Shown here: piece by piece, positions 1 to 61,172 of the stretch
How positions within the stretch are numbered: the first letter of the stretch is position 1
Layout of the letters: each line of letters begins with the position of its first letter
IMG/VR virus record: IMGVR_UViG_3300032053_000073
Location: 1 to 61,172 of that record
Direction: 5' to 3' (one strand)
Source: a virus
Taxonomy: Duplodnaviria; Caudoviricetes
Length of the DNA: 61,172 bases
The notes under the pieces: model-generated
The model's database searches: none
Seen by the model: only the letters and a program-made list of their open reading frames with translations
What the model was told of the DNA's origin: nothing
Program-made: the position numbers and the translations under genes

Positions 1-1
1 T

Positions 2-520
2 ATGTCTGGAGTTGCAGGAGGTGATTTATCTGGACTTTTTCCTAATCCCTCCGTTTCTAAAGTAAATAATGTGTCTGTTTCAGGAACCCCTATTGCGGGA
101 CAGGTAATTACAGCGTTAAGCGGGACAGCCTCAAGTTGGCAGACACCTGGCACAGGTTCTTCTACGGCAAATAAAGGCACTTATCAATGTGATGTAAGCG
201 TTAATCTTCATGATGTTGTTTATCTTAAAGCATCTGATGGTTATGTCTATTCCGCAGACGCAGATGATATATCAAAACAGCCTGTTATTGGTATAGTATC
301 ATTAAAACCAACTGCAACAACTGCTGAAGTGACTTATTCCGGTGAAGTGTCTGGATTTTCCGGATTATCACTATCAAGCACATATTATTTATCGATTACT
401 CCGGGGCAAATATCAACATCAACCCCGATAACAACCGGTTCAATTATTCAACATATAGGGTTTGCTAAATCAAGCACAGTTTTAGTTGTAATGATTGATC
501 GTGATTTCGTCATGTTATAA
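2..520 (+). CDS. virion fibre/decoration protein (probably 5'-truncated by the window edge)
   Basis: AGGDLSGxxPNPxV module shared with downstream fibres; C-terminal domain (GLSLSSTYYLS...PxTxGxxxxxIG) also seen at the end of 869..2917. Confidence 0.65.
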   Translation: MSGVAGGDLSGLFPNPSVSKVNNVSVSGTPIAGQVITALSGTASSWQTPGTGSSTANKGTYQCDVSVNLHDVVYLKASDGYVYSADADDISKQPVIGIVSLKPTATTAEVTYSGEVSGFSGLSLSSTYYLSITPGQISTSTPITTGSIIQHIGFAKSSTVLVVMIDRDFVML

Positions 521-590
521 GTCAATAATTAGGTAATATATTAAGTTGGTTAATTTCGCCTCATATAACCAAGGGGCAATTGGAGATAAA

Positions 591-812
591 ATGGCTAGAT
601 TCAAATATATGGGTGAGATGAATAGGAATGCTGTCGTAAGCTATGGCCCAACAAAAACCATAAATGTTCCGCTGAAGAATGGGACGCACCTGGTAATAAA
701 TGCAGCCGATCAAACAGCTGGATTTACACTGAACACAGATATTGGTGTTGAAATAACCGATTCAAGAGCGTTAACATGTCTTCGCGCAGATACTAGGTTT
801 CAAGAAATTTAA
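591..812 (+). CDS. small hypothetical protein in structural module
   Basis: GGAG RBS then ATG at 591, preferred over TTG at 546. Confidence 0.6.
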   Translation: MARFKYMGEMNRNAVVSYGPTKTINVPLKNGTHLVINAADQTAGFTLNTDIGVEITDSRALTCLRADTRFQEI

Positions 813-868
813 GTTTAAAGCAGTATAAAGTTTTAGTTTAACAATTTAATTGACAAAAGGATATAATA

Positions 869-2917
869 ATGACTTCTTATCGTTCACTTACAATACAATC
901 TGGTGTTGTCAAACAAGTTCAAAATGGTGATACACTCACAGTTGGAGCTGGTGTTGACACGGCTTCAGGCGATTTAACCTTAACCCCGACAGGAACTAAC
1001 GTAACTGTTGCTTCTGGTAAAGTTCTTTTATCTGGAGGTGGAACCGGAGCCCTTAATTTCGGTACTGCGTCTGGTGTATTTACAACATCAACAGGCACAA
1101 ACACACTTAGTGGTGACGTTTCTGTTGCGGCAGGTAAAAATATATCTGCAGCATCAGGCGCAGGTAATTTCGATTGGTCACTTTCAACTGGTACATTCAA
1201 AACAAGCACTGGGGCGGTCACAGTCGGCGGAGCAGCATCATTTACCGCAGCAGGCACGGCATTAGCGGTAACAAATAATGCAACTATAAGCGGAACCCTT
1301 ACCACCGGATTAATTGATAATAGCGCCGGCACATTAATAATTGGCGCAAATACAACTGCAACAACAATCGGTAAATCTGGAACAACCACCACAATCGCAG
1401 GTGATTTAAGTGTTTCCGGTGCACAAACCGTAGTTGGGACAACAACTTTTGCAAACCCAGTTACATTCGACGGTTATGTTATCGTTGGTGATGGTGTTGG
1501 CGGACCAGATTATTTCTCTCTAGATACATCAACTGGTTATTTAGGTTCATCGGCTCGTCCAGATATGCGATGGGCACCAGAAATGGCTCACCAATTCTAC
1601 GTAGCTGGCTCAACCACTACAAACGCTGCTGGCGGAGCGCTTACAGTAGCTGGTGGTCTTGGCAATGGCACAGCGGCAGGTGGCGTTCTTGCTGTTGCAG
1701 GCGGCCAAGGCGGGGCAACTGGGGCTGGCGGAAATCTAACCCTAACAGCTGGTGCAGGTGGTGCAACAAGCGGCAATGGCGGCAATTTAGTTCTAGCGGC
1801 AGGCGGCGTTACTTCAGGCACAACCGGTACAATGTCAGTCGGCGCAACAAATACCTCGGCAATCGGTATCGGCGCTAGCGGAATTACAACCACCGTAACC
1901 GGCAACCTAACACAAGTAACAGGTGCAGTGAGCTTAAGTGGTAACGCAGCTTCATCACTAACCACATCAGCCGGCGCACTTACATTAACTAGCGCAGCGG
2001 CGGCAACATGGTCAACAGCGGCAGGAGTACTTTCAGTAAATGGTTTTGCGGGAATTAACTTACAAAAGGGCGGATCAACTCTACTCGATGTTGGTGTTAC
2101 TTCAGCCACGGCATTAACAGTATCGGCTGGTACAAACGTTACTGCAGCGTCAGGGTCCACGATATTTAATTTTGGTTCTGCCACTGGTGCATTTACAACC
2201 TCAACAGGTACAAACACACTTAGCGGCGATGTTACTGTTGCAGCTGGTAAAAACCTATCTGCAGCAGCTGGGGCGGGCAATCTAGATTGGTCAGCTTCAA
2301 CTGGTACATTTAGAACCTCATCAGGTGACGGCTACCTAAACGGGAATACAGTGGTTGCAACCGGTAAGACACTGTCAACAACCGGCACAGGCATGATTGA
2401 TCTCCCTTCTCTATTCAAGATCAATACATCTGCTGTCAGCGCAAATGTTACAGCTACAAACCTAAATACCTTAACAGCTGGGGCGGCTTCTAACGCTGAC
2501 GCACTGCACACTCACTCAGGGGTAGTAGCAAGTAACCTTTTAATCTCAGGCTTAACCGCAACTGGTTTTGCTGAGGGCGACATTGGTTATGCAAGCGCCA
2601 ACAACGTGCTTACAAAAGCCATTGCAACATCACTAGCGGCAGCAAGCTTCCTTGGCGTTGCTCCTTCTGGCAATCCAACAACCTCAACATACGTCAGCGG
2701 TTCGGCAAATGTTAGGTTTGAAGGGAGCTTAACACTTGCAGCAGGGGATCGTGTTTATATCTCGGCCTCAACAGCTGGATGGGCAACAAACGTAGCTCCA
2801 TCAACTGCAGGTCAAGTAGTTGCATGTATTGGTATAGTTCTTGATACAACTGGTTATACAACTGCCGGAACAAAGGCCCACGTAGTTCTCTTCCCACAAG
2901 CACCAGTAGTTCTATAA
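869..2917 (+). CDS. Gly/Thr/Ala-rich fibre-like virion protein
   Basis: internal duplication (FTTSTGTNTLSGDVxVAAGKNxSAAxGAGNxDWS x2), GGxLxLxAGxG repeats, C-terminal domain shared with 2..520. Confidence 0.75.
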   Translation: MTSYRSLTIQSGVVKQVQNGDTLTVGAGVDTASGDLTLTPTGTNVTVASGKVLLSGGGTGALNFGTASGVFTTSTGTNTLSGDVSVAAGKNISAASGAGNFDWSLSTGTFKTSTGAVTVGGAASFTAAGTALAVTNNATISGTLTTGLIDNSAGTLIIGANTTATTIGKSGTTTTIAGDLSVSGAQTVVGTTTFANPVTFDGYVIVGDGVGGPDYFSLDTSTGYLGSSARPDMRWAPEMAHQFYVAGSTTTNAAGGALTVAGGLGNGTAAGGVLAVAGGQGGATGAGGNLTLTAGAGGATSGNGGNLVLAAGGVTSGTTGTMSVGATNTSAIGIGASGITTTVTGNLTQVTGAVSLSGNAASSLTTSAGALTLTSAAAATWSTAAGVLSVNGFAGINLQKGGSTLLDVGVTSATALTVSAGTNVTAASGSTIFNFGSATGAFTTSTGTNTLSGDVTVAAGKNLSAAAGAGNLDWSASTGTFRTSSGDGYLNGNTVVATGKTLSTTGTGMIDLPSLFKINTSAVSANVTATNLNTLTAGAASNADALHTHSGVVASNLLISGLTATGFAEGDIGYASANNVLTKAIATSLAAASFLGVAPSGNPTTSTYVSGSANVRFEGSLTLAAGDRVYISASTAGWATNVAPSTAGQVVACIGIVLDTTGYTTAGTKAHVVLFPQAPVVL

Positions 2918-2952
2918 TAATTAGTAACAATCAGTAAAAAGAAGTGATATAT

Positions 2953-2987
2953 AAAGAGGCGAGACAGAAATGTTTCGTCTCTTTTTT
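2953..2987 (+). terminator. intrinsic terminator
   Basis: AAAGAGGCGAGACA-GAAA-TGTTTCGTCTCTTT stem-loop followed by a T run. Confidence 0.8.
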
Positions 2988-3011
2988 ATTTAATACAGGA
3001 GCAATACCAAA

Positions 3012-3341
3012 ATGGCAAAGAAAACCAAGAATCACGTTTCAGATGCAGCCTTAACAAAGCCTGACGTAATTGCATTAAATCAAGACCAGGTAGAAAAACT
3101 TCGTGAGCTTGAGCAGGCAGTTCTTAAATATAAGCTTCAATTGGCAGATTTAGAAATGAGTATTAGTGATATTGCATTAAAGAAGAATTTGTTAATGGGT
3201 ACGGTTACATCAGAAACATCAAAAATGATGGAGTATATTAAGGAAGTTGCCAGGACATATGATATCGATCCTGATGGCGACTCCTCTTCTGAGCAATGGC
3301 ATTTAAACACTTCAAATATGGTGTTTTCGCGCATTAAGTAG
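3012..3341 (+). CDS. coiled-coil hypothetical protein (possible fibre chaperone)
   Basis: AGGAG RBS; heptad-rich helix; lies between fibre genes. Confidence 0.6.
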   Translation: MAKKTKNHVSDAALTKPDVIALNQDQVEKLRELEQAVLKYKLQLADLEMSISDIALKKNLLMGTVTSETSKMMEYIKEVARTYDIDPDGDSSSEQWHLNTSNMVFSRIK

Positions 3342-3464
3342 GCCCGTCAACATATTTTGTATCTAATTTAATTATATTGTTAATACCGTTAAATTAACAT
3401 CAATATAGATGTGTATTTTTCTTTGTGGCCGGCTGACATCGTAATAAATAGAAATTCTTAATAT

Positions 3465-6173
3465 ATGGCAACCTACAATAATATAGTTGTGTTCAAATCA
3501 TCAACCGGTACGATGGCAGCATCACAGACGGGAGATACTCAACAAATTGGGCAAAATCTATATTTAACAGGTGTGACCATATCTCTAAAGCTTGACGGCT
3601 ACATAGTTATGAATATGATGTCTGCCCCTCCCGTTTCTACGGCAGGAACTGGCCGTATATATTTTGATCAAAGCACTCTAAAATTCAAAGTATCAGAAAG
3701 TGGCGGGGCATATGCAAATTTAATATCTGCTAATGCGTTTGGTCCGGCCGGAGGCGATTTATCCGGAACATACCCTGGCCCAACAGTCATAAAAGTAAAT
3801 GGTACGTCTGTTCCAGCATCCCCAGCCGCTAATACAATATTGGTTGCTACATCTGGAACAACAACTACATGGGCTCAGGTTGTTGATGGATATATTTCGG
3901 CATCTGCGGCTATTTCTGGAAGCAAAATAAACCCTCTATTTGGCACGCAGACGTTAACGGCCGGAACATCTAACTTAGGCACGTCAACGTCTGCAAGTTC
4001 GATTGCAGGGTCATTAACGCTCACTACGAAGACGTTTGCAGGTAGCGGTACAATTGATGCTACAACAAAAGATTTGATTATTTATGCGGACACTTCTGCA
4101 GGGGCTATTTCATTAACTTTGCCGGCTCCAACAAGCGGAAGATTTTTGATAATTAAAGATAAAAAGCAAACGTTTAACACAAATAATTTAACTTTAATTA
4201 GAAATGGTTCAGAAAAGATTGATGGTTATGCTGGGTCCGTAGTTTACGACAAAGTAAATCATAATTTAATGATTACTAGTGATGGGACAGATTGGTATAC
4301 AAATGATTCAAATAATTTGCCAAGTGGAACGGCAGGTGGAGATTTAGCTGGAACGTATGCATTTCCAACTGTTAATACAATAACTGGGACTGGCGGGGTA
4401 ATTCCGGTTTCTGCAAATACTATAAGGTGGGCAGTAAATTCGTCGCCCTCTATACTTCAAGTTAATCAAACTGCGGCATCAACGAATGGGCAACCATTAA
4501 CAATTCAGGCTCAAAATGCAACGGGGGCAACTTCAACAGGCGGAAATTTAATTATTACAGCTGACGTTGGGACTGTATTAAACAACGAAGTTGATGTTCA
4601 AACTGGTTCAACTCTTGCATTTCGACAAGGCCCCAATATTAGTTTTTTCTCCCAAGTTTTATCAAGCGGAGGCAGATCAGGATCAACTACAACCGCTTAT
4701 TTATGTTCCGGTATAGAAAATACTATAGGTATGTCTGAAACTGCCGATTCTTTATTTGGATATTATTATAGTCCTGGTGGATCGGCCGGGTCTTATTTTG
4801 GATGGTGGTTATTTCAAGGTTTCGGATCATCTTTACATTCAATATATGGGATATCTGCTGGTAGAGCCTCAACTTCCACTGGCCTAGCAAAGCTGGGCCC
4901 AGGTTTGTTTTGGATAGCAAGAGGATATCATTTCGGAGGTAATTTTGTTGGATTAAGTATAAAGAACCACCATTATCCAAGCGCAACAGCAGCAAATTCG
5001 GATTATCACATTAGAGGTTTATATAAAATTACGGGAGATAGGGTGACGCTCACTGACAACGGGCTTTCCGGCGCCAATAGACATTTTGAGAAAACGGTGG
5101 TTGCAGATGGATATGACGGTGTATTATGGGCATCCTCTACCCAATACGTAACTGGAGGGATATATGGTAATGCACAAGGAGTGCAAACAACCCTTGCTAC
5201 AGGAATTATTCCAACCACAAATAATTCAGGAAGAAAGTTTTTTCAAGCACAAACTACGGCAAATTCTGGTACAGTTCAGCCAAATTGGGATGGATATCAA
5301 ACATTGGGAGCCACATTAGTTGACGGGGGGGTGACGTGGGAAAATACTGGATCTGCATGTACTTATGCCCATATGAACAAAATACAAGGGAATATCAAAA
5401 ATGGTACAACTTCCGGAACAATTGCGTGGGCCCTATCTGATGAGTTTATAGTTGCTACAAATATTACTGCCAGTAATGCCATTTCATTTTTTGCATGCAA
5501 TGGCCCGGATTATCAAAATTATCATACTATAAAAGATGGTTATGGTATTTTTTCACACGGCGTAGGACTGGCAATTAATAGCGCAGCCACACCAAATGTA
5601 CCCATGGATGGAGATGGATATACTTATAATTTTAGGCACGATTATGGTTCAATATCCATTCAGCATACAGGTAATAGTAAATGGCTTATTGTTAATGATG
5701 CCAAAATATATGGAATATCAAGTAGTTCTAATGATTTTGCATCAACTGGCAGCAGGTTAGATTTAGCTTCACAAGAAATAGTATTAGGGTCTAGCACTAC
5801 ATATCCTGTTAGAACATTTTCAACATCAGTTCAAACATCTGGTGCCACATTTACCACTATTGCTAGCTATACAATTCCAACAAATTCAATAGCGGATTGG
5901 CAAATAACAATAACCGGATGGAATGTAAATGGCGGGACTCCAAACGGTGATTATTTCAGATGCAATTTATCATTTCAATCGTATAGGCTATCGGGTACTC
6001 CAACATTAAACCCTGCTTCTCCATCGGCAATAAACACTATTACAAATGGGGGAGGATCCTCATATACTGTTCAGGTAATATTAACAACCAATTTAATGTC
6101 AATACAAGTTAAAGGAGTTGCCGCCACGTCTGTAAATTGGGCTTGTATTGGACAATATCAAAAGGCTTCCTGA
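3465..6173 (+). CDS. tail fibre-like protein, paralogue 1 of 3
   Basis: QIGQNLY N-terminus, GGDL module, TLPAPxxGR..IKDKKQ..SDGTDW fibre module, C-terminal NWxCIG domain. Confidence 0.8.
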   Translation: MATYNNIVVFKSSTGTMAASQTGDTQQIGQNLYLTGVTISLKLDGYIVMNMMSAPPVSTAGTGRIYFDQSTLKFKVSESGGAYANLISANAFGPAGGDLSGTYPGPTVIKVNGTSVPASPAANTILVATSGTTTTWAQVVDGYISASAAISGSKINPLFGTQTLTAGTSNLGTSTSASSIAGSLTLTTKTFAGSGTIDATTKDLIIYADTSAGAISLTLPAPTSGRFLIIKDKKQTFNTNNLTLIRNGSEKIDGYAGSVVYDKVNHNLMITSDGTDWYTNDSNNLPSGTAGGDLAGTYAFPTVNTITGTGGVIPVSANTIRWAVNSSPSILQVNQTAASTNGQPLTIQAQNATGATSTGGNLIITADVGTVLNNEVDVQTGSTLAFRQGPNISFFSQVLSSGGRSGSTTTAYLCSGIENTIGMSETADSLFGYYYSPGGSAGSYFGWWLFQGFGSSLHSIYGISAGRASTSTGLAKLGPGLFWIARGYHFGGNFVGLSIKNHHYPSATAANSDYHIRGLYKITGDRVTLTDNGLSGANRHFEKTVVADGYDGVLWASSTQYVTGGIYGNAQGVQTTLATGIIPTTNNSGRKFFQAQTTANSGTVQPNWDGYQTLGATLVDGGVTWENTGSACTYAHMNKIQGNIKNGTTSGTIAWALSDEFIVATNITASNAISFFACNGPDYQNYHTIKDGYGIFSHGVGLAINSAATPNVPMDGDGYTYNFRHDYGSISIQHTGNSKWLIVNDAKIYGISSSSNDFASTGSRLDLASQEIVLGSSTTYPVRTFSTSVQTSGATFTTIASYTIPTNSIADWQITITGWNVNGGTPNGDYFRCNLSFQSYRLSGTPTLNPASPSAINTITNGGGSSYTVQVILTTNLMSIQVKGVAATSVNWACIGQYQKAS

Positions 6174-6231
6174 TAACATATAATCTATTGATATATATTG
6201 TTTTGCAGGTTTATTACTTTTGAACCTCATC

Positions 6232-6256
6232 GCATAAAATAACATTTAATATAAAT
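6232..6256 (+). promoter_or_regulatory. 25-bp element duplicated upstream of fibre paralogues 2 and 3 (putative late promoter)
   Basis: GCATAAAATAACATTTAATATAAAT is identical at 6232-6256 and 9010-9034. Confidence 0.5.
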
Positions 6257-6307
6257 GCGTTAAATAAAGCGGCTTAACGCTATGAAAAATTAAGATAACG
6301 AGTTCAC

Positions 6308-8974
6308 ATGGCAACCACCTGGATAAATAAAATAATTGTGTTTAATGAGGCTGCCGGGACTCATACAGTTGCGCATGCCGATGACACTCAGCAAATAGGC
6401 CAAAATTTATATTTAACCGGAACTAGCACAACGGCTACATTAGATGGTTATTTTATAATAAATGGAATAACTGTCCCTGCTTTAGCGCCAGCATCATCTG
6501 GACGTATTTATTTTGATAGCACGGGTAATGTATTTAAAGCATCAGAAAATGGCGGCGTATATTTTAATTTAATTGGAGCTAGTGGTCCGGCCGGAGGAGA
6601 TCTTTCTGGTACATACCCTAATCCAACCGTTGCTAAAATAAATGGAGTCTCTGTTCCGGCAACTCCATCTGCAAATCAAATATTATTCGCCACTTCTGGT
6701 ACGGTTGCAACATGGGGTCAAATAACAGATGGCAACGTATCCGTAACCGCTGCAATTTCTGGAAGCAAAATATCGCCTAATTTTGGAACGCAAACATTAA
6801 CTGCTGGTGGATCTGCATTTGGAACTACTACAACAGTTAGTTCAATTGTGGGGTCATTAAAATTTACAACGAAAACATTTTCAGGTCCTTCTGATGGTTA
6901 TATAGATACTGGTACAAAAGATTTAATTATTTATGCTGATACATCTGGCTCGGCTTTTCGATTAATATTGCCGATTCCAACAAATGGCCGAACAATAATA
7001 GTAAAAGATAAAAAACAGTCATTTGCCGCTAATAACTTAACATTAACAAGAAATAGTGCCGAAAAGATTGATGGATATGCCGGGAACTTAGTTTTAAGTA
7101 TTAATAATAAAAATTTAGTTATTACCAGCGACGGAACTGATTGGTATACAAATAATTCCGGTTATAAGTTTACTGATGTTATGGGTGGAACAGACTTAAC
7201 TGGCTCATTTGCAACTCCAACAATTATAAATCTATCTGGTAATGCCAGCGGAATTGTAACTCATCGCACAAATAATCTTCAGTTTAATATTGGGGTTGTT
7301 GCACCTACAATAACACAGGGGGATAATACAGCTGCATCTGCAACTGCTCAAAATTTAATAATTAAGAGCCAAAGGACGGTAAATGTAGGTACTACTGGCG
7401 GAAATTTTTCATTAAAATCCGGCACTGGGACTTCCGGCGCAGGATCAGTATTATTTCAAATTAACGGAATTACTAAATTTCAAAACTCTACCGCTTTTTG
7501 TTCCTCGTCTTCGGCACATACCGGTGGATTTAACATATATTCTTTTTTACAATCCGACGCTAACGGTTTATGGGGTATGCAAAATGATGATGATGGAGGT
7601 GGCTCCAATTATTTTTCTCATAGATATTCTCCATCCCCTGCAACATCAACTGACAGATTTGGTTATTACGGATATTTTACATTCCAATATACACCAAATA
7701 CAACTGATAAAATAGCTTATGCAGTTGCAGCAGGCAGAGCTTTTGAAGGGTCTTGTGCCTTTTGGCTTCCTAGAGGATATTTATTTGGCGTAGGCACAGG
7801 AAAACACTATGTATTTCCCGGCCGCAATGTAGCCCAATATTCTAAAATAAAAAAAGGATATAGAACAATAGGTGATCGTGTAACAATATCAGATCTTGCT
7901 ACGGCAAATGGATATTATGAGAAAATAGTTACAGCTGATGGCTATGACGGGTCGGAATGGCAAGCAAGCGCATCCGAATATTTGGAAGCATCTACTGGTA
8001 ATTTTGCATTTGTAATTTTACCAATAATAAATAATTCTAGCAATCACGCTTTTCAAGTATTATCAAACCCAACAAGCGGGCTTAGTGGGGCTGTACGTCC
8101 AAACTGGGACGGATATCAAACATTAGGAAATACGCTTGTTGATGGTTATGTTACTTGGCAAAATGTTGGAACTGCATGTACATACACTAAAGCAAATAAA
8201 ATACAGGGCAATATAACGTCAGTAACTACCACATATACCGTTCTCAGTTCTGATGAGATTGTAAATATAACAAATATTACGGCCCCATTTACTATTTCGT
8301 TACCATCATCTCCAATATTAGGCCAAACACATACAATAAAAGATGGCTATGGAGGATGTTTCACAAATAATATTACTATAGACGGTTATCTTAGTGGTGC
8401 CGGTAAAACAATTGATGGTGTTAATACAATTTTAATGAATCAAGATTGGAGTTCCATTACTGTTTATTATAACGGAACACAATGGAATGTTATTAAAGAC
8501 GCAAAAACTCATGGTATTACGGCTTCCACTAATGATTTTTCTGCCACTGGAACTCGTTTAGATATTGTACCAAAAGAATTAGTTCTTGGTGCAAATACAT
8601 TAGTCCCGCTTCGAAATTTTGTAAGTTCGGCACAGACAACTAGCGCATCTTTCGTGACAATTGCAAGCTATACTATTCCAACAAATTCATTGGCCGATTG
8701 GTCATTTACGGTTTTGGGATGGAACGTAACCGGTGGAACTCCTGATGGTTATTATTACAGAGCAGATTTCGTTTTTAAATCTTCACGATTAACTGGAGCG
8801 CCAACATTAACACCATCATCACCAACAGCAACAAACGTTGTATCTAATGGCGGAGGATCGGCGTATAGTGCCCAAGTAATATTATCAACAAATTTAATGT
8901 CAGTACAAGTAAGTGGCGCCGCTGCAAAAACTATAAATTGGTCGTGTATTGGCAAATATCAAAAAGTTTCGTAA
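6308..8974 (+). CDS. tail fibre-like protein, paralogue 2 of 3
   Basis: collinear with 3465..6173 and 9070..12648. Confidence 0.8.
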   Translation: MATTWINKIIVFNEAAGTHTVAHADDTQQIGQNLYLTGTSTTATLDGYFIINGITVPALAPASSGRIYFDSTGNVFKASENGGVYFNLIGASGPAGGDLSGTYPNPTVAKINGVSVPATPSANQILFATSGTVATWGQITDGNVSVTAAISGSKISPNFGTQTLTAGGSAFGTTTTVSSIVGSLKFTTKTFSGPSDGYIDTGTKDLIIYADTSGSAFRLILPIPTNGRTIIVKDKKQSFAANNLTLTRNSAEKIDGYAGNLVLSINNKNLVITSDGTDWYTNNSGYKFTDVMGGTDLTGSFATPTIINLSGNASGIVTHRTNNLQFNIGVVAPTITQGDNTAASATAQNLIIKSQRTVNVGTTGGNFSLKSGTGTSGAGSVLFQINGITKFQNSTAFCSSSSAHTGGFNIYSFLQSDANGLWGMQNDDDGGGSNYFSHRYSPSPATSTDRFGYYGYFTFQYTPNTTDKIAYAVAAGRAFEGSCAFWLPRGYLFGVGTGKHYVFPGRNVAQYSKIKKGYRTIGDRVTISDLATANGYYEKIVTADGYDGSEWQASASEYLEASTGNFAFVILPIINNSSNHAFQVLSNPTSGLSGAVRPNWDGYQTLGNTLVDGYVTWQNVGTACTYTKANKIQGNITSVTTTYTVLSSDEIVNITNITAPFTISLPSSPILGQTHTIKDGYGGCFTNNITIDGYLSGAGKTIDGVNTILMNQDWSSITVYYNGTQWNVIKDAKTHGITASTNDFSATGTRLDIVPKELVLGANTLVPLRNFVSSAQTTSASFVTIASYTIPTNSLADWSFTVLGWNVTGGTPDGYYYRADFVFKSSRLTGAPTLTPSSPTATNVVSNGGGSAYSAQVILSTNLMSVQVSGAAAKTINWSCIGKYQKVS

Positions 8975-9009
8975 ATTATCCGATATATCCTGTTTAGGAG
9001 CACAGGCTT

Positions 9010-9034
9010 GCATAAAATAACATTTAATATAAAT
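9010..9034 (+). promoter_or_regulatory. second copy of the 25-bp upstream element
   Basis: identical to 6232-6256. Confidence 0.5.
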
Positions 9035-9069
9035 CAATAAAAGCTTTTGAATTGATATAACGAGACTAC

Positions 9070-12000
9070 ATGGCAAATACTTGGGTAAATAATATAGTCG
9101 TTCTTGGATCATCCGGAGCATTTACGGTTCCTCGCAACAACGATACTATCCAAATAGGACAAAACTTATATGTGGTAGGATCCGATAAAACAATAAAATT
9201 AGACGGGTTTCTTACCATTAATGCTAGATCGGCCCCTCCAGTATCATTATCTAATACTGGAACGATATATTTTGATACTGGAACAAATAGACTTTTAGCA
9301 TCTGAAAGCGGGGCTACATTCGCAAACATAATTGGTGCGTCTGGAGCGGCATCAGGAGATCTTTCTGGTACATATTCTACCCCAACGGTAAGTAAAATTA
9401 ATTCTACCTCTGTTGCGGCTTCTCCCTCTGCAAATCAAGCTTTGGCAGCCACATCATCAACAACATCGGCATGGTCTCAAATAACCGATGGATATGTATT
9501 ATCTTCCACTGTAATTGCTGGCAGTAAAATAAATCCTGCTTTTAGCCCCCAATCATTAACCGCAGGAACATTTGCCTTAGGGCTTACATCATCCGCTAAT
9601 TCTATAGATGGTTATGTAAATCTAAATACAAAAACATTTACTACTACTGGCACAATTGATACAACAACAAAAGATTTAATAGTTTATGCCGATACTACTA
9701 CAGTTGGATTTACGCTTACATTGCCGGCGCCTGTTAATGGTAGAATTATTATTATAAAAGATAAAAAACAATTATTTTCAACTAAAAATTTAACAATTGC
9801 AAGAGCCGGTGCTGAAAAAATTGATGGCGTTGCGGCGTCATTGGTATTAAGTAAAAATAATAAAACTTTAATTATTACAAGTGACGGAACTGATTGGTAT
9901 ACTAACGATTATACATCATCGCTTGCCGGTGCTGGAGGCGGCGATTTAGGCGGCACTTATCCAAATCCTACTGTTGTTGGATTAACTGGCACGGGTAATA
10001 TAGTTACTACTAGTGCCGCAACAATACGTTTTAATAATAATGTTGTGGCACCTACGATTAATCAGATTGATCGTAATGTCGGCGATGCAGTTTCAAATGG
10101 ACCTACTTTTATTATTCAAGCACAAAATGCTACCGGCACCACCTCAGTTGGCGGCAATTTAATATTAAAATCTGGTACCGGAACATCGACTCATGGCAAT
10201 ATACAGCTGAAGCATGTTGGGTTTAACGGCACTACAATTACTCAAAACACCGTGTTTGCTTCTGTAACAAGCTCAACCTCAGCTCCAGGAGTGTTGTTAT
10301 ATGGCTATTTGAAATATAATGTTAATAGCGCTTGGGCACTAGCTACATCGCACGATTCATTTGCCAATTCATTGACATATTTTCCAGTTGGCGATACAAA
10401 TGCCCCTGGTTGGTGGACATCTATATATGCAGATTCATTTTCTTATTGCGCTTACGCTGTTTCCGGTGCACAAGCTGTAGAAGGAGCGGGGATTATGTGG
10501 TATCCGAGAGGATATGGAATGACAATAGTAAATAATGGCACACAATATGCCCCATATACTTTTCCGAATCTAATTTCTGCAAAATCAAGCCAAATTAGAA
10601 GCGGATATCGTTTTACAGCAGATAGGGTAACATTAGCAAATACCGCGGCTCCAAATGCATATTATGAAAAAGTAATAACATCTGATGGTTATGATGGAAA
10701 TGCATGGGTCGCAACTACAACATATATTGGCGCAAATCCGGCAGCTGGTTTTGCAGATACAATTATTCCAACATCAAATAATGCCGGTTCTAGAGCTTTC
10801 GAATGTCTGGTTGGAGGAACAACGGGCAGCTCTCAACCAAATTGGGACGGATACCAAACTACCGGAAATACTCTTGTTGATGGAACCGTGACGTGGAAAA
10901 ATGTAGGTGCTTCTGCTACCTATAACATGATGAATAAAATACAGGGTAATACAACGCCAATAACAACGACATATACAGTATTATCGACTGATGAATTAGT
11001 TCTTATTACAAATATAACTGCACCATTTACTATATCATTACCAACAAATCCAACCGCTAAAGATTATTATACAATTAAAGACGGATATGGGTGCTCAACA
11101 AATAATATTACTATAGATGGTTATCAGGGTGGTACCGGTAAATTAATTGATGGGGCCAATACAATTTTATTTAATCAAGATTTTAGCGCGGTCACAGTTT
11201 ATTATAATGGCACACAATGGAATGTCACGAGTCAAGTAAAAACAGAGGGACTTACTTCTGCAGACAATGATTTCGCTTCAGGAACTCGCCTAGATGCTGT
11301 TCCATCTGAAATAGTTTTAGCATCAACATCATCACTCACATCTGTTCCATTTAGACAATTTACTACTTATGCTCAAACAACAAGCGCAACATATGTGACA
11401 ATTGCTAGCTATACAATTCCAACAAACTCTATGGCTGATTGGAATTTAAGTCTCGCCGGTTGGAACGTAAATGGCGGCACTCCTAATGGTGATGGATATA
11501 GGGCCGATATAAAATTTCAATCTTCACGATTAACTGGGGCACCTACATTATATCCTGCATCTCCATTGGGTACAAATGTAAGTTCAAGTGGAGGCGGCTC
11601 AGCATATAGCACGCGAATTACATTATCAACAAATTTAATGTTAGTTGAAGTTAGTGGCGCGGCAGCAACGACAGTAAATTGGTCGTGTATTGGTAAATGC
11701 ATAATCATTGGCAATACCGTGGCGGTTGCGACAGTATCTTCAGTGTCATCAGCGGGAACGTCTACACAGTGGGATAATGCTCAAACACTAACAATAACTG
11801 GTACTAATTTTGTTTCAGGGTCTATTGTATCAATTGGTGGATCCGCAATGTCAACAACATTTGTATCATCAACCAGCCTTACATGTACAGCTACAGCGAC
11901 AGTGTATCAAACAAGCGGCACTAAATCAATCACCGTGGACGCATCATCGGCATATACGGGATATTCGGTTACTGCATGGACTATAACTGATCTTCCAGGG

Positions 12001-12648
12001 ATTACGGGGCGTTGGCGAGCTGATCTTGGCATCACTTTAACAAGCGGAAAAGTCTCTGACTGGGCTAATCAAGGCTCTGGTGGTGGATCTGTAACAGACG
12101 GCGGATTTTCTACAAGGCGTCCTACCCCAACAACACGGAATGGTAAGGACGTATTGCAGTTTCACCTTAATTTCTTAATTGGCGGAGTTGTGTGGTCAAG
12201 CATTATCTCGGCAGCTACGTATTACGCATTTGTCACATTAGAATCTACCGATACCACTACCACTACAGGCGCCTCATTTTCAAATCCAGCAGTAATGGGA
12301 TCTTCGTATGTTTCATGGGAAATTACAAAAGATGTGGTACGAACTGTCAATTATGATGGTACTACAGATACATCTCCTAACGTTACATTTACGCCAAACG
12401 CTCGACATCTAGTTGCATATCAGCATACTGGTGGCAATGTGGCATGTGGATTAGATGGGTCTACGCCTACTACAACGGCCAGCGGAGATACGGCGAACAG
12501 AACAGAAGCTGCGCGTATAGGGTGTAATTACAATAATGGATTCTTTTTTGATGGATATATTAGAGAGATTGTAATATCCACAAGCTCTATTACTGCCAAC
12601 GAAATAACGCGTGTAACTAATTACATGACTGCAGATTTCGTAACGTAA
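9070..12648 (+). CDS. tail fibre-like protein, paralogue 3, with an IPT/Ig-like + LamG/ConA-like C-terminal extension
   Basis: collinear with the paralogues, then LTITGTNFVSGSIVSIGG (IPT/TIG-like) and WRADLG...VSDW...FFDGYIREI (LamG-like). Confidence 0.8.
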   Translation: MANTWVNNIVVLGSSGAFTVPRNNDTIQIGQNLYVVGSDKTIKLDGFLTINARSAPPVSLSNTGTIYFDTGTNRLLASESGATFANIIGASGAASGDLSGTYSTPTVSKINSTSVAASPSANQALAATSSTTSAWSQITDGYVLSSTVIAGSKINPAFSPQSLTAGTFALGLTSSANSIDGYVNLNTKTFTTTGTIDTTTKDLIVYADTTTVGFTLTLPAPVNGRIIIIKDKKQLFSTKNLTIARAGAEKIDGVAASLVLSKNNKTLIITSDGTDWYTNDYTSSLAGAGGGDLGGTYPNPTVVGLTGTGNIVTTSAATIRFNNNVVAPTINQIDRNVGDAVSNGPTFIIQAQNATGTTSVGGNLILKSGTGTSTHGNIQLKHVGFNGTTITQNTVFASVTSSTSAPGVLLYGYLKYNVNSAWALATSHDSFANSLTYFPVGDTNAPGWWTSIYADSFSYCAYAVSGAQAVEGAGIMWYPRGYGMTIVNNGTQYAPYTFPNLISAKSSQIRSGYRFTADRVTLANTAAPNAYYEKVITSDGYDGNAWVATTTYIGANPAAGFADTIIPTSNNAGSRAFECLVGGTTGSSQPNWDGYQTTGNTLVDGTVTWKNVGASATYNMMNKIQGNTTPITTTYTVLSTDELVLITNITAPFTISLPTNPTAKDYYTIKDGYGCSTNNITIDGYQGGTGKLIDGANTILFNQDFSAVTVYYNGTQWNVTSQVKTEGLTSADNDFASGTRLDAVPSEIVLASTSSLTSVPFRQFTTYAQTTSATYVTIASYTIPTNSMADWNLSLAGWNVNGGTPNGDGYRADIKFQSSRLTGAPTLYPASPLGTNVSSSGGGSAYSTRITLSTNLMLVEVSGAAATTVNWSCIGKCIIIGNTVAVATVSSVSSAGTSTQWDNAQTLTITGTNFVSGSIVSIGGSAMSTTFVSSTSLTCTATATVYQTSGTKSITVDASSAYTGYSVTAWTITDLPGITGRWRADLGITLTSGKVSDWANQGSGGGSVTDGGFSTRRPTPTTRNGKDVLQFHLNFLIGGVVWSSIISAATYYAFVTLESTDTTTTTGASFSNPAVMGSSYVSWEITKDVVRTVNYDGTTDTSPNVTFTPNARHLVAYQHTGGNVACGLDGSTPTTTASGDTANRTEAARIGCNYNNGFFFDGYIREIVISTSSITANEITRVTNYMTADFVT

Positions 12649-12733
12649 AGCACAATTAATTCAATTGACAGCACTACTAACATTTTAGCATATATAATGT
12701 AATTTCATAATATTTTTTTAAGGCCCAGCAAAT

Positions 12734-14719
12734 ATGGCAAAATATCCTGCCCAGCTTGATACTACAATATCCCTTCCAACAGTTAATGATAATTCTACTG
12801 CGATAAAGGGAATTACAGTAAATAGACTCAGGGATGCAATTTTAGCTATTGAAACAGAGCTTGGGATTAAGCCCTCTGGAACATATGGAAATGTTAGATC
12901 AAGAATAGATAATTTAGAGATTTTTGCTAATACAACTGGCAATGTAGTTTTCTCTCATGATTTATCTGGAACATCATCAAATCAAACGGTAGTTGGGCTA
13001 CGTGGGAATCCAATTTCAGTTACTCCTCCAGCAATTGGACAATCAATAATTTGGAACGGAACTAACTGGGCGCCAAGCACTAATTTTATTGATCAAAATA
13101 TTATAACTACAGGATCTATTCTTGGAGGTTTTACCAGTTTTTCTTCTGTCGATACCACACTATTTACATTAACAGGAAAAATGGTAGTAGATAGTATTCC
13201 TACAACATCATTTACTTCTGATTTAAATCAAGGTATAATTTATTTTGATTCAGTTGCCCATAAGTTCAGGGTATCTGAAAACGGCGGGGCTTATGTCGAT
13301 TTAGTTACAACGGCGCCAGGTGGAGGCCCTTCTGGAACGGCGGGTGGCGATTTAGGCGGCAGCTACCCCAACCCAGATGTCATTAAACTGCGTGGTAAAT
13401 CAATATCGGCCGCTGCCCCATCCGCAGGCCAAACGCTAATCTGGGACGGTTATGCGTGGACTCCAAATACAAATTTCATGTTCCAAAATATTGCCACTTC
13501 TGGAAATATAATATCTAATTCTTCATTTACGACAATGTTAGATGCTTCATTAATATTATTATCTGGAAAATTGGTAATGGACGGTATTACGGCACCAATT
13601 ATTTCTGACCCAAATGAAGGTATAATTTATTTTGATCAAGCCACAAATCATTTCTTGGCATCTGAAAATGGCGGAGCATACGGGGCAATTGGCGCTGGCG
13701 GTAATTACGGATCAACAAACATAACAACAACCGGATCATCGTCTGCAAACTCTTTAATATCTAATGGTACCATAGTTGTTAATGAGATATCTACGCCAGC
13801 TGTTTCCGCTATAAATCAAGGTATTATTTATTTTGATAATATTGCAAATAAATTTAAAGTGTCTGAAAATAGCGGGGCATATATAGATTTAGTTGCGGCG
13901 GTTGGTGCTGCCGGTGGAGATTTAACCGGATCATATCCAAATCCAACTGTAGTTAAATTACGAGGTCGCGATATAGCTACTGATACCCCTACAGTTGATC
14001 AGTTTTTAGGATATACTGGTTCAGCATGGAAGCCTTTAAATATAAATTCTGATCAAATTGCGCAGACATTAGTGTTTTCAGTGATACCAGATGAGAGTTT
14101 AGTTGAAGTTGGGGTTATATTAAACCGGCCAATATTTACCGGCATATATAATCAAAACATTTCTGCATCTCAGTTATCTGATAGCGTTGGAGGTACTCCT
14201 GTAGATGTAAAAGCAGGATATACAGTATTAAGTTCGCCTGTGTTTCCGGCATCAGCTCCATTTACTAATAGATTTTATATGGACGAATCCTACACATATA
14301 GTACTTATGGATCTAGTGTAACATTTTCATTAACATCTACAGCCGTTTCAACAATAGCCATTCCAAGTCCAGCTACAAAGGTAACAGCTACAACTGTAAC
14401 ATGGGCACAAAAAATGTTTTATGGTATTGGGGCAGCCGGCGGTAATTCAGAGGCATTTATTGAGGCGCTTTCAAACAGCTTTCTTACCACATCACGAACA
14501 ACTCATTTCGAGGTTAATCCAGGCGTCTCTCAATATATTTATGTTGCTTTCAGGTCTGCTTATGGCCCGGCCACTTTCTTTGTTGATGGCTTTGAGGGTG
14601 GATTTGCATTAGTATCAAGCACTATTTCAGTGACTAATCAATATGGATTTACTGAAAACTACACTCTTTATGTAAGTGATAACGATAATTTAGGTTTATC
14701 GCACGTTTCAGTCTTTTAA
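12734..14719 (+). CDS. virion fibre/baseplate-associated protein
   Basis: N-terminal YPAQLD...LRDAILAIETELG anchor-like segment; three repeats of QGIIYFD..FxxSENGGAY; GGDL modules. Confidence 0.7.
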   Translation: MAKYPAQLDTTISLPTVNDNSTAIKGITVNRLRDAILAIETELGIKPSGTYGNVRSRIDNLEIFANTTGNVVFSHDLSGTSSNQTVVGLRGNPISVTPPAIGQSIIWNGTNWAPSTNFIDQNIITTGSILGGFTSFSSVDTTLFTLTGKMVVDSIPTTSFTSDLNQGIIYFDSVAHKFRVSENGGAYVDLVTTAPGGGPSGTAGGDLGGSYPNPDVIKLRGKSISAAAPSAGQTLIWDGYAWTPNTNFMFQNIATSGNIISNSSFTTMLDASLILLSGKLVMDGITAPIISDPNEGIIYFDQATNHFLASENGGAYGAIGAGGNYGSTNITTTGSSSANSLISNGTIVVNEISTPAVSAINQGIIYFDNIANKFKVSENSGAYIDLVAAVGAAGGDLTGSYPNPTVVKLRGRDIATDTPTVDQFLGYTGSAWKPLNINSDQIAQTLVFSVIPDESLVEVGVILNRPIFTGIYNQNISASQLSDSVGGTPVDVKAGYTVLSSPVFPASAPFTNRFYMDESYTYSTYGSSVTFSLTSTAVSTIAIPSPATKVTATTVTWAQKMFYGIGAAGGNSEAFIEALSNSFLTTSRTTHFEVNPGVSQYIYVAFRSAYGPATFFVDGFEGGFALVSSTISVTNQYGFTENYTLYVSDNDNLGLSHVSVF

Positions 14720-14762
14720 TGTTATCTAAACTAAAAAACAACTAACAAAATGACATTTAATC

Positions 14763-15296
14763 ATGCCGACTAATGTAATATCTATAATTAAGCCTAAGAA
14801 TAATGGGACTTTTCCGACCCATGAAGATACAGATGGATACGGCGGATTTCAAGTTAGAAATGACGCAACAGACAGAAACTCTATACCGTCCGGTCGTAGA
14901 AAACAAGGGATGTTGGTATATCTTAATTCTGACGGTTATTTCTATCAATTAGCAGCAGATTTAAATACATGGAATCTGGCTAATTTTGGAGTTTCTGGCG
15001 GTGGGCCTACAATACCAAATACAAGATCAATTACCGGGGCAACGACTATAGTAAATGCTTCTGATGATATGATTTTTATTACAACAATATCAGCTCCATT
15101 TACAATAACACTTCCTGCGACCCCAACTGCCGGACATGTATTTACAATAAAAGACGCATCTGGAACGGCTTCTTTAAATGCTGTTACACTAGCGGGTAAT
15201 GGGCATACGATAGACGGATCTTCAACATTCCCAATAAACCAAAATTATGAATCTATTAATATTGTTTATAACGGAACTAGTTGGAGCATTATCTAA
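14763..15296 (+). CDS. small virion/fibre-associated protein
   Basis: RNSIPxxRRKQGMLVY head; C-terminal TLPATP..IKD..YNGTSW module shared with the fibres. Confidence 0.65.
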   Translation: MPTNVISIIKPKNNGTFPTHEDTDGYGGFQVRNDATDRNSIPSGRRKQGMLVYLNSDGYFYQLAADLNTWNLANFGVSGGGPTIPNTRSITGATTIVNASDDMIFITTISAPFTITLPATPTAGHVFTIKDASGTASLNAVTLAGNGHTIDGSSTFPINQNYESINIVYNGTSWSII

Positions 15297-15672
15297 ACCT
15301 ATTATTTTTACAAGCATAGCACGTCATATTACCATCTTTATCCGGGGATGCTTGGCTCAAAAACTCATTGCACCTGCTGCAGAATGCCCCGTCCATAACA
15401 TATTCAATGGAGGCGATATTCTCGTTGGTTATATATGCAATCTCTTCATCTAAGAATTTTTTATTAATTCCAAGTCTAGTTATTTTTGAACAATCAACAG
15501 TTAATGTATTATTAAGCATTATATAATGTGGAATATAGACGTGATATCCAACTTTATCAAGAGCTACGATTTCAAATGTTTTTTTGAAATCAAAATCGCT
15601 TGCGTATGTGCTTATTATTGAACTATTTTTAATTTTGCATACAACTCGATCACCGGGCTTTAATATGCTCAT
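15289..15672 (-). CDS. hypothetical protein with C-terminal Zn ribbon
   Basis: CSRC...CYAC. Confidence 0.6.
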   Translation of the reverse strand: MSILKPGDRVVCKIKNSSIISTYASDFDFKKTFEIVALDKVGYHVYIPHYIMLNNTLTVDCSKITRLGINKKFLDEEIAYITNENIASIEYVMDGAFCSRCNEFLSQASPDKDGNMTCYACKNNRFR

Positions 15673-15689
15673 AAATTAATGTGAATATA

Positions 15690-16166
15690 TTAAAAGCTTT
15701 GCATGTAAATAGATACGCTGACTCCATCATTAATCATTACATCGTCTAATTTTGCATTAATCTCTGGCATTTGATCAACTAAGAATTGTGATACGTGAAT
15801 TGATGCCTTTTCTTGTTTAGCTAATTGATGCACGCGTTTTAGACAACTATCAAGAGCATCTGAATTTAAGGTGCCACTCTCATCTTGACATAGCATTGTA
15901 ATTACCCAGGTATCACTCTGAACAGCTGTAATGCTAATTGATCCCAGCTTAAAATTTTCACGAGAGGCGAACCACCCTTTTGATTCTGCTTTAATTTTCG
16001 GCCATTTACGATCTAATACTTTCATCAGATCTCCACTAGGCTTTCCGCTCATACTTAGATAATTTAATATAAACCTTAGTCCTGCCACTTGTGGAAGCAG
16101 GATTGTTCCGTTTATTTCCTTTTTCTTGCCCTTTTGAGAAAATCGATCATTTTGGTTAGTTGTCAT
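15690..16166 (-). CDS. macro-domain-like protein (degenerate)
   Basis: KWP..LGSISIT..VITMLCQ..DALDSCLKRV..ASIH pattern of Poa1p/TARG1-like macrodomains. Confidence 0.45.
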   Translation of the reverse strand: MTTNQNDRFSQKGKKKEINGTILLPQVAGLRFILNYLSMSGKPSGDLMKVLDRKWPKIKAESKGWFASRENFKLGSISITAVQSDTWVITMLCQDESGTLNSDALDSCLKRVHQLAKQEKASIHVSQFLVDQMPEINAKLDDVMINDGVSVSIYMQSF

Positions 16167-16225
16167 ATTATATTTACCTTTATATTAATTTTATTAGCAC
16201 GGAGTGGCATTTCAATTTATATATA

Positions 16226-16924
16226 TCAAGTGATTGTGGGCCGCCAACGCTTAACATAAGATTTGCACATAATATCAAAAGCAGAATCGCCAAAATCATT
16301 TAATGCAAGATTAACTATTAAACATACAATCCTTATATTATTTTTAGTATATCCGGCATTACAATTTATACGATCTATTGATGGCGCAAAAGCCCTTTTC
16401 GTATTACCAAATTTAGTTAAATTAAAATATATGCCAGTTAAAGCGCATTTGCCATTTTGTTCATTGTATAAGTCTATTAAAAATGGTAAGTCTATATCAC
16501 AATCAATTTTTAATTTTTTAGAACGACTGTTTGCATTTTTTCTGAGAACCCCAAGAAACTTTACATAACATTTTTCAATTGGTATTGCATCAAACATAGC
16601 TTCCGTTTTCTTATATCTTTTTGTATTATTTTCGCTATGCCTCTTAAGATGTGAAATATATTCTGACTGATTTGGATTATTTTTTAATTTTATGATTTTA
16701 TTACGACTTGCATTGCTTTTACATATCTTGCAGCGCGGTGAAAATTTGTCAAACTCAACTTCCAATTTAAAAATATGACAATTTGTACATGTCCTATCTC
16801 CAGAATACCTTTGTTTATAGCTGTATTTTTCACAAGATCGGCAAACGTTTCTATTTTCTCTAAAATTTTTTGTTATTTTAACTGAAGTACATACGGTGCA
16901 TTGCTTACTATTAGTTATAATCAT
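16226..16924 (-). CDS. HNH-like homing endonuclease
   Basis: CxxC pairs; GKCALTG..SIDRINxxxGYTKNNIRIVCxxVN. Confidence 0.75.
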   Translation of the reverse strand: MIITNSKQCTVCTSVKITKNFRENRNVCRSCEKYSYKQRYSGDRTCTNCHIFKLEVEFDKFSPRCKICKSNASRNKIIKLKNNPNQSEYISHLKRHSENNTKRYKKTEAMFDAIPIEKCYVKFLGVLRKNANSRSKKLKIDCDIDLPFLIDLYNEQNGKCALTGIYFNLTKFGNTKRAFAPSIDRINCNAGYTKNNIRIVCLIVNLALNDFGDSAFDIMCKSYVKRWRPTIT

Positions 16925-17892
16925 AGCTCATCTAAATATTCGTGTAAAAACTTAACTTCTTTTTTATAATGTATTTTTATTTTATTTGGGACTATATTCT
17001 GTTTCTTCGTTCCATATACACCAATACCGGTTTTACATCGCTTACTTATATAGGTACCAAGTAAACATTCAATATCATTAAAGTCCGGCATTATCAAAGA
17101 ATATTTACGATTATAAAATGCATCTGCCAAAAAACTATCATGACCCTGACATAAGAATAAATTACTATTTGTTAGATTACAAATATATTCTAATTCATTA
17201 TCCAGATTTTTCATCACTAATTTATCATATTTTTCTTCATCAAAATTAGAAAATAACACAGGGTCATTGAATTTATTTAGAAAAATATGAGGTTTACGAT
17301 CTTCGGTCAACGTTGCGCCCACTATTTCGTGGTTGCATGGTTTTGATTTATCTCCAATTAAATAATACGGCCTAACCCATTCATATCCAGAGTTTAATTT
17401 TGGTGTGTTTTCTGCGTCCATAAAATGAGAGTATACAAATTTTCTATCTGCCGTATTAAGCGCATCATTCAAAGTAATATATACAGTACAATCATAATTG
17501 AATAATATGGAAAAATTATATCTTAAACACAAATAATGCTTATCTACTCTGTCCATTCCATGAAAAAGCATCTTTGGATTTACTTGCCAAATTTTAATGT
17601 TTAATTCTTTTGCAATATATGATGTATACGGCTCTAAATCACTAATAATAAGATCTGGCTTAAATTGCTTTACCTGATTATAATATACAGCAAGGTTATC
17701 ACTATCAAACCTATATTTTAAACTGGCTACATCTTTAATGCTATCTAAAGTCCAATCAACAATATCCAGAATGCCAGATTTTTTATAAGCAGCAACTTTT
17801 ACATTATATTTCCCATCTATACAACGTAAAAATCTCATCATTCTTATTTTGGCGCTATAAGAATCTGATGCTGCGTACAATATCTTTAACAT
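16921..17892 (-). CDS. GT-B glycosyltransferase (MJ1255-like)
   Basis: LKILYA start; FKPDLIISDLEPYTSYIA; CQGHDSFLADAFYNRKYSLIMP. Confidence 0.65.
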   Translation of the reverse strand: MLKILYAASDSYSAKIRMMRFLRCIDGKYNVKVAAYKKSGILDIVDWTLDSIKDVASLKYRFDSDNLAVYYNQVKQFKPDLIISDLEPYTSYIAKELNIKIWQVNPKMLFHGMDRVDKHYLCLRYNFSILFNYDCTVYITLNDALNTADRKFVYSHFMDAENTPKLNSGYEWVRPYYLIGDKSKPCNHEIVGATLTEDRKPHIFLNKFNDPVLFSNFDEEKYDKLVMKNLDNELEYICNLTNSNLFLCQGHDSFLADAFYNRKYSLIMPDFNDIECLLGTYISKRCKTGIGVYGTKKQNIVPNKIKIHYKKEVKFLHEYLDEL

Positions 17893-17898
17893 TATTTA

Positions 17899-18546
17899 TC
17901 AATCAATCTTATCAGCGTCAAATGTAGACCCGTACAGTTTGACTGTTTTTTTAGATTTATCAATTAATGACCGATATATTTCAACTTGTTTATCAAATAA
18001 TTTTATTGTCGCCTGAACGTCTGATGCCGCCGTATGTTTCTTTTCATTTTTGATGCCGTATTTTTTTGCCAATCCAGATAAGCTATATCCTTCAGACATC
18101 GTTCCTTTGCAGTAATCCATAAAAAATTCAATACATGCGGTATCGACACAATATTTTTCAGATAAAGGGAATGTTTCATATGAATTACATTTTTTCCATA
18201 ATTCTTGTAACATTGATTTGTCAAACGGAGCATTATGTCCAATTATAATTCTATGTGTTGGAGGAGAGTCATCAGTATTGAGCCAATTTTCAATTTCTAT
18301 GATAACCTTTTCTGGTGGTAAAAAGGTTTCATTGCCATGTTTTGTTAGGCCCTTAATATCATCTATGTTGTAGCCATTTATTCGAAGAGCACCAGCATCA
18401 ATTGTTTCAAAATTAGTTGGTCGTAAAAACCATGTTCCCTGTGACCCATCAGATAAACGACAAATCGATATTTCAATTGGTGAGTGCTCTGTAGGAACTA
18501 AGCCGGTTGTTTCAGTATCAACGCAGTAAAGTTGAAAATTTAACAT
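17899..18546 (-). CDS. DEDDh 3'-5' exonuclease (DnaQ-like)
   Basis: VDTETTGL, GHNAPFD, HTAASDV. Confidence 0.9.
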   Translation of the reverse strand: MLNFQLYCVDTETTGLVPTEHSPIEISICRLSDGSQGTWFLRPTNFETIDAGALRINGYNIDDIKGLTKHGNETFLPPEKVIIEIENWLNTDDSPPTHRIIIGHNAPFDKSMLQELWKKCNSYETFPLSEKYCVDTACIEFFMDYCKGTMSEGYSLSGLAKKYGIKNEKKHTAASDVQATIKLFDKQVEIYRSLIDKSKKTVKLYGSTFDADKID

Positions 18547-18643
18547 AAATTAATCTCCTAATATGGAAGGGTAGAGAAATATTAATCTAATTATTAATAA
18601 TATAAATGTCAACTAGTGGCGAATTATTTTTTAATTACAGCAC

Positions 18644-18991
18644 TTATATTGAGTTATGTTTAATTTCTCGTTTTAAGGCCGCAAATGTAGTTAGGTTCCC
18701 AGACTTGCATTGTTTTATCAAAAAGTTAACGCCCTGTACAGTTCGCAAAAACATGCGTTCTTTGTTCGATAGTTTAGCTCCCTCGATAGTAAAAACAATC
18801 TTCGCATCTTCCATAATACGCCATCGCTCAATTTTATTTGCTGTAAGAATATGTTTTACCCTAATAACCTTATTGGCAACGTCATCCTCCTCATGATAAA
18901 GGTCATATTCATATTTACTAAGAATATGCTTCGTGCCAGGCTGTTCTTTTGTTTCTTGATCTCCGTATGAAAACTTATTATTAGCCACCAT
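18644..18991 (-). CDS. hypothetical protein
   Basis: ORF in co-directional gene string. Confidence 0.6.
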   Translation of the reverse strand: MVANNKFSYGDQETKEQPGTKHILSKYEYDLYHEEDDVANKVIRVKHILTANKIERWRIMEDAKIVFTIEGAKLSNKERMFLRTVQGVNFLIKQCKSGNLTTFAALKREIKHNSI

Positions 18992-19003
18992 AGTATTCGC
19001 CCT

Positions 19004-20218
19004 CTATTTACAAATTGCGTCTCCGGCAGCAACACCCATAATTGCGGCGGACAATAACCCATTAATTCCTGCAGTTTCACCAGCTGTATACATTCCCTCA
19101 ATTTCAGTTTCCAAATTTTTGCCTATATTTATTGTAGGGGTAAACGGATGAATTGTTGGGATGTAATAATAGGCTTTTGTTATTAACTCCGGAATAATAT
19201 TAGACATATCTTTTATTGAATCGACCAGCCAATCATATTCATGCAGTACCGATATTTGACTTTTCTTTGATAATATTGTTGAAACCTTTTCTTTTGAAAT
19301 TCGATCATTAGATAATAGATATGTTAATTTTCCAAGCCTATCAGTTTGCTCTGATCCCTTATTAGGATAATATCGACTGCCTATTATAGAGAACGCAACC
19401 TTATCACTATTCCATCTATTTTCATTAGATCTTAATGTTGTTATTGCCAAGTCAACATGGTCTTCGTGAATTATAGTCCCATTCCATGTCATAGGCCCGA
19501 TTGTTAATTCATCGCCCTTTGTTATTGTGCAGTTTGAATGATTATATTCTTTCATATGACCAACGTTCATTTCAACCATAACTCCGAATTTGGCATAATC
19601 ATTATTCTCTATAATATCAAATTTTTGAAATATTTCTTTTGCCCAACGCCACCCTGATCTTCCAACTGCCATTAACAATCTTTTACATCTATATTCTTCT
19701 GTTGCAGATTTAACCACAAACATACCTTTTTGTTTTGATATATCTATAATCTCAGTATCAAAACAATATTTAGTATTTCCGGCACTTTCAATTTCATTTG
19801 ATAATAATCGAGACAGGGCGTGAATATCTTTTGGATACATTTGCATATAGTCATTTAATGTTAAATTGAAACCATATTTCTTAATTTTCTTTTCGACTGA
19901 TACTTGTGGTTTCCTGTCCTTTATTACTTTGAATTCGTTTATGTTAGATAAATAATCTTCTACCCATTTGAATGATGAGTTAGCTTTGCGGTTTGTTATT
20001 AATGAGGCTACTTTAGAAATATCATTCATATATAATTTGCCATCGCTATTTGGTAGGACTCCAAGATACCCGATAAGGAATTGTCTCCGTTTCTGTGGCG
20101 CCCTACCAATATCAAATATAATCGTTTTTAGATTCTTATTTTCTCTTGCTATTTTTAGATTGGCGAATGTACCGGCTAATCCAGATCCTATTATCGCGAT
20201 ATCATATGTATTCTGCAT
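19004..20218 (-). CDS. FAD-dependent oxidoreductase (COG2509-like)
   Basis: IIGSGLAG Rossmann motif; AVGRSG; EGMYTAGETAG..GLLSAA. Confidence 0.8.
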   Translation of the reverse strand: MQNTYDIAIIGSGLAGTFANLKIARENKNLKTIIFDIGRAPQKRRQFLIGYLGVLPNSDGKLYMNDISKVASLITNRKANSSFKWVEDYLSNINEFKVIKDRKPQVSVEKKIKKYGFNLTLNDYMQMYPKDIHALSRLLSNEIESAGNTKYCFDTEIIDISKQKGMFVVKSATEEYRCKRLLMAVGRSGWRWAKEIFQKFDIIENNDYAKFGVMVEMNVGHMKEYNHSNCTITKGDELTIGPMTWNGTIIHEDHVDLAITTLRSNENRWNSDKVAFSIIGSRYYPNKGSEQTDRLGKLTYLLSNDRISKEKVSTILSKKSQISVLHEYDWLVDSIKDMSNIIPELITKAYYYIPTIHPFTPTINIGKNLETEIEGMYTAGETAGINGLLSAAIMGVAAGDAICK

Positions 20219-21000
20219 TATTTAATATGTCTCCAAGTTGCTCCACTAATCACATGGCCAATTCCTCTTCTGCTGACCCCATACAATTTACTTATTTCTT
20301 CTTGTGTATATTCTCCGGAAGCATACATTTCTCTAATCTTTATAACACCTTCTGTTTTAAGCTTTGCGCTTTTGCTATTTTCACCGCGTATTAATTCTTT
20401 AGTTTCTTCCGTATGTTTCCTGCCAAAGAAACTATTTTCCTTACCCATTCGCTTACCTTTTTGCCCAAGAGATATGTTTTTCCTGTGTTCCTCAGTGAAT
20501 CGCATGCCTGTTCTTGCTTCGCTAAGTTTTTTTTTGTGTTCTTCTGACAGTGGTATTCCAATTTTTATTTTGGACATATTTCTAAGCTGCTCAGTTGTCC
20601 TTTTTAATTGTTCTGGTGATAATTTTTTACCCATATGCTTATCGCTAATTCGTTTTTTTGTTTCTTCTGTATGTGTATATCCTTCAATAGAATCTCCGCC
20701 ATTGGTTAGATTATACCCCGCTTTACTTTTTGAATTAAAAAATTTTATCCAGTAAATTTCTGCATTATCACAATCATTTTTATTATTTAATATTTGAATT
20801 ATAGAAAATACAAAATTTTCTAATCCATATTTTCTCATTGCTTTATGAATATATTGGCAATTTATATTATTATCTTTGGCGTTAGATATATGGGATAACC
20901 AACGACGTTTAATATCCTTAGTCATTCCGACATAGACTTTATTATTTTTAATATTATGAATTAAATAAACGTAATATTGTGCCGATGAAATATTTTCCAT
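20218..21000 (-). CDS. GIY-YIG homing endonuclease with NUMOD3 repeats
   Basis: YVYLI..KVYVG, GYNLTNGG, HTEETK repeats. Confidence 0.9.
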   Translation of the reverse strand: MENISSAQYYVYLIHNIKNNKVYVGMTKDIKRRWLSHISNAKDNNINCQYIHKAMRKYGLENFVFSIIQILNNKNDCDNAEIYWIKFFNSKSKAGYNLTNGGDSIEGYTHTEETKKRISDKHMGKKLSPEQLKRTTEQLRNMSKIKIGIPLSEEHKKKLSEARTGMRFTEEHRKNISLGQKGKRMGKENSFFGRKHTEETKELIRGENSKSAKLKTEGVIKIREMYASGEYTQEEISKLYGVSRRGIGHVISGATWRHIK

Positions 21001-21034
21001 TCAGCAGATAATATATCAGTCTAAATTAATAATT

Positions 21035-21688
21035 TCAGCAAACTTCGATGATTTTGTCTATCATATCAAAAACAGGATCTTCATATGGTCTTTTGCCATT
21101 TTTTATAAGCTCTACTCCGGCTGCGAACTCTTTATCAAGCCCGTTAAATATCCAAGTAAAGTAATATGCCGGTCCCTTAAAATATTGCAGACATTCATGA
21201 GCGCCATTATCTATATCAAATTTGAACTGTTTTTTATTTGACAGTTTCCAATAACTGTATAAAGAAACTAAATATGCTCGCTTTTCAAAATACATTCTAA
21301 AATAAGCAGGAATAGGCAAGGCGCAAAGAATGATAATTGGCAAAAATATCATCCAAGACACAAATAACATAGGTAATAATAAAATAGATAATATTTGTGG
21401 AAATAGATATAAAAACGAAAAAGCTATGCCTGTATATTTCTTGGCATCATAAACATGTATTAATTCATGCAAAAAAATAACTAAAGAACTAACCGGTCTA
21501 ACAGTTTCAAATTTCTTGGATGGGAAATAAATTGTTTCGCCAATTGTTGTTGTAAATTGTGTCATGAAAGAAGGGTTAAAAAACATTAATTTGCCCATTA
21601 TTTTCATTAATGTAGATTCGTCTTTATATCTAAGTTTAAGGCCCGGAAAAAATTCATGAGCTTTATCTAAAATTTCTTGGGATATCAT
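21035..21688 (-). CDS. putative membrane zinc metallopeptidase (zincin)
   Basis: HELIH motif, hydrophobic segment, downstream FEKRAY. Confidence 0.6.
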   Translation of the reverse strand: MISQEILDKAHEFFPGLKLRYKDESTLMKIMGKLMFFNPSFMTQFTTTIGETIYFPSKKFETVRPVSSLVIFLHELIHVYDAKKYTGIAFSFLYLFPQILSILLLPMLFVSWMIFLPIIILCALPIPAYFRMYFEKRAYLVSLYSYWKLSNKKQFKFDIDNGAHECLQYFKGPAYYFTWIFNGLDKEFAAGVELIKNGKRPYEDPVFDMIDKIIEVC

Positions 21689-21814
21689 GAGGGCTCCTTA
21701 TTTGCCGGACTAATAAATGACTTTGTCCCGATTTAGTTATTTGAAATTAATAGTATTTTTAAATCGCTTATTATGTATTTTCATCAAAATCAATAAAGTC
21801 AATATTTAGCTTTA

Positions 21815-22303
21815 TTAATCTTCCCATTTAATAATTAAATTATATCCTGCGTTTATTATTAACTTTTCACGCGCCAATGTTTTATTATGTAATTCTTTAT
21901 ACGTTGTTTTTGTCATTGGATTAATATCATTTGGATTAAAGCTTTTTGGACAACCATGCCAAAACTTACCATGAAACTCATAAACTGTATTTATTTCTGG
22001 AACATAAGCATCAGCCTTTATATATTTTTTACCAATCTTTATTTTTGCTTGTCTATATTTTTGATCTATATTTAATGAGTCAAGCCATATAGTTTCTGGT
22101 TTAGAAATAATATGGGTGCATTTTGGACAACCTTGACCTTTCAGATGATGATTTGGAGTTTGTTCAAAATCACCATGAATAAGGCACGTTATCGTTACCT
22201 TGGTTTTGTTATTTATATAAATAATTTTTCCGTAACTACATTTATTTAATGGATGAACAGCGTTTGCTTTTTGTATGAAGATGTTTGCTTTAACTGCTTC
22301 CAT
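21815..22303 (-). CDS. Zn-repeat (x1) + Vsr/EDxHD-like endonuclease
   Basis: CxxHG..QTPNHHL..GCPKC then SKPE..ADAY..YEFHGKFWHG. Confidence 0.75.
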   Translation of the reverse strand: MEAVKANIFIQKANAVHPLNKCSYGKIIYINNKTKVTITCLIHGDFEQTPNHHLKGQGCPKCTHIISKPETIWLDSLNIDQKYRQAKIKIGKKYIKADAYVPEINTVYEFHGKFWHGCPKSFNPNDINPMTKTTYKELHNKTLAREKLIINAGYNLIIKWED

Positions 22304-22479
22304 TACTTTGAAACATCTGAAATCATTTTTTTGAATTCGTCAGCTGTCATTTCGGCAGAGTTTACTATTTTTTTAGATTGGTTTATGTGATCTTTAGCTG
22401 AAATAATAATTAAAATTTTACCGGCCTCATCAGACTTCCTTGCTTCTACATAACTTCCATCTTCAAAATCAATTCTCAT
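22303..22479 (-). CDS. 58-aa hypothetical protein (not in ORF track)
   Basis: MRIDFEDGSYVEARK...SDVSK*; fills the gap and overlaps both neighbours. Confidence 0.6.
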   Translation of the reverse strand: MRIDFEDGSYVEARKSDEAGKILIIISAKDHINQSKKIVNSAEMTADEFKKMISDVSK

Positions 22480-22670
22480 TTTATCTTTCTGAATAAAACA
22501 ACAATATATTCTTCATTGTTTTTAACTTTAATAACGCTAGATTCAATGTATCCATTATACATTAATTGATTTTTTAAAAGGAAAGATATTCCATCATACA
22601 AACTATTACATTTGTCAGTTTTTGAATTGCCATCTGGTGCTACAAAAATTGAAAAATATTGTTCTTGCAT
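22476..22670 (-). CDS. hypothetical protein
   Basis: tightly packed ORF. Confidence 0.5.
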   Translation of the reverse strand: MQEQYFSIFVAPDGNSKTDKCNSLYDGISFLLKNQLMYNGYIESSVIKVKNNEEYIVVLFRKIK

Positions 22671-22671
22671 T

Positions 22672-22899
22672 TTATTTCTTTAAGCTAGATTTAATTGGTG
22701 CATCAACAATTTTTTCTTCTTCCAAACCAATTTCATGCATAAAATCATCAGACATAATTATTTCAAATATTTTTCTATCTATTTTTGGAATTAGGGCCAT
22801 AGCTTTATATGCAAACGCTTTTGGAACGATTAAAGAATCAATCGTTAGTGCCATATATTTACGAATAATTATAAGATTATTTATTCTTTCGAAATCCAT
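22672..22899 (-). CDS. hypothetical protein
   Basis: tightly packed ORF. Confidence 0.55.
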   Translation of the reverse strand: MDFERINNLIIIRKYMALTIDSLIVPKAFAYKAMALIPKIDRKIFEIIMSDDFMHEIGLEEEKIVDAPIKSSLKK

Positions 22900-22900
22900 A

Positions 22901-23176
22901 TTAACCCTTTACAAGTCCGCCGCGAATAAAACTACCATCTTCATTCAAAAGATCTACCGATGGACTTAGACCGTATTTCATAAAAAGCTGAAGAACTACG
23001 TATTTATAAGATACTTCTGCAGATTCGTGCTGCGCTAATGCTTTTTCTGCTGTAACTAAAGCCAGCTTCTTATTTGATTTTGCAAGTTCTAAGGCAAAAC
23101 GATCATCATCTGAAATATGTTCAGTTTGCATCTTGGTTGGCATGGTGGCATCGGTATCTAATACTTGTTGTGTCAT
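22901..23176 (-). CDS. hypothetical helical protein
   Basis: AGGAG RBS; TGATATATA motif upstream. Confidence 0.65.
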   Translation of the reverse strand: MTQQVLDTDATMPTKMQTEHISDDDRFALELAKSNKKLALVTAEKALAQHESAEVSYKYVVLQLFMKYGLSPSVDLLNEDGSFIRGGLVKG

Positions 23177-23241
23177 ATAATTTCTCCTGTTTAACGTTGC
23201 ATTGAGTTATATATCATTGAAAAGAAAGCCATACATGTAAA

Positions 23242-23967
23242 ATGAAAAATAAAAAAATATTAGACCAAGAAAAACAATACAAAAAAGAGTACTACGAAGC
23301 GAACAAAGTAATGATTTCTGAAAAGAACAAAAGGTATTATGAGGAAAATAAAGAAGATATCATTAAACTAAATAAGCAATATCGCCATGAACATGCGGAT
23401 CGCATATCTGCACAAAGAAAAATATATCGAGAGATTAATCGGCAGAAGATATCCGACAAAAGGAAAATATATTATCAAGAGAAAAGGCAGGCCATTTTAA
23501 ACAAAAGAAAACAATATAGAAAATATAACAAAGAAAAAATATTAAAACAAAATAATGAATATACAAAATTAAAATTAAAAACAGACCCGGGTTATAAATT
23601 AAGAAAAAATATAAGTAGATCTATTTCTGCCCATCTCAAACGTCAAGGCTTCGCCAAGAACTGCTCTATCATCAATGCCCTGCCGTATACCATAGAAGAG
23701 CTTAGGGGGCACCTAGAAGCCATTTTTGAGCCGTGGATGACTTGGGAGAGCCATGGTACGTACAAAGTCGATTTATGGGACGATTCTAATGAAAAAACTT
23801 GGACATGGCAAATTGACCACATTATCCCACATAGTTATTTTAAGTACTCAACAATGCAAGATGATGATTTCAAAAAATGTTGGGCTTTAAATAATCTAAG
23901 GCCATACTCATCTAAACAAAATATTTTAGATGGGGCAAAAAGAGACGTCAAATATTTCCAGCTTTAA
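23242..23967 (+). CDS. HNH-type endonuclease with Lys/Tyr-rich helical repeats
   Basis: YYExNKExI repeats; WQIDHIIP..CWALNNLRP..N. Confidence 0.75.
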   Translation: MKNKKILDQEKQYKKEYYEANKVMISEKNKRYYEENKEDIIKLNKQYRHEHADRISAQRKIYREINRQKISDKRKIYYQEKRQAILNKRKQYRKYNKEKILKQNNEYTKLKLKTDPGYKLRKNISRSISAHLKRQGFAKNCSIINALPYTIEELRGHLEAIFEPWMTWESHGTYKVDLWDDSNEKTWTWQIDHIIPHSYFKYSTMQDDDFKKCWALNNLRPYSSKQNILDGAKRDVKYFQL

Positions 23968-24916
23968 TTATGTTGTTAGAATCAATGTTTTTATTTAAAT
24001 ATTTAATGTTATTATCTATTAACGCCTTCATAATAATTTTTTTAATTTGTTGAGGCCCATATTTTCCCGCATGATATGGAATAGCGGGAATACAAACAAG
24101 TTTAATCCCCTCTTTTTCGCACATTTGTTTTTTGAATATATCTCTTTCTATATAATCCGCCAAAGATTTTTTGCTCATCTTAAATGAGCCAACTATTTTG
24201 CTATGTTGCTCACCTTGGTATTCTATTCCTACATTTAGCGATTTATTAAACATATCAATTTCAAGATTTCTCATTGTTTTTGGAAATTTTAAGAAATCTG
24301 GCCGAATTTTAATAAACTTTTCACCCGTTAATTCCTCAACAATATATCTAACAATCTTTTCGCGCCTACTTGATGAACAATAAGGACATCCCCTGTGCTG
24401 TTTTAATTTGTCTAAACAGCATTGAAATATATGATTTTGATAACAGCGTATATTTAGTTTGGTCCTAGCGTTCGTATAATTTTTAGATAAACATGTGAAA
24501 CCTATAGATGTACAATAATCTATAACCTCTTTTATCCCTGGTTTCTGTAATCTTAAACAAACCCTACATCCTTTGCCCATTTCTAGATCTCTAAAGTTTT
24601 TTAATATTTGGTGGCCTTTTGGACATATAAATGTCATTTTAGAATAACAATTAATATATGTTGTTTCTAGACATTTCCACCCACTTTTATTACAAAAATC
24701 TAAAATATATTCCATAGTTTTAGGCTTGCGGTTAGAACAATAAACGCACCTTCTTTTGTAATAAAACAAGTTATTAAAACTAATGGCACAATTATGACCA
24801 TTATCGCAAATTAAACTTAATTTGTATTTGCCGCCAGTATATTCTGTGGAAATACAAATATAGTTAATTGATTCGCAATAATCTTTAATGAACCCTATAG
24901 TTATTTCGTTTCTCAT
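23948..24916 (-). CDS. Zn-ribbon repeat (x3) + Vsr-like endonuclease
   Basis: CxxxH..CxxC repeats; LEIDMFN..GIEYQGEQH. Confidence 0.75.
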   Translation of the reverse strand: MRNEITIGFIKDYCESINYICISTEYTGGKYKLSLICDNGHNCAISFNNLFYYKRRCVYCSNRKPKTMEYILDFCNKSGWKCLETTYINCYSKMTFICPKGHQILKNFRDLEMGKGCRVCLRLQKPGIKEVIDYCTSIGFTCLSKNYTNARTKLNIRCYQNHIFQCCLDKLKQHRGCPYCSSSRREKIVRYIVEELTGEKFIKIRPDFLKFPKTMRNLEIDMFNKSLNVGIEYQGEQHSKIVGSFKMSKKSLADYIERDIFKKQMCEKEGIKLVCIPAIPYHAGKYGPQQIKKIIMKALIDNNIKYLNKNIDSNNIIKAGNI

Positions 24917-24919
24917 TCA

Positions 24920-27277
24920 TCATAATATATCGGCAGAAATAGTGGCCAATCGACTTCTTTCGCCCTTAGTAAAAGTAACGTGCCCTGCAATTTGTTGATC
25001 TTTAAATTTTTCGATAACATATGCCAGACCATTATTTGTTGCGTCCAGGTCTTTACTATCAATTTGGTCAATATCACCGGCTAGAATTATTTTTGTTCCT
25101 TCTCCGGCTCTTGTTAAAATTGTTTTTGCGTCTTCTTTAGTAATATTTTGCATTTCGTCGATGAGCATAATAGCGTTTGGAATGCTGCGACCACGAATAT
25201 ATGTTAGGGCCTGCAATTCAATTTTACCCTTCTTTTTAAACATTTCAAAATCACGCAGCCAATTATCTCCATTCGAATTTTGAAATAGAACCTCGAAATT
25301 ATCCATTATAGCCTCAAACCATGGTGATAATTTTTCTTCCATAGTATTATGAGTTAAAATAAATTCGTCAGTTGCATATAGATGATCATCTGATTCAATA
25401 AGAATGCATTTTGTGTCTTTAAACCCAACTGTAGTAATATCAGTTATCATACGGTGCAATTGATGTTTTCTTGGTTTATATCTGCTAATTTTTCTATCCA
25501 ATCTAAACGGGCACATATAATTTGGTAAAGAAACGCTAACCACGTTTGATATTAATTCTTTTTCAATTCCATCATAAATGTACGAACTGTGTTTTTTATT
25601 TATTTTTGCAATTCCGCCTAAAGATTGAACTATAAATTTTACGTCCTGTGCAAGCTGATCAGATGTTGTAGAATAACTAACATCATTACCATCCGATGAA
25701 ACAAATCCGTCCGTATCCATCAATCCTTGTAATAGAGATAATCTATTAACTATAGAATTAATTTTATATTCTTTTGGTATAAATTTGGTTCTTGATTTTG
25801 ATCCAAGTAAACCTAACTTTTTTATTTCTTTGGCAAAAATATTATCCTGCCTATGTTCATTATTTAAATTATTTTTAACAATAAAAGAATAATTACAGCT
25901 GCCATTTACTTTATTTTTTATTTTACATAACATATCTGAAGGAATTAATTTTTTACAATTTTCAGCTATTTGTTCATCTGATGATGTAAAATAAACAGAG
26001 GAGTTTTCAGATAAAGTACCATCCCCCAATAAAATTCCCATGATGTATGGATCAATTACAGTTTCGTTATTTTCAAAGTTGACCGGGTTAATTAATTTAA
26101 TTTTATGATTATTTATTTTAGATTTATATACCTTAAGAGTTTCTTTAATTTCTTTTAAGGATTTTATGCTTCCCATTCCATTTTGTCTTTGTGACTCTTG
26201 TAATGATGTTGTTTCCCATAAATGGTCTTCACAACATTCTGTAAAAGAATTATCTGAAAAATGAACTTTAAAAACTTCCTTTTTGCCCTTTGGAAATATT
26301 TTTAATACTTTTTTAGGATTGCCGTCTGAGCCAATGACATAATCATTTACACTAATATCTCCCATTGTAGTCCAACCATTTGGGGTAAAAATTTTAGCAT
26401 CCAATGGTTGTGGCCCGGGTAAATAGCCTAAATCATTCCCTACCGCCTGAATTGGCCTATAAACAATAAGTTTATCATAATGTTTACTTGTAACTAATTC
26501 TAAAGCGGTTGCCAGAGCTATTATGCTTTTACCAGAACCAGCTTTACCGACCAATGTAACTAATGCCACGCCTGGATCTGAAATTAAATCAATTGCATAC
26601 GCTTGTTCATTATTCCTGGCATTTATATTCCATGGATAAGATTTCTTAATAATTTTTATTTTATTTTTTGATATTTTACGACCCATGGAAACTATGTCGC
26701 CATCTTCATCTAAAAATGTAACGCACTCATTCATTAACATATCTATGCCGGAAGTTTTGGTATCAAGGTGTCCGTTTGCCAATAGTTCCGTTCCAATTTC
26801 TTCATTTACTATCACCCTGCTTCCAGAGTATAATTCAGATATTGATGTTTTATCATATTCGTACGCTTCCGCTTTAATACCCAATGATCTTGCTCTAACA
26901 CGACAGCTTATATCATTGGTTACCAGTGTTACATGACTATTTATATTATAGGCCAATGCGCATGAAATAATTCTCGTATCGCCATATAATGCAGACCCTA
27001 GGCTTTCGGGAATTACATATGACGTGGTATCAATTTTAAGAATAACGCCATTTTCTATTTTTATTCCATCATAGATATTTCCACGCGCACTAATTTCATC
27101 CAATGCACGAATACAGACTCTTGCGCCCATCGATCTTTTATCAGAACCTTTTTTGAGCTTATCTAACTCATCTAACACTGTAATCGGAATAATAACTTGA
27201 TTATTATGAAAATTCTTAAAACAGAACGGATCGTCAATAAGTGTACATGTGTCGAGAATTATAGTTGTGTTGGTCAT
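24920..27277 (-). CDS. phoH: PIN-PhoH (PhoH2-type) protein with intein
   Basis: N-terminal PIN (ILDT..ELDKLK..D..LVTND); GKAGSGKS; GYLPG; YIRGRS; IDEMQN; TRAGEG; GDIDQID. Confidence 0.92.
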   Translation of the reverse strand: MTNTTIILDTCTLIDDPFCFKNFHNNQVIIPITVLDELDKLKKGSDKRSMGARVCIRALDEISARGNIYDGIKIENGVILKIDTTSYVIPESLGSALYGDTRIISCALAYNINSHVTLVTNDISCRVRARSLGIKAEAYEYDKTSISELYSGSRVIVNEEIGTELLANGHLDTKTSGIDMLMNECVTFLDEDGDIVSMGRKISKNKIKIIKKSYPWNINARNNEQAYAIDLISDPGVALVTLVGKAGSGKSIIALATALELVTSKHYDKLIVYRPIQAVGNDLGYLPGPQPLDAKIFTPNGWTTMGDISVNDYVIGSDGNPKKVLKIFPKGKKEVFKVHFSDNSFTECCEDHLWETTSLQESQRQNGMGSIKSLKEIKETLKVYKSKINNHKIKLINPVNFENNETVIDPYIMGILLGDGTLSENSSVYFTSSDEQIAENCKKLIPSDMLCKIKNKVNGSCNYSFIVKNNLNNEHRQDNIFAKEIKKLGLLGSKSRTKFIPKEYKINSIVNRLSLLQGLMDTDGFVSSDGNDVSYSTTSDQLAQDVKFIVQSLGGIAKINKKHSSYIYDGIEKELISNVVSVSLPNYMCPFRLDRKISRYKPRKHQLHRMITDITTVGFKDTKCILIESDDHLYATDEFILTHNTMEEKLSPWFEAIMDNFEVLFQNSNGDNWLRDFEMFKKKGKIELQALTYIRGRSIPNAIMLIDEMQNITKEDAKTILTRAGEGTKIILAGDIDQIDSKDLDATNNGLAYVIEKFKDQQIAGHVTFTKGERSRLATISADIL
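25346..26413 (-). mobile_element. intein in PhoH (356 aa, Pro1, class-3 signature, LAGLIDADG endonuclease)
   Basis: GYLPG|PQPLDAKIFTPNGW...CCEDHLW...ILLGDG...GLMDTDG...TKCILI..ILTHN|TMEEK. Confidence 0.9.
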
Positions 27278-27327
27278 CTGTCCCTAGTTTATATGTTATA
27301 AGCCTTTTGCAATTTAATATTTTATTG

Positions 27328-27699
27328 TTATTCTTCTTCTACATCGCCATCAAAAACGCTCCACCAGTCACAATGCATTTCAAGATATAATTTTTTATTT
27401 GGGTCTAATTCAGATAAGTCCCGTTTTAGGATATAATGACACTTATTCCACTCTCCAACAATTTCATTATCAACATATATTTGCATACGGCCATCAGAAT
27501 AATCAATAATTTTAATATTATATGTATTTAGAATGGACAGTAATTTAATTTTACCGTCTATTGTTAATTGCTCATGTACCCAGGCTTCATCAATAGGTAC
27601 ACCCATAATTTCAAGGATGCTTTTAACGAATTTGGATTTTTCTTCCTCTTCGACCTGCCTTGTATTTTCATTAGAATTAAGTAATAAGGTGCTCTTCAT
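27328..27699 (-). CDS. hypothetical protein
   Basis: ORF. Confidence 0.6.
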   Translation of the reverse strand: MKSTLLLNSNENTRQVEEEEKSKFVKSILEIMGVPIDEAWVHEQLTIDGKIKLLSILNTYNIKIIDYSDGRMQIYVDNEIVGEWNKCHYILKRDLSELDPNKKLYLEMHCDWWSVFDGDVEEE

Positions 27700-27739
27700 C
27701 TTACCACTAAATACATAAAAATGCTATGGGTTACGTATT

Positions 27740-28387
27740 TCAGTTACATTTAGAATATTGACAACTTAAACAAATGCTACACCCACTTTGATAAACGAGT
27801 GTATTTTCAGCATTACAATTTGAACATATTTTATCGGCTGTTGAGGTAGTCCCATCTTTAATGTAAGACTTTAATACTCTTGAAATAACCCTGGAAAAAG
27901 ATGTCATTTCCGAATACTTATCTTTACCCAGCTGTTCCACTACATATTGAAGGGGGATTCCGTGGCGCAATGATAATGACAATAAGCGAGTAAAGCTGCC
28001 ATAATTCTTATTTTCGAATACGTTAGCTATATCTTTAATGGTCATTTCATCATCTGTCTCTCCAACAGACAGATTATACGTAGCAATGCCATCAACCTTA
28101 CCATTTTTTAATATTTTGCCGGATTTATATTTATTTTGAATATCAACATATTTAGACAAGCCTCCAAATATTTCATATGGCTTATTATTTAACATGCCAA
28201 CGAAAATAGTCCATTGCTCACCTTGAACTTTAACCTTTTTGATATCGCAAATTAATTCTTTCGGTCTCTTTGGAGCCGATATGTATTTAATATCATCTGG
28301 CCTTGCTTCTGCAGGCATATTATTTATTTCGTTGGTTTTAACAAGTTTCCAGTTAATAATTTTCTTTTCAATTTTACATGTTACCAT
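27740..28387 (-). CDS. nrdJb: NrdJb-like (TSCPD + Zn ribbon) second part of class II RNR
   Basis: KIEKKI start; KRPKEL; KPYEIF; SLSLRHG; C-terminal CxxC..CxxCxxC..SKC. Confidence 0.75.
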   Translation of the reverse strand: MVTCKIEKKIINWKLVKTNEINNMPAEARPDDIKYISAPKRPKELICDIKKVKVQGEQWTIFVGMLNNKPYEIFGGLSKYVDIQNKYKSGKILKNGKVDGIATYNLSVGETDDEMTIKDIANVFENKNYGSFTRLLSLSLRHGIPLQYVVEQLGKDKYSEMTSFSRVISRVLKSYIKDGTTSTADKICSNCNAENTLVYQSGCSICLSCQYSKCN

Positions 28388-31300
28388 AAATACCCTCTTT
28401 TAGCGCATCAAATAAATTAGCAACATTATGTGTTTCACCATCGTATTCAACTGAGTCCGACCCCTTTAGCACTACCTCAGACCCGCCCTCAAGCGTAAAT
28501 GTATATTCGGAATTATCTAAATCTTTCTTTTGCATCAATACACCGCTAGAGATTTCCGCATTTGGACGATATGTTGTTATACCTTTGAGACCAAGCTTCC
28601 ATCCTTCGAAATATACGCTCTTAAAATCTTCAAATGAATAATCGGCAGGGACATTTATTGTTTTTGAAATTGCACTATCACACCATTTTTGGGCGGCAGA
28701 TTGAACAATTAAATGATCCATAACTGTCAAATCATCTGTGACCCTCCAATATTTAGGAAGCTCTTTATCCCCAAACATCTCTTTCCATAGATAGAATGAA
28801 TAATCACAGACCTCTTCTTGTGTTTTAGTTTTCTTTTGCGGGTCTCTTATATTTCGTAGATAAGAATTAGCAAATACTGGCTCTATTCCATTTGAACAAT
28901 TATTACCCCATGTCAGCGAAAGTGTGCCGGTTGGAGCAATTGATGTTGCATGAGAATATCGTAGTCCGTATGTAAGTATATCGGACATTACCTGTTCTTT
29001 ATCTGGTAGCTCACCCAATAATCGTTTCATATAGCCAGATTGCATAACAAGCTTTCTAGCGCTAACATCGTTAAATATTGGCGCAGGACCCTTTTCTTTG
29101 GCCAATAATATATTTTCCCTTAAACTTGCATCGGCTAATATAAAAGATATTTTATCTGTTAGTTCAACGCTTTCTTTTGAGCCATAACTGATGCCTAACA
29201 TATTAAACACGGATCCAAGCCCGGTAATTCCTAAACCATGACGACGTTTTAGTATGATTTGATCTTGTAGTTCTTTTAATGGTAAATTGTTTAATTCTAC
29301 TACGTTATCTAGAATGCGCGAAGTAATTTTAACGTCATTTGCTAGCTTATCAAAATCAAATGTGGCGTTATTAGAAAAAGGATTGCCAACATAAGAAGGG
29401 AGAATCATGGATCCTAATAGACAAGAACTGCTTGGATTCAAGAATTGCTCACCACAGTTTCTTAAAAAAATTCCATCGTAAGATATTTTATCTGAGTTTA
29501 TTTTTGTTATTACTCCAACAGTATGGTTATCATCTACGGTAATATTATATACAGTTTGTGTTTCATTTAATTCAACAACAGACATTACCTTGTGATTATA
29601 ATTTTCACCGGCCTCTTTTATTTCTGCAAATTTTTTATATCCAAATTTTAATGTTTTTCCAATTCGATATGATAAATTATTTTTTGAGCACTCTTCCGCC
29701 CACTCAACAAATTTCGGGTCACGATTCAATTTAAATTTTAAATCTGAATAAATTTTTGCTTGAGCCGCTTTAAGTTTAATAGAACGGGTTTTATAAAAAT
29801 TACAATTTTTATTTCTATTGTTTTCTATCCAAACGGCATTATTTGCATTATATTTACCTAAACATTTTGATGAGCAAAATGTAGTTTCTCTTGTAGAGCA
29901 ATGTGTATCAAAAATATTATTACAAATTTTACATGTTTTTTCAATATAAACAGTATTATTTTTAATTTTTGCGCTATATCCTTGTTGTAACATGCTTTGG
30001 TAAGATTTTATTGTTCTTGGGTCATTATAAATATGTTCCATGTTTAATTCTAGCGCACAAAGGCATGACAGTTGTTTAACGGTTCCTAAAACATCGGACC
30101 TAAATTTAGAAGTCTGCTGAGGCAATCCATTGTTGTCTGCATAACAACGCCATTCGCTCACAGAAAATCTTCTTCCGAGTGATTTAGTAAGCTTCATAGC
30201 GTGATTTTTAATATCTTCCGAAGTAATTCCAGAATATCGTGGATTTCTTTCGCCGGAATTATCTCGTTTACCATGCATAATAGCATGATCTGAAAAAGTC
30301 ATCACCTCTAAATTATCCGGATTATTGTTAATTGAATTATAATCTTTATGATGAATTACTATTCCACCCGTTTTAGCAAATCCATTTTTTTTTGTTTGGT
30401 CATATAGCGCTTTAAATTGTCCTGGGTAAAAAAACTTATAAATTAACCGGTGTTCATATTCTTGATTTTCACGGTAATTATGTATATTGCAATGAACAGA
30501 TAAATACTTTCTTCCGCCTTTCTTTATAATCTTAGCGTCTTTTTTAAACCTCGGCAAACTATCTCCATATTTAAGATTTTTTGCCTCAATAACAGATCCA
30601 TCTATTAAAATACACTTATGATCAGGGGTTATTTCTACAGCACTTCCATCATCTAAAGTAACTCTGATCATTTTTTTATTTGTGCCAGTTATCCTTGGAT
30701 TCCTGCCAATTTTTATTGATACTTTCCCTTTCTTATCAACTGAATAAACAGGTACGTCTTTACCTTCTTCAGCTAATTGTTTAATTGATACCGCGTTGCG
30801 ACCATCTGCAACGGCAATCATAGTGTCCCCAGAGAAACATGGGTTAGCTGCACGCATAACTTCACAGAACCATAGATTATTTTCGATATTCACCCTATCA
30901 ATTAACATAAATCCCGGTTCCCAAAAATTATATGTTGACTTAATAATCAAATCGAATAAATCTTTTGCTTTAATTGTCTTATAAACTTTCTTAATAAATA
31001 CAGTATCAGTTAAACAGTTTTTGAACTCAACCTCTGCATGATCTTTTGCAAATGAGAAATAATTATATTGTGGATAATTATAAGGTATATCATCTTTTTT
31101 AATAATGCAAACGTCTACATCTTTGGCATTCAAATCACAATTCTTTTCCCAGAACCATAAATCCCAATCTAGATCATCAGCAACGGCTTTCATAAACTTA
31201 TCTGTGACTAAAATCGAGCAATTAAAATATCTTAGAACGCCATCTTGTCTTTTGGCAGTTATAAAGCTTTCAATTTCCGGAGAACATATATCAAGGCAGG

Positions 31301-31823
31301 CCATTTGAGCGCCACGTCGAGAGCCACCAGACATAATGGTTGAGCACATTGAATCAAAAATCTTCATAAAAGAAATAATGCCGGATGTTGCTGATCCTGC
31401 GCCAAATACATGCGCTCCTGCCGGTCTAATAGTGCTGAAATCATAACCAACGCCACAGCCAGATTTTAATGTTAATGCCGCCTCTTTTGCCACCTGCATA
31501 ATTCCTTCAAGAGAGTCCGGGATTTGGCGCATGACCGTACAATTAATTGGTGATGTTTCTTTTTTATACTCGCTTGCACCAATATTTGCCATAATTCTTC
31601 CACCTCCGGCAAACTTAGTTCCCATGACGGACATAAATTGTTTATAATATTTCTCTTGATTTTCAGGTTTTTCCTGGGCGGCTAATGTTAAAGCAACTCG
31701 TTTACATGTGTCCTCTGGAGTTTTATCAATATTATTGCCGTAATTATCTTTCAAACGATATTTACCAGATTCGCCGCCCCAAATTTCAAAAGAAATATTT
31801 TGCTTAAACATAAAAATCTCCAT
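28374..31823 (-). CDS. nrdJ: class II (B12-dependent) ribonucleotide reductase with intein
   Basis: GGRIMAN, INCTV, RRGAQM, NP|C..|CGEQ, IAPTGT, AISKTIN, KGITTYR. Confidence 0.92.
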   Translation of the reverse strand: MEIFMFKQNISFEIWGGESGKYRLKDNYGNNIDKTPEDTCKRVALTLAAQEKPENQEKYYKQFMSVMGTKFAGGGRIMANIGASEYKKETSPINCTVMRQIPDSLEGIMQVAKEAALTLKSGCGVGYDFSTIRPAGAHVFGAGSATSGIISFMKIFDSMCSTIMSGGSRRGAQMACLDICSPEIESFITAKRQDGVLRYFNCSILVTDKFMKAVADDLDWDLWFWEKNCDLNAKDVDVCIIKKDDIPYNYPQYNYFSFAKDHAEVEFKNCLTDTVFIKKVYKTIKAKDLFDLIIKSTYNFWEPGFMLIDRVNIENNLWFCEVMRAANPCFSGDTMIAVADGRNAVSIKQLAEEGKDVPVYSVDKKGKVSIKIGRNPRITGTNKKMIRVTLDDGSAVEITPDHKCILIDGSVIEAKNLKYGDSLPRFKKDAKIIKKGGRKYLSVHCNIHNYRENQEYEHRLIYKFFYPGQFKALYDQTKKNGFAKTGGIVIHHKDYNSINNNPDNLEVMTFSDHAIMHGKRDNSGERNPRYSGITSEDIKNHAMKLTKSLGRRFSVSEWRCYADNNGLPQQTSKFRSDVLGTVKQLSCLCALELNMEHIYNDPRTIKSYQSMLQQGYSAKIKNNTVYIEKTCKICNNIFDTHCSTRETTFCSSKCLGKYNANNAVWIENNRNKNCNFYKTRSIKLKAAQAKIYSDLKFKLNRDPKFVEWAEECSKNNLSYRIGKTLKFGYKKFAEIKEAGENYNHKVMSVVELNETQTVYNITVDDNHTVGVITKINSDKISYDGIFLRNCGEQFLNPSSSCLLGSMILPSYVGNPFSNNATFDFDKLANDVKITSRILDNVVELNNLPLKELQDQIILKRRHGLGITGLGSVFNMLGISYGSKESVELTDKISFILADASLRENILLAKEKGPAPIFNDVSARKLVMQSGYMKRLLGELPDKEQVMSDILTYGLRYSHATSIAPTGTLSLTWGNNCSNGIEPVFANSYLRNIRDPQKKTKTQEEVCDYSFYLWKEMFGDKELPKYWRVTDDLTVMDHLIVQSAAQKWCDSAISKTINVPADYSFEDFKSVYFEGWKLGLKGITTYRPNAEISSGVLMQKKDLDNSEYTFTLEGGSEVVLKGSDSVEYDGETHNVANLFDALKEGIYGNM
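29457..30839 (-). mobile_element. intein in RNR (461 aa) carrying an HNH endonuclease
   Basis: AANP|CFSGDT..TPDH..HHKDYNSINNNPDNL..VYNITVDDNH..FLRN|CGEQ. Confidence 0.9.
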
Positions 31824-31894
31824 TTCCCTTATTAAAACTATACCTTGCGCTAATTAAATTATAATTAAAGTCTATTGTTTACAGCAATTTATTT

Positions 31895-32542
31895 TTATAA
31901 CTTAATTGTTTGTTTAAGTTCTTTCAGAGCATCACGTAAAATATGAACCACTACTGACCTTGTTAAATTAAGTGATTTACATATTTTATTTGTTGATGCT
32001 GGACGCTGCCCACCAAAGCCAAACGCAAGTTCTATTACTTTTCGTTTATTCTCTGGCAAATTACTTATTGCATTTCTAATGAACATTTCCGTATTTTTAT
32101 TTTCATATTCGAGATCTGGCATATGAACATCGTCGATTAACGCAGGTATTACAGTCAATGTAGGTATCGTAGTTTCTTTTCTTGGGTGCGTGGCTCTTGC
32201 ATATTTAAGCGGGAATCTAATAACAGTATGTAAACTTGCGCTTCGAGAAATTTTAGTATCTATGTATTTATGAGCCCAATAAAAGAATATACCTTTTTTT
32301 GGATTATAATTTAGCATTGCTCTCGTTAACGCTTCTAAACCCTCTTGAATTAAATCTTGATAATTATGGAATTGCTTATATTTACTTGTGCGCATCATAA
32401 CTAAATATTTGAAATTATCAACGCAAATATTTTTGTGCAATTCTAGCGCCCTAATATCAGAGCTAGATTTAGTTTTTTTTGCCTGATTATTAAGCTCAAT
32501 AAACTTATCCATTAAGTCTTGCGCCTCTTTTTCATTTAACAT
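31895..32542 (-). CDS. phage sigma-70 family RNA polymerase sigma factor
   Basis: region 2 DLIQEGLEALTRAMLNYNPKKG.F..WA; region 4 LPENKRKVIELAFG..HTH. Confidence 0.85.
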   Translation of the reverse strand: MLNEKEAQDLMDKFIELNNQAKKTKSSSDIRALELHKNICVDNFKYLVMMRTSKYKQFHNYQDLIQEGLEALTRAMLNYNPKKGIFFYWAHKYIDTKISRSASLHTVIRFPLKYARATHPRKETTIPTLTVIPALIDDVHMPDLEYENKNTEMFIRNAISNLPENKRKVIELAFGFGGQRPASTNKICKSLNLTRSVVVHILRDALKELKQTIKL

Positions 32543-32695
32543 TCAGATTGGTACCTTCCAGGTTTAGATAAGGGTATATGCTATTATTACTATGCTTCAT
32601 TACTTAGAAGCTTATCACAATTTATAGATGATTGAGATGCTTTTATTTGCTGCGTTTAAATTATGTAAATGTATGAAAATACAACGAAAATATAT

Positions 32696-32842
32696 TTAAT
32701 TAATTTCTTCTTCGAGCATTTCAACGACCGACTCGATAATAGATTTTATTAATTCATTATCGTCTGTTGTTGATGCAAATTTCAATAAATCAACAATTCG
32801 TTTTAACCGTTGTTTTTTAGTTGTTTTATTGGAATTTTCCAT
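32696..32842 (-). CDS. small hypothetical protein
   Basis: probable ATG at 32842, just after the preceding stop. Confidence 0.5.
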   Translation of the reverse strand: MENSNKTTKKQRLKRIVDLLKFASTTDDNELIKSIIESVVEMLEEEIN

Positions 32843-32843
32843 G

Positions 32844-33041
32844 TTATTTTGAGTAGCGATCCCGTGCCCACCCACCGCCATTTAGGATAAATCCATTCTG
32901 AGACGCAATTAATCGCTTTACTTTTGCTGGAGCCCTTCCTTCTTTAATACATAAAGGGCATTCTTCAATCTGTTCCGTTATCGAATGATACTCTTCAAAT
33001 TCCTTGTCGCAGCTTGGGCAAAAATAAATGTATGTGGGCAT
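32844..33041 (-). CDS. FmdB-family zinc ribbon protein
   Basis: MPTYxYxCxxC..FE..CPxC..F.LNGGGW. Confidence 0.85.
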   Translation of the reverse strand: MPTYIYFCPSCDKEFEEYHSITEQIEECPLCIKEGRAPAKVKRLIASQNGFILNGGGWARDRYSK

Positions 33042-33047
33042 GATATT

Positions 33048-33275
33048 TTAGTTAATATTGTATTGTGTGTGCAACTTAATCTCTTTTTTTAATTCGTCAA
33101 TGGCTTCCTGAATTGTTTGTATTTCAAAATGAATTTCTCTAATTCTTATTAATTTATCTTCCGCTGATTTAGCAGATACTTCTAATTCATTTAATTCTTC
33201 CATTAGTGATAATAACTGCTCTGACAAAGATTGCAAGGTTAACGCAATATTTAGTTTTTTGTCAGAATTAAACAT
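33048..33275 (-). CDS. coiled-coil hypothetical protein
   Basis: heptad pattern. Confidence 0.55.
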   Translation of the reverse strand: MFNSDKKLNIALTLQSLSEQLLSLMEELNELEVSAKSAEDKLIRIREIHFEIQTIQEAIDELKKEIKLHTQYNIN

Positions 33276-33580
33276 TATTTACCACGACGATCAATTTTTC
33301 GCTGCAATTTCTCATATTGTCCTTCGCCCAATAAATTTGAATATAATTTTTCGGATCTTGATGCGTCAGCCTGTAATTGCTTTGCGTCACCCTTAATTTT
33401 ATTAAGCAAGTCTTGCCCGTATAGCTCAACAGTACCCCGGTTAGTGCCACAGATAACCCTCTTAGCGGTCTCTTTGCTGCATTTTGGGCATGTGGTCGGT
33501 GGCTCCTTGGTAGTGCTGTAAAAGTCTTCCCATTCGTTATTACATGAATCGTCAGTGCAAATATGAGCGTATGTAGGCAT
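33275..33580 (-). CDS. FmdB-like zinc ribbon protein
   Basis: MPTYxHxC..C..CPKC..KRVI. Confidence 0.75.
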   Translation of the reverse strand: MPTYAHICTDDSCNNEWEDFYSTTKEPPTTCPKCSKETAKRVICGTNRGTVELYGQDLLNKIKGDAKQLQADASRSEKLYSNLLGEGQYEKLQRKIDRRGK

Positions 33581-33581
33581 T

Positions 33582-33758
33582 TTATATCTCTAAAATTAAT
33601 TGTTTGTCAACTACTTTAAATTCTATATCACGAGTCCAATCTTTTTTAATAGATTGTTTATATTTTTCGTTAGTTATTTCAAAAACCAAATATAGCCTAT
33701 CTTCTTTTTCGATGTATTCAACTCTAACGGCAGACCCTACAACTTCTTTGTTTTGCAT
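33582..33758 (-). CDS. 58-aa hypothetical protein (not in ORF track)
   Basis: MQNKEVVGSAVRVEYIE...LILEI*; AAGGA RBS. Confidence 0.6.
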   Translation of the reverse strand: MQNKEVVGSAVRVEYIEKEDRLYLVFEITNEKYKQSIKKDWTRDIEFKVVDKQLILEI

Positions 33759-35686
33759 AACGTTTCCTTATATTTAACCCAATCACTTTCCCATATTGAA
33801 ATGACTTTTAATCCAATGCTTTTTAAGAAATTTTCTTTTTCAACGGTTTCTTCGTACAATTGAGAGAATTTTATTTTATTTAACTTGTTTATACCGTCCG
33901 GAGGATATATATTTGGGTTTCCGTGCCAATAATCTCCGTTATATTCGTATATTATATTGTTAATAGTATCATATCCGTCCGGAAAGAACGATCTGCCATT
34001 TATTGTCAATTTGTTGTTTCTAAATTCAGAGGGTATTTTAAGATGATCTAACCATTCAGACTCTCCTCGTGAAACTAATTTAGAACAATTAGGGCACCCA
34101 CTACCTCTTAAATGGGAGGCTACGGTTTGTGTGAAAACATTGTGGCGTGGACAAATTATTTTAATTTTATCCATAACAATACAGAATTTAACTAAATCAT
34201 ATATATATTTACCCCTGTGAATTAAGTAAGCCTTTTGATTAAATTGATCTAATGTTAAGCGTTCCGTCTCATATGCGCATTGCCTACATCTAGAACCATT
34301 CATATGTGAAAACGCTTTAACTTTAATCAAATTATGTTTAGGGCACAATATGCGTATTATATCATTAAAAGATTTTATTGAAATTACCGGCGAATAATCG
34401 TAAAAATTATTATGAGACGATCCTGCTTTTTCTTTAAAAAAAATTGCGTTGCGTTTATATCTAGTTTCCGCCTTGCATTTTGGACAACCATATCCGCCTA
34501 AATGATGGTGCGGAATCACGGAGAACGGCCCGTGCGTTTTACAGCCTATATTCACCGCACAGTTTAGGTTTTTAAAATCAAGATCAAGATAAGTATATTT
34601 ATTTCCATGATATTTAACAGAATTTTTAATAAACTTATACTTTCTAGCCGGAATTGTAGAATTGATAACCTCATGCTTTCTGCATCTTGGACATCCGGTT
34701 ATTAAATGATGTTTCGCTTTCTGCTTAAACTTGCCATGAGTTAAACATGTGATGGTTATTAAGTCGTCCATTTTTTTAAAATTAACTAATGAATAATCGC
34801 ATTGGCCATTAAATGTTTTTTGTGATTTAATTGTGAATTCATGTACTGATAGTGATCTTTTTTCTGCTCGAAGTTCTTTGCGACAACCTGGGCACCCAAA
34901 TCCTTTTAAATGTACTATGGGCGCTTGCCAAAATTTTCCATGATCTTTGCATAATACTAATACTTTAGTGCTTCGATTCACATATTCGCTTAAGTAACTA
35001 TACTTGAAATTGTAAACTATATTCGCTAACGCTTTAAAATTTTTATAATATTTAGATTTTTTCTTATTTGCGGAGCTTCTACTACATTTTGGACAACCAG
35101 CACCATTTAAGTGATTTGCTGGAATTTGCCAAAACTCGCCATGCACTGGACAAATAATTAATATGGGCGCGCTTCTATTCACGTAAATTGATTTCGAGTA
35201 GTCATACCCATTATGTTTTTTTAATGCTTCAATAATAAAGGCAGCTATTGGTTTTGATCGTTTTCGTGCAGAGTTTTTTTTAGAACATTCCACGCAGCCA
35301 TGCCCAATCAAATGGTTTGACGGAGACTGTGAAAAATCTCCGTGCATTAGACATGTTATTGTTAACGCGGTAGTATAATCAACATATACAGATTTAAGAT
35401 AAGAATATTTATTATTATGTATTTTCCCTGCCCTTTTAAAAAAGATATTTCCGGTTAATGTTATTTTTTTTGCGCCGGCCTCTTTGCCACATTCTTTGCA
35501 TCCGTGTCCTACTAAATGGTTTAATGGAAGTTGATAAAATTCTCCATGAATTGGGCAAATAATTAATATTTTCGTTTTAGCGTTAATATAAATAGATTTT
35601 GAATAATCAAATTTGTTTCCAAATTTATTTTTCGCTCTCTTAAGGAAATGCTTAAAACAATTTTCTGTGCTTTTACTTCCATTCAT
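33737..35686 (-). CDS. Zn-repeat (x8) + Vsr/EDxHD-like endonuclease
   Basis: eight CxxH(G/N)..H(L/M)..CxxC repeats; SRGE..PDGY..YEYNGDYWHG. Confidence 0.8.
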   Translation of the reverse strand: MNGSKSTENCFKHFLKRAKNKFGNKFDYSKSIYINAKTKILIICPIHGEFYQLPLNHLVGHGCKECGKEAGAKKITLTGNIFFKRAGKIHNNKYSYLKSVYVDYTTALTITCLMHGDFSQSPSNHLIGHGCVECSKKNSARKRSKPIAAFIIEALKKHNGYDYSKSIYVNRSAPILIICPVHGEFWQIPANHLNGAGCPKCSRSSANKKKSKYYKNFKALANIVYNFKYSYLSEYVNRSTKVLVLCKDHGKFWQAPIVHLKGFGCPGCRKELRAEKRSLSVHEFTIKSQKTFNGQCDYSLVNFKKMDDLITITCLTHGKFKQKAKHHLITGCPRCRKHEVINSTIPARKYKFIKNSVKYHGNKYTYLDLDFKNLNCAVNIGCKTHGPFSVIPHHHLGGYGCPKCKAETRYKRNAIFFKEKAGSSHNNFYDYSPVISIKSFNDIIRILCPKHNLIKVKAFSHMNGSRCRQCAYETERLTLDQFNQKAYLIHRGKYIYDLVKFCIVMDKIKIICPRHNVFTQTVASHLRGSGCPNCSKLVSRGESEWLDHLKIPSEFRNNKLTINGRSFFPDGYDTINNIIYEYNGDYWHGNPNIYPPDGINKLNKIKFSQLYEETVEKENFLKSIGLKVISIWESDWVKYKETLCKTKKL

Positions 35687-37137
35687 TATTCTAATTTTTC
35701 AAGCTTTTCAGAAATATCATCTATACTATATAAATCATACGTGCTTGTGTCAGGCTCATATCTTTCATCAATTAGAGTTGCGCATTTTAGATTTTTTATT
35801 AACCTGCCTTTACCGAGCATGCCATCTCTATTCTTAATAATAGCGTACTCCATGCAAGAATGGAGATCTTCATTCTTGTTATGTTTTATTAATTGTAAAG
35901 CAATATTCGCGTTCATAATCACAAGGGCCGATCTACCGATTCTATGCATACCAACGGCATCTTCAGATTCTTTACCCGCCTTTATTCTATTTAATTGTAC
36001 GGCGCTTAAGACAATAATATTATGAACGCGGGCAAACTCATGGATTTTCTCGGCAATTTTTCCAAGTTTCAGCCAATCATCCATATCTTTTCCACCATCA
36101 TAATCCATTAGACCGAGATAATCTATGACCACAACCTTTGGATTAAATTGAGATTTTGCATCTTCAAACATTTGTTCCATTGCTTCCATTGTTGCGCCAC
36201 GAGGAATATCAATGATTTCAAATTGATTAGGGTAGTTTTTAATAAATTTTAAGGCTTTTTTTATTCTACCCATATCCTCTTGATTTAATTTAGCATTTCG
36301 AATTTTTTGTGATGGAACATTGGCAAGTCTTGACATGACACGATTTAATGTTGGTTTGAAAGGCATTTCTAATGAAAAATACAATACATCGATTCCTTTG
36401 GTAAATTCCGATTCCATATCTATTGTATTATTTTGCATCCATAATTGTATTGCCATATTCATTAGCAGCATACTTTTACCGCCACCACTTTCTGCGCCAA
36501 TCAATAAAAGCTCTCCTGGTCTTAATCCATCTGTAGCATGATCAAGAAAAGAGTATCCTGTAAGAAGCCCTTTGTCAAAGGTAGGGTTATCCATCTTTGC
36601 ATTATATTCTTCTTTAAATTGACCGACAGAGTCTTTTAATGTTTTGCGCTCATATGATTTTACTTGATTTAGCGCTTTGACATTCTGTGTGACTTTTTGA
36701 AGTTCAACCAATTGTTTATTTACGTCTATTCTGCCTACTTCTAAACCGGCCAATTTATCTTTTAATTCTAGGAGTTCTTTTTCAGCATATCTTTTTTTAA
36801 GTCTTTCAAGATCGAATTTATATTCCCTATCATCATAAGATACAGAGTCTATTTCTTTCCAAACATTTTCAACATAATCAATTAATTTATTATTAGTTTT
36901 ACCAAGTTTTTCAATAATAACCCGTTTAGTCGGTGTATCTTTATATGTTTTGATGTAAGATAGGATTAGTGTTGCAAAATTCCAAATATCTGGTTCAAAT
37001 AATTTGGCATCATATTCGTTTGCAAAATCAGCCGAATGTTTTTTATTTGATATCAGAGTTTTAAGAATATGTAAATCTAAAGTTGAGAATGACATGTAGT
37101 AATTAACCTTTCTTGATCTTTCTAAAATCTTCGCCAA
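35686..37137 (-). CDS. dnaB: DnaB-like replicative helicase
   Basis: GAESGGGKS, YFSLEM, VVIDYL, VQLNR, IIKNRDG. Confidence 0.9.
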   Translation of the reverse strand: MAKILERSRKVNYYMSFSTLDLHILKTLISNKKHSADFANEYDAKLFEPDIWNFATLILSYIKTYKDTPTKRVIIEKLGKTNNKLIDYVENVWKEIDSVSYDDREYKFDLERLKKRYAEKELLELKDKLAGLEVGRIDVNKQLVELQKVTQNVKALNQVKSYERKTLKDSVGQFKEEYNAKMDNPTFDKGLLTGYSFLDHATDGLRPGELLLIGAESGGGKSMLLMNMAIQLWMQNNTIDMESEFTKGIDVLYFSLEMPFKPTLNRVMSRLANVPSQKIRNAKLNQEDMGRIKKALKFIKNYPNQFEIIDIPRGATMEAMEQMFEDAKSQFNPKVVVIDYLGLMDYDGGKDMDDWLKLGKIAEKIHEFARVHNIIVLSAVQLNRIKAGKESEDAVGMHRIGRSALVIMNANIALQLIKHNKNEDLHSCMEYAIIKNRDGMLGKGRLIKNLKCATLIDERYEPDTSTYDLYSIDDISEKLEKLE

Positions 37138-37813
37138 AAACAGGCACTATTTGCATGCTGTTTGAGAATAAGCTTCCAAGGCTTTGTTTTAATGCCCCGG
37201 TAAAACTCTCTAATATATTTGGGCTATTGGTACAGATAATAGTTGGTAGTTTATTTTGTTTTCTGGTTCTGAATATTGATTCAAGGTTTTTTGCGTATAA
37301 TTCATTTGCAGCTTCCGAAGAAGAGAAGAAGCGGATATCAACTTCATCAATTACTAGAAAATCAACAATTGACAGCTCTCGTTTGGCAAGGAACTTTTCT
37401 TCGGACGATGCCTGTGTTATTACAGATATAATATTTGTCATTTCGGAATATTGACAAGAGAATCCTTTTTGTGAAGCTTTTTTAAGTATTGAAATTGATG
37501 AAAAGCTTTTGCCTACTCCATGTGGGCCGGCAAAACAAATTGAAGTGCCGTTAGTATAGGCAAATTTCAAATCATTTACAACTTCTTCATATTTTGCTAA
37601 TAATGATTTATCGCCAATAAAATCTCTTTCCATTTTTAGCTCCCAGTATTCTAATGGAATATTTGATTCGGCATATCGATTATAGGCTATTGATTTTATA
37701 TTTTTGGTATCTGTCGAATCATTTGAGTTTTCTATTGTTAATAATTTTTCCTGTATTTTTCTTTGAGGTATATTGTTTAATGCTTTTGATCTGGAAAAAT
37801 AATCTTGCGACAT
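37103..37813 (-). CDS. DnaC/IstB-like helicase loader ATPase
   Basis: GPHGVGKS, FLVIDEV, PTIICTN, GEDFR; adjacent to dnaB. Confidence 0.85.
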   Translation of the reverse strand: MSQDYFSRSKALNNIPQRKIQEKLLTIENSNDSTDTKNIKSIAYNRYAESNIPLEYWELKMERDFIGDKSLLAKYEEVVNDLKFAYTNGTSICFAGPHGVGKSFSSISILKKASQKGFSCQYSEMTNIISVITQASSEEKFLAKRELSIVDFLVIDEVDIRFFSSSEAANELYAKNLESIFRTRKQNKLPTIICTNSPNILESFTGALKQSLGSLFSNSMQIVPVFGEDFRKIKKG

Positions 37814-38197
37814 TTATTTTGACCCCGTAAATGGATTTTGGTATTTTATTTGTTTGGAATATATTGGAGAGTGTTCTTTTAACTTTTCTGATATAATCTT
37901 TTTTTCTTGTTCTAATTGAAGTTTTCTAAGTTCAATTAATGATTTTATTTTAAAATATTTATCATCTTGATTAATGGTTTCCGGTTGTTTTTCCACATGT
38001 TGTTTTGGCTTTGGCTTTATAATATCAAGAAATATTTTAACGGCTATTACATCTTCAGAAACATTTTGAATTATGAAACGCGATTTACCATCCATAGATA
38101 TTAACACCGCATTTTGGTTTGTCCAATGTTCCACAAATCCATCTGCGCATATTGAATTTTTAAAAAATACCTTAACAAATTGATTTTTTTCTATCAT
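37814..38197 (-). CDS. hypothetical protein
   Basis: ORF. Confidence 0.6.
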   Translation of the reverse strand: MIEKNQFVKVFFKNSICADGFVEHWTNQNAVLISMDGKSRFIIQNVSEDVIAVKIFLDIIKPKPKQHVEKQPETINQDDKYFKIKSLIELRKLQLEQEKKIISEKLKEHSPIYSKQIKYQNPFTGSK

Positions 38198-38234
38198 TAT
38201 ATATTTTTAATCCTTTTTTTTAATATTCAAAATT

Positions 38235-38434
38235 TCAAATAAAAGCGGCTAATAATTCTATTTGTTCTTTGGTCAACCTAATATTATTAGGAAATTTATT
38301 CGCTCATGTTTAATCCAATATTCAAAATATGTTCCGTTATTAAGTTCAACAGCAGGACCATCTTCTCGATGCCATTTGCCGTTTTTATACCAAAACTTAT
38401 TTCCGTATTCGTCTATTTCTAATCCATTTTTCAT
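38235..38434 (-). pseudogene. frameshifted single-repeat HREDGPA protein, paralogue of 53675..54151
   Basis: MKNGLEIDEYGNKFWYKNGKWHREDGPAVE..INF, 1-nt deletion, then PNNIRLTKEQIELLAAFI*. Confidence 0.7.
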
Positions 38435-38444
38435 ATTCAAGATC

Positions 38445-38629
38445 TCACATGAAAGTGATATATAGTTCCATTTGGTCTTTTGTTAATCTAATATTATTCG
38501 GAAAATTAAGTTGTTTTCCATCAAGCCAATATTCAAAATATGTTCCGTTTTTTGTTTCAATAGCAGGACCATCTTCTCGATGAAATTCGTCGTTTTTATA
38601 CCAGTTTACGGAATAATCTATAAGTTCAT
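38445..38629 (-). pseudogene. 5'-degraded HREDGPA protein paralogue
   Basis: ..NWYKNDEFHREDGPAIETKNGTYFEYWLDGKQLNFPNNIRLTKDQMELYITFM*, no in-frame ATG. Confidence 0.65.
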
Positions 38630-38634
38630 GTTAA

Positions 38635-39972
38635 TCAAATGACTTTTTTCAACGTTTCAAAACTAAATCCAATAATTTTTAATTCTTCGAATGCCGCCAA
38701 CACCCTTTCCCCTGGATTTTGCATTTGAACTAAAAATGCTAGATCCCCGTATGTATTAATGCTTAATCCGGCCTTATCAAGAATTGATTTATATTCAATT
38801 GGTAAAGGAAAAGATCTGCTTAATTGAATTTTATGGCTATTTGTAAACAAGTATTTCATCTTATATTCGACCGACAGGCTTTCTACTGTTAAAAACGCTA
38901 TCGATGTTAATTTTCGTTTAGCTTCCTTTACACGTGTCTTAAAAACCCAATCAATATAAGATTTTAATATTTCCGGATCCGAGCTTATCATTGATGCTAA
39001 CTTTTTAATCTGAAACATTTCATAACAATTAGATGGTTTAGGGCTATTGAATTTAAACTTATATTTTTCATTATAATGCTGCTCGTATTTATTACAAAAA
39101 TACGCCAATACATTAATCGGTCTCCATGCCTTTATCTCCAATTTATCTGTTTCCAAAAACTTATCAAAAAACTTCTTATAAGCATCATTTGGGTAATCAG
39201 AGAAGCTTCCAACAATATCATCATTATTTTGAATCGTCTTCGCCATCTTGCGCAACCTTTTATTTGTTAAAATTTTGTTAATCTTTTTTGTTATTTTAGT
39301 ATCAATCACAATGTAAGAAAATGTAAGCCGCTTAACTATGCTAAACATATTAGAAGTTGAAACATTATATATTTTAGCTAATTTTGTTATTGAATATTTG
39401 CCAGTAGAAAAATCAGATAATATATTTATTGCTATATCTTTGTTTATTTTTTTTCTTTTGCTTGACTTGTATTTTTTACATCTTACGCGCTCAATTAACT
39501 CTTTAGGTATTTCATGATCTTTAGAGAATATTAATCTTGTGATATCAAAAATTCTATAGTAAGAGATACCATGTTTATTAGCCATGTCTCTAACCTTTAA
39601 CCCTTCACAATAACCTGTCAATACGTCGCAAATTAACTTTTTATTAAGCGATAATTTATAAATCGATCCAGCTTTTCCCCCGGACGTTTCATTATAGCCA
39701 TATTTAGCTTTATTTGATTGGTATTGGTTTATATATTTGACTTCGGCAGCGTAAGCTAAATCAGAACTTCCGAACTTTTCAAGCTCAATTATATTAAAAT
39801 TATCCTTGCCATACTTAGCAATAGCGTGATTGATGGCATATTTGTTTTTATCATTTTTGAAATTGGAAATTTTTGCATGTTCAGCAAATCTCTGATCTAT
39901 TGTCTTTTTAGTAACGCCAACGTAAACTTTGTTATTAACAGAGTTTCTAATTAGATAGCAGCAATGTTCCAC
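38635..39972 (-). CDS. GIY-YIG endonuclease fused in frame to a phage protein (internal start about 39246)
   Basis: CYLI..KVYVG, GYNETSGG, HTH motifs; then an unrelated helical domain from MAKTIQ. Confidence 0.75.
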   Translation of the reverse strand: MEHCCYLIRNSVNNKVYVGVTKKTIDQRFAEHAKISNFKNDKNKYAINHAIAKYGKDNFNIIELEKFGSSDLAYAAEVKYINQYQSNKAKYGYNETSGGKAGSIYKLSLNKKLICDVLTGYCEGLKVRDMANKHGISYYRIFDITRLIFSKDHEIPKELIERVRCKKYKSSKRKKINKDIAINILSDFSTGKYSITKLAKIYNVSTSNMFSIVKRLTFSYIVIDTKITKKINKILTNKRLRKMAKTIQNNDDIVGSFSDYPNDAYKKFFDKFLETDKLEIKAWRPINVLAYFCNKYEQHYNEKYKFKFNSPKPSNCYEMFQIKKLASMISSDPEILKSYIDWVFKTRVKEAKRKLTSIAFLTVESLSVEYKMKYLFTNSHKIQLSRSFPLPIEYKSILDKAGLSINTYGDLAFLVQMQNPGERVLAAFEELKIIGFSFETLKKVI

Positions 39973-39977
39973 GATGT

Positions 39978-41474
39978 TTATTCTGCGTGCCTATCAAGCT
40001 TATACATTTCTTTTGTCTTAAATATTTTGAACCCATTTTCGTTTTTATAAATACCATATCTTAACTCGGCATGCTTTTTTAGAAACTTAACTTGATCATA
40101 AAAATCAACAATGGCCGCAACCTTCTTACCAGGATATGAACGAATAACGCGGCCAATTCTTTGCAATGTACGAATACTGCTCTTTCCTCCGCCAGCTAAA
40201 ATTAGAGCATTAAGTACTGGTAAGTCTACTCCAATATCAAATATAGTGCTGGCCAGTATTAAGCTTATCTCTTTATTTTCCAACATTTTCTTAACTTCGG
40301 TCCTTCTTTCTAACGAATCATTACCATCTAATATTTCACATTTAATTCCACGTTCCTTCATCATCTCGAATAAAAGTGCCCCATGCTTTATCTGTTTAAA
40401 TAAAATAAGTGGAGTATATTTCTTTTCAAGCAATTCTTCTGCTTGCTGAATTATTAAATTATTCCTGGCCTCATTATCAACTATGTATGCCTTATATACT
40501 GTTTGATATTGCGCCATCTGCATATGTATTGGCGGAACTGAAATAAACTTAATTATTGGCTGAGCAAGAACTCCGCTTTTAATTAATAATGATGCACTAA
40601 CATCAATAATTTTTTCTCCAAGAATACCAGTAATAAGCATATCTGTTCCGTCATCACGATAAGGCGTACCAGAAAACCCAAGAATATGCTCAGGATCAAT
40701 TGTGTTAAGTATGTGCTTTATTGTGTCGGTAGTAATAACATGACTCTCATCAAAAATATGTAGCTTAGATATTTTTAACATATTCACAACCTGAGCCGCT
40801 TGTTCTTGGCTCGGCTCTTTCTCAACTAAATCATCCTCTTCATCAACAATGCCCTTTGGATTTAATTTTAATGATCTTCCAACTGTCCATATGCTTGCAA
40901 TGTTTATTCTCCTAACATTACATATTCCGTTTCCAATAAACCCAATCTCCTCATCAAATAAAGAGGAAAATAGATCGTGAAATTGTTGCAGCAAATCTAG
41001 CCCAATAACATATATGATGGTAGGCTTATTAACTTTTGCAGTTATCATAGCGGTGCAGATGGTCTTGCCACTACCTGTACACGCCCTAACTATACCCTTT
41101 GAATTATTTAACGATACCTCAACTATTTTTTCTTGATAATCTCTTGGAGTTATATTTATATTTTTTAATTTTTCTGTTAAATCAATACTTTCATTTGTAA
41201 TTACTTTTTTTCTATTGTCTGTAATTGTCGGATAATCTTTATTTTCAGCCAAAAACTCTTTGACATTGCTTAATAAACCAAGTAAAAAATATCCGTGTTT
41301 ATCCATTAAATATGTAATGCCACTCCACCCATTCTTATAAGCAGCTGTATATTCAACACCAACTGCCTTGTATGATAAATGTCTCTTGAGCTTGTTAAAT
41401 ATAACTATATTGTTCGTAATATACTGACAATGCTTATTATCATGAATTATTAGCTGGCTTACTGTTTCAATCAA
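39978..41474 (-). CDS. SF2 helicase (UvsW/XPB-like)
   Basis: PRDYQ, CTGSGKT, DESH, SGTP, GVDLP, QRIGRVIR. Confidence 0.9.
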   Translation of the reverse strand: MIETVSQLIIHDNKHCQYITNNIVIFNKLKRHLSYKAVGVEYTAAYKNGWSGITYLMDKHGYFLLGLLSNVKEFLAENKDYPTITDNRKKVITNESIDLTEKLKNINITPRDYQEKIVEVSLNNSKGIVRACTGSGKTICTAMITAKVNKPTIIYVIGLDLLQQFHDLFSSLFDEEIGFIGNGICNVRRINIASIWTVGRSLKLNPKGIVDEEDDLVEKEPSQEQAAQVVNMLKISKLHIFDESHVITTDTIKHILNTIDPEHILGFSGTPYRDDGTDMLITGILGEKIIDVSASLLIKSGVLAQPIIKFISVPPIHMQMAQYQTVYKAYIVDNEARNNLIIQQAEELLEKKYTPLILFKQIKHGALLFEMMKERGIKCEILDGNDSLERRTEVKKMLENKEISLILASTIFDIGVDLPVLNALILAGGGKSSIRTLQRIGRVIRSYPGKKVAAIVDFYDQVKFLKKHAELRYGIYKNENGFKIFKTKEMYKLDRHAE

Positions 41475-41521
41475 TTATATGCAGTCTCCTCTGCAATATA
41501 TATCGATATGCCAACCAATTA

Positions 41522-42013
41522 TTAACTCTTAGAGAACTTAATTACATGCATATTTTCCGATAATTTTTCATAATATTCATGTCGGAAAATCAGCGGATTC
41601 ACCCATGGAAATCTGACAACTGAATCGTACAATGTCTCGTCTATTGTTATTGGAATAATAGTGAGGTATATTTCAGATGCAAACTTTAACGCATCTTTAT
41701 ATATTGACCCACCACCTATGAACCAAATATCTTTGTCTATGTCTGATAATGCGACTGCTTCATCTGTTGATTTTACAATATGATTAAATAATGATGTCGG
41801 CCCAAGAATATTTGAAACAACTATATTTTTTCTGTTTGGAAGCGGCTTACCAATATCAATACAGGTTTGTCGCCCCATTATGATATTATGTCCAGTTGTC
41901 ATTTTTTTGAAAAACTGCATGTCCTCTTTATAATGCCATGGAATCATTGATCTGTCTTTTGTCTTTACTCCGATAATGCCGTTCATGGAAACTGCCGCAA
42001 TTATTTTTATCAT
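41522..42013 (-). CDS. folA: dihydrofolate reductase
   Basis: IPWHYKEDMQFFK, IMGR, PLPNRKN, IGGGSIY. Confidence 0.95.
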   Translation of the reverse strand: MIKIIAAVSMNGIIGVKTKDRSMIPWHYKEDMQFFKKMTTGHNIIMGRQTCIDIGKPLPNRKNIVVSNILGPTSLFNHIVKSTDEAVALSDIDKDIWFIGGGSIYKDALKFASEIYLTIIPITIDETLYDSVVRFPWVNPLIFRHEYYEKLSENMHVIKFSKS

Positions 42014-42870
42014 ATTGCCATATTTCCTTTTATTGCTGGGTGGCTAATATATCCGTCTAATTTAAAATTTTCAAATGACAAATCTTCCATATCTTCAATT
42101 GAACCTATATCTTTATTTATATTAAGCTTGGGGAACGGATATGGCTTACGAGATATTTGCTCTTTAACCTGATTTATATGATTGTTGTAAATATGAGTGT
42201 CGCCGCCAACAAATATTAATTCATTTGCTTTTAGACCAGATGCTTTTGCCATTAAATGAGTTAACGTGGCATAACAAACTAAATTATATCCAAGCCCTAA
42301 AAAGCTGTCAACGCTACGCATTTGAAATTGACAGCTTAATTCATCCCCGCTGACGTAAAATTGCATGAAAAAATGACATGGGTCCAATACGCAAAGCTTT
42401 GAAACATTGGGATTGTATGCACTAATAATAATCCTGCGACTCTCAGGATCCGTTTTAATTAATGACAATGCGTTTTTTAATTGATCCTCTCCGACTGTCT
42501 TTCCATCGCCAAAATTCCTCCATTGCGCTCCATACATCGGCCCAATCATACCTTCGCTGTAATGAAATAAATTACGACTATCCAAAAATTTGCGGCTTGT
42601 ATTCCCTCTCCAAATATTAACGCCTTTTTCCTCAAGCAATTTTGTATTCGTATCTCCTCGAATAAAAAACAATAGCTCCTCAATAATACCACGAACATGC
42701 ATTTTCTTTGAGGTTAATAATGGTATAGTGTTTTCCTTAAGAGAAAACCTTAATATTGTGCCGAAAATAGATTTAGTGCCAATTCCAGTCCTGTCATTTC
42801 GAGTCTCGCCATTCTCTAATATGTTTTTTAATAAGTCAAGGTAGTTCCGCTCCTCTTCGTTTTCCATCAC
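42010..42870 (-). CDS. thyA: thymidylate synthase
   Basis: DRTGIGT, GPMYGAQWR, SRR, PCH, QMRSVD, DTHIYNNH. Confidence 0.97.
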   Translation of the reverse strand: MMENEEERNYLDLLKNILENGETRNDRTGIGTKSIFGTILRFSLKENTIPLLTSKKMHVRGIIEELLFFIRGDTNTKLLEEKGVNIWRGNTSRKFLDSRNLFHYSEGMIGPMYGAQWRNFGDGKTVGEDQLKNALSLIKTDPESRRIIISAYNPNVSKLCVLDPCHFFMQFYVSGDELSCQFQMRSVDSFLGLGYNLVCYATLTHLMAKASGLKANELIFVGGDTHIYNNHINQVKEQISRKPYPFPKLNINKDIGSIEDMEDLSFENFKLDGYISHPAIKGNMAI

Positions 42871-45080
42871 TTAGTCCTAACGTCATGAGGATAAGACTCT
42901 ACTAATCCTGCATTTGTTATTCTTGCCATTCTGTGTTCTATTTTCAAATCAGATAAATTGCTGACACCTTGATACGCCATTCCAGATTGAAGCCCCTCAC
43001 ATAACCTTTTAACAATATTTCGTACAGGTCCTTTTGTTGGCACTAATGCAGCAACCCCTTCTATTCTCGATGTTTTATGAGTAGAACTCCCAACATATTC
43101 TTTATATTGCATCCCATCAATGGTCAGAATTGTTCCAGGCGTCTCGTCTGTGCCAGAGAATAAGTTTCCGGCCATAACAAGGTCCGAATAACAAAGCGCT
43201 TTAACACAGTCTCCAGAATTTTTCACGCCACCGTCAGCCATGATAAAAGCTTTTTTATTAGTTTTATGTTCAAACTCTACCTTGGCAGAATATGCATGCA
43301 TAATTGCGGTTAATTGAGGAACTCCATTACCCGTTTCAATTCTAGTTGTGCAAAGAGAATTGTGCACAATCATATTATTAGCTATAAAACTATGAGTACA
43401 ACAATCAACAGTAATATCATATACTGGAATTTCCATATTTAACTCTTCATATTTTAATATTTTAACTATTTGATAATCATCAGTCAATCTTTTTTCACCA
43501 GATTTTAATGTGCGCGATAGGTATGCCTCATTCATATTATCTATGTTACATCCTTTTAATCCTCCTATTCTCTTGCCGATAAAAGTATTATTTGGTAAAT
43601 GCCCGTTCAGCATAAAATGAATTACGTTAAATAATTCAATTATTTTAATTGAAGTGCTTGTTACACTTTTTCTCCCGTCGGTGGCATAGTGTCCATCACT
43701 ATCTAAAAGTCCATCATACAATCCAGTTAAATATTTTTTATTATTTACGAATAAATTTGCAGGTAAATGTTTGTTTTCTTTTTTATCAAATGTAAGTAAA
43801 AAGTCCGCTAAAGGTTTGTAATAAAATTTAACATCAATTGTATTTTTTGTCTCCACGATAATAGCGTCTTTATTAAAGATACTTTTAATAGATTTGACTA
43901 CTTTATTCGCGATATCAATTTCTTCTTTTCCAAAATACCATGATACCATTCCGGAATGGCTGCCTTTAGTAACAGTGCAGGATGCACAGCCGTTACCTAA
44001 AAATGTTCCAAATAAATATCCACTATCGTAATTTGGAACTATTTGAACATCTTCTGAATAAAAATATCCAGTCACACAATTACCAGCATCTCTTTTATTT
44101 AAAGATAAGTTAAAAGTTTCTGGCATTGTGAAATTTATATTTTTGGGGAAAAGCAGTACGTCATTTTGAGCATCAGAAATACGCTTCCATTTATATTTAG
44201 ATTGCTTCGGAATAGTTTTGCTTTTCCGATCTAAAATTTTAGCGTAACCGCTTGAAGATAAAGTATTATCTGACACCGATGATAAATCCCCAACCCAAAA
44301 TTGATGGTCCGTGGTAACATAAGTGTCATTATAAAATGAATTATTTTTTAATTTTACAACATTTTTTGTGCCAGTAGGAAAAGAAGCTAATACTTTAACT
44401 GATTTTCCATTTTTATTAATAACATAATCGCCAGGTATTATATTTTCAATATTTTTATATAAACCATTAGACATTAATATCCTTGTTCCAGCTGCAAAGC
44501 AACCAGGCCCAATACCAACTTTAACCATATCAGCACCGGCTTCAAACAATCTCATGGTGCCATCATAAGTCGCCACATTACCAGCAATCAAAAATACATT
44601 TGGATACTTTGAAGCAATATATTTAATCATATTAACGCACATTAATGAATCACCATGAGCAATATCAATACAGATTATTTTAACTCCTGCTTTAATTAAT
44701 TTGTGAAGATTGTCGTAATCTTCTGGTTTAACACCAACCGAAAATCCGACGTAGTCTAGAGGGTTTGAAGCAATATTACGATTAACTAATTTTGTGGCTA
44801 ACTCTATTTGATCTTCAATCGGCATAAATCTATGAACGACAGCCATTCCTTTAAGATTAAAAATCTCCTCCGCCATATCATAAGACGTTATAGTTTTCAT
44901 ATTGGCTGGAACAATCGGTATTTTTAATTTAATTCCTTTAGATAATTGAACTGATAAATCAATTTTAGAACGGCTTTCTATTTCTGAATACTGTGGAATT
45001 AATAAAATATCATCATATGTAAGCCCCTCAGCAAATGTTAAGCCTGTTTCAAATTGTTCAGTCATAAATAACGCCTCCAA
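42867..45080 (-). CDS. guaC: GMP reductase / IMPDH family protein (no CBS domains) with intein
   Basis: LTYDDILLIP, IDIAHG, GNVAT, GIGPG|S.CTTR, ADGG; KEYVGSS resembles GuaC-type YFGSAS more than IMPDH YRGMGS. Confidence 0.75.
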   Translation of the reverse strand: MEALFMTEQFETGLTFAEGLTYDDILLIPQYSEIESRSKIDLSVQLSKGIKLKIPIVPANMKTITSYDMAEEIFNLKGMAVVHRFMPIEDQIELATKLVNRNIASNPLDYVGFSVGVKPEDYDNLHKLIKAGVKIICIDIAHGDSLMCVNMIKYIASKYPNVFLIAGNVATYDGTMRLFEAGADMVKVGIGPGCFAAGTRILMSNGLYKNIENIIPGDYVINKNGKSVKVLASFPTGTKNVVKLKNNSFYNDTYVTTDHQFWVGDLSSVSDNTLSSSGYAKILDRKSKTIPKQSKYKWKRISDAQNDVLLFPKNINFTMPETFNLSLNKRDAGNCVTGYFYSEDVQIVPNYDSGYLFGTFLGNGCASCTVTKGSHSGMVSWYFGKEEIDIANKVVKSIKSIFNKDAIIVETKNTIDVKFYYKPLADFLLTFDKKENKHLPANLFVNNKKYLTGLYDGLLDSDGHYATDGRKSVTSTSIKIIELFNVIHFMLNGHLPNNTFIGKRIGGLKGCNIDNMNEAYLSRTLKSGEKRLTDDYQIVKILKYEELNMEIPVYDITVDCCTHSFIANNMIVHNSLCTTRIETGNGVPQLTAIMHAYSAKVEFEHKTNKKAFIMADGGVKNSGDCVKALCYSDLVMAGNLFSGTDETPGTILTIDGMQYKEYVGSSTHKTSRIEGVAALVPTKGPVRNIVKRLCEGLQSGMAYQGVSNLSDLKIEHRMARITNAGLVESYPHDVRTK
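43359..44501 (-). mobile_element. intein (381 aa, LAGLIDADG) in GuaC/GuaB
   Basis: GIGPG|CFAAGT..TTDH..FLGNG..GLLDSDG..VYDITV..IVHN|SLCTT. Confidence 0.92.
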
Positions 45081-45160
45081 AGATTAACATATATCCATAT
45101 CCTGATATTGTTAATGCATATCTTTCAAGTTAAATTAATTAAAAATCCAAGGCAAAATAC

Positions 45161-46051
45161 ATGTCATTTTCAAAAATCTTAGATATTTTCAGCAGCATTT
45201 TCAATAACAAAAATATAACAGATGTCTCAAAAGTTGCCGCAGCTGTTTTATCTGAAACTACCACGCAAACTATTGATACTGCAGAAATTATTAAAGTTAA
45301 TGATTTCGCTAATATACCAGCAAAGTCTTCTGATGCGGCTACAGGTTCAAAGTTTCTTCATGATAATATGAAAAATGACCACTCGTCTCGCGAAGCAAAT
45401 ATACTGCATGAGTTTCAAAAAGGCAATGTCCCAGATTTTTTAAGAAATTTTCAGCCAGTTCATGTTTCCTTGGGTGCAAATACAATTACTTACTTTGTTT
45501 CCCCAGATTATTTGAGCATTGGAACTAATAATGATTATTGTAGGATGCCTATGAACCCGATAACTGCCCAAAAAATAGCGGATTTATATGGCTGCGTTCT
45601 TCCAACAAAAAAAATGGTTGATGATATCTATAGATCTGCCGCAATAAAACTAGAGGCTGTTCCTCATGGCCCCCCGTATAATGAAGAAATGGAGGGGACT
45701 GCAAGATTCGAGTGGAGTAATGAACAAATCAAAAATCAATTGATTGGGAAAGAACCTGGCACATTAGTTGCAGGTCATAAGAAAGATATAATAATTGATA
45801 AAAGCCTATTGTCTCGTCGTGGTAATGTTTCCATATATGGTTGGTTCGCTCATGGTAAACCAATACAGGGAGTGAATAGTGTTAGTCATAGCATCAATTA
45901 TTCGGATTATGCACATGGAGTTAGACTAATATATTCAAAAGCAACTGTTAATGGTGCTGAAAAAAATATTTATGATATATTAAATGATGGATCGGTTTCA
46001 TCTTTAATTAACTCTGACGGGGCTTTTGATGCAAGAAAAATATACCGTTAA
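45161..46051 (+). CDS. uncharacterised protein, paralogue A
   Basis: GNVPDFLR, DYLSIG, AQKIAD..GCVLPT, LVAGHKKD, YSDYAHGVRL; matches 46813..47757. Confidence 0.7.
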   Translation: MSFSKILDIFSSIFNNKNITDVSKVAAAVLSETTTQTIDTAEIIKVNDFANIPAKSSDAATGSKFLHDNMKNDHSSREANILHEFQKGNVPDFLRNFQPVHVSLGANTITYFVSPDYLSIGTNNDYCRMPMNPITAQKIADLYGCVLPTKKMVDDIYRSAAIKLEAVPHGPPYNEEMEGTARFEWSNEQIKNQLIGKEPGTLVAGHKKDIIIDKSLLSRRGNVSIYGWFAHGKPIQGVNSVSHSINYSDYAHGVRLIYSKATVNGAEKNIYDILNDGSVSSLINSDGAFDARKIYR

Positions 46052-46820
46052 AAAATATTACGTTTACAAAATAACTAATACAATCAACGGAAAAATATAT
46101 ATTGGAAAAGGTGGTGGACGAAAACAAACCCGTTTCTTAGATCACATATACACTTCCACTAAACCAAAATCAAACTCATATTCGTTCTTACATAAAGCTA
46201 TCAATAAATATGGCAAAGATAACTTCACATATGAAATCATTAATTATTTTGATTCGGAAGATGAAGCTTATAGCCATGAAGAAAGTATGATTGGTTTGTT
46301 AAATTCTAACGACCAAAGTATTGGGTATAATTTATCTTCTGGCGGTAGGGCCGGTAGACATTCCACAAAATCGATAGAAAAAATGAGGTTAGCACACATT
46401 GGTTTCAAATATTCTGAAGAGTCAATCCAAAGAATGCGCGACTCTCACAAAGGAAAAATATCACAAGGCAGAATGTTCTCCAATGAACAGGTTAAAGATA
46501 TTAGAACCGAATACAATAATGATAGAATGTTAAAGAAGAAAAATATCATAAACAAATTATCGGCTAAATACGAATGTTCTTTTGCTACAATATGCGCAAT
46601 AGTTCGTTATCAAAATGCATACATGGAGGTCGTTGTTCCAGAGGCCAGCTTACCCGAAAACCATAAGGCTTGCTCGGTTTGTAATTTAGTGAAAAATAAT
46701 AATGAGTTTAATAAACAGGCAAAGTCCCCCGATAGTTTGGCATATAGGTGTAGGTATTGTGAAAATAAAGTAAAAAAAATAAGTAGAGATAAACTAAAAG
46801 ATTTGGACAATAATGGCTAA
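46026..46820 (+). CDS. GIY-YIG homing endonuclease
   Basis: YVYKITN..KIYIG, GYNLSSGG, C-terminal CxxC. Confidence 0.9.
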   Translation: MMQEKYTVKKYYVYKITNTINGKIYIGKGGGRKQTRFLDHIYTSTKPKSNSYSFLHKAINKYGKDNFTYEIINYFDSEDEAYSHEESMIGLLNSNDQSIGYNLSSGGRAGRHSTKSIEKMRLAHIGFKYSEESIQRMRDSHKGKISQGRMFSNEQVKDIRTEYNNDRMLKKKNIINKLSAKYECSFATICAIVRYQNAYMEVVVPEASLPENHKACSVCNLVKNNNEFNKQAKSPDSLAYRCRYCENKVKKISRDKLKDLDNNG

Positions 46821-47757
46821 TTTCCCGTCAAGACCAGCAACAGCATTACCGGGGTCGATTTTTATATCAAGCATAATGAAAATGGTAGGTTCTGGAAATC
46901 GTGATGATTTAATTTCTAACGAGATTATTCGTGGCAATTTTCCAAACTTTCTTCGCTCCCTAATACCTATAACAATATCTGAAGGCGGCTCTACGTTGGT
47001 TTATAACGTGCTTTCTGACTATATAGCGGTTGGAGACGATATCGATTATGTGCGAACTCCTCTAGGCGGTCCAGCAGCTCAGAAAGTGGCAGATGCTTTT
47101 GGGTGTATATTGCCAACTACAAAAATGTCAGATCAGATATGGAAATCGGCAAAAACAAAATTGCCGCCAAAACCATTATCAGGGGCACCTCAAACTATAG
47201 GTGGCAAAACTTATTCTGTTCAACAATTTCTTAGTGGAAAAATGACGGATACAGATACTTTTGAGCATCATAATCAAATCATTCAACAGCAATTAAAAGA
47301 ACGTGGGCATGTGCCTGGAGAACTTGTTGCAGGTAGTAAAAAAGATATAGTCCTTTCTAATGACATAGCTCCGGGCAAACTTGGGATTCATGGTATGCAC
47401 GAAATAGATGGAAGACCTCTACAACCAGGCGCCGCGTCTCCTCATATAGAGGATTATAACGATTATAGTTCTGGTGTACGATTAGTAGATCGTCAAGCAA
47501 AGTTAAACGGTAAACCTATTGATTTGATAAGAGATATATTGCAAAATCCAGAATATTCACATTTTGTTACTGATGGCGGAGTGCTACACAACATCGCTTA
47601 TAACTATGATGGTAAGCAAGATGTTAAATCGAAAGATATACCAGAAAAACGGCCAACGGAAATGATAGCTTTACAAAATAAGCCGACATCTTCATCATCT
47701 GGTAAAATAATGTTATTGAATCGGCTATATGATTTCCTAAATAAAATAAATATTTAA
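46813..47757 (+). CDS. uncharacterised protein, paralogue B
   Basis: GNFPNFLR, DYIAVG, AQKVAD..GCILPT, LVAGSKKD, YNDYSSGVRL. Confidence 0.7.
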   Translation: MANFPSRPATALPGSIFISSIMKMVGSGNRDDLISNEIIRGNFPNFLRSLIPITISEGGSTLVYNVLSDYIAVGDDIDYVRTPLGGPAAQKVADAFGCILPTTKMSDQIWKSAKTKLPPKPLSGAPQTIGGKTYSVQQFLSGKMTDTDTFEHHNQIIQQQLKERGHVPGELVAGSKKDIVLSNDIAPGKLGIHGMHEIDGRPLQPGAASPHIEDYNDYSSGVRLVDRQAKLNGKPIDLIRDILQNPEYSHFVTDGGVLHNIAYNYDGKQDVKSKDIPEKRPTEMIALQNKPTSSSSGKIMLLNRLYDFLNKINI

Positions 47758-47759
47758 TT

Positions 47760-48830
47760 TTAATCTCCTTCCCATTTAACAATTAATTCGTATCCAGCAT
47801 TTTTTATTAGATTTTCTCTATCTAATGTTTTTTTGTATAATTCGCCATAGGTTGTTTTTGTTCTTGGATTAATATCATTTTGATTAAAGTGTTTAGGGGA
47901 ACCATGCCAAAACTTACCATGAAATTCATAAACTGTATTTGTCTCTGGAACATAAGCATCGGCTCTTATATTTTTTTTACCAATCTTTATTTTTGCCTGC
48001 CGATATTTTGGCTCGATATTTAATGAGTCAAGCCATATGGTTTCTGATTTGGAAATAATATGGGTGCATTTTGGACAACCATGACCTCGCAGATGATCAA
48101 TTGGAATTTGTTTAAAATCACCATGAATACGACATGTTATCGTTACTTTCGTATAGTTATTTTTATAATCAACTTTTGTATAACTACATTTATCTCCATA
48201 CTTTCCAATGGCTTCTTTTATAAATTGTTCGGCATCTTTTGTCTTTGCGTATATAGCACATTCTGGACAACCTTGGCCTTGCAGATGATTACTTGGAGTT
48301 TGTTCAAAATCACCATGAATACGGCATATCATTATTACTTTTGTATAGGCATTAATATAATTAACTTTTGTATAAATCCATTTATCTCCATACTTTCCAA
48401 TGGCTTCTTTTATAAATTGCTCTGTATCTTTTTTTACATTTCCAGCACATTCTGAGCAGCTCCGCCCTTTCAGATGGCTACTTGGAGTTTGTTCAAAATC
48501 ACCATGAATACGACATGTTATCGTTACTTTCGTATAGTTATTTTTATAATCAACTTTTGTATAACTACATTTATCTCCATACTTTCCAATGGCTTCTTTT
48601 ATAAATTGTTCGGCATCTTTTGTCTTTGTGTATATAGCACATTCTGGACAGCCTTTACCTTGCAGATGACTATTTGGAGTTTGTTCAAAATCACCATGAA
48701 TAGGGCAAATTATGATTACTTTAGTTTTAGAATGAACATAATTAACTTTTGTATAACCATATTTTTTTAATGGATGAACAGTATTTGCTTTTTGTATGAA
48801 TTTTACCGTTTGTGTTAAGTCATTTACCAT
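47760..48830 (-). CDS. Zn-repeat (x4) + Vsr/EDxHD-like endonuclease
   Basis: four ~63-aa CxIHG..HL..C repeats; ADAY..YEFHGKFWHG. Confidence 0.8.
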   Translation of the reverse strand: MVNDLTQTVKFIQKANTVHPLKKYGYTKVNYVHSKTKVIIICPIHGDFEQTPNSHLQGKGCPECAIYTKTKDAEQFIKEAIGKYGDKCSYTKVDYKNNYTKVTITCRIHGDFEQTPSSHLKGRSCSECAGNVKKDTEQFIKEAIGKYGDKWIYTKVNYINAYTKVIMICRIHGDFEQTPSNHLQGQGCPECAIYAKTKDAEQFIKEAIGKYGDKCSYTKVDYKNNYTKVTITCRIHGDFKQIPIDHLRGHGCPKCTHIISKSETIWLDSLNIEPKYRQAKIKIGKKNIRADAYVPETNTVYEFHGKFWHGSPKHFNQNDINPRTKTTYGELYKKTLDRENLIKNAGYELIVKWEGD

Positions 48831-48867
48831 ATCTGATTGTTATATAGCATGTAGAGATATTATTAAA

Positions 48868-49653
48868 ATGTTTTATGTTTACTTAATTCAAAATAAATTA
48901 AATAATAAATTATACATCGGCAAAACCAATAATTTAACTCGAAGATGGAGCGAGCACAAAAAGGTTGCGTTTGGCGGAAAAGAAAAATATGGCAGAGGGT
49001 TTAGAGCTATTCATTGTGCTTTATCAAAATACGGAGCCGATAATTTTATATTTTTTGACATTGAGAGATTTGATAATGAGGTAGATAGTTATGATGCCGA
49101 GAAATTTTGGATAGAATTTTTTGGGTCTAATAAAAAACAATTAGGATACAATGAAACGTCTGGAGGGGAAGGGCTTGGATCCGGAGTCAGTCACCCTTTG
49201 TATGGAACTCACCCCACAAAAGAAACTCGGGAAAAACTTAGGGCCGCACAAAAAAGAAGAGTTCCAGTGCTAGGGCGTAAACATAGTATTGAAACTAAAA
49301 AACAATATAGTATAGATAGATCTGGTGAAAAAAATGCTATGTTTGGGAAAAAACAAACGGGTGTGGCTAAACTAAAAATAAGTATGGCTAAATTGGGCAA
49401 AAGCAATTCAATGAAAGGGACCAAAAAAACATATGAGCAAAGAAAAATAATTAGCGAAAATGTATTAAAATCTCTTTCAAAATTAAAGGGAGAAGATCGG
49501 CCAAATGCCAAATTAAGCAATGTGCAAGCGGCCGAAATTAGACATATATTTAAAAATAAAACGAAATCGCCAAAAGAAATTTGTCAAATATATAATATAA
49601 GTAAACCTACGTTATATAGAATAATTGGATTTAAAACCTACAAAATAGATTAG
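48868..49653 (+). CDS. GIY-YIG homing endonuclease with NUMOD3
   Basis: probable start MFYVYLI; KLYIG; GYNETSGG; HSIETK. Confidence 0.88.
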   Translation: MFYVYLIQNKLNNKLYIGKTNNLTRRWSEHKKVAFGGKEKYGRGFRAIHCALSKYGADNFIFFDIERFDNEVDSYDAEKFWIEFFGSNKKQLGYNETSGGEGLGSGVSHPLYGTHPTKETREKLRAAQKRRVPVLGRKHSIETKKQYSIDRSGEKNAMFGKKQTGVAKLKISMAKLGKSNSMKGTKKTYEQRKIISENVLKSLSKLKGEDRPNAKLSNVQAAEIRHIFKNKTKSPKEICQIYNISKPTLYRIIGFKTYKID

Positions 49654-49671
49654 TCTAGTTTTCTATATTAA

Positions 49672-50561
49672 TTACCCGTTATTTTTTAAAAAAACATCTT
49701 CCCACATTATTACTAAATTATATCCGGCATCTTTAATTAACCTTTCGCGGTCTAATGTTTTTTATATAATTCGCCAAAGGTTTTGTTATTTGTTTTATTA
49801 ATATCTTTCGATTTATATATTCTTGGATTTCCATGCCAATAATTACCATGAAACTCATAAACTGTATTTGTTTCTGGAATATAAGCATCAGCCTTTATAT
49901 ATTTTTTACCAATCTTTATTTTTGCTTGACGATATTTTGGATCTATGTTTAAAGAATCAATCCATATAGTTTCAGGTTTAGAGATAATATGGGTGCATTT
50001 TGGACAGCCACGACCTTGTAGATGATTATGTGGAGTTTGTTCAAAATCACCATGAACAGGGCATGTTATCGTTACTTTTGTATAGGCATTAATATAATCA
50101 ACTTCTGTATAAATCCATTTATCTCCATGCTTTCCAATGGCTTCTTTTATAAATTGTTCGGCATCTTTTGTCTTTGCGTATATAGCACATTTTGGACAAC
50201 CTTGGCCTTGCAGATGACTATTTGGAGTTTGTTCAAAATCACCATGAATAGAACAAGTTATCGTTACCTTTATAATGGCACTAATATAATTTACTTCTGT
50301 ATAAATCCATTTATCTCCATATTTTTTAACAGCTTCTTTTATAAATTGATCTGTGTCTTTTTTTGCAACTCCAGCGCATTTTGGACAACCTTGACCTTGT
50401 AGATGATTATGTGGAGTTTGGGAATAATCACCATGAATATCACATGTTATTATTACTTTTGTTTTTGCGCTAACATAAATAGTTTTATTATAATTCCATT
50501 TTGACTGGTGAATAACATTAGCCTTTTGTATGAAAATATTTGTTTTATTCAGAATCCCCAT
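49672..50561 (-). pseudogene. Zn-repeat (x3) + Vsr-like endonuclease with a 1-nt deletion near the 3' end
   Basis: A6 run at about 49758-49763 versus A7 in paralogue 47760; the missing tail TLDRERLIKDAGYNLVIMWED continues in another frame to the stop at 49672. Confidence 0.7.
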
Positions 50562-50774
50562 CTACTCTCGTTTTCTATAAACAATTCGTCCTTTTGTTGT
50601 ATCATATGGAGAGATTTCAACTTTTACTTTATCACCGATTAATATTTTAACGCTGTTCATTCTAATACGGCCAGCAAGTGTACACGTTATAACATGAGAA
50701 TCGCTAACCTTTACATTAAACAGCCCCTTAGATGAATCTACGACCTCTCCCTCAAATTCTAACATATCCGCCAT
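50562..50774 (-). CDS. infA: translation initiation factor IF-1
   Basis: EGEVV..F.V..GRIRMN..IL.GDKV.VE.SPYD.TKGRI.YR. Confidence 0.95.
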   Translation of the reverse strand: MADMLEFEGEVVDSSKGLFNVKVSDSHVITCTLAGRIRMNSVKILIGDKVKVEISPYDTTKGRIVYRKRE

Positions 50775-50779
50775 ATAAA

Positions 50780-51445
50780 TTATCCTCCTTTTAATATTTT
50801 GTTAATTAAACCACTTTCACGATTTATAATTTCCATAACCATTTCGTGAGGCGGATATACAGTTAGCCACCCCTTTTGTTTTTGACAAGGGAACATAACA
50901 AACCCTTCGATTTTTTGCTCAATAAAAAACTGAACATTTTTATTCTGCACAATAAGTGTTAAAGTCTCAAGTCCAAGATTAAGCGGTGAGCATATATTAA
51001 TTTTATTATTATAAACGTAATAAGTTCTTAAAAAATTATCAATACCCAAGAGTGCGAAAACGATATTATCTGTAAATATATCCTCATCTTTTCCTAATGC
51101 CACATATAATAATTTACTTATTTTTGCAATTTTATAAATAGGTAAATTATGATATAAGTCGGTGCAAATAATTCTTTTTCTATCTATACTTAAATCATCA
51201 AAAATTATACTTACTTTTTTATCTTCAGAAATATTAAGAGAATTACCGAACTCATCAAACCACTTATTATCAAGTTTATAATTTGTTGGCAAGCGTTTGG
51301 ACTTTAGCATTATTGATGGTTTTAATCGGCATAATCTGATGATATCGCTAAGATTTTCGTATCTTGAATAAGACTCTACTAATAATATTTTTTTATATAT
51401 CCTGTCATATAATCGTTCAATTCCTAAAGCTTTATTCCTGGGCAT
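50780..51445 (-). CDS. hypothetical protein
   Basis: ORF. Confidence 0.6.
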   Translation of the reverse strand: MPRNKALGIERLYDRIYKKILLVESYSRYENLSDIIRLCRLKPSIMLKSKRLPTNYKLDNKWFDEFGNSLNISEDKKVSIIFDDLSIDRKRIICTDLYHNLPIYKIAKISKLLYVALGKDEDIFTDNIVFALLGIDNFLRTYYVYNNKINICSPLNLGLETLTLIVQNKNVQFFIEQKIEGFVMFPCQKQKGWLTVYPPHEMVMEIINRESGLINKILKGG

Positions 51446-52085
51446 CGAACTCTGAATTATCTTCTTCTTTTGGTGTTCTATGCGGATGATTTTTTATCAA
51501 TGGCAAATGATCGACGCCTTTATTTTTAATCAAATCATTCCATAAAAGGTAAGTATTGCGGGTATCAGAAATAGCAGAGTGTTTTTCAGCAAATTTTCTA
51601 ATTTTCATCATATCGCAGCAGGCATGAAGATTTACGGCTGTTCTACCAGTTGCGGTTTTAATTAATTGCGTTTGTTGACCAATTGGCGATTTAAGATATT
51701 CTTGGGTCATCTTAATGGTATCTAAATACAGGTCTGCAGGAAACTCTTTATCTTTTGATCCCCATAGATTATGCAAAAAACGTTTATCGAATGATATTAT
51801 GTTATGTCCAATGATACATCTTGCATTTGGGGCCTGACCATCTTGCTCAAAAAAACGATTAACTTTATTTATGACATCAGATTTTGAAAGCCCTTTTTTC
51901 AAATCATCAATTGTTTTATTTGTTAATCTGAGGGCGTCATAACTAGCCCTTTCTGGATAATCGCATTTTACCATTTCCGTTAATTGAACTTTATCGGAAC
52001 ATCTAATTATTGATATTTCGGTAATTTCATTCAACTGGGAATTTAAACCGGTCGTCTCTAAATCCAGCACATAAAAATGCAGCAT
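51432..52085 (-). CDS. DEDDh 3'-5' exonuclease (second paralogue)
   Basis: LDLETTGL, GHNIISFD, HSAISDT. Confidence 0.9.
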   Translation of the reverse strand: MLHFYVLDLETTGLNSQLNEITEISIIRCSDKVQLTEMVKCDYPERASYDALRLTNKTIDDLKKGLSKSDVINKVNRFFEQDGQAPNARCIIGHNIISFDKRFLHNLWGSKDKEFPADLYLDTIKMTQEYLKSPIGQQTQLIKTATGRTAVNLHACCDMMKIRKFAEKHSAISDTRNTYLLWNDLIKNKGVDHLPLIKNHPHRTPKEEDNSEFDAQE

Positions 52086-52088
52086 ATG

Positions 52089-52931
52089 TTAACTAAGCTC
52101 CTTGGGTTTGTATGATTTATTATTTAATATGTTATGTATGGAAGAATTATTTACGTGAAACATTTTGCTAAGATTTTTTATTTTAATTCCAGATGATTTT
52201 AATAATCGTATTTCATCGGCAATTTCAATATTTAGTTTGCGCGTTTTTGGTTTCCAGTTATTTATCCAGCTCATGCACTCGTTATATTTTCTTTCTAATT
52301 TTAGGTCATTGCATTTATCATAGACATAACCAATGAATTTAATGGAGTGTCTACCGCTAATTTGAATGGATTTATTATTTTTTGGTATACAGCTATCTAT
52401 TCCAAACAAATTACAAAAATTTTTAATATCAATCTTCATTTGATTTGAAACAGATGAAATTATTATACGTGGTCTTTTAATTTTATTATTAAACTTACGT
52501 ATATGGCCATCCCCCTCAAACAACCCTCTAAGAAAGCACCATTTAAGTTTATTGTTTAATTTAGGCATAGATATAGTAGAATCTTTTTTTCCAAAAGATA
52601 TTGACAACGCTTTAATTATATCTTTTGTCATGGCAATTGAGCTAACGTCTAATATGCCCCATTCTTTATTATTATATTTTTTACAATGAACTGGCAAATT
52701 AGAACTTAATGACTTACTAAAAACTTCAAGAACATAACTATCATCATATTTTAATTTAATAGTAAACCTTTTTCGTCTTATATGTCCATCCGAGGCAATC
52801 CATCCTAAAAAATACGCTTTGTCTTCTGAGTTAATTTTAGAGAAATATTGTTCATTTTTAGTATACTTATTAAGGCGATTATTGGCTACATGCGAAAATT
52901 GTTTAAAATTAGATATATCGGTCAATATCAT
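52089..52931 (-). CDS. LAGLIDADG homing endonuclease
   Basis: AYFLGWIASDG and FLRGLFEGDG. Confidence 0.9.
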   Translation of the reverse strand: MILTDISNFKQFSHVANNRLNKYTKNEQYFSKINSEDKAYFLGWIASDGHIRRKRFTIKLKYDDSYVLEVFSKSLSSNLPVHCKKYNNKEWGILDVSSIAMTKDIIKALSISFGKKDSTISMPKLNNKLKWCFLRGLFEGDGHIRKFNNKIKRPRIIISSVSNQMKIDIKNFCNLFGIDSCIPKNNKSIQISGRHSIKFIGYVYDKCNDLKLERKYNECMSWINNWKPKTRKLNIEIADEIRLLKSSGIKIKNLSKMFHVNNSSIHNILNNKSYKPKELS

Positions 52932-53417
52932 CTAACCATGCTCTTTTATTATATAGGATGGAACAACATCAAGTTTTTGATATTTTTCTTTAATTGTTTT
53001 GTTCAGATATTGATAACCGCTAATAATTTTGCGACAACAAAATTGGCCACATTTACAATTCATTTGCCATTGTTCAAGCGTATCATTTGATGATGTTGAA
53101 TAATCAAATGTTATTTCCGTATCTGCTTTAATAACATAAAGTGACAATAAGAATGCTCTAGAGCCAACAATCACAAGGCCGCAGTTTGGATTGCAGCTGT
53201 GATTAATATAGTCATCAAATCCTCCTGACGGGCCAAGAAACTTATTTTTCCCAATTTGCAAAGTATATGATTGGTCATGTTTTAAAGTATCTCGTGTAAA
53301 AAAATCACCTTTAAATTCAAATATAATTGTTTTTGCCGGGACATCAACCAATGTATTGACACCATTACCATTTGCCGTTTCAATTATTATAAGATTTCTA
53401 TTAAAAACACTACTCAT
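52932..53417 (-). CDS. SET-domain protein with post-SET motif
   Basis: GNGV, INHSCNPNC, EITFDY, CKCGxxxCR. Confidence 0.9.
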   Translation of the reverse strand: MSSVFNRNLIIIETANGNGVNTLVDVPAKTIIFEFKGDFFTRDTLKHDQSYTLQIGKNKFLGPSGGFDDYINHSCNPNCGLVIVGSRAFLLSLYVIKADTEITFDYSTSSNDTLEQWQMNCKCGQFCCRKIISGYQYLNKTIKEKYQKLDVVPSYIIKEHG

Positions 53418-53665
53418 CGCAATATACCTACAAGATTTTTAACTAGCTTTATCATGGAGCATCCAGCATCATATACGGTTAGCTTTATATCTTTCCTTCC
53501 AACTAATTTGTATTTAACACCATTTGGATGAGCGTTCTTTGTCATTTCAGCGGCCTCTTCTGGTGATTCGGCAAAAATACGATATATTAGTGTTGCCGGT
53601 AATTGAGCTGTAATATGCACATCATAATACATTTTCTTTTTAATTATATTTTTTTCTTTTTTCAT
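53414..53665 (-). CDS. hypothetical protein
   Basis: ORF with GAGG RBS. Confidence 0.6.
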   Translation of the reverse strand: MKKEKNIIKKKMYYDVHITAQLPATLIYRIFAESPEEAAEMTKNAHPNGVKYKLVGRKDIKLTVYDAGCSMIKLVKNLVGILR

Positions 53666-53674
53666 TTTTCATCC

Positions 53675-54151
53675 TCACATGAAAGCAATATATAATTCCA
53701 TCTGGTCTTTTGTCAATCTAATATCATTCGGAAAATTTAATTGTTTTCCATCAAGCCAATATTCAAAGTATGTTCCATTCTTTTCTTCAAGGGCAGGACC
53801 ATCTTCTCGATGTTGTTTGCCGTTTATAAACCAAAACTTATCTCCATTGGCATATTCAATAGCAGGACCATCTTCTCGATGACATTTGCCATTTTTATAC
53901 CAAAACTTATTTCCATTGGCATATTCACAAGCAGGACCATCTTCTCGATGTAGTTTGCCGTTTTTATACCAAGACTTATCTCTATTGACATCTTCAACAG
54001 CAGGACCATCTTCTCGATGTAGTTTGCCGTTTTTAAACCAAACCTTATCTCCATTGGCATATTCAATAGCAGGACCATCTTCTCGATGTCGTTTGCCGTT
54101 TTTATACCAAAACTTATCTCCGTATTTGTCTATTTCTAATTCATTTTTCAT
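53675..54151 (-). CDS. HREDGPA (MORN-variant-like) 23-aa repeat protein
   Basis: five 69-bp repeats of GxKxWxxNGKxHREDGPAxE. Confidence 0.8.
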   Translation of the reverse strand: MKNELEIDKYGDKFWYKNGKRHREDGPAIEYANGDKVWFKNGKLHREDGPAVEDVNRDKSWYKNGKLHREDGPACEYANGNKFWYKNGKCHREDGPAIEYANGDKFWFINGKQHREDGPALEEKNGTYFEYWLDGKQLNFPNDIRLTKDQMELYIAFM

Positions 54152-54693
54152 TTTATTAATTCGTTAAATCTTTTTAGAAATAATTCTTTTGCTTGTTTTG
54201 GTGGCAATGGTGTTATTTTATTTGGCATTGGGCTATATTGATTTAAATATTCTGCCCATTCAGGATGAATTACTGCTAATAAATCTCTTGCTTCAGTAGA
54301 TAAGGCAATTAAATCTGCTAATTTAACTTCGTCAGGCTCATCTTCACTTAATCCATATTTTTTATAAATTGCCGCCTGATATTTTTTTTCACATAATCTA
54401 TACTGTTCAAATATGGATGTTTTTTTTAATGGACTAGCTATATCGCTTAAAATAGCTTCACTACAGTCATGCAATAAACCTTTTAATTTATATTTCTTTT
54501 TGCATATATCTGAGACTAATACAGAATGTTGAGCTATGGAATAAAATACTAAACAATGGCCATTAAATCTACATAAATTAGATAATGAATGAGCCATATC
54601 ATATATATCTATTTTATCAGGCTCGGGATTTAATGGAAATATTTTTTTTCCAGAAAATGTTTGAACCCAACATTCTTTATCTTTAGAATTCAT
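54148..54693 (-). CDS. HD-domain 5'-deoxynucleotidase (YfbR/YfdR-like)
   Basis: AHSLS..CRFNGH..YSIAQHS..LLHDCSEA..ADLIALSTE. Confidence 0.88.
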   Translation of the reverse strand: MNSKDKECWVQTFSGKKIFPLNPEPDKIDIYDMAHSLSNLCRFNGHCLVFYSIAQHSVLVSDICKKKYKLKGLLHDCSEAILSDIASPLKKTSIFEQYRLCEKKYQAAIYKKYGLSEDEPDEVKLADLIALSTEARDLLAVIHPEWAEYLNQYSPMPNKITPLPPKQAKELFLKRFNELIK

Positions 54694-55277
54694 TATTTAC
54701 CTTCTGATGTAGAGCCGAATCCGCCGGTTTTCCTTACGGCATTTCTTCTAATACACTTTTCATCATACTGCTGATTGCTTAATGGAATTACTGTTACATC
54801 TAATCGTTTAACTGGAATAATTTGAGCAATCGGATCACCAAAATTAATAACTAAGTCTTTTCCTAAAGAACATACGTCTGGAAGATATTGAGCAACCAAA
54901 GTTGTTATCCCTTCCCATGATTCATCAATAATTCCGATCAGGTTATGCATGTATTTTTTTGCAAACGAGCTGCTTCGTGGATGTAGCTGATAATACCATC
55001 CATCTGGACAATATGATCGAAACCCTAATGGCACTTTAGCATATTGACCAGCCTTAATAATAATTGGGTTTCTATCTAATTGTGCCGCTCTAACATCATA
55101 CCCTGTTGCTAGTGGTTCACCTTTAGTCGGAATAAATCTTAAATCATCTTTTAAGTCTTCTCGCAATGCAAAATGAAAAAATGGTGGATCTATTTCTTTT
55201 TCAATTAGATTTATCCTATCATGTAATGATTCAATTAAATCAAATATATTTTCATTGTTTTTAAAATTCATAAACAT
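54693..55277 (-). CDS. dut: trimeric dUTPase
   Basis: GYDV, PRSS, GIIDESW, IAQ, RKTGGFGST. Confidence 0.92.
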   Translation of the reverse strand: MFMNFKNNENIFDLIESLHDRINLIEKEIDPPFFHFALREDLKDDLRFIPTKGEPLATGYDVRAAQLDRNPIIIKAGQYAKVPLGFRSYCPDGWYYQLHPRSSSFAKKYMHNLIGIIDESWEGITTLVAQYLPDVCSLGKDLVINFGDPIAQIIPVKRLDVTVIPLSNQQYDEKCIRRNAVRKTGGFGSTSEGK

Positions 55278-55309
55278 CTCCCTTTATTTAACATTGAAGT
55301 ATTAACGGC

Positions 55310-55660
55310 ATGAAAACATATATCTTCATGATCCCATTACCATCAGGCCTAATATTTTCCAACAATGTAAGCCCAGGTATCCAGAAAAAACTAGAACAGC
55401 AGTTATATATCCATGAAACTATCTCTGGTCAAGAGTTTGATGATCGATTTTCTGCTGACCCAAATTATCCGGAAATAATAAAATTACAAAATCTTAGAAT
55501 ATTAGTGCTAAGAGATTTTTTTAATATAACAAATAGGAACGTAGCTTCTTTGGTTATCTTTGTCAAGCTTGGGATTTCCAGCATATTGAAAAATAATTTT
55601 GGGCCACCGGGAGCGTCATATATCGTTGAAAACCTTCACTGGGATCAATTAATTAAATAA
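55310..55660 (+). CDS. hypothetical protein
   Basis: ORF. Confidence 0.5.
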   Translation: MKTYIFMIPLPSGLIFSNNVSPGIQKKLEQQLYIHETISGQEFDDRFSADPNYPEIIKLQNLRILVLRDFFNITNRNVASLVIFVKLGISSILKNNFGPPGASYIVENLHWDQLIK

Positions 55661-55720
55661 TCAGAGCAATATTTTAACATTTAAGTTAGGCATTTTGACA
55701 TTACTTATGGACAAGGAATC

Positions 55721-56479
55721 ATGAAAAATAAGAAATTGACTGAGAAAGTAGAATTGTTTTATCGATTAGCGTCTTATGGAAATCGTTCTAACTTCCTAAA
55801 AGCTATCGCTCAGGAAAGCCCAATGACATTTCCAGGTGATAATTTAGGCCAATTATTACAAGAATTATCGATAAGGCTTAATAACTTGTCTACAAAATGG
55901 GAAGATGCAGAGCAAAAAAGCGTTCCGGAGGCTCAAAGCTTAAAAGACTATGCGCGCTCTTTCGAAAAATATATGCAATCACGATATCTTATGGGACGAT
56001 CAGAATTAGACGAAGCATCACAAGATCTTAAACGGTTTGTATCATCAACCAATTCATTACTATTAAAAGTGCCGGCTTCTATGCAATTAGATGTTAAGAC
56101 GGTAAAAGACGCGTTAGATCGAGTTGATGGTGGTATCGCAAACTTCTATAGAAACGTGGCCAATTTACCGTACGAATCAGAATCATCAAAATCTATCCCC
56201 GATCAAACTGCACCAAAAGCACCAGCACCAGCACCAGCACCAGCACCACAATCATTTCCCGTTAAAACACAAGAACAATTAAATGAATTGGCTATGAATG
56301 GTGAAATATTTTTACTAAAACCATTAGAATTAACCGGCAAATTAGATAAGCCGACACAAGATGCTCTAAATTCATTAAAAAAGAAACTTAATTTATCTGA
56401 AACTGAATCTGCAAAAAATTTAATTAATATTGTTGAAAATCGCGTAAACCTAGGTCCAAAAAATCCGTACTTAAAATAA
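55721..56479 (+). CDS. hypothetical protein with Pro-Ala linker and peptidoglycan-binding-like C-terminus
   Basis: (GCACCA)n linker; QEQLN..LELTGKLDKPTQDAL resembles PG_binding_1. Confidence 0.55.
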   Translation: MKNKKLTEKVELFYRLASYGNRSNFLKAIAQESPMTFPGDNLGQLLQELSIRLNNLSTKWEDAEQKSVPEAQSLKDYARSFEKYMQSRYLMGRSELDEASQDLKRFVSSTNSLLLKVPASMQLDVKTVKDALDRVDGGIANFYRNVANLPYESESSKSIPDQTAPKAPAPAPAPAPQSFPVKTQEQLNELAMNGEIFLLKPLELTGKLDKPTQDALNSLKKKLNLSETESAKNLINIVENRVNLGPKNPYLK

Positions 56480-56550
56480 TATATAGTTTTTAAGGGAGTT
56501 ATGAAAGTCCCTATGCCAGCTTATGTAATTTGGTATTAACAATCTTTCTT

Positions 56551-56584
56551 ATGGCGAGTCTGCGGATTCGCCATTTTTATTTTT
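56551..56584 (+). terminator. intrinsic terminator
   Basis: ATGGCGAGTC-TGCG-GATTCGCCAT followed by TTTTATTTTT. Confidence 0.8.
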
Positions 56585-56810
56585 AATTATAGAATTGCCT
56601 TGGCGAAGATGGCGCGCGTTTGATTGGTCGGCTGCCTATGACAATGCCATTTGCTGGGCCGTAAACCATATTTAGAAATTACTTTGAGTTCCAATGGGCT
56701 CACGATAGGTTAAAGCGTCTTTGGGGCCTTCCTGGTTCGATTATGAAAAAATACATGAAATAAGGTATAATCTGAATTAGTTTAATGTGAAATACTTAAA
56801 CATTGTTCTT

Positions 56811-56886
56811 AGGTTGATCTCGACAAAATCACTAGTCCGAGGTTGATCTCGACAAAATCACTAGTCCGAGGTTGATCTCGACAAAA
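56811..56886. repeat. 29-bp perfect tandem repeat x2.6
   Basis: AGGTTGATCTCGACAAAATCACTAGTCCG at 56811, 56840 and partial at 56869. Confidence 0.95.
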
Positions 56887-56969
56887 CCGTAAGGACTATA
56901 GGATTTAAGATTATCAAGAGAATTAGTGTTTTAAGAATTTTGTTCTATGAAAGTTGTTTTTAAATTAAC

Positions 56970-57131
56970 TTCTCTGTTAACTCAGAGGTTCTTAGGAGGG
57001 ACAACATAGTTAACTTATTGTTTTTATTATTGTTTTCTCTGTTAACTCAGAGGTTCTTAGGAGGGACAACATAGTTAACTTATTGTTTTTATTATTGTTT
57101 TCTCTGTTAACTCAGAGGTTCTTAGGAGGGA
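56970..57131. repeat. 65-bp perfect tandem repeat x2.5
   Basis: TCTCTGTTAACTCAGAGGTTCTTAGGAGGGA at 56971, 57036 and 57101 with identical AT-rich intervening sequence. Confidence 0.95.
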
Positions 57132-57272
57132 AATCACTAGTAAGCCATTGAAATTATTTGTTTAATTGTTAAGTTTTTAGTTTATTCAATTATTAAAAAA
57201 TATTTAACCACTTGATTTATTTTTTGCCATGAATAAGTTGCCTTGAACATTCACGCTGTAAAATAGAAATCA

Positions 57273-57512
57273 ATGCACCTATCACAATTTTTAGCATATA
57301 AACCGTGCTGCCCAATATGTGAATCAAAATTATCAACCAATTTGTTTTCAACTAGAAAATATCATTGTAGATATGAAGATACTAATTTGGTTTATTCGAC
57401 TAATATTAATTTTGCCTTTTCATTGGGAAAGAATAATAAACCAATTAATATAGATATAGTAATGAATTATGTTGATGATATATTTTATGGATTACGCCGT
57501 AAAACCCCGTAG
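57273..57512 (+). pseudogene. CxxC protein, probably truncated at an IS-end-like hairpin
   Basis: N-terminus resembles 59006..59617 (YxPCxxCxSK); ends inside the palindrome. Confidence 0.45.
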
Positions 57513-57533
57513 TTTAAGCTCGGGGTAATTGAC
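57501..57533. mobile_element. IS200/IS605-family terminal hairpin remnant
   Basis: ACCCCG-TAGTTTAAGCT-CGGGGT-AATTGAC (reverse complement GTCAATTACCCC...), recalled as typical of IS605/IscB element ends. Confidence 0.55.
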
Positions 57534-57571
57534 AATTCAGTGAAATAATGCTCATAAAGAAATATAATATC

Positions 57572-58216
57572 ATGCGAACAAAAATAGATGAAATTATAAA
57601 ATTAGCAGATCACTTCTTTAAAGTAGCAAAATCTAAAAAATCGCCAGATAAGTCGGATGATGTTGACAATATATTAGCCGATATTGAAAAACTTGATACA
57701 TTCGCCGCAAGAAAAAAGCTTGCAGAGAAAAACTTTAAAAGATTATCATCTGGCTCATCAAGGATCGTATATAAATTAAATGATAGGTTTGTTATTAAGC
57801 TAGCTAAAAATAAAAAGGGTATAGCTCAAAATAAAACTGAATCAAACCCGGACATGAAGTCAAAATATATTAATAAGGTTGTTGAAACTGGCAAAAAATA
57901 CTTGTGGATTAAAACTTTTTATTTGGATAAAATAACCGAAAAAGATTTTGAGGAATTGACAGATGTGAATTTTAAAGATTTTGGAAATGCAATTAGTTAT
58001 GGGCTAAGAGAAATATCATCAGATGAATCAAAGAAACCTGGATGTTTTGATGATGTTAGAAAAACAAAAGTATATAAAGAGTTTGATAGGCTTGGTAAAA
58101 AATTCAAATTATTACCAGGTGATATTAGCAGAATTTCAAGCTGGGGCAAATCAGGCGATAATGTTATACTGATCGATAGCGGCCTTTCTAGAAAAGTTTT
58201 TGATAAATATTATTGA
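57572..58216 (+). CDS. protein-kinase-like fold protein
   Basis: LSSGSSRIVY, VIKLA..QNKTE, GDI..SSWG, LIDSGL. Confidence 0.7.
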   Translation: MRTKIDEIIKLADHFFKVAKSKKSPDKSDDVDNILADIEKLDTFAARKKLAEKNFKRLSSGSSRIVYKLNDRFVIKLAKNKKGIAQNKTESNPDMKSKYINKVVETGKKYLWIKTFYLDKITEKDFEELTDVNFKDFGNAISYGLREISSDESKKPGCFDDVRKTKVYKEFDRLGKKFKLLPGDISRISSWGKSGDNVILIDSGLSRKVFDKYY

Positions 58217-58271
58217 TATGGTTTATTTTTTTATATTTTGACTTGCCGATTACGATGCTTAGAATACCTGT

Positions 58272-58601
58272 ATGTATTGTAAATTATGTAATTGCAAAAT
58301 GGATAAGGCAGAGTCGGCTTCTGGCACATATATAAACTTCAATTGCCCATGTCATAAATATTTTTTAATATATAAGCACAGTGTTTTGTATATTGAGAAA
58401 GCATATACTGAAAATTATGAAATAATATTAAATCATATAAAAAATCAAAGTCGTTTTTATTGTCGTTTAGATATTAATAATTTAGATATGAACAATATAA
58501 CTAGGAATAGCCACGCGCCTTTATTCATAACTGGTGCATTTTCATTTTCAAATTTAAATGATCTTGAAAAAAAGATAGAAATATTTGAGATTTTCCAATG
58601 A
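58272..58601 (+). CDS. small CxxC protein with conserved C-terminal tag
   Basis: CKLC; ends LEKKIEIFEIFQ. Confidence 0.65.
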   Translation: MYCKLCNCKMDKAESASGTYINFNCPCHKYFLIYKHSVLYIEKAYTENYEIILNHIKNQSRFYCRLDINNLDMNNITRNSHAPLFITGAFSFSNLNDLEKKIEIFEIFQ

Positions 58602-58933
58602 TGAAAGATTGTAATATAAATTGTAAATTATGTAATAATGCCTTATGTTTTTTTGACTCTTGGGGAGAAACTGACGAAAAAGAAACATTCTATGAGTATA
58701 TGTGCTATAGTTGTACAAATTATAAAGTAATTAAAATGAATGATGGTTTTTATAGCGAGATAGCTTATCTTGGATCAACAATGATAGTTAATGAATTTGC
58801 AGACAATAAATGCGTTATTCGTTTTAAGCATATTTACGGGGCAAAAAATAGCCCGATAATAACAGAATTCATTCAGTTTAATAATAAAGAAGAGCTGTTA
58901 CATAAAATAGAAATATATGAGGTATTTAGATGA
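58598..58933 (+). CDS. small CxxC protein with conserved C-terminal tag
   Basis: CKLC..CYSC; ends LLHKIEIYEVFR. Confidence 0.65.
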   Translation: MMKDCNINCKLCNNALCFFDSWGETDEKETFYEYMCYSCTNYKVIKMNDGFYSEIAYLGSTMIVNEFADNKCVIRFKHIYGAKNSPIITEFIQFNNKEELLHKIEIYEVFR

Positions 58934-59005
58934 GAAAATTAAAGTTAATTCGAAAACGCCTAAACTTATGCTAAGCGATAGTAATATTATATTTTTGTTA
59001 ATAGC

Positions 59006-59617
59006 ATGCAAATCAATAATGGGCGTAAGCAATTTCACTCACCAATGAGACAGTTAACTATAAAAGATATAGCGTCATATTATTCCCCATGCTTAGCTTG
59101 TAAGTCAAAAACCACTCTAATATTGTCGGTTTATTCTGCTGAATTTGGATATCAAGAAATTGTTCCTAAAATAATTGGAAAATCAATGAATATTGATCTT
59201 AAAATTTCTTATTATAGTAGGTTTGTGCTAAACATAGATATCATGTCTCATAAGTTTTTAACTTCAAATATTACTGAATTTATGAAATATGCTGCTGAGA
59301 ATGTTTTTTGTTTATTTGTTTATTGTAAATCCTGCCATTCATATGTAGAAACAACTAAGTTAGAATTTAATATAACAGATAGAATATTAAAACCAATTTC
59401 CTTAGTTAAAGAAGGGTGGTCATTTATTGAGGATGACAGTATATATAAAGTTGACACTATAATGGATTTAGATCAAACAAAAATTGTGGTAGATAAAATT
59501 TCAGGAGTTAAACCAATTTCTCCATGGTCGCAAATAGTTAGTGCATTACCAATTCACAGATTTGGATCTAAGGAAAATATGATAGAAAAAATTAAATTAT
59601 ATATGGTATTCTCATGA
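59006..59617 (+). CDS. CxxC protein with conserved C-terminal tag
   Basis: CLAC..CKSC; ends MIEKIKLYMVFS. Confidence 0.65.
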   Translation: MQINNGRKQFHSPMRQLTIKDIASYYSPCLACKSKTTLILSVYSAEFGYQEIVPKIIGKSMNIDLKISYYSRFVLNIDIMSHKFLTSNITEFMKYAAENVFCLFVYCKSCHSYVETTKLEFNITDRILKPISLVKEGWSFIEDDSIYKVDTIMDLDQTKIVVDKISGVKPISPWSQIVSALPIHRFGSKENMIEKIKLYMVFS

Positions 59618-60075
59618 TTATTGAAAAATGTATCATTTGTTCATCAGAATTATCTAAATCTGTTGCCTGTATTGGAGAAAGATTTATTAAAAAGAAAAGC
59701 GGTTTACACTCCCTTAAACCACCGTATAAAGAAATTTGGTCATGTCCTAAATGTTGTAATAACAATTTCTATAAAAAGAACCCTTCCTCGCTAGAAACAA
59801 TAACAGAAAATGAATCATATATAATTTTTGAAGTTTACGCAGATTTATCTAAAAAGAAAATTGGCAAATGTATTAAAATCCATAAAGACAATATTACTTA
59901 TCTATATCAAGCTGAATTTAAAGTAAATATTTGGATTAATCAATTTATGGTTGCCGATCTGGGGAAACCAATAGATCAGATATTTATACAAAAAACTGAA
60001 GATTTGAAAATGTTTGAATTTAACAACATTGATGAGATGATTGATAAATTGTTAATTTATTTGACTTTTTCGTGA
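59614..60075 (+). CDS. CxxC protein with conserved C-terminal tag
   Basis: CIIC..CPKC; ends MIDKLLIYLTFS. Confidence 0.65.
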   Translation: MIIEKCIICSSELSKSVACIGERFIKKKSGLHSLKPPYKEIWSCPKCCNNNFYKKNPSSLETITENESYIIFEVYADLSKKKIGKCIKIHKDNITYLYQAEFKVNIWINQFMVADLGKPIDQIFIQKTEDLKMFEFNNIDEMIDKLLIYLTFS

Positions 60076-60110
60076 TATAATTCATGTAGTACACACTCGT
60101 CCATAATATC

Positions 60111-61172
60111 ATGAAAAAAAAAGATACCAAGCAATTTATAAAAGAAGCTGCTGAAAAATATGGAGATAAATGGGTTTATGCAAAAGTAATTTATATTAAT
60201 GCCTATACAAAAGTAACGATAACATGTCTTATTCATGGTGATTTTGAACAAATACCAAATAACCATCTGCAAGGTCATGGTTGTCCAAAATGCGCTGGAG
60301 TTGCAAAAACAAAAGACACCAAGCAATTTATAAAAGAGGCTGTTGAAAAAAATGGAGATAAATGGATTTATACAGAAGTTAATTATATTAATGCCATTAC
60401 AAAAGTAATAATAACCTGTCTAATTCACGGTAATTTTGAACAAAGACCAAATGACCATTTATCTGGCAAGGGCTGTCCAAAATGCGCTGGAGTTGCAAAA
60501 ACAAAAGATACCAAGCAATTTATAAAAGAGGCTGTTGAAAAAAATGGAGATAAATGGATTTATACAGAAGTTGATTATATTAATGGCAAAACAAAAGTAA
60601 CGATAACCTGTTCTATTCATGGTGATTTTGAACAAATACCAAATAACCATCTGCAAGGTCATGGTTGTCCAAAATGCGCTGGAGTTGCAAAAACAAAAGA
60701 TACAAAACAATTTATAAAAGAAGCTATTGAAAAATATGGAGATAAATATGGTTATGAAAAAGTAATTTATATTGGTGCCCATAAAAAAGTAACGATAATT
60801 TGCCCTATTCATGGTGATTTTGAACAAACTTCAAGTAACCATCTGCAAGGTCATGGTTGTCCAAAATGCGCTGGAAATACAAAAAAATATATTGAGCAAT
60901 TTATAAAAGAAGCTGCTGAAAAACATGGAGATAAATGGATTTATACAGAAGTTAATTATATTAATGACAAAACAAAAGTAACGATAACATGTCCTATTCA
61001 TGGTGATTTTGAACAAACTCCACATAATCATCTACAAGGCTGTGGCTGTCCAAAATGCACCCATATTATCTCTAAACCTGAAACTATATGGCTTGATTCT
61101 TTAAATATAGATCAAAAATATAGACAAGCAAAAATAAAGATTGGTAAAAAATATATAAAGGCTGATGCTTAT
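60111..61172 (+). CDS. Zn-repeat (x5) + Vsr-like endonuclease, runs off the window (not in ORF track)
   Basis: ATG at 60111, MKKKDTKQFIKEA..; about 192-bp repeats; ends THIISKPETIWLDSLNIDQKYRQAKIKIGKKYIKADAY. Confidence 0.85.
   Translation, partial: MKKKDTKQFIKEAAEKYGDKWVYAKVIYINAYTKVTITCLIHGDFEQIPNNHLQGHGCPKCAGVAKTKDTKQFIKEAVEKNGDKWIYTEVNYINAITKVIITCLIHGNFEQRPNDHLSGKGCPKCAGVAKTKDTKQFIKEAVEKNGDKWIYTEVDYINGKTKVTITCSIHGDFEQIPNNHLQGHGCPKCAGVAKTKDTKQFIKEAIEKYGDKYGYEKVIYIGAHKKVTIICPIHGDFEQTSSNHLQGHGCPKCAGNTKKYIEQFIKEAAEKHGDKWIYTEVNYINDKTKVTITCPIHGDFEQTPHNHLQGCGCPKCTHIISKPETIWLDSLNIDQKYRQAKIKIGKKYIKADAY

Follow-up and report, generated by a model that had tools for sequence, protein, structure and literature searches.

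Asp-Gly-Tyr is a strongly enriched tripeptide, and perhaps a structural turn idiom, in the fibre proteins of a tailed phage

The fibre-type proteins encoded in a 61,172-nucleotide stretch of giant-phage DNA (the window) carry the tripeptide Asp-Gly-Tyr (DGY) about 30 times more often than expected, and we give roughly even chances to DGY being a structural idiom that selection has favoured in the gp10-like adaptor domains and in the beta-structured, trimeric shafts of the fibres. We observed directly that the tripeptide is enriched, that the enrichment is specific and recurs elsewhere, that Asp and Tyr are coupled and that, in one complete genome, no glycosyltransferase is required. Seven fibre-type ORFs (4,674 aa) hold 30 DGY where composition predicts 0.90, distributed as 1, 2, 7, 9, 8, 1 and 2 in order from 2-520 to 14763-15296. 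An earlier sequence-only reading had arrived at this total and this split, which proved exact on recount, and had put the composition estimate at about 1. It had also noticed only two DGY elsewhere, and two is the count in the remaining 51 window ORFs of at least 80 aa (13,987 aa, 2.14 expected), located in 33737-35686 and 42010-42870. The contrast between structural and non-structural proteins that it had proposed is strong among the window ORFs (Fisher, odds ratio 45, p = 2e-16), and 20,000 within-protein shuffles of the fibre set gave a mean of 0.88 DGY and a maximum of 6. DGY is the top-ranking tripeptide of this set. Tyr follows DG in 30 of 52 cases and Asp precedes GY in 30 of 47; with DGY set aside, DG occurs 22 times (23.4 expected) and GY 17 times (20.9 expected), and the near-variants DGF, NGY, DGW and YGD are found 2, 1, 0 and 0 times. 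The fibre genes encode DGY by eight different 9-mers (synonymous codon combinations), which places the signal at the protein level; a DNA-level motif was ruled out on these grounds, nearly every occurrence lying in frame within fibre genes.

The module is encoded on the plus strand. It opens with a 172-aa fibre-type ORF (2..520), which carries a GDLSGLFPNPSV unit and one DGY (codons from 236) and matched no Pfam or PHROG family, and with a putative fibre of 682 aa (869..2917; DGY at 1469 and 2327), likewise without a family match. Three fibre paralogues follow: A (3465..6173, 902 aa) with seven DGY (3594, 3885, 4221, 5106, 5289, 5535, 5613), B (6308..8974, 888 aa) with nine (6443, 6893, 7070, 7937, 8108, 8141, 8342, 8381, 8744) and C (9070..12648, 1192 aa) with eight (9487, 9607, 10684, 10846, 11080, 11116, 11491, 12550) and an additional C-terminal extension of about 300 aa. 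The 661-aa fibre at 12734..14719 combines a conserved N-terminal anchor with two GDLxGSYPNPxV plus hairpin units; its sole DGY (13445) lies within ...GQTLIWDGYAWTP, where the sister unit has WNGTNW, and 5,047 cluster representatives matched this protein at E <= 0.001. The last member, a 177-aa ORF (14763..15296; DGY at 14832 and 14931), has a gp10-like domain at aa 86-176 (phrog_972, phrog_20556, phrog_31104), and two further gp10-like adaptor domains occupy aa 181-290 and 631-730 of paralogue B (phrog_972, phrog_31104). By regular expression, the unit GDLxGx[YF]PxPxV followed by a hairpin ending in W/Y is present in 5 of the 7 fibre-type ORFs (once in 2-520 and in 6308-8974, twice in 3465-6173, 9070-12648 and 12734-14719), with none in 869-2917 or 14763-15296. 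A Pfam scan of eight module ORFs (these seven and 3012-3341) returned 0 families at E <= 0.01, so that PF19264, with its membership threshold at a gathering score of 27 bits, was not reached. By manual classification, about 5 of the 30 DGY sites are in hairpin-like contexts and 8 in gp10-like domains; most of the window's own sites lie outside the canonical hairpin.

Paralogues A, B and C share a mutual identity of 48-50% and hold 24 of the 30 sites, with four column groups common to all three. When paralogous columns are collapsed, 13 column groups and 6 sites elsewhere remain, a total of 19 where 0.57 would be expected (Poisson p about 1e-22), and the enrichment thus outlasts the collapsing on which the earlier reading had let its case depend. 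Every paralogue contrast that it quoted was found, both in the A-C alignment (SIAGSL/SIVGSL/SIDGYV, SGT/TGT/DGY, DGN/DGY, DGV/DGY, DGT/DGG/DGY and NGDYF/DGYYY) and within 12734-14719 (WNGTNW/WDGYAW). At position 46 of B, homologues have DGK (9 of 49), NGA (5 of 49) or TGK (4 of 49), among others, and at position 255 DGV/SGV/EGV. Because DGY occupies sites that carry other tripeptides in most homologues, repeated gain of a short motif, as had been proposed, is a fair reading.

The signal recurs in homologous fibres. Among 117 homologues DGY was counted 278 times against 17.5 expected (15.9x), while DGF (6 vs 14.3), DGW (0 vs 8.6) and NGY (19 vs 28.1) were not enriched. Among 143 representatives at 50% identity, DGY occurs 246 times against 23.4 expected, with DGF and NGY at 0.7x each. 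The trait is patchy, since DGY is absent from 85 of these 143 representatives, and together with the behaviour of DGF, NGY and DGW this shows that the enrichment is not generic to beta-rich fibres, a concern that the earlier reading had itself raised. The DGY idiom is common to a minority of a very large metagenomic phage fibre family. Outside the hairpins, 274 unique DGY sites of the homologues have no consensus in common beyond hydrophobic flanks (55% at -1 and 46% at +1; background 29%). Such non-hairpin DGY reach 12.4x expectation in 74 proteins with DGY-type hairpins and 2.8x in 110 proteins with Q-type hairpins only (Mann-Whitney p = 4e-11, without correction for relatedness); in 31 of the 74, Q-type and DGY-type hairpins are mixed. 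On a quick, poorly resolved tree built from the N-terminal anchor domain (inner branches open: 56 of 94), the DGY-rich rows (27 of 97) are scattered, with 20 changes against a shuffled mean of 23.6, and well-supported branches force at least 4 changes in DGY richness. This scatter suggests that the trait tracks distal modules and not the backbone of the phage. Jumbo phages and a 36.5-kb podovirus have the same DGY hairpin modules.

The hairpin repeat DGYVLTW-xxx-DGYW contains roughly half of the DGY found in homologues. In the first 120 proteins the unit DGY-h-L-x-W-xxx-DGY-W accounted for 107 and 43 DGY at its two fixed sites. In alignments the DGY hairpin coincides with the canonical G-Q hairpin, x-G-Q being the commoner form: at site 1, x-G-Q was counted 84 times, and 51 of 55 Y forms were D-G-Y. 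Asp and Tyr are coupled in this unit, a second sample giving 34 D,Y, 8 nonD,Y, 13 D,Q and 210 nonD,Q. The known counterpart is DUF5907 (PF19264), found in fibres of phages and bacteria with GDLxGxYPNPxV units, a P..G-Q-h-L-x-W hairpin and I-x-D-G-[AS]-h-T-x-x-K decapeptides. Homologues of the window fibres match its model (P0014 with 92.8 bits, P0017, P0009 and P0060), and 5 of the 7 window ORFs have GDLxGx[YF] units. However, the window ORFs themselves match no Pfam model, and canonical members have x-G-Q and D-G-[AST] where the window lineage has D-G-Y. No structure or function is described for DUF5907, and a literature search on that name found nothing.

The gp10-like domains resemble the gp10/XD adaptors that branched fibre and tailspike systems use, namely those of T4 gp10 and gp9 and of the CBA120 TSP4 N-terminus. 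The confident domains of paralogue B (181-290, 631-730), like the C-terminal domain of P0331, a DGY-rich homologue, match 7rfv, 7rfo and 7rej (E 3e-6 to 1e-4), the Klebsiella phage KP1 baseplate (9f4a/9f4b), T4 gp10 (2fl8/5iv5) and gp9 (1qex). Foldseek with the B model, which is confident at 181-290 and 631-730, gave 7rfv (E 3.1e-06), 9f4a_LS (2.9e-07) and 2fl8_A (9.1e-03) at probability 1.00; whole-chain TM-scores are low (0.09-0.36) because only domains match. PHROG matches 972 (tail fiber proximal subunit), 20556 (baseplate protein) and 31104 support the assignment. The described gp10/XD adaptor domains are not known to involve a DGY motif.

From structure models we infer the turn geometry, the inter-chain contacts and the exposure of DGY. 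The two AF2 models are of low overall quality (mean pLDDT 52.2 for B and 63.7 for P0331), with the P0331 hairpins at 78-94. In P0331 Tyr is predicted as the first strand residue in all five confidently modelled sites (E72-77, E82-87, E350-355, E360-365, E429-434), and in the confident domain 631-730 of B, D679 and D692 are predicted to terminate strands. A trimer predicted from three copies of P0331 aa 40-150 scored 0.83, the best of 3 controls 0.00. In calibration, 20 of 30 proteins solved as one-chain pairs attained this mark, as did 1 of 23 solved single chains; the calibration set was run otherwise than the trimer, which used its own alignment and three copies. The runs had at least 91% of contacts in common, and partner pLDDT was at least 86. 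The interface residues named include D70, G71 and Y72, also G144 and Y145, and Y72 and G71 are predicted to pair with T75/W76 of the neighbouring chain (expected error 0.6-0.7 A). D80, G81, Y82, Y84 and D143 belong to the 19 residues, out of 111, that the model does not name as contacts between chains, burial being judged here from contact lists and not from coordinates, and the second DGY (80-82) is modelled at the outer hairpin tip. Mapping of DGY on a trimer, which the sequence-only reading had proposed, therefore gives a divided picture: the first-site Tyr falls in the predicted interface, while the second-site DGY is not named as a contact. A Foldseek search for solved analogues of the hairpin shaft was negative, which makes it unlikely that the trimer score reflects a structure already known to the predictor. 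A PDB sequence search returned nothing for fibre B, 12734-14719 or P0017. The decapeptide repeat of homologue P0100 weakly matched a head decoration protein of Legionella phage LME-1 (9eg4_H, E 0.0019), the distal part of which was left unmodelled in the LME-1 structure paper.

As a structural idiom, Asp-Gly would form a tight turn and Tyr would open the adjoining beta-strand, or Asp would close the preceding one. In the hairpin unit DGY would replace the commoner x-Gly-Gln, Asp and Tyr switching together. The first Tyr may pack against Thr/Trp of the adjacent chain and the second DGY may sit at the outer tip, as in the trimer model. Given the Asp-Gly turn, the Tyr at the strand start and the contact of the first Tyr with its neighbour's Thr/Trp, DGY might staple turns and chains, and Tyr on the fibre surface would be a by-product or a second use. 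Module shuffling plus repeated substitution at turn positions could have spread the motif. However, several observations are not easily explained by a purely structural role. DGF and NGY are not enriched, and Phe does not replace Tyr nor Asn Asp; non-homologous DGY sites co-vary within proteins (12.4x vs 2.8x); D80, G81, Y82 and D143 lie outside the inter-chain contacts named in the model; and the Lys-containing or polar tripeptides of homologues at DGY positions (B46) suggest exposed sites.

Such exposed turns might instead be recognition elements that either bind a host surface polymer, repeatedly and with low affinity, or dock other fibre or decoration proteins. We consider this unlikely, at about one chance in five, including its premise that selection acted in the modules determining host contact. 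The second-site DGY and Y84, both unnamed as contacts in the predicted trimer, the Lys or polar residues that homologues have in place of several DGY and the strict use of Tyr, not Phe, which suggests that the hydroxyl matters, are what such a role would lead one to expect. The same holds for DGY richness that follows distal modules over the anchor tree, although that tree is quick and open at more than half of its inner branches, and for the same hairpin modules in jumbo phages and the podovirus. Yet DGY also occurs in proximal parts and in gp10-like adaptor domains, and the first-site Tyr lies inside the predicted interface.

A further possibility, and a rather improbable one, is that DGY is a sequon at which Tyr or Asp is covalently modified, either by an enzyme of the host or by an unrecognised one of the phage. 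The earlier version gave this part to the 323-aa GT-B-type glycosyltransferase at 16921..17892. This ORF exists, though on the minus strand, and contains 0 DGY. It is a candidate PF13528 protein (26.1 bits, cut-off 25, over 50 residues only), perhaps distantly related to the MJ1255/VC2487 family (NCBIfam TIGR00661: 26.7 bits, cut-off 195.9), and an Atlas model suggests a two-Rossmann GT-B fold (TM 0.74-0.79 over 291-304 residues with PF13528 / GT28-type clusters, predicted models only). It stands in a minus-strand block (15289..21688) with an HNH/endonuclease VII-like gene (16226-16924), a DEDD/RNase T exonuclease (17899-18546), a FAD flavoenzyme (19004-20218), a GIY-YIG endonuclease (20218-21000), 127-aa, 158-aa and 217-aa ORFs and, between exonuclease and flavoenzyme, a 115-aa ORF. 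Neither megablast (20 kb) nor tblastn (glycosyltransferase, fibre B) matched a cultured relative among 50,697 phage records, and a related-locus search of viral contigs with fibre B alone found no relative; relatives were gathered instead by alignment of the glycosyltransferase and by DNA pattern. The 89 viral-contig pattern matches are in part estimated to be chance, many loci lacking the in-frame motif. DGYVLTW matches in genome contigs, single, in unrelated taxa and near the chance estimate over 596 Gb, were set aside.

Among the matches listed, the window's fibre proteins have hits within 10 kb of the glycosyltransferase in at least 24 of 31 related loci, and the signal is tripeptide-specific and largely context-free, with Asp-Tyr coupling and co-variation of non-homologous sites, as a sequon would be. 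Against this, the co-directional flavoenzyme, 115-aa ORF, exonuclease and glycosyltransferase are retained, on the strand opposite to the fibres, in all 31 loci. The glycosyltransferase occurs in all complete jumbo relatives tested (5 genomes) over a sevenfold range of DGY-coding-word excess (+11 to +79), so that co-occurrence there is uninformative. The 36.5-kb podovirus G001, a complete genome as judged from its direct terminal repeats and from CheckV (100%), carries 35 DGY against about 1.6 expected, and its 36 ORFs of at least 80 aa include no homologue of the window's glycosyltransferase and no glycosyltransferase family. DGY richness can thus occur without this gene, and the proposed link is not supported. 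The 31 of 74 proteins that combine both hairpin types also speak against a sequon. Bacteroidota O-glycosylation acts outside the cytoplasm, and virions assemble inside it. Its general motif, D-(S/T)-(L/V/T/A/I) in the accessible part of PMC11632369, is a precedent with three residues and Asp first, but it has the acceptor Ser/Thr at position 2, where DGY has Gly; this sequon was rejected for the window fibres as not enriched (D[ST][AILVMT], 16 vs 22 expected). Other precedents, as far as the accessible parts of the sources go, are a phage tail protein reportedly methylated in a host-enzyme-dependent manner (PMC13445384) and, besides DNA glucosylation and serotype conversion, mycobacteriophage capsid/tail-tube glycosylation (PMC12619734, citing Freeman 2023, Pyle 2024). 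The window's enzyme is likewise a phage GT-B-type protein, but its neighbours are an exonuclease and a flavoenzyme. A literature search on the DGY motif in tail fibres found no DGY-type acceptor motif described. There is a small chance, in our view, that DGY is a self-contained three-residue recognition signal on virion fibres, read by a host or unrecognised enzyme or by a partner needing the Asp carboxylate and the Tyr hydroxyl; selection at the level of lineage or module would then account for DGY appearing jointly at many non-homologous turns without DGF or NGY.

It is next to impossible that paralogy, repeats or amino-acid composition have merely mimicked an enrichment: three paralogues hold most sites and one repeated unit supplies about half of the homologues' DGY, but collapsed columns, DG and GY at expectation without DGY, the unique non-hairpin sites and the non-structural window ORFs at expectation all argue against it.

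Tail fibres set which bacteria a phage infects, yet for most metagenomic fibres the structure of the repeat shaft has not been solved. A strict Asp-Gly-Tyr that is the commonest tripeptide of these proteins and recurs in phages as unlike as 450-kb jumbo phages and a 36-kb podovirus points to a distinct style of fibre building. The case also cautions that proximity of a glycosyltransferase is poor ground for assuming a functional link. DGY offers a simple experimental handle for telling a staple of folding from a site of binding or of modification.

The seven fibre-type ORFs of the window, all on the plus strand (2-520, 869-2917, 3465-6173, 6308-8974, 9070-12648, 12734-14719 and 14763-15296), contain 1, 2, 7, 9, 8, 1 and 2 copies of the tripeptide DGY in this order, 30 in 4,674 aa, exactly as counted by hand in the sequence-only reading. 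Composition predicts 0.90, the maximum in 20,000 shuffles of these ORFs was 6, and DGY is their most frequent tripeptide. Only two copies had been noticed in the non-structural set, and the recount agrees (2 in the remaining 51 ORFs, 13,987 aa, with 2.14 expected). Outside DGY itself, DG (22 versus 23.4 expected) and GY (17 versus 20.9) match expectation in the fibre ORFs, and therefore the signal is the whole tripeptide and not its DG or GY parts. Related tripeptides number 2 (DGF), 1 (NGY), 0 (DGW) and 0 (YGD), and the DGY copies of the window are encoded by eight codon combinations. The three large ORFs, here A (3465-6173), B (6308-8974) and C (9070-12648), are paralogues of 48-50% identity. 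Collapsing them gives 13 column groups, six of which have DGY in a single paralogue, plus 6 sites elsewhere. The enrichment, which paralogy might have explained away, thus persists with 19 copies against 0.57 expected (p ~1e-22). At its C-terminus, C (+) is extended by about 300 aa (aa ~890-1192), a stretch missing from A and B that bears its own DGY at aa 1161.

Pfam models gave no match to the fibre-type ORFs of the window, and PHROG matches assign portions of 6308-8974 and 14763-15296 to families annotated 'tail fiber proximal subunit' and 'baseplate protein'. For B, the AF2 model is poor as a whole (mean pLDDT 52.2) but includes two confident domains (aa 181-290 and 631-730); its Foldseek matches are the adaptor region at the N-terminus of CBA120 TSP4, baseplate proteins of Klebsiella phage KP1 and T4 gp10. 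The 12734-14719 family is very large (5,047 cluster representatives at E <= 0.001). GDLxGxYPNPxV units occur in five of the seven ORFs, and homologues bearing them match Pfam DUF5907. For 869-2917, Pfam and PHROG searches found no fibre evidence.

The window, a complete IMG/VR record of 61,172 bases without end repeats, has a CheckV completeness of only 14% and thus represents part of a jumbo phage. Its genes are common to relatives on 350-480 kb contigs. G+C is 37-44% in the plus-strand fibre module (2-15296) versus 28-35% in the remaining window, and strand skews shift at ~15-16 kb, where transcription direction flips (1-15300 versus the rest). Outside the module, the window codes for ribonucleotide reductase, a PhoH-like protein, helicases and numerous homing endonucleases. 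In the ribonucleotide reductase large subunit (28374-31823, -, 1,149 aa), residues ~485-665 form an HNH-endonuclease-like insert. The PhoH-like protein (24920-27277, -, 785 aa) has one at ~aa 289-646 with matches to terminase, primase and helicase-loader PHROGs, a pattern also given by intein-bearing families. Both inserts are putative inteins. The homing endonuclease load is heavy: three HNH paralogues with repeated phrog_4605 units (33737-35686, -, 8 stretches; 47760-48830, -, 4; 60111-61172, +, 5), two GIY-YIG genes (20218-21000; 38635-39972), and an HNH/endonuclease VII-like gene at 16226-16924.

Among 117 homologues of B, DGY occurs 278 times (17.5 expected), with DGF at 0.4x, NGY at 0.7x and no DGW; 143 representatives of the 12734-14719 family hold 246 (23.4 expected; DGF and NGY each 0.7x). 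The enrichment is patchy. DGY is absent from 55 of the 117 and 85 of the 143, and reaches five or more copies in 23 of the former and more than five in 13 of the latter. Because so many homologues are without DGY, the enrichment differs from what is generic to beta-turn-rich fibres, an alternative that had been raised in the sequence-only reading. DGY-rich ORFs form four clusters in one complete jumbo relative (G010) and are also present in a complete 36.5-kb podovirus (G001). No description of the DGY motif came up in literature searches on DUF5907 and on the motif in tail fibres.

The hairpin unit DGY-h-L-x-W-xxx-DGY-W holds 107 and 43 DGY at its two fixed sites in the first 120 proteins. 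Site 1 has 84 x-G-Q forms (x being N, T, S or others), and D-G-Y makes up 51 of 55 Tyr forms; in a second sample, from the 12734-14719 family, the counts are D,Y 34, nonD,Y 8, D,Q 13 and nonD,Q 210. Asp and Tyr are coupled at this site, where Tyr replaces a conserved Gln. Further recurring contexts are W-x-Q-I-x-DGY-[IV] and IYF-DGY-TNKF. A 397-aa protein of the podovirus (L125:4673-5866, +) has ten copies of IDGYVQTNPN, a third, unrelated repeat built on DGY. At 274 unique non-hairpin sites hydrophobic flanks are the sole common feature. Homologues mostly have other tripeptides at the window DGY positions (DGK, NGA, TGK at residue 46 of B; DGV, SGV, EGV at residue 255), which supports the repeated acquisition proposed earlier. 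Outside hairpins, DGY is at 12.4x expectation in proteins with DGY-type hairpins versus 2.8x in those with Q-type only, a statistic that ignores kinship. Proteins rich in DGY are scattered over a tree of the N-terminal anchor that was built quickly and is poorly resolved (20 changes versus a shuffled mean of 23.6, at least 4 forced). DGY-poor homologues carry a decapeptide repeat, I-x-D-G-A-V-T-x-x-K, which may form head fibres besides tail fibres; aa 280-392 of the fibre homologue P0100 show weak similarity (E 0.0019) to chain H of PDB 9eg4, which in Legionella phage LME-1 is the trimeric decoration protein of the head.

In the AF2 model of P0331, a DGY-rich homologue (mean pLDDT 63.7; hairpins 78-94), a strand starts at Tyr in all five confidently modelled DGY sites, and in the model of B D679 and D692 are strand ends. 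Predicted as three copies, P0331 aa 40-150 scored 0.83 (best of three controls 0.00), a mark that 20 of 30 proteins with solved same-chain pairs attained versus 1 of 23 solved as single chains in a calibration from which this run differed by its own alignment and three copies. Runs agreed in at least 91% of contacts with partner pLDDT of at least 86. Interface residues include D70, G71 and Y72, also G144 and Y145, with Y72 and G71 paired to T75/W76 in the adjacent chain; the 19 of 111 residues outside the named inter-chain contacts, which count only as uncertain, include D80, G81, Y82, Y84 and D143. From this division, one DGY is predicted inside the inter-chain interface and another at the outer hairpin tip.

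Three findings keep a recognition role in play: Asp and Tyr are strictly required, unrelated DGY sites co-vary, and the models place some copies as exposed. We consider recognition by binding unlikely, and covalent modification of DGY more doubtful still. As a sequon for the glycosyltransferase of the window (16921-17892, -) the link is unsupported, since the podovirus has 35 DGY, almost every one of them in a tail or fibre ORF, against ~1.6 expected, and neither a homologue of this enzyme nor any glycosyltransferase family among its 36 ORFs of 80 aa or more, although this is one genome, with some ORFs of unassigned function, and host enzymes are possible. The podovirus genome is 100% complete by CheckV, with direct terminal repeats and SU10-like head genes. 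In five complete genomes the DGY-coding word versus its reversed control gave 80/51, 113/77, 66/55, 62/51 and 122/43, four of them (G006-G009) having the glycosyltransferase by construction, as they were sampled through it, and the fifth being G010; it was present by test in all three jumbo relatives found via the pattern DGYVLTW (G010, G011, G012). In the complete 428-kb G011 the homologue lies in two adjacent pieces (G011:C1:104374-105144, -; profile positions 2-183 and 251-325) and may be broken or interrupted.

The enzyme is classed as GT-B type from a Pfam match that is marginal, a TIGR00661 match below threshold and similarity of predicted structures (TM 0.74-0.79). With 474 full-length homologues of ~40-50% identity, many on 350-480 kb contigs, it is a conserved gene. 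The co-directional run of flavoenzyme, 115-aa ORF, DEDD exonuclease and glycosyltransferase is kept in 31 of 31 related loci; a 217-aa ORF ahead of the FAD flavoenzyme also belongs to this block (17899-21688, -, in the window) in all 31, 158-aa and 127-aa ORFs usually come after it, and the insertion points of homing endonucleases differ. The block might act on nucleic acids. Fibre proteins of the window have matches within 10 kb of the enzyme in 24 of the 31 loci, among the matches listed, and DGY-rich ORFs adjoin it in about half; since the matches flank the enzyme on both sides and in both orientations, the neighbourhood is conserved, but only loosely.

The analysis confirms the DGY enrichment and finds it in many further phage fibres; its best-supported mechanism, to which we give about an even chance, is a structural turn-and-clamp idiom of these fibres.

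Follow-up and report, generated by a model that had tools for sequence, protein, structure and literature searches.

Several genes in the stretch of viral DNA analysed here (61,172 nt, hereafter the window) join tandem zinc units to a nuclease domain, and the question that they raise is whether such genes form a natural programmable system, as a first-pass annotation had proposed, or belong to the selfish elements with which this jumbo-phage fragment is crowded. We favor the second answer: the six genes that we describe are probably free-standing homing-endonuclease-type selfish genes of the jumbo phage, each carrying a finger array and a Vsr/EDxHD-like nuclease, with arrays that have been changed by in-register recombination.

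According to this proposal, the N-terminal array of CapR/DUF723/DUF4379-type treble-clef fingers would bind an extended DNA target, and the C-terminal Vsr/EDxHD-like nuclease, of the PD-(D/E)xK type, would then cut near the bound target. Repair of the cut genome from a gene-carrying genome would copy the gene together with its flanks, and the family would have multiplied within the phage lineage. The length and composition of the arrays would shift through in-register recombination between ~192-nt repeats, within one gene and between copies, which presumably alters the choice of target; a simple code in which one repeat reads one subsite is not part of this proposal.

Six finger-plus-nuclease genes

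The first-pass annotation had reported five genes made of ~63-aa units joined to a nuclease, and all five are present with this architecture at the positions in Table 1. A motif scan for C-x2-H...C-x2-C returned the same repeat numbers that it had given (1, 8, 4, 3 and 5 for genes A, B, C, D and E), which amounts to 21 tandem zinc units located N-terminal to a ~100-aa nuclease; these counts rest on a short-read metagenome assembly. A sixth and divergent gene, F, was absent from that annotation: it encodes three C..GH/C..H...C..C fingers and a PD-(D/E)xK-type C-terminal domain, and it matches phrog_559 (E = 1.3e-32) and, weakly, Pfam DUF2726 and DUF4379. The record stops inside gene E, whose full-length 416-aa form is represented by the protein P0259.

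Table 1. Finger-plus-nuclease genes of the window
Gene	Positions	Strand	Product	Zinc units	Nuclease
A	21815-22303	-	162 aa	1 (22112-22288)	Vsr-like, 21818-22114
B	33737-35686	-	649 aa	8, diverged (34079-35659)	about 33788-34075
C	47760-48830	-	356 aa	4 (48060-48809)	about 47769-48062
D	49672-50561	-		3 (49989-50546)	broken
E	60111-61172	+		5 (60123-61064)	start from about 61062
F	23948-24916	-	322 aa	3 fingers (sixth, divergent gene)	

That four of these genes are alike at the DNA level was also borne out, with A, C, D and E showing 79-88% identity over long stretches, while gene B shares just short ~70% matches with them. Tandem Repeats Finder detected a period of 192 with scores of 943 (C), 603 (D) and 1295 (E). 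The units had been called DUF723-like, and the Pfam searches agree with this: DUF4379 (E down to 4.6e-18), DUF723 (7.1e-17) and CapR (1.1e-13) gave matches exceeding the cut-offs in B, C and E, those to CapR being found in C and E. PHROG 559 and 681 also match the genes, with E down to 1e-86. Altogether, the matches to the repeat finder, Pfam and PHROG put this gene family far beyond chance.

The family is also large. We counted 4315 representative clusters with this nuclease and at least 7394 90%-identity clusters that resemble gene C; its thousands of members have between 0 and 10 repeats, and the nuclease is C-terminal in 295 of 307 family proteins. When deposited phages were searched by tblastn, the whole of gene C matched 817 records and a nuclease-only query matched 5; this query is short and of low power, so that the 5 records are not a count of the architecture.

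Nuclease domain and finger fold

The Vsr/EDxHD-like assignment of the nuclease gained support from a fold model, from its PDB neighbours and from a profile match. The AlphaFold2 model of protein A (pLDDT 93.4) has its best PDB fold neighbours among Vsr structures (1vsr, probability 1.00 and Foldseek E = 2.9e-3; 1cw0), and the EDxHD prototype I-Bth0305I (3r3p) comes at rank 35 (E = 0.74, probability 0.60, TM-score 0.52 by target length). The family profile gave three matches to PDB sequences at E <= 1, all of them Vsr (HMMER E = 0.4), and the Pfam Vsr match had E = 0.09; the resemblance to Vsr is thus weak in absolute terms, both by fold and by sequence. The catalytic-type residues of protein A are E70, D98, E109, H116 and D126, and this E...D...E..H...D pattern is conserved in A, B, C and D, the truncated E retaining the first E and the D. 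In the strict sense, EDxHD residues are the equivalents of Vsr E25, D51, H64, H69 and D97. The profile alignment sets D98 opposite Vsr D51, H116 opposite H69 and a Thr opposite D97; the upstream E70 and the downstream D126 are kept in A-D. A Pfam scan of the A, B, C and E proteins gave no match to the T5orf172 domain (PF10544).

As for the fingers, the zinc ligands (C40, H43, C59 and C62 in protein A) are invariant in 21/21 units of the window. Family-wide, 55 of 1189 repeats have C in place of repeat residue H38, and H48 swaps with F or L. The predicted model of a finger consists, in order, of a helix, strands, a short helix (residues 45-49) and a C-terminal helix. The earlier suggestion that the segment echoes C2H2 recognition helices did not hold up: a C2H2 finger has a beta-beta-alpha fold with C-x2-4-C...H-x3-5-H and both His on the recognition helix, but the ligand order here is C-x2-H...C-x2-C, Pfam labels the domain 'treble clef', and H38 exchanges with C. 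The finger is a treble-clef-type C-x2-[H/C]...C-x2-C unit, not a C2H2 finger. Searches of the PDB returned no match to its sequence profile at E <= 10 and none to its fold at E <= 0.001, the best fold hit being a chain of a trypanosome mitoribosome assembly factor (E = 0.32).

Repeat exchange and the question of a code

Exchange of repeats within and between dispersed copies, as the first reading of the locus had supposed, is visible as mosaic segments and in a PHI-like test (p = 0.0002), whose value of 0.496, against 0.567 under the null, was reached by 1 of 5000 shuffles. Variant alleles were found in public assemblies: gene C with two fingers, gene D with four or two, and a C/E chimera with six.

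Some features would fit the alternative that these differing repeat numbers and the variant and chimeric alleles are largely artefacts of assembling short reads over near-identical 192-nt repeats. An exact 134-nt repeat is common to units 2 and 4 of gene C and gene E contains exact repeats of 87 nt, and such identity might cause arrays to be collapsed or wrongly joined during assembly; the contigs with the 2-finger C form and with the C/E chimera are short (5483 and 4179 nt, respectively); and the k-mer contigs from four runs are interrupted within the arrays, so that they neither confirm nor refute the counts or the 381-nt deletion form of C. However, genes A and B are each present on four contigs and the 4-finger C on two, of up to 90 kb, while the 4-finger D and 2-finger D-like forms lie on 24-kb and 37-kb contigs and each carry their own substitutions. 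The range of repeat numbers across the thousands of family members also speaks against an artefact, which we consider very improbable.

Do the exchanged repeats then carry a code? The four-residue variants between Q and HL had been listed for each gene; the list holds for genes A, C, D and E, but for B it covers only 4 of the 8 units. Whether this xPxx segment is a hotspot of variation depends on the depth considered. Family-wide it is among the most variable columns, with its x positions (columns 46, 47 and 44) ranking 4th, 5th and 9th by entropy, columns 50 and 52 ranking 2nd and 3rd, and the variable columns 44, 46, 47, 50 and 52 alternating with the near-invariant Q43, P45, H48, L49, G51 and G53. 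Among the young copies, however, it is not the most variable part: in 13 young repeats the pN of the segment columns is 0.27-0.33, which is less than the synonymous mean of 0.37. Higher values, 0.42-0.56, are reached in helix 1, the hairpin, the knuckle and G-x-GC, the linker too being more variable than the segment, and 14 columns have a pN above the mean pS.

These results bear on the hypothesis of a programmable system, in which each repeat would read a fixed small subsite mainly through Q-xPxx-HL and shuffling would re-programme specificity predictably. The high family-wide entropy of the x positions and their flanking columns, the short helix modelled over this very segment, the exchange of repeats between copies and the wide span of repeat numbers in the family are all consistent with it. 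But, besides the modest variation of the segment among the young repeats, the variable columns follow the solvent exposure of the small domain throughout, a pattern that would arise whether or not DNA is contacted, and a PDB structure of such a finger was found neither by profile nor by fold. In addition, across 1189 unique repeats the segment takes 653 different forms, the commonest accounting for only 4.3%, showing that a small TALE-like vocabulary is absent from it. The recurrence of TPNS and TPHN in different genes had also been noted; these recurrences lie on segments that are 93-100% identical at the DNA level, indicating that they arose by descent or conversion. We therefore regard this hypothesis as unlikely.

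It is similarly doubtful that CapR-type fingers read DNA in a truly modular way, with every ~63-aa unit touching a set number of base pairs through the variable positions of E-Q-x-P-x-x-H-L-x-G-x-G, perhaps together with the hairpin turn, so that natural in-register recombination among the dispersed copies would yield enzymes whose new targets are predictable. If so, the relatives with 1, 2, 3, 4, 5 and 6 fingers would suffice to read out the code. In the portions of the literature available to us, we found no report on how a CapR-type finger reads DNA, nor on cleavage, DNA binding, homing or target for any finger-plus-Vsr member. The lineage offers a natural experiment, in that its young paralogues and the variants in the population are set apart mainly by the fingers that they carry, and the question of whether specificity is modular bears on the retargeting of homing endonucleases and on possible new DNA-targeting scaffolds.

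Mobility and relatives of the genes

The preferred reading as homing-endonuclease-type selfish genes draws on the genomic setting. Genes B, A and F behave like mobile genes, which are intron-borne or free-standing with presence/absence polymorphism: 10 of 10 relatives with sequence across the junction of dnaB and the conserved gene that follows it have no gene B there, and A and F lie in non-syntenic islands adjoining a GIY-YIG gene. Genes C, D and E are within a region without synteny to the relative, no family member was found in the four related records searched, and a near-identity DNA search with positions 47000-51000 against deposited phages gave no match. The window also carries three GIY-YIG genes as well as inteins in PhoH, ribonucleotide reductase and IMPDH-like genes. 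Scanning the window for Rfam families and for tRNAs gave no hits, indicating that the genes are not in recognisable introns.

Gene D differs from the others by a missing base in the A-run at 49758-49763. This creates a TAG stop at 49752-49754, so that the ORF stops at 49752 without its last ~27 nuclease residues, while the remaining nuclease sequence runs on in another frame to 49672. The broken sequence was found with zero differences in contigs of three public runs, and the 4-finger variant P0476 is in the same truncated state. Since an intact D-like allele (P0005) exists, the truncation looks recent; gene D is then a recently broken copy, and at least one copy of the family may be inactive. 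A programmed -1 slippage at the A-run, in which re-reading one A would restore the frame, is unsupported, and a plain frameshift is simpler.

Such a copy could also be understood if some or all of the genes no longer home and instead act as domesticated nucleases against competing phages, satellites or host DNA, with nuclease-dead copies serving as DNA-binding regulators like CapR. There are precedents in the parts of the published reports accessible to us: CapR is itself a domesticated finger domain working as a repressor (PMC8096241), and finger or RepA_N fusions are deployed against satellites (PMC10448857). In gene D, the frame stops before the last nuclease elements with three fingers left intact, in all of the sources above, and B and D are positioned for co-translation with dnaB-like and IF-1-like genes, respectively, the start of B overlapping the stop of the dnaB-like gene (35686-37137). 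However, both the presence/absence pattern seen at conserved junctions and the accompanying GIY-YIG genes and inteins are in keeping with plain selfish elements, and the intact P0005 allele makes the loss in D look recent. Domestication thus appears quite improbable.

Selfish genes of the proposed type have close counterparts. As far as its available text goes, a NAR 2025 paper describes proteins with 3-5 CapR-like domains of ~60 aa and an EDxHD/Vsr-like nuclease of ~100 aa as a large unrecognised group of homing endonucleases, found in phage group I/II introns and in jumbo-type phages, with thousands of unannotated relatives (PMC12350094). The genes studied here share with that group the tandem CapR/DUF4379/DUF723-related domains, the C-terminal Vsr/EDxHD-like domain and the jumbo-phage host genome, but they are free-standing, have 1 to 8 fingers and are present as six copies in 61 kb, four of them young paralogues. 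The accessible part of a 2023 study reports that T5orf172 endonucleases such as ICP1 gp174 carry 'beads on a string' arrays of CapR/DUF723/DUF4379 fingers, that the genes contain degenerate DNA repeats whose recombination within and between genes alters repeat number, and that they are located at the boundaries of conserved gene modules (PMC10448857). The finger family, the bead-like arrays, the degenerate DNA repeats, the repeat recombination within and between genes and the location at module boundaries are the same here, but the nuclease is Vsr-like rather than GIY-YIG-related. From what these two papers make available, both the architecture (PMC12350094) and the idea of repeat shuffling (PMC10448857) are already in print; our addition is new members and an unusually clean set of young copies, so that what a described family gains here is mainly further members and a clear case of turnover in the repeats.

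More distant comparisons can be made. I-Bth0305I, a phage homing enzyme encoded inside a group I intron, is the EDxHD prototype (PMC3239194; PDB 3r3p) and likewise has an N-terminal DNA-binding region and a C-terminal Vsr-like nuclease, but in the published description consulted it binds DNA by NUMOD/helix-turn-helix elements without zinc fingers, whereas our genes have zinc units and no intron was found; their sequence relation is remote. According to the available text, PLE CapR represses the capsid genes of Vibrio phage ICP1, its DNA binding depends on Cys ligands, and among the relatives it alone has been measured to bind DNA in a sequence-specific manner (PMC8096241); it is a related zinc domain, but a single one with CxxC...CxC ligands and no nuclease, compared with CxxH...CxxC here. 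Engineered zinc-finger and TALE nucleases also join a tandem modular array to a separate nuclease domain, but the units here are of treble-clef type instead of C2H2 or TALE, the nuclease is Vsr-like instead of FokI, there is no known code, and variation is spread over about 20 columns instead of 2-4. Finally, the available parts of the sources place the Hef-type endonucleases of T4-like phages in a Vsr-like family, following Taylor et al., with four copies in phage LIMEstone1 (PMC3239194, PMC3296691).

Five genes joining zinc fingers to a Vsr-like nuclease, and a divergent sixth

The window spans the whole of an IMG/VR virus record (61,172 bases, completeness rating 14%). It carries replication genes whose proteins are 58-62% identical to those of jumbo-phage contigs of 210-359 kb, and its 15.3-41.5 kb portion is syntenic with positions 311-334 kb of G001, a related 359-kb record with a completeness rating of 83%. 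The same DNA is contained in sediment metagenome runs. G+C is ~30-33% over the region of interest; along the window it drops from ~0.37-0.44 in 1-16000 to ~0.28-0.35 in 16000-61172, and the strand skews switch sign near 16000, where it falls.

The first-pass annotation had described five genes (A-E) in which ~63-aa zinc units precede a Vsr-like nuclease, and we confirmed all five positions, while finding that a sixth, divergent member (F) had been missed, that D is broken and that E is incomplete. The variable four-residue variants that it listed are correct, but only four of the eight of B were given. As it also held, four genes are alike at the DNA level: among A, C, D and E, identity is 79-88% over hundreds of bases, whereas B is an old copy with only short ~70% matches to them. 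Tandem Repeats Finder detected a period of 192 in C, D and E (scores of 943, 603 and 1295), and the full-length form of E is found in public assemblies as a protein of 416 aa (P0259).

The truncation of D is established: one base is absent from the A-run at 49758-49763, and a TAG after it removes ~27 C-terminal residues. A 1189-base contig over 48684-49872, present in three runs with zero differences, shows that this frameshift is not one assembly's slip. The break recurs in a 4-finger variant (P0476), whereas a 2-finger D-like relative (P0005) is intact. A -1 shift on TAT AAA AAA C (49752-49763), with one A re-read, would restore the full D nuclease.

Coordinates of the six family genes and of other features (window positions unless a related contig is named)
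Feature	Position	Strand	Description
A	21815-22303	-	1 C-x2-H...C-x2-C unit (motif scan)
B	33737-35686	-	8 C-x2-H...C-x2-C units (motif scan)
C	47760-48830	-	4 C-x2-H...C-x2-C units (motif scan)
D	49672-50561	-	3 C-x2-H...C-x2-C units (motif scan); frame broken
E	60111-61172	+	5 C-x2-H...C-x2-C units (motif scan); cut by record end
F	23948-24916	-	three fingers and PD-(D/E)xK-type end; divergent; phrog_559 E = 1.3e-32
GIY-YIG genes (three)	20218-21000, 46026-46820, 48796-49653		one with NUMOD3 and helix-turn-helix motifs
Intein-type insertion	24920-27277		carried by the PhoH-like (PIN plus PhoH) gene at this position; LAGLIDADG/Hint or HNH matches
Intein-type insertion	28374-31823		carried by the ribonucleotide reductase large subunit gene at this position; LAGLIDADG/Hint or HNH matches
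Intein-type insertion	42867-45080		carried by the IMPDH/GMP-reductase-like gene at this position; LAGLIDADG/Hint or HNH matches
ORF	23242-23967	+	without Pfam or PHROG match
IF-1 homologue	50562-50771	-	phage-encoded; Pfam eIF-1a, E = 5e-17; directly upstream of D, abuts D start
69-nt tandem unit x 4.9	53786-54121		inside ORF 53675-54151; 23-aa protein repeat
29-nt tandem repeat x 2.6	56811-56886		perfect, intergenic
65-nt tandem repeat x 2.5	56970-57131		perfect, intergenic
Family copies, contig G005	17603-18487 and 16449-17531	opposite	one with two internal stops, adjoining 450-aa divergent copy
Family copies, contig G006	57842-58726 and 56688-57770	opposite	one with two internal stops, adjoining 450-aa divergent copy

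Zinc units, nuclease domain and family

The finger repeats match three Pfam families above their cut-offs, DUF4379 ("probable treble clef zinc finger"), DUF723, to which they had already been likened, and the CapR homology domain, and they also match PHROG 559 and 681. With columns numbered within the ~63-aa unit, none of the 21 units departs from C35, H38, C54 and C57. Across 1189 unique repeats taken from 331 proteins of the family, 55 have Cys in place of H38, which is the behaviour expected of a metal ligand, while H48, conserved as strongly, is swapped for hydrophobic residues only. The confident single-unit model (pLDDT 93.9) places a helix at residues 2-13, then strands, then a short helix (45-49) and, from the second Cys pair on, a further helix at the C-terminus. 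A solved relative of the finger was found neither by comparing a sequence profile with the PDB (0 matches) nor by a fold search (best E = 0.32), and the earlier comparison with C2H2 fingers does not hold. CapR has been shown to bind a specific promoter region, for which its four Cys are required (PMC8096241), and by analogy the fingers studied here may bind DNA.

Modelled together with a finger, the C-terminal ~100 residues (pLDDT 93.4) have E. coli Vsr, free and DNA-bound, as their best PDB neighbours, with the I-Bth0305I catalytic domain also among the matches; the work that defined the EDxHD family also described its fold as Vsr-like (PMC3239194). The family nuclease profile retrieved only three PDB sequences at E <= 1, all of them Vsr, and the profile alignment pairs Vsr D51 and H69 with family D98 and H116. 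In absolute terms these matches remain weak, with Pfam E values of 0.09 (Vsr) for the nuclease part of A and 0.008 (REase_MTES_1575) for that of B. Like the zinc ligands, the catalytic-type residues are conserved. If the domain acts as Vsr and I-Bth0305I do, it would cleave DNA.

The nuclease part alone retrieved 4315 representative clusters (E <= 0.001), the best 150 of which have 0 to 6 fingers by motif count, and a search with gene C retrieved at least 7394 90%-identity clusters (E <= 1e-20, with 8000 candidates as the upper limit); of the deposited phage records, 817 have a match to C, in many cases via the fingers alone. In a biased sample of 474 proteins, 307 have a Vsr-like domain, C-terminal in 295 of them. 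Because these 307 proteins span 0-10 fingers, variability in finger number characterises the family as a whole, and the 1-8 fingers of the window lie within its range. The architecture noticed at first pass was correctly observed, and A-F are new members of an already described family.

Repeat recombination and the putative recognition segment

The same finger types are repeated as "beads on a string" in T5orf172 endonucleases, for which repeat recombination has been documented both within one gene and between separate genes (PMC10448857). The exchange between dispersed copies that had been proposed for the window was borne out when the 13 young repeats (the units of A, C, D and E, each named by gene and number) were cut into thirds and compared as DNA. 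By their first third, A1, C1 and D1 group together and C2 is identical to C4; by their last third, the nuclease-proximal A1, C4, D3 and E5 group together, C1, C3 and D2 group at 91-96%, and E1 is identical to E3. Since the thirds group differently, single units are mosaics of different relatives. A four-gamete, PHI-like test on 51 informative sites agreed, adjacent sites being more compatible than shuffled ones (0.496 versus 0.567 +/- 0.017; a value reached by 1 of 5000 shuffles).

Public assemblies contain variants inside the same 90%-identity clusters. P0007, a 2-finger form made of C1 and C4, has exactly the structure expected from recombination across a 134-nt exact repeat; P0476 is a form of D, likewise truncated, in which a hybrid unit makes a fourth finger; P0005 resembles D but has 2 fingers and an intact nuclease; and P0477 joins C1-C3 to E2, an E3/E4 hybrid, E5 and the E-type nuclease. 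Some of these variants lie on short contigs (4-5 kb) and could be assembly chimeras; others lie on 24- and 37-kb contigs and have substitutions of their own. The k-mer contigs of four runs end inside the repeat arrays and are compatible with either origin. Repeat recombination is established and the case for repeat turnover is well supported.

The Q-xPxx-HL segment (columns 43-49) had been proposed as a variable recognition part, with shuffling of repeats re-programming specificity. Family-wide data are the more favourable to this: in entropy, columns 50, 52, 46, 47 and 44 rank second, third, fourth, fifth and ninth, alternating with the near-invariant Q43, P45, H48, L49, G51 and G53. In the 13 young repeats, however, nonsynonymous diversity at the variable columns of the segment is 0.27-0.33, against a synonymous mean of 0.37, and it is exceeded elsewhere in the unit: 0.48-0.49 for columns of helix 1, 0.42-0.51 in the hairpin, 0.56 in the knuckle, 0.48 in G-x-GC and 0.5-0.7 in the linker. 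Throughout the unit, moreover, variable columns fall where the predicted helix and strands present an exposed face, as in any small domain. The four-residue segment takes 653 forms in 1189 repeats, the commonest, TPNS, accounting for 4.3%. TPNS and TPHN do recur across genes, as first noticed, but the segments that carry variants recurring in the window are 93-100% identical as DNA, so that they recur by descent or conversion rather than by independent reuse.

Modular repeats have been argued to permit fast diversification of target recognition (PMC10448857). Among the papers listed on these finger families and on homing endonucleases, none gives a DNA co-structure or recognition code for the finger. 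The segment may plausibly contribute to a putative specificity surface, and a programmable code is a hypothesis, put forward before in general terms by others.

Presence and absence at conserved junctions

The relatives share a conserved gene order around dnaB, and in 10 of 10 of their loci spanning the junction the stretch from dnaB to the next conserved gene has no finger-nuclease gene; in the window, B takes up the corresponding 2.1 kb, its start overlapping the stop of dnaB. A and F are located in islands between conserved genes, beside a GIY-YIG gene. No family member was found in four related records including G001 with a query giving 13 matches in the window. G005 and G006, which represent different parts of such genomes, carry further copies that are 73-86% identical to the window genes as DNA, and elsewhere these two contigs have no stretch of 300 bases or more that is similar to the window as DNA. 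Under the general homing model, gene-less genomes would be cut and recombinational repair would spread the gene.

The island at 46.0-50.6 kb holds two GIY-YIG genes together with C and D. The PhoH and reductase genes, which have intein-type insertions in the window, are without inserts in relatives.

The ORF at 23242-23967 has two homologues in G001 (316146-316871 and 15182-15706), one of which occupies the exact dnaB-downstream junction taken by B in the window; it may be mobile as well, and a competitor of B for this site.
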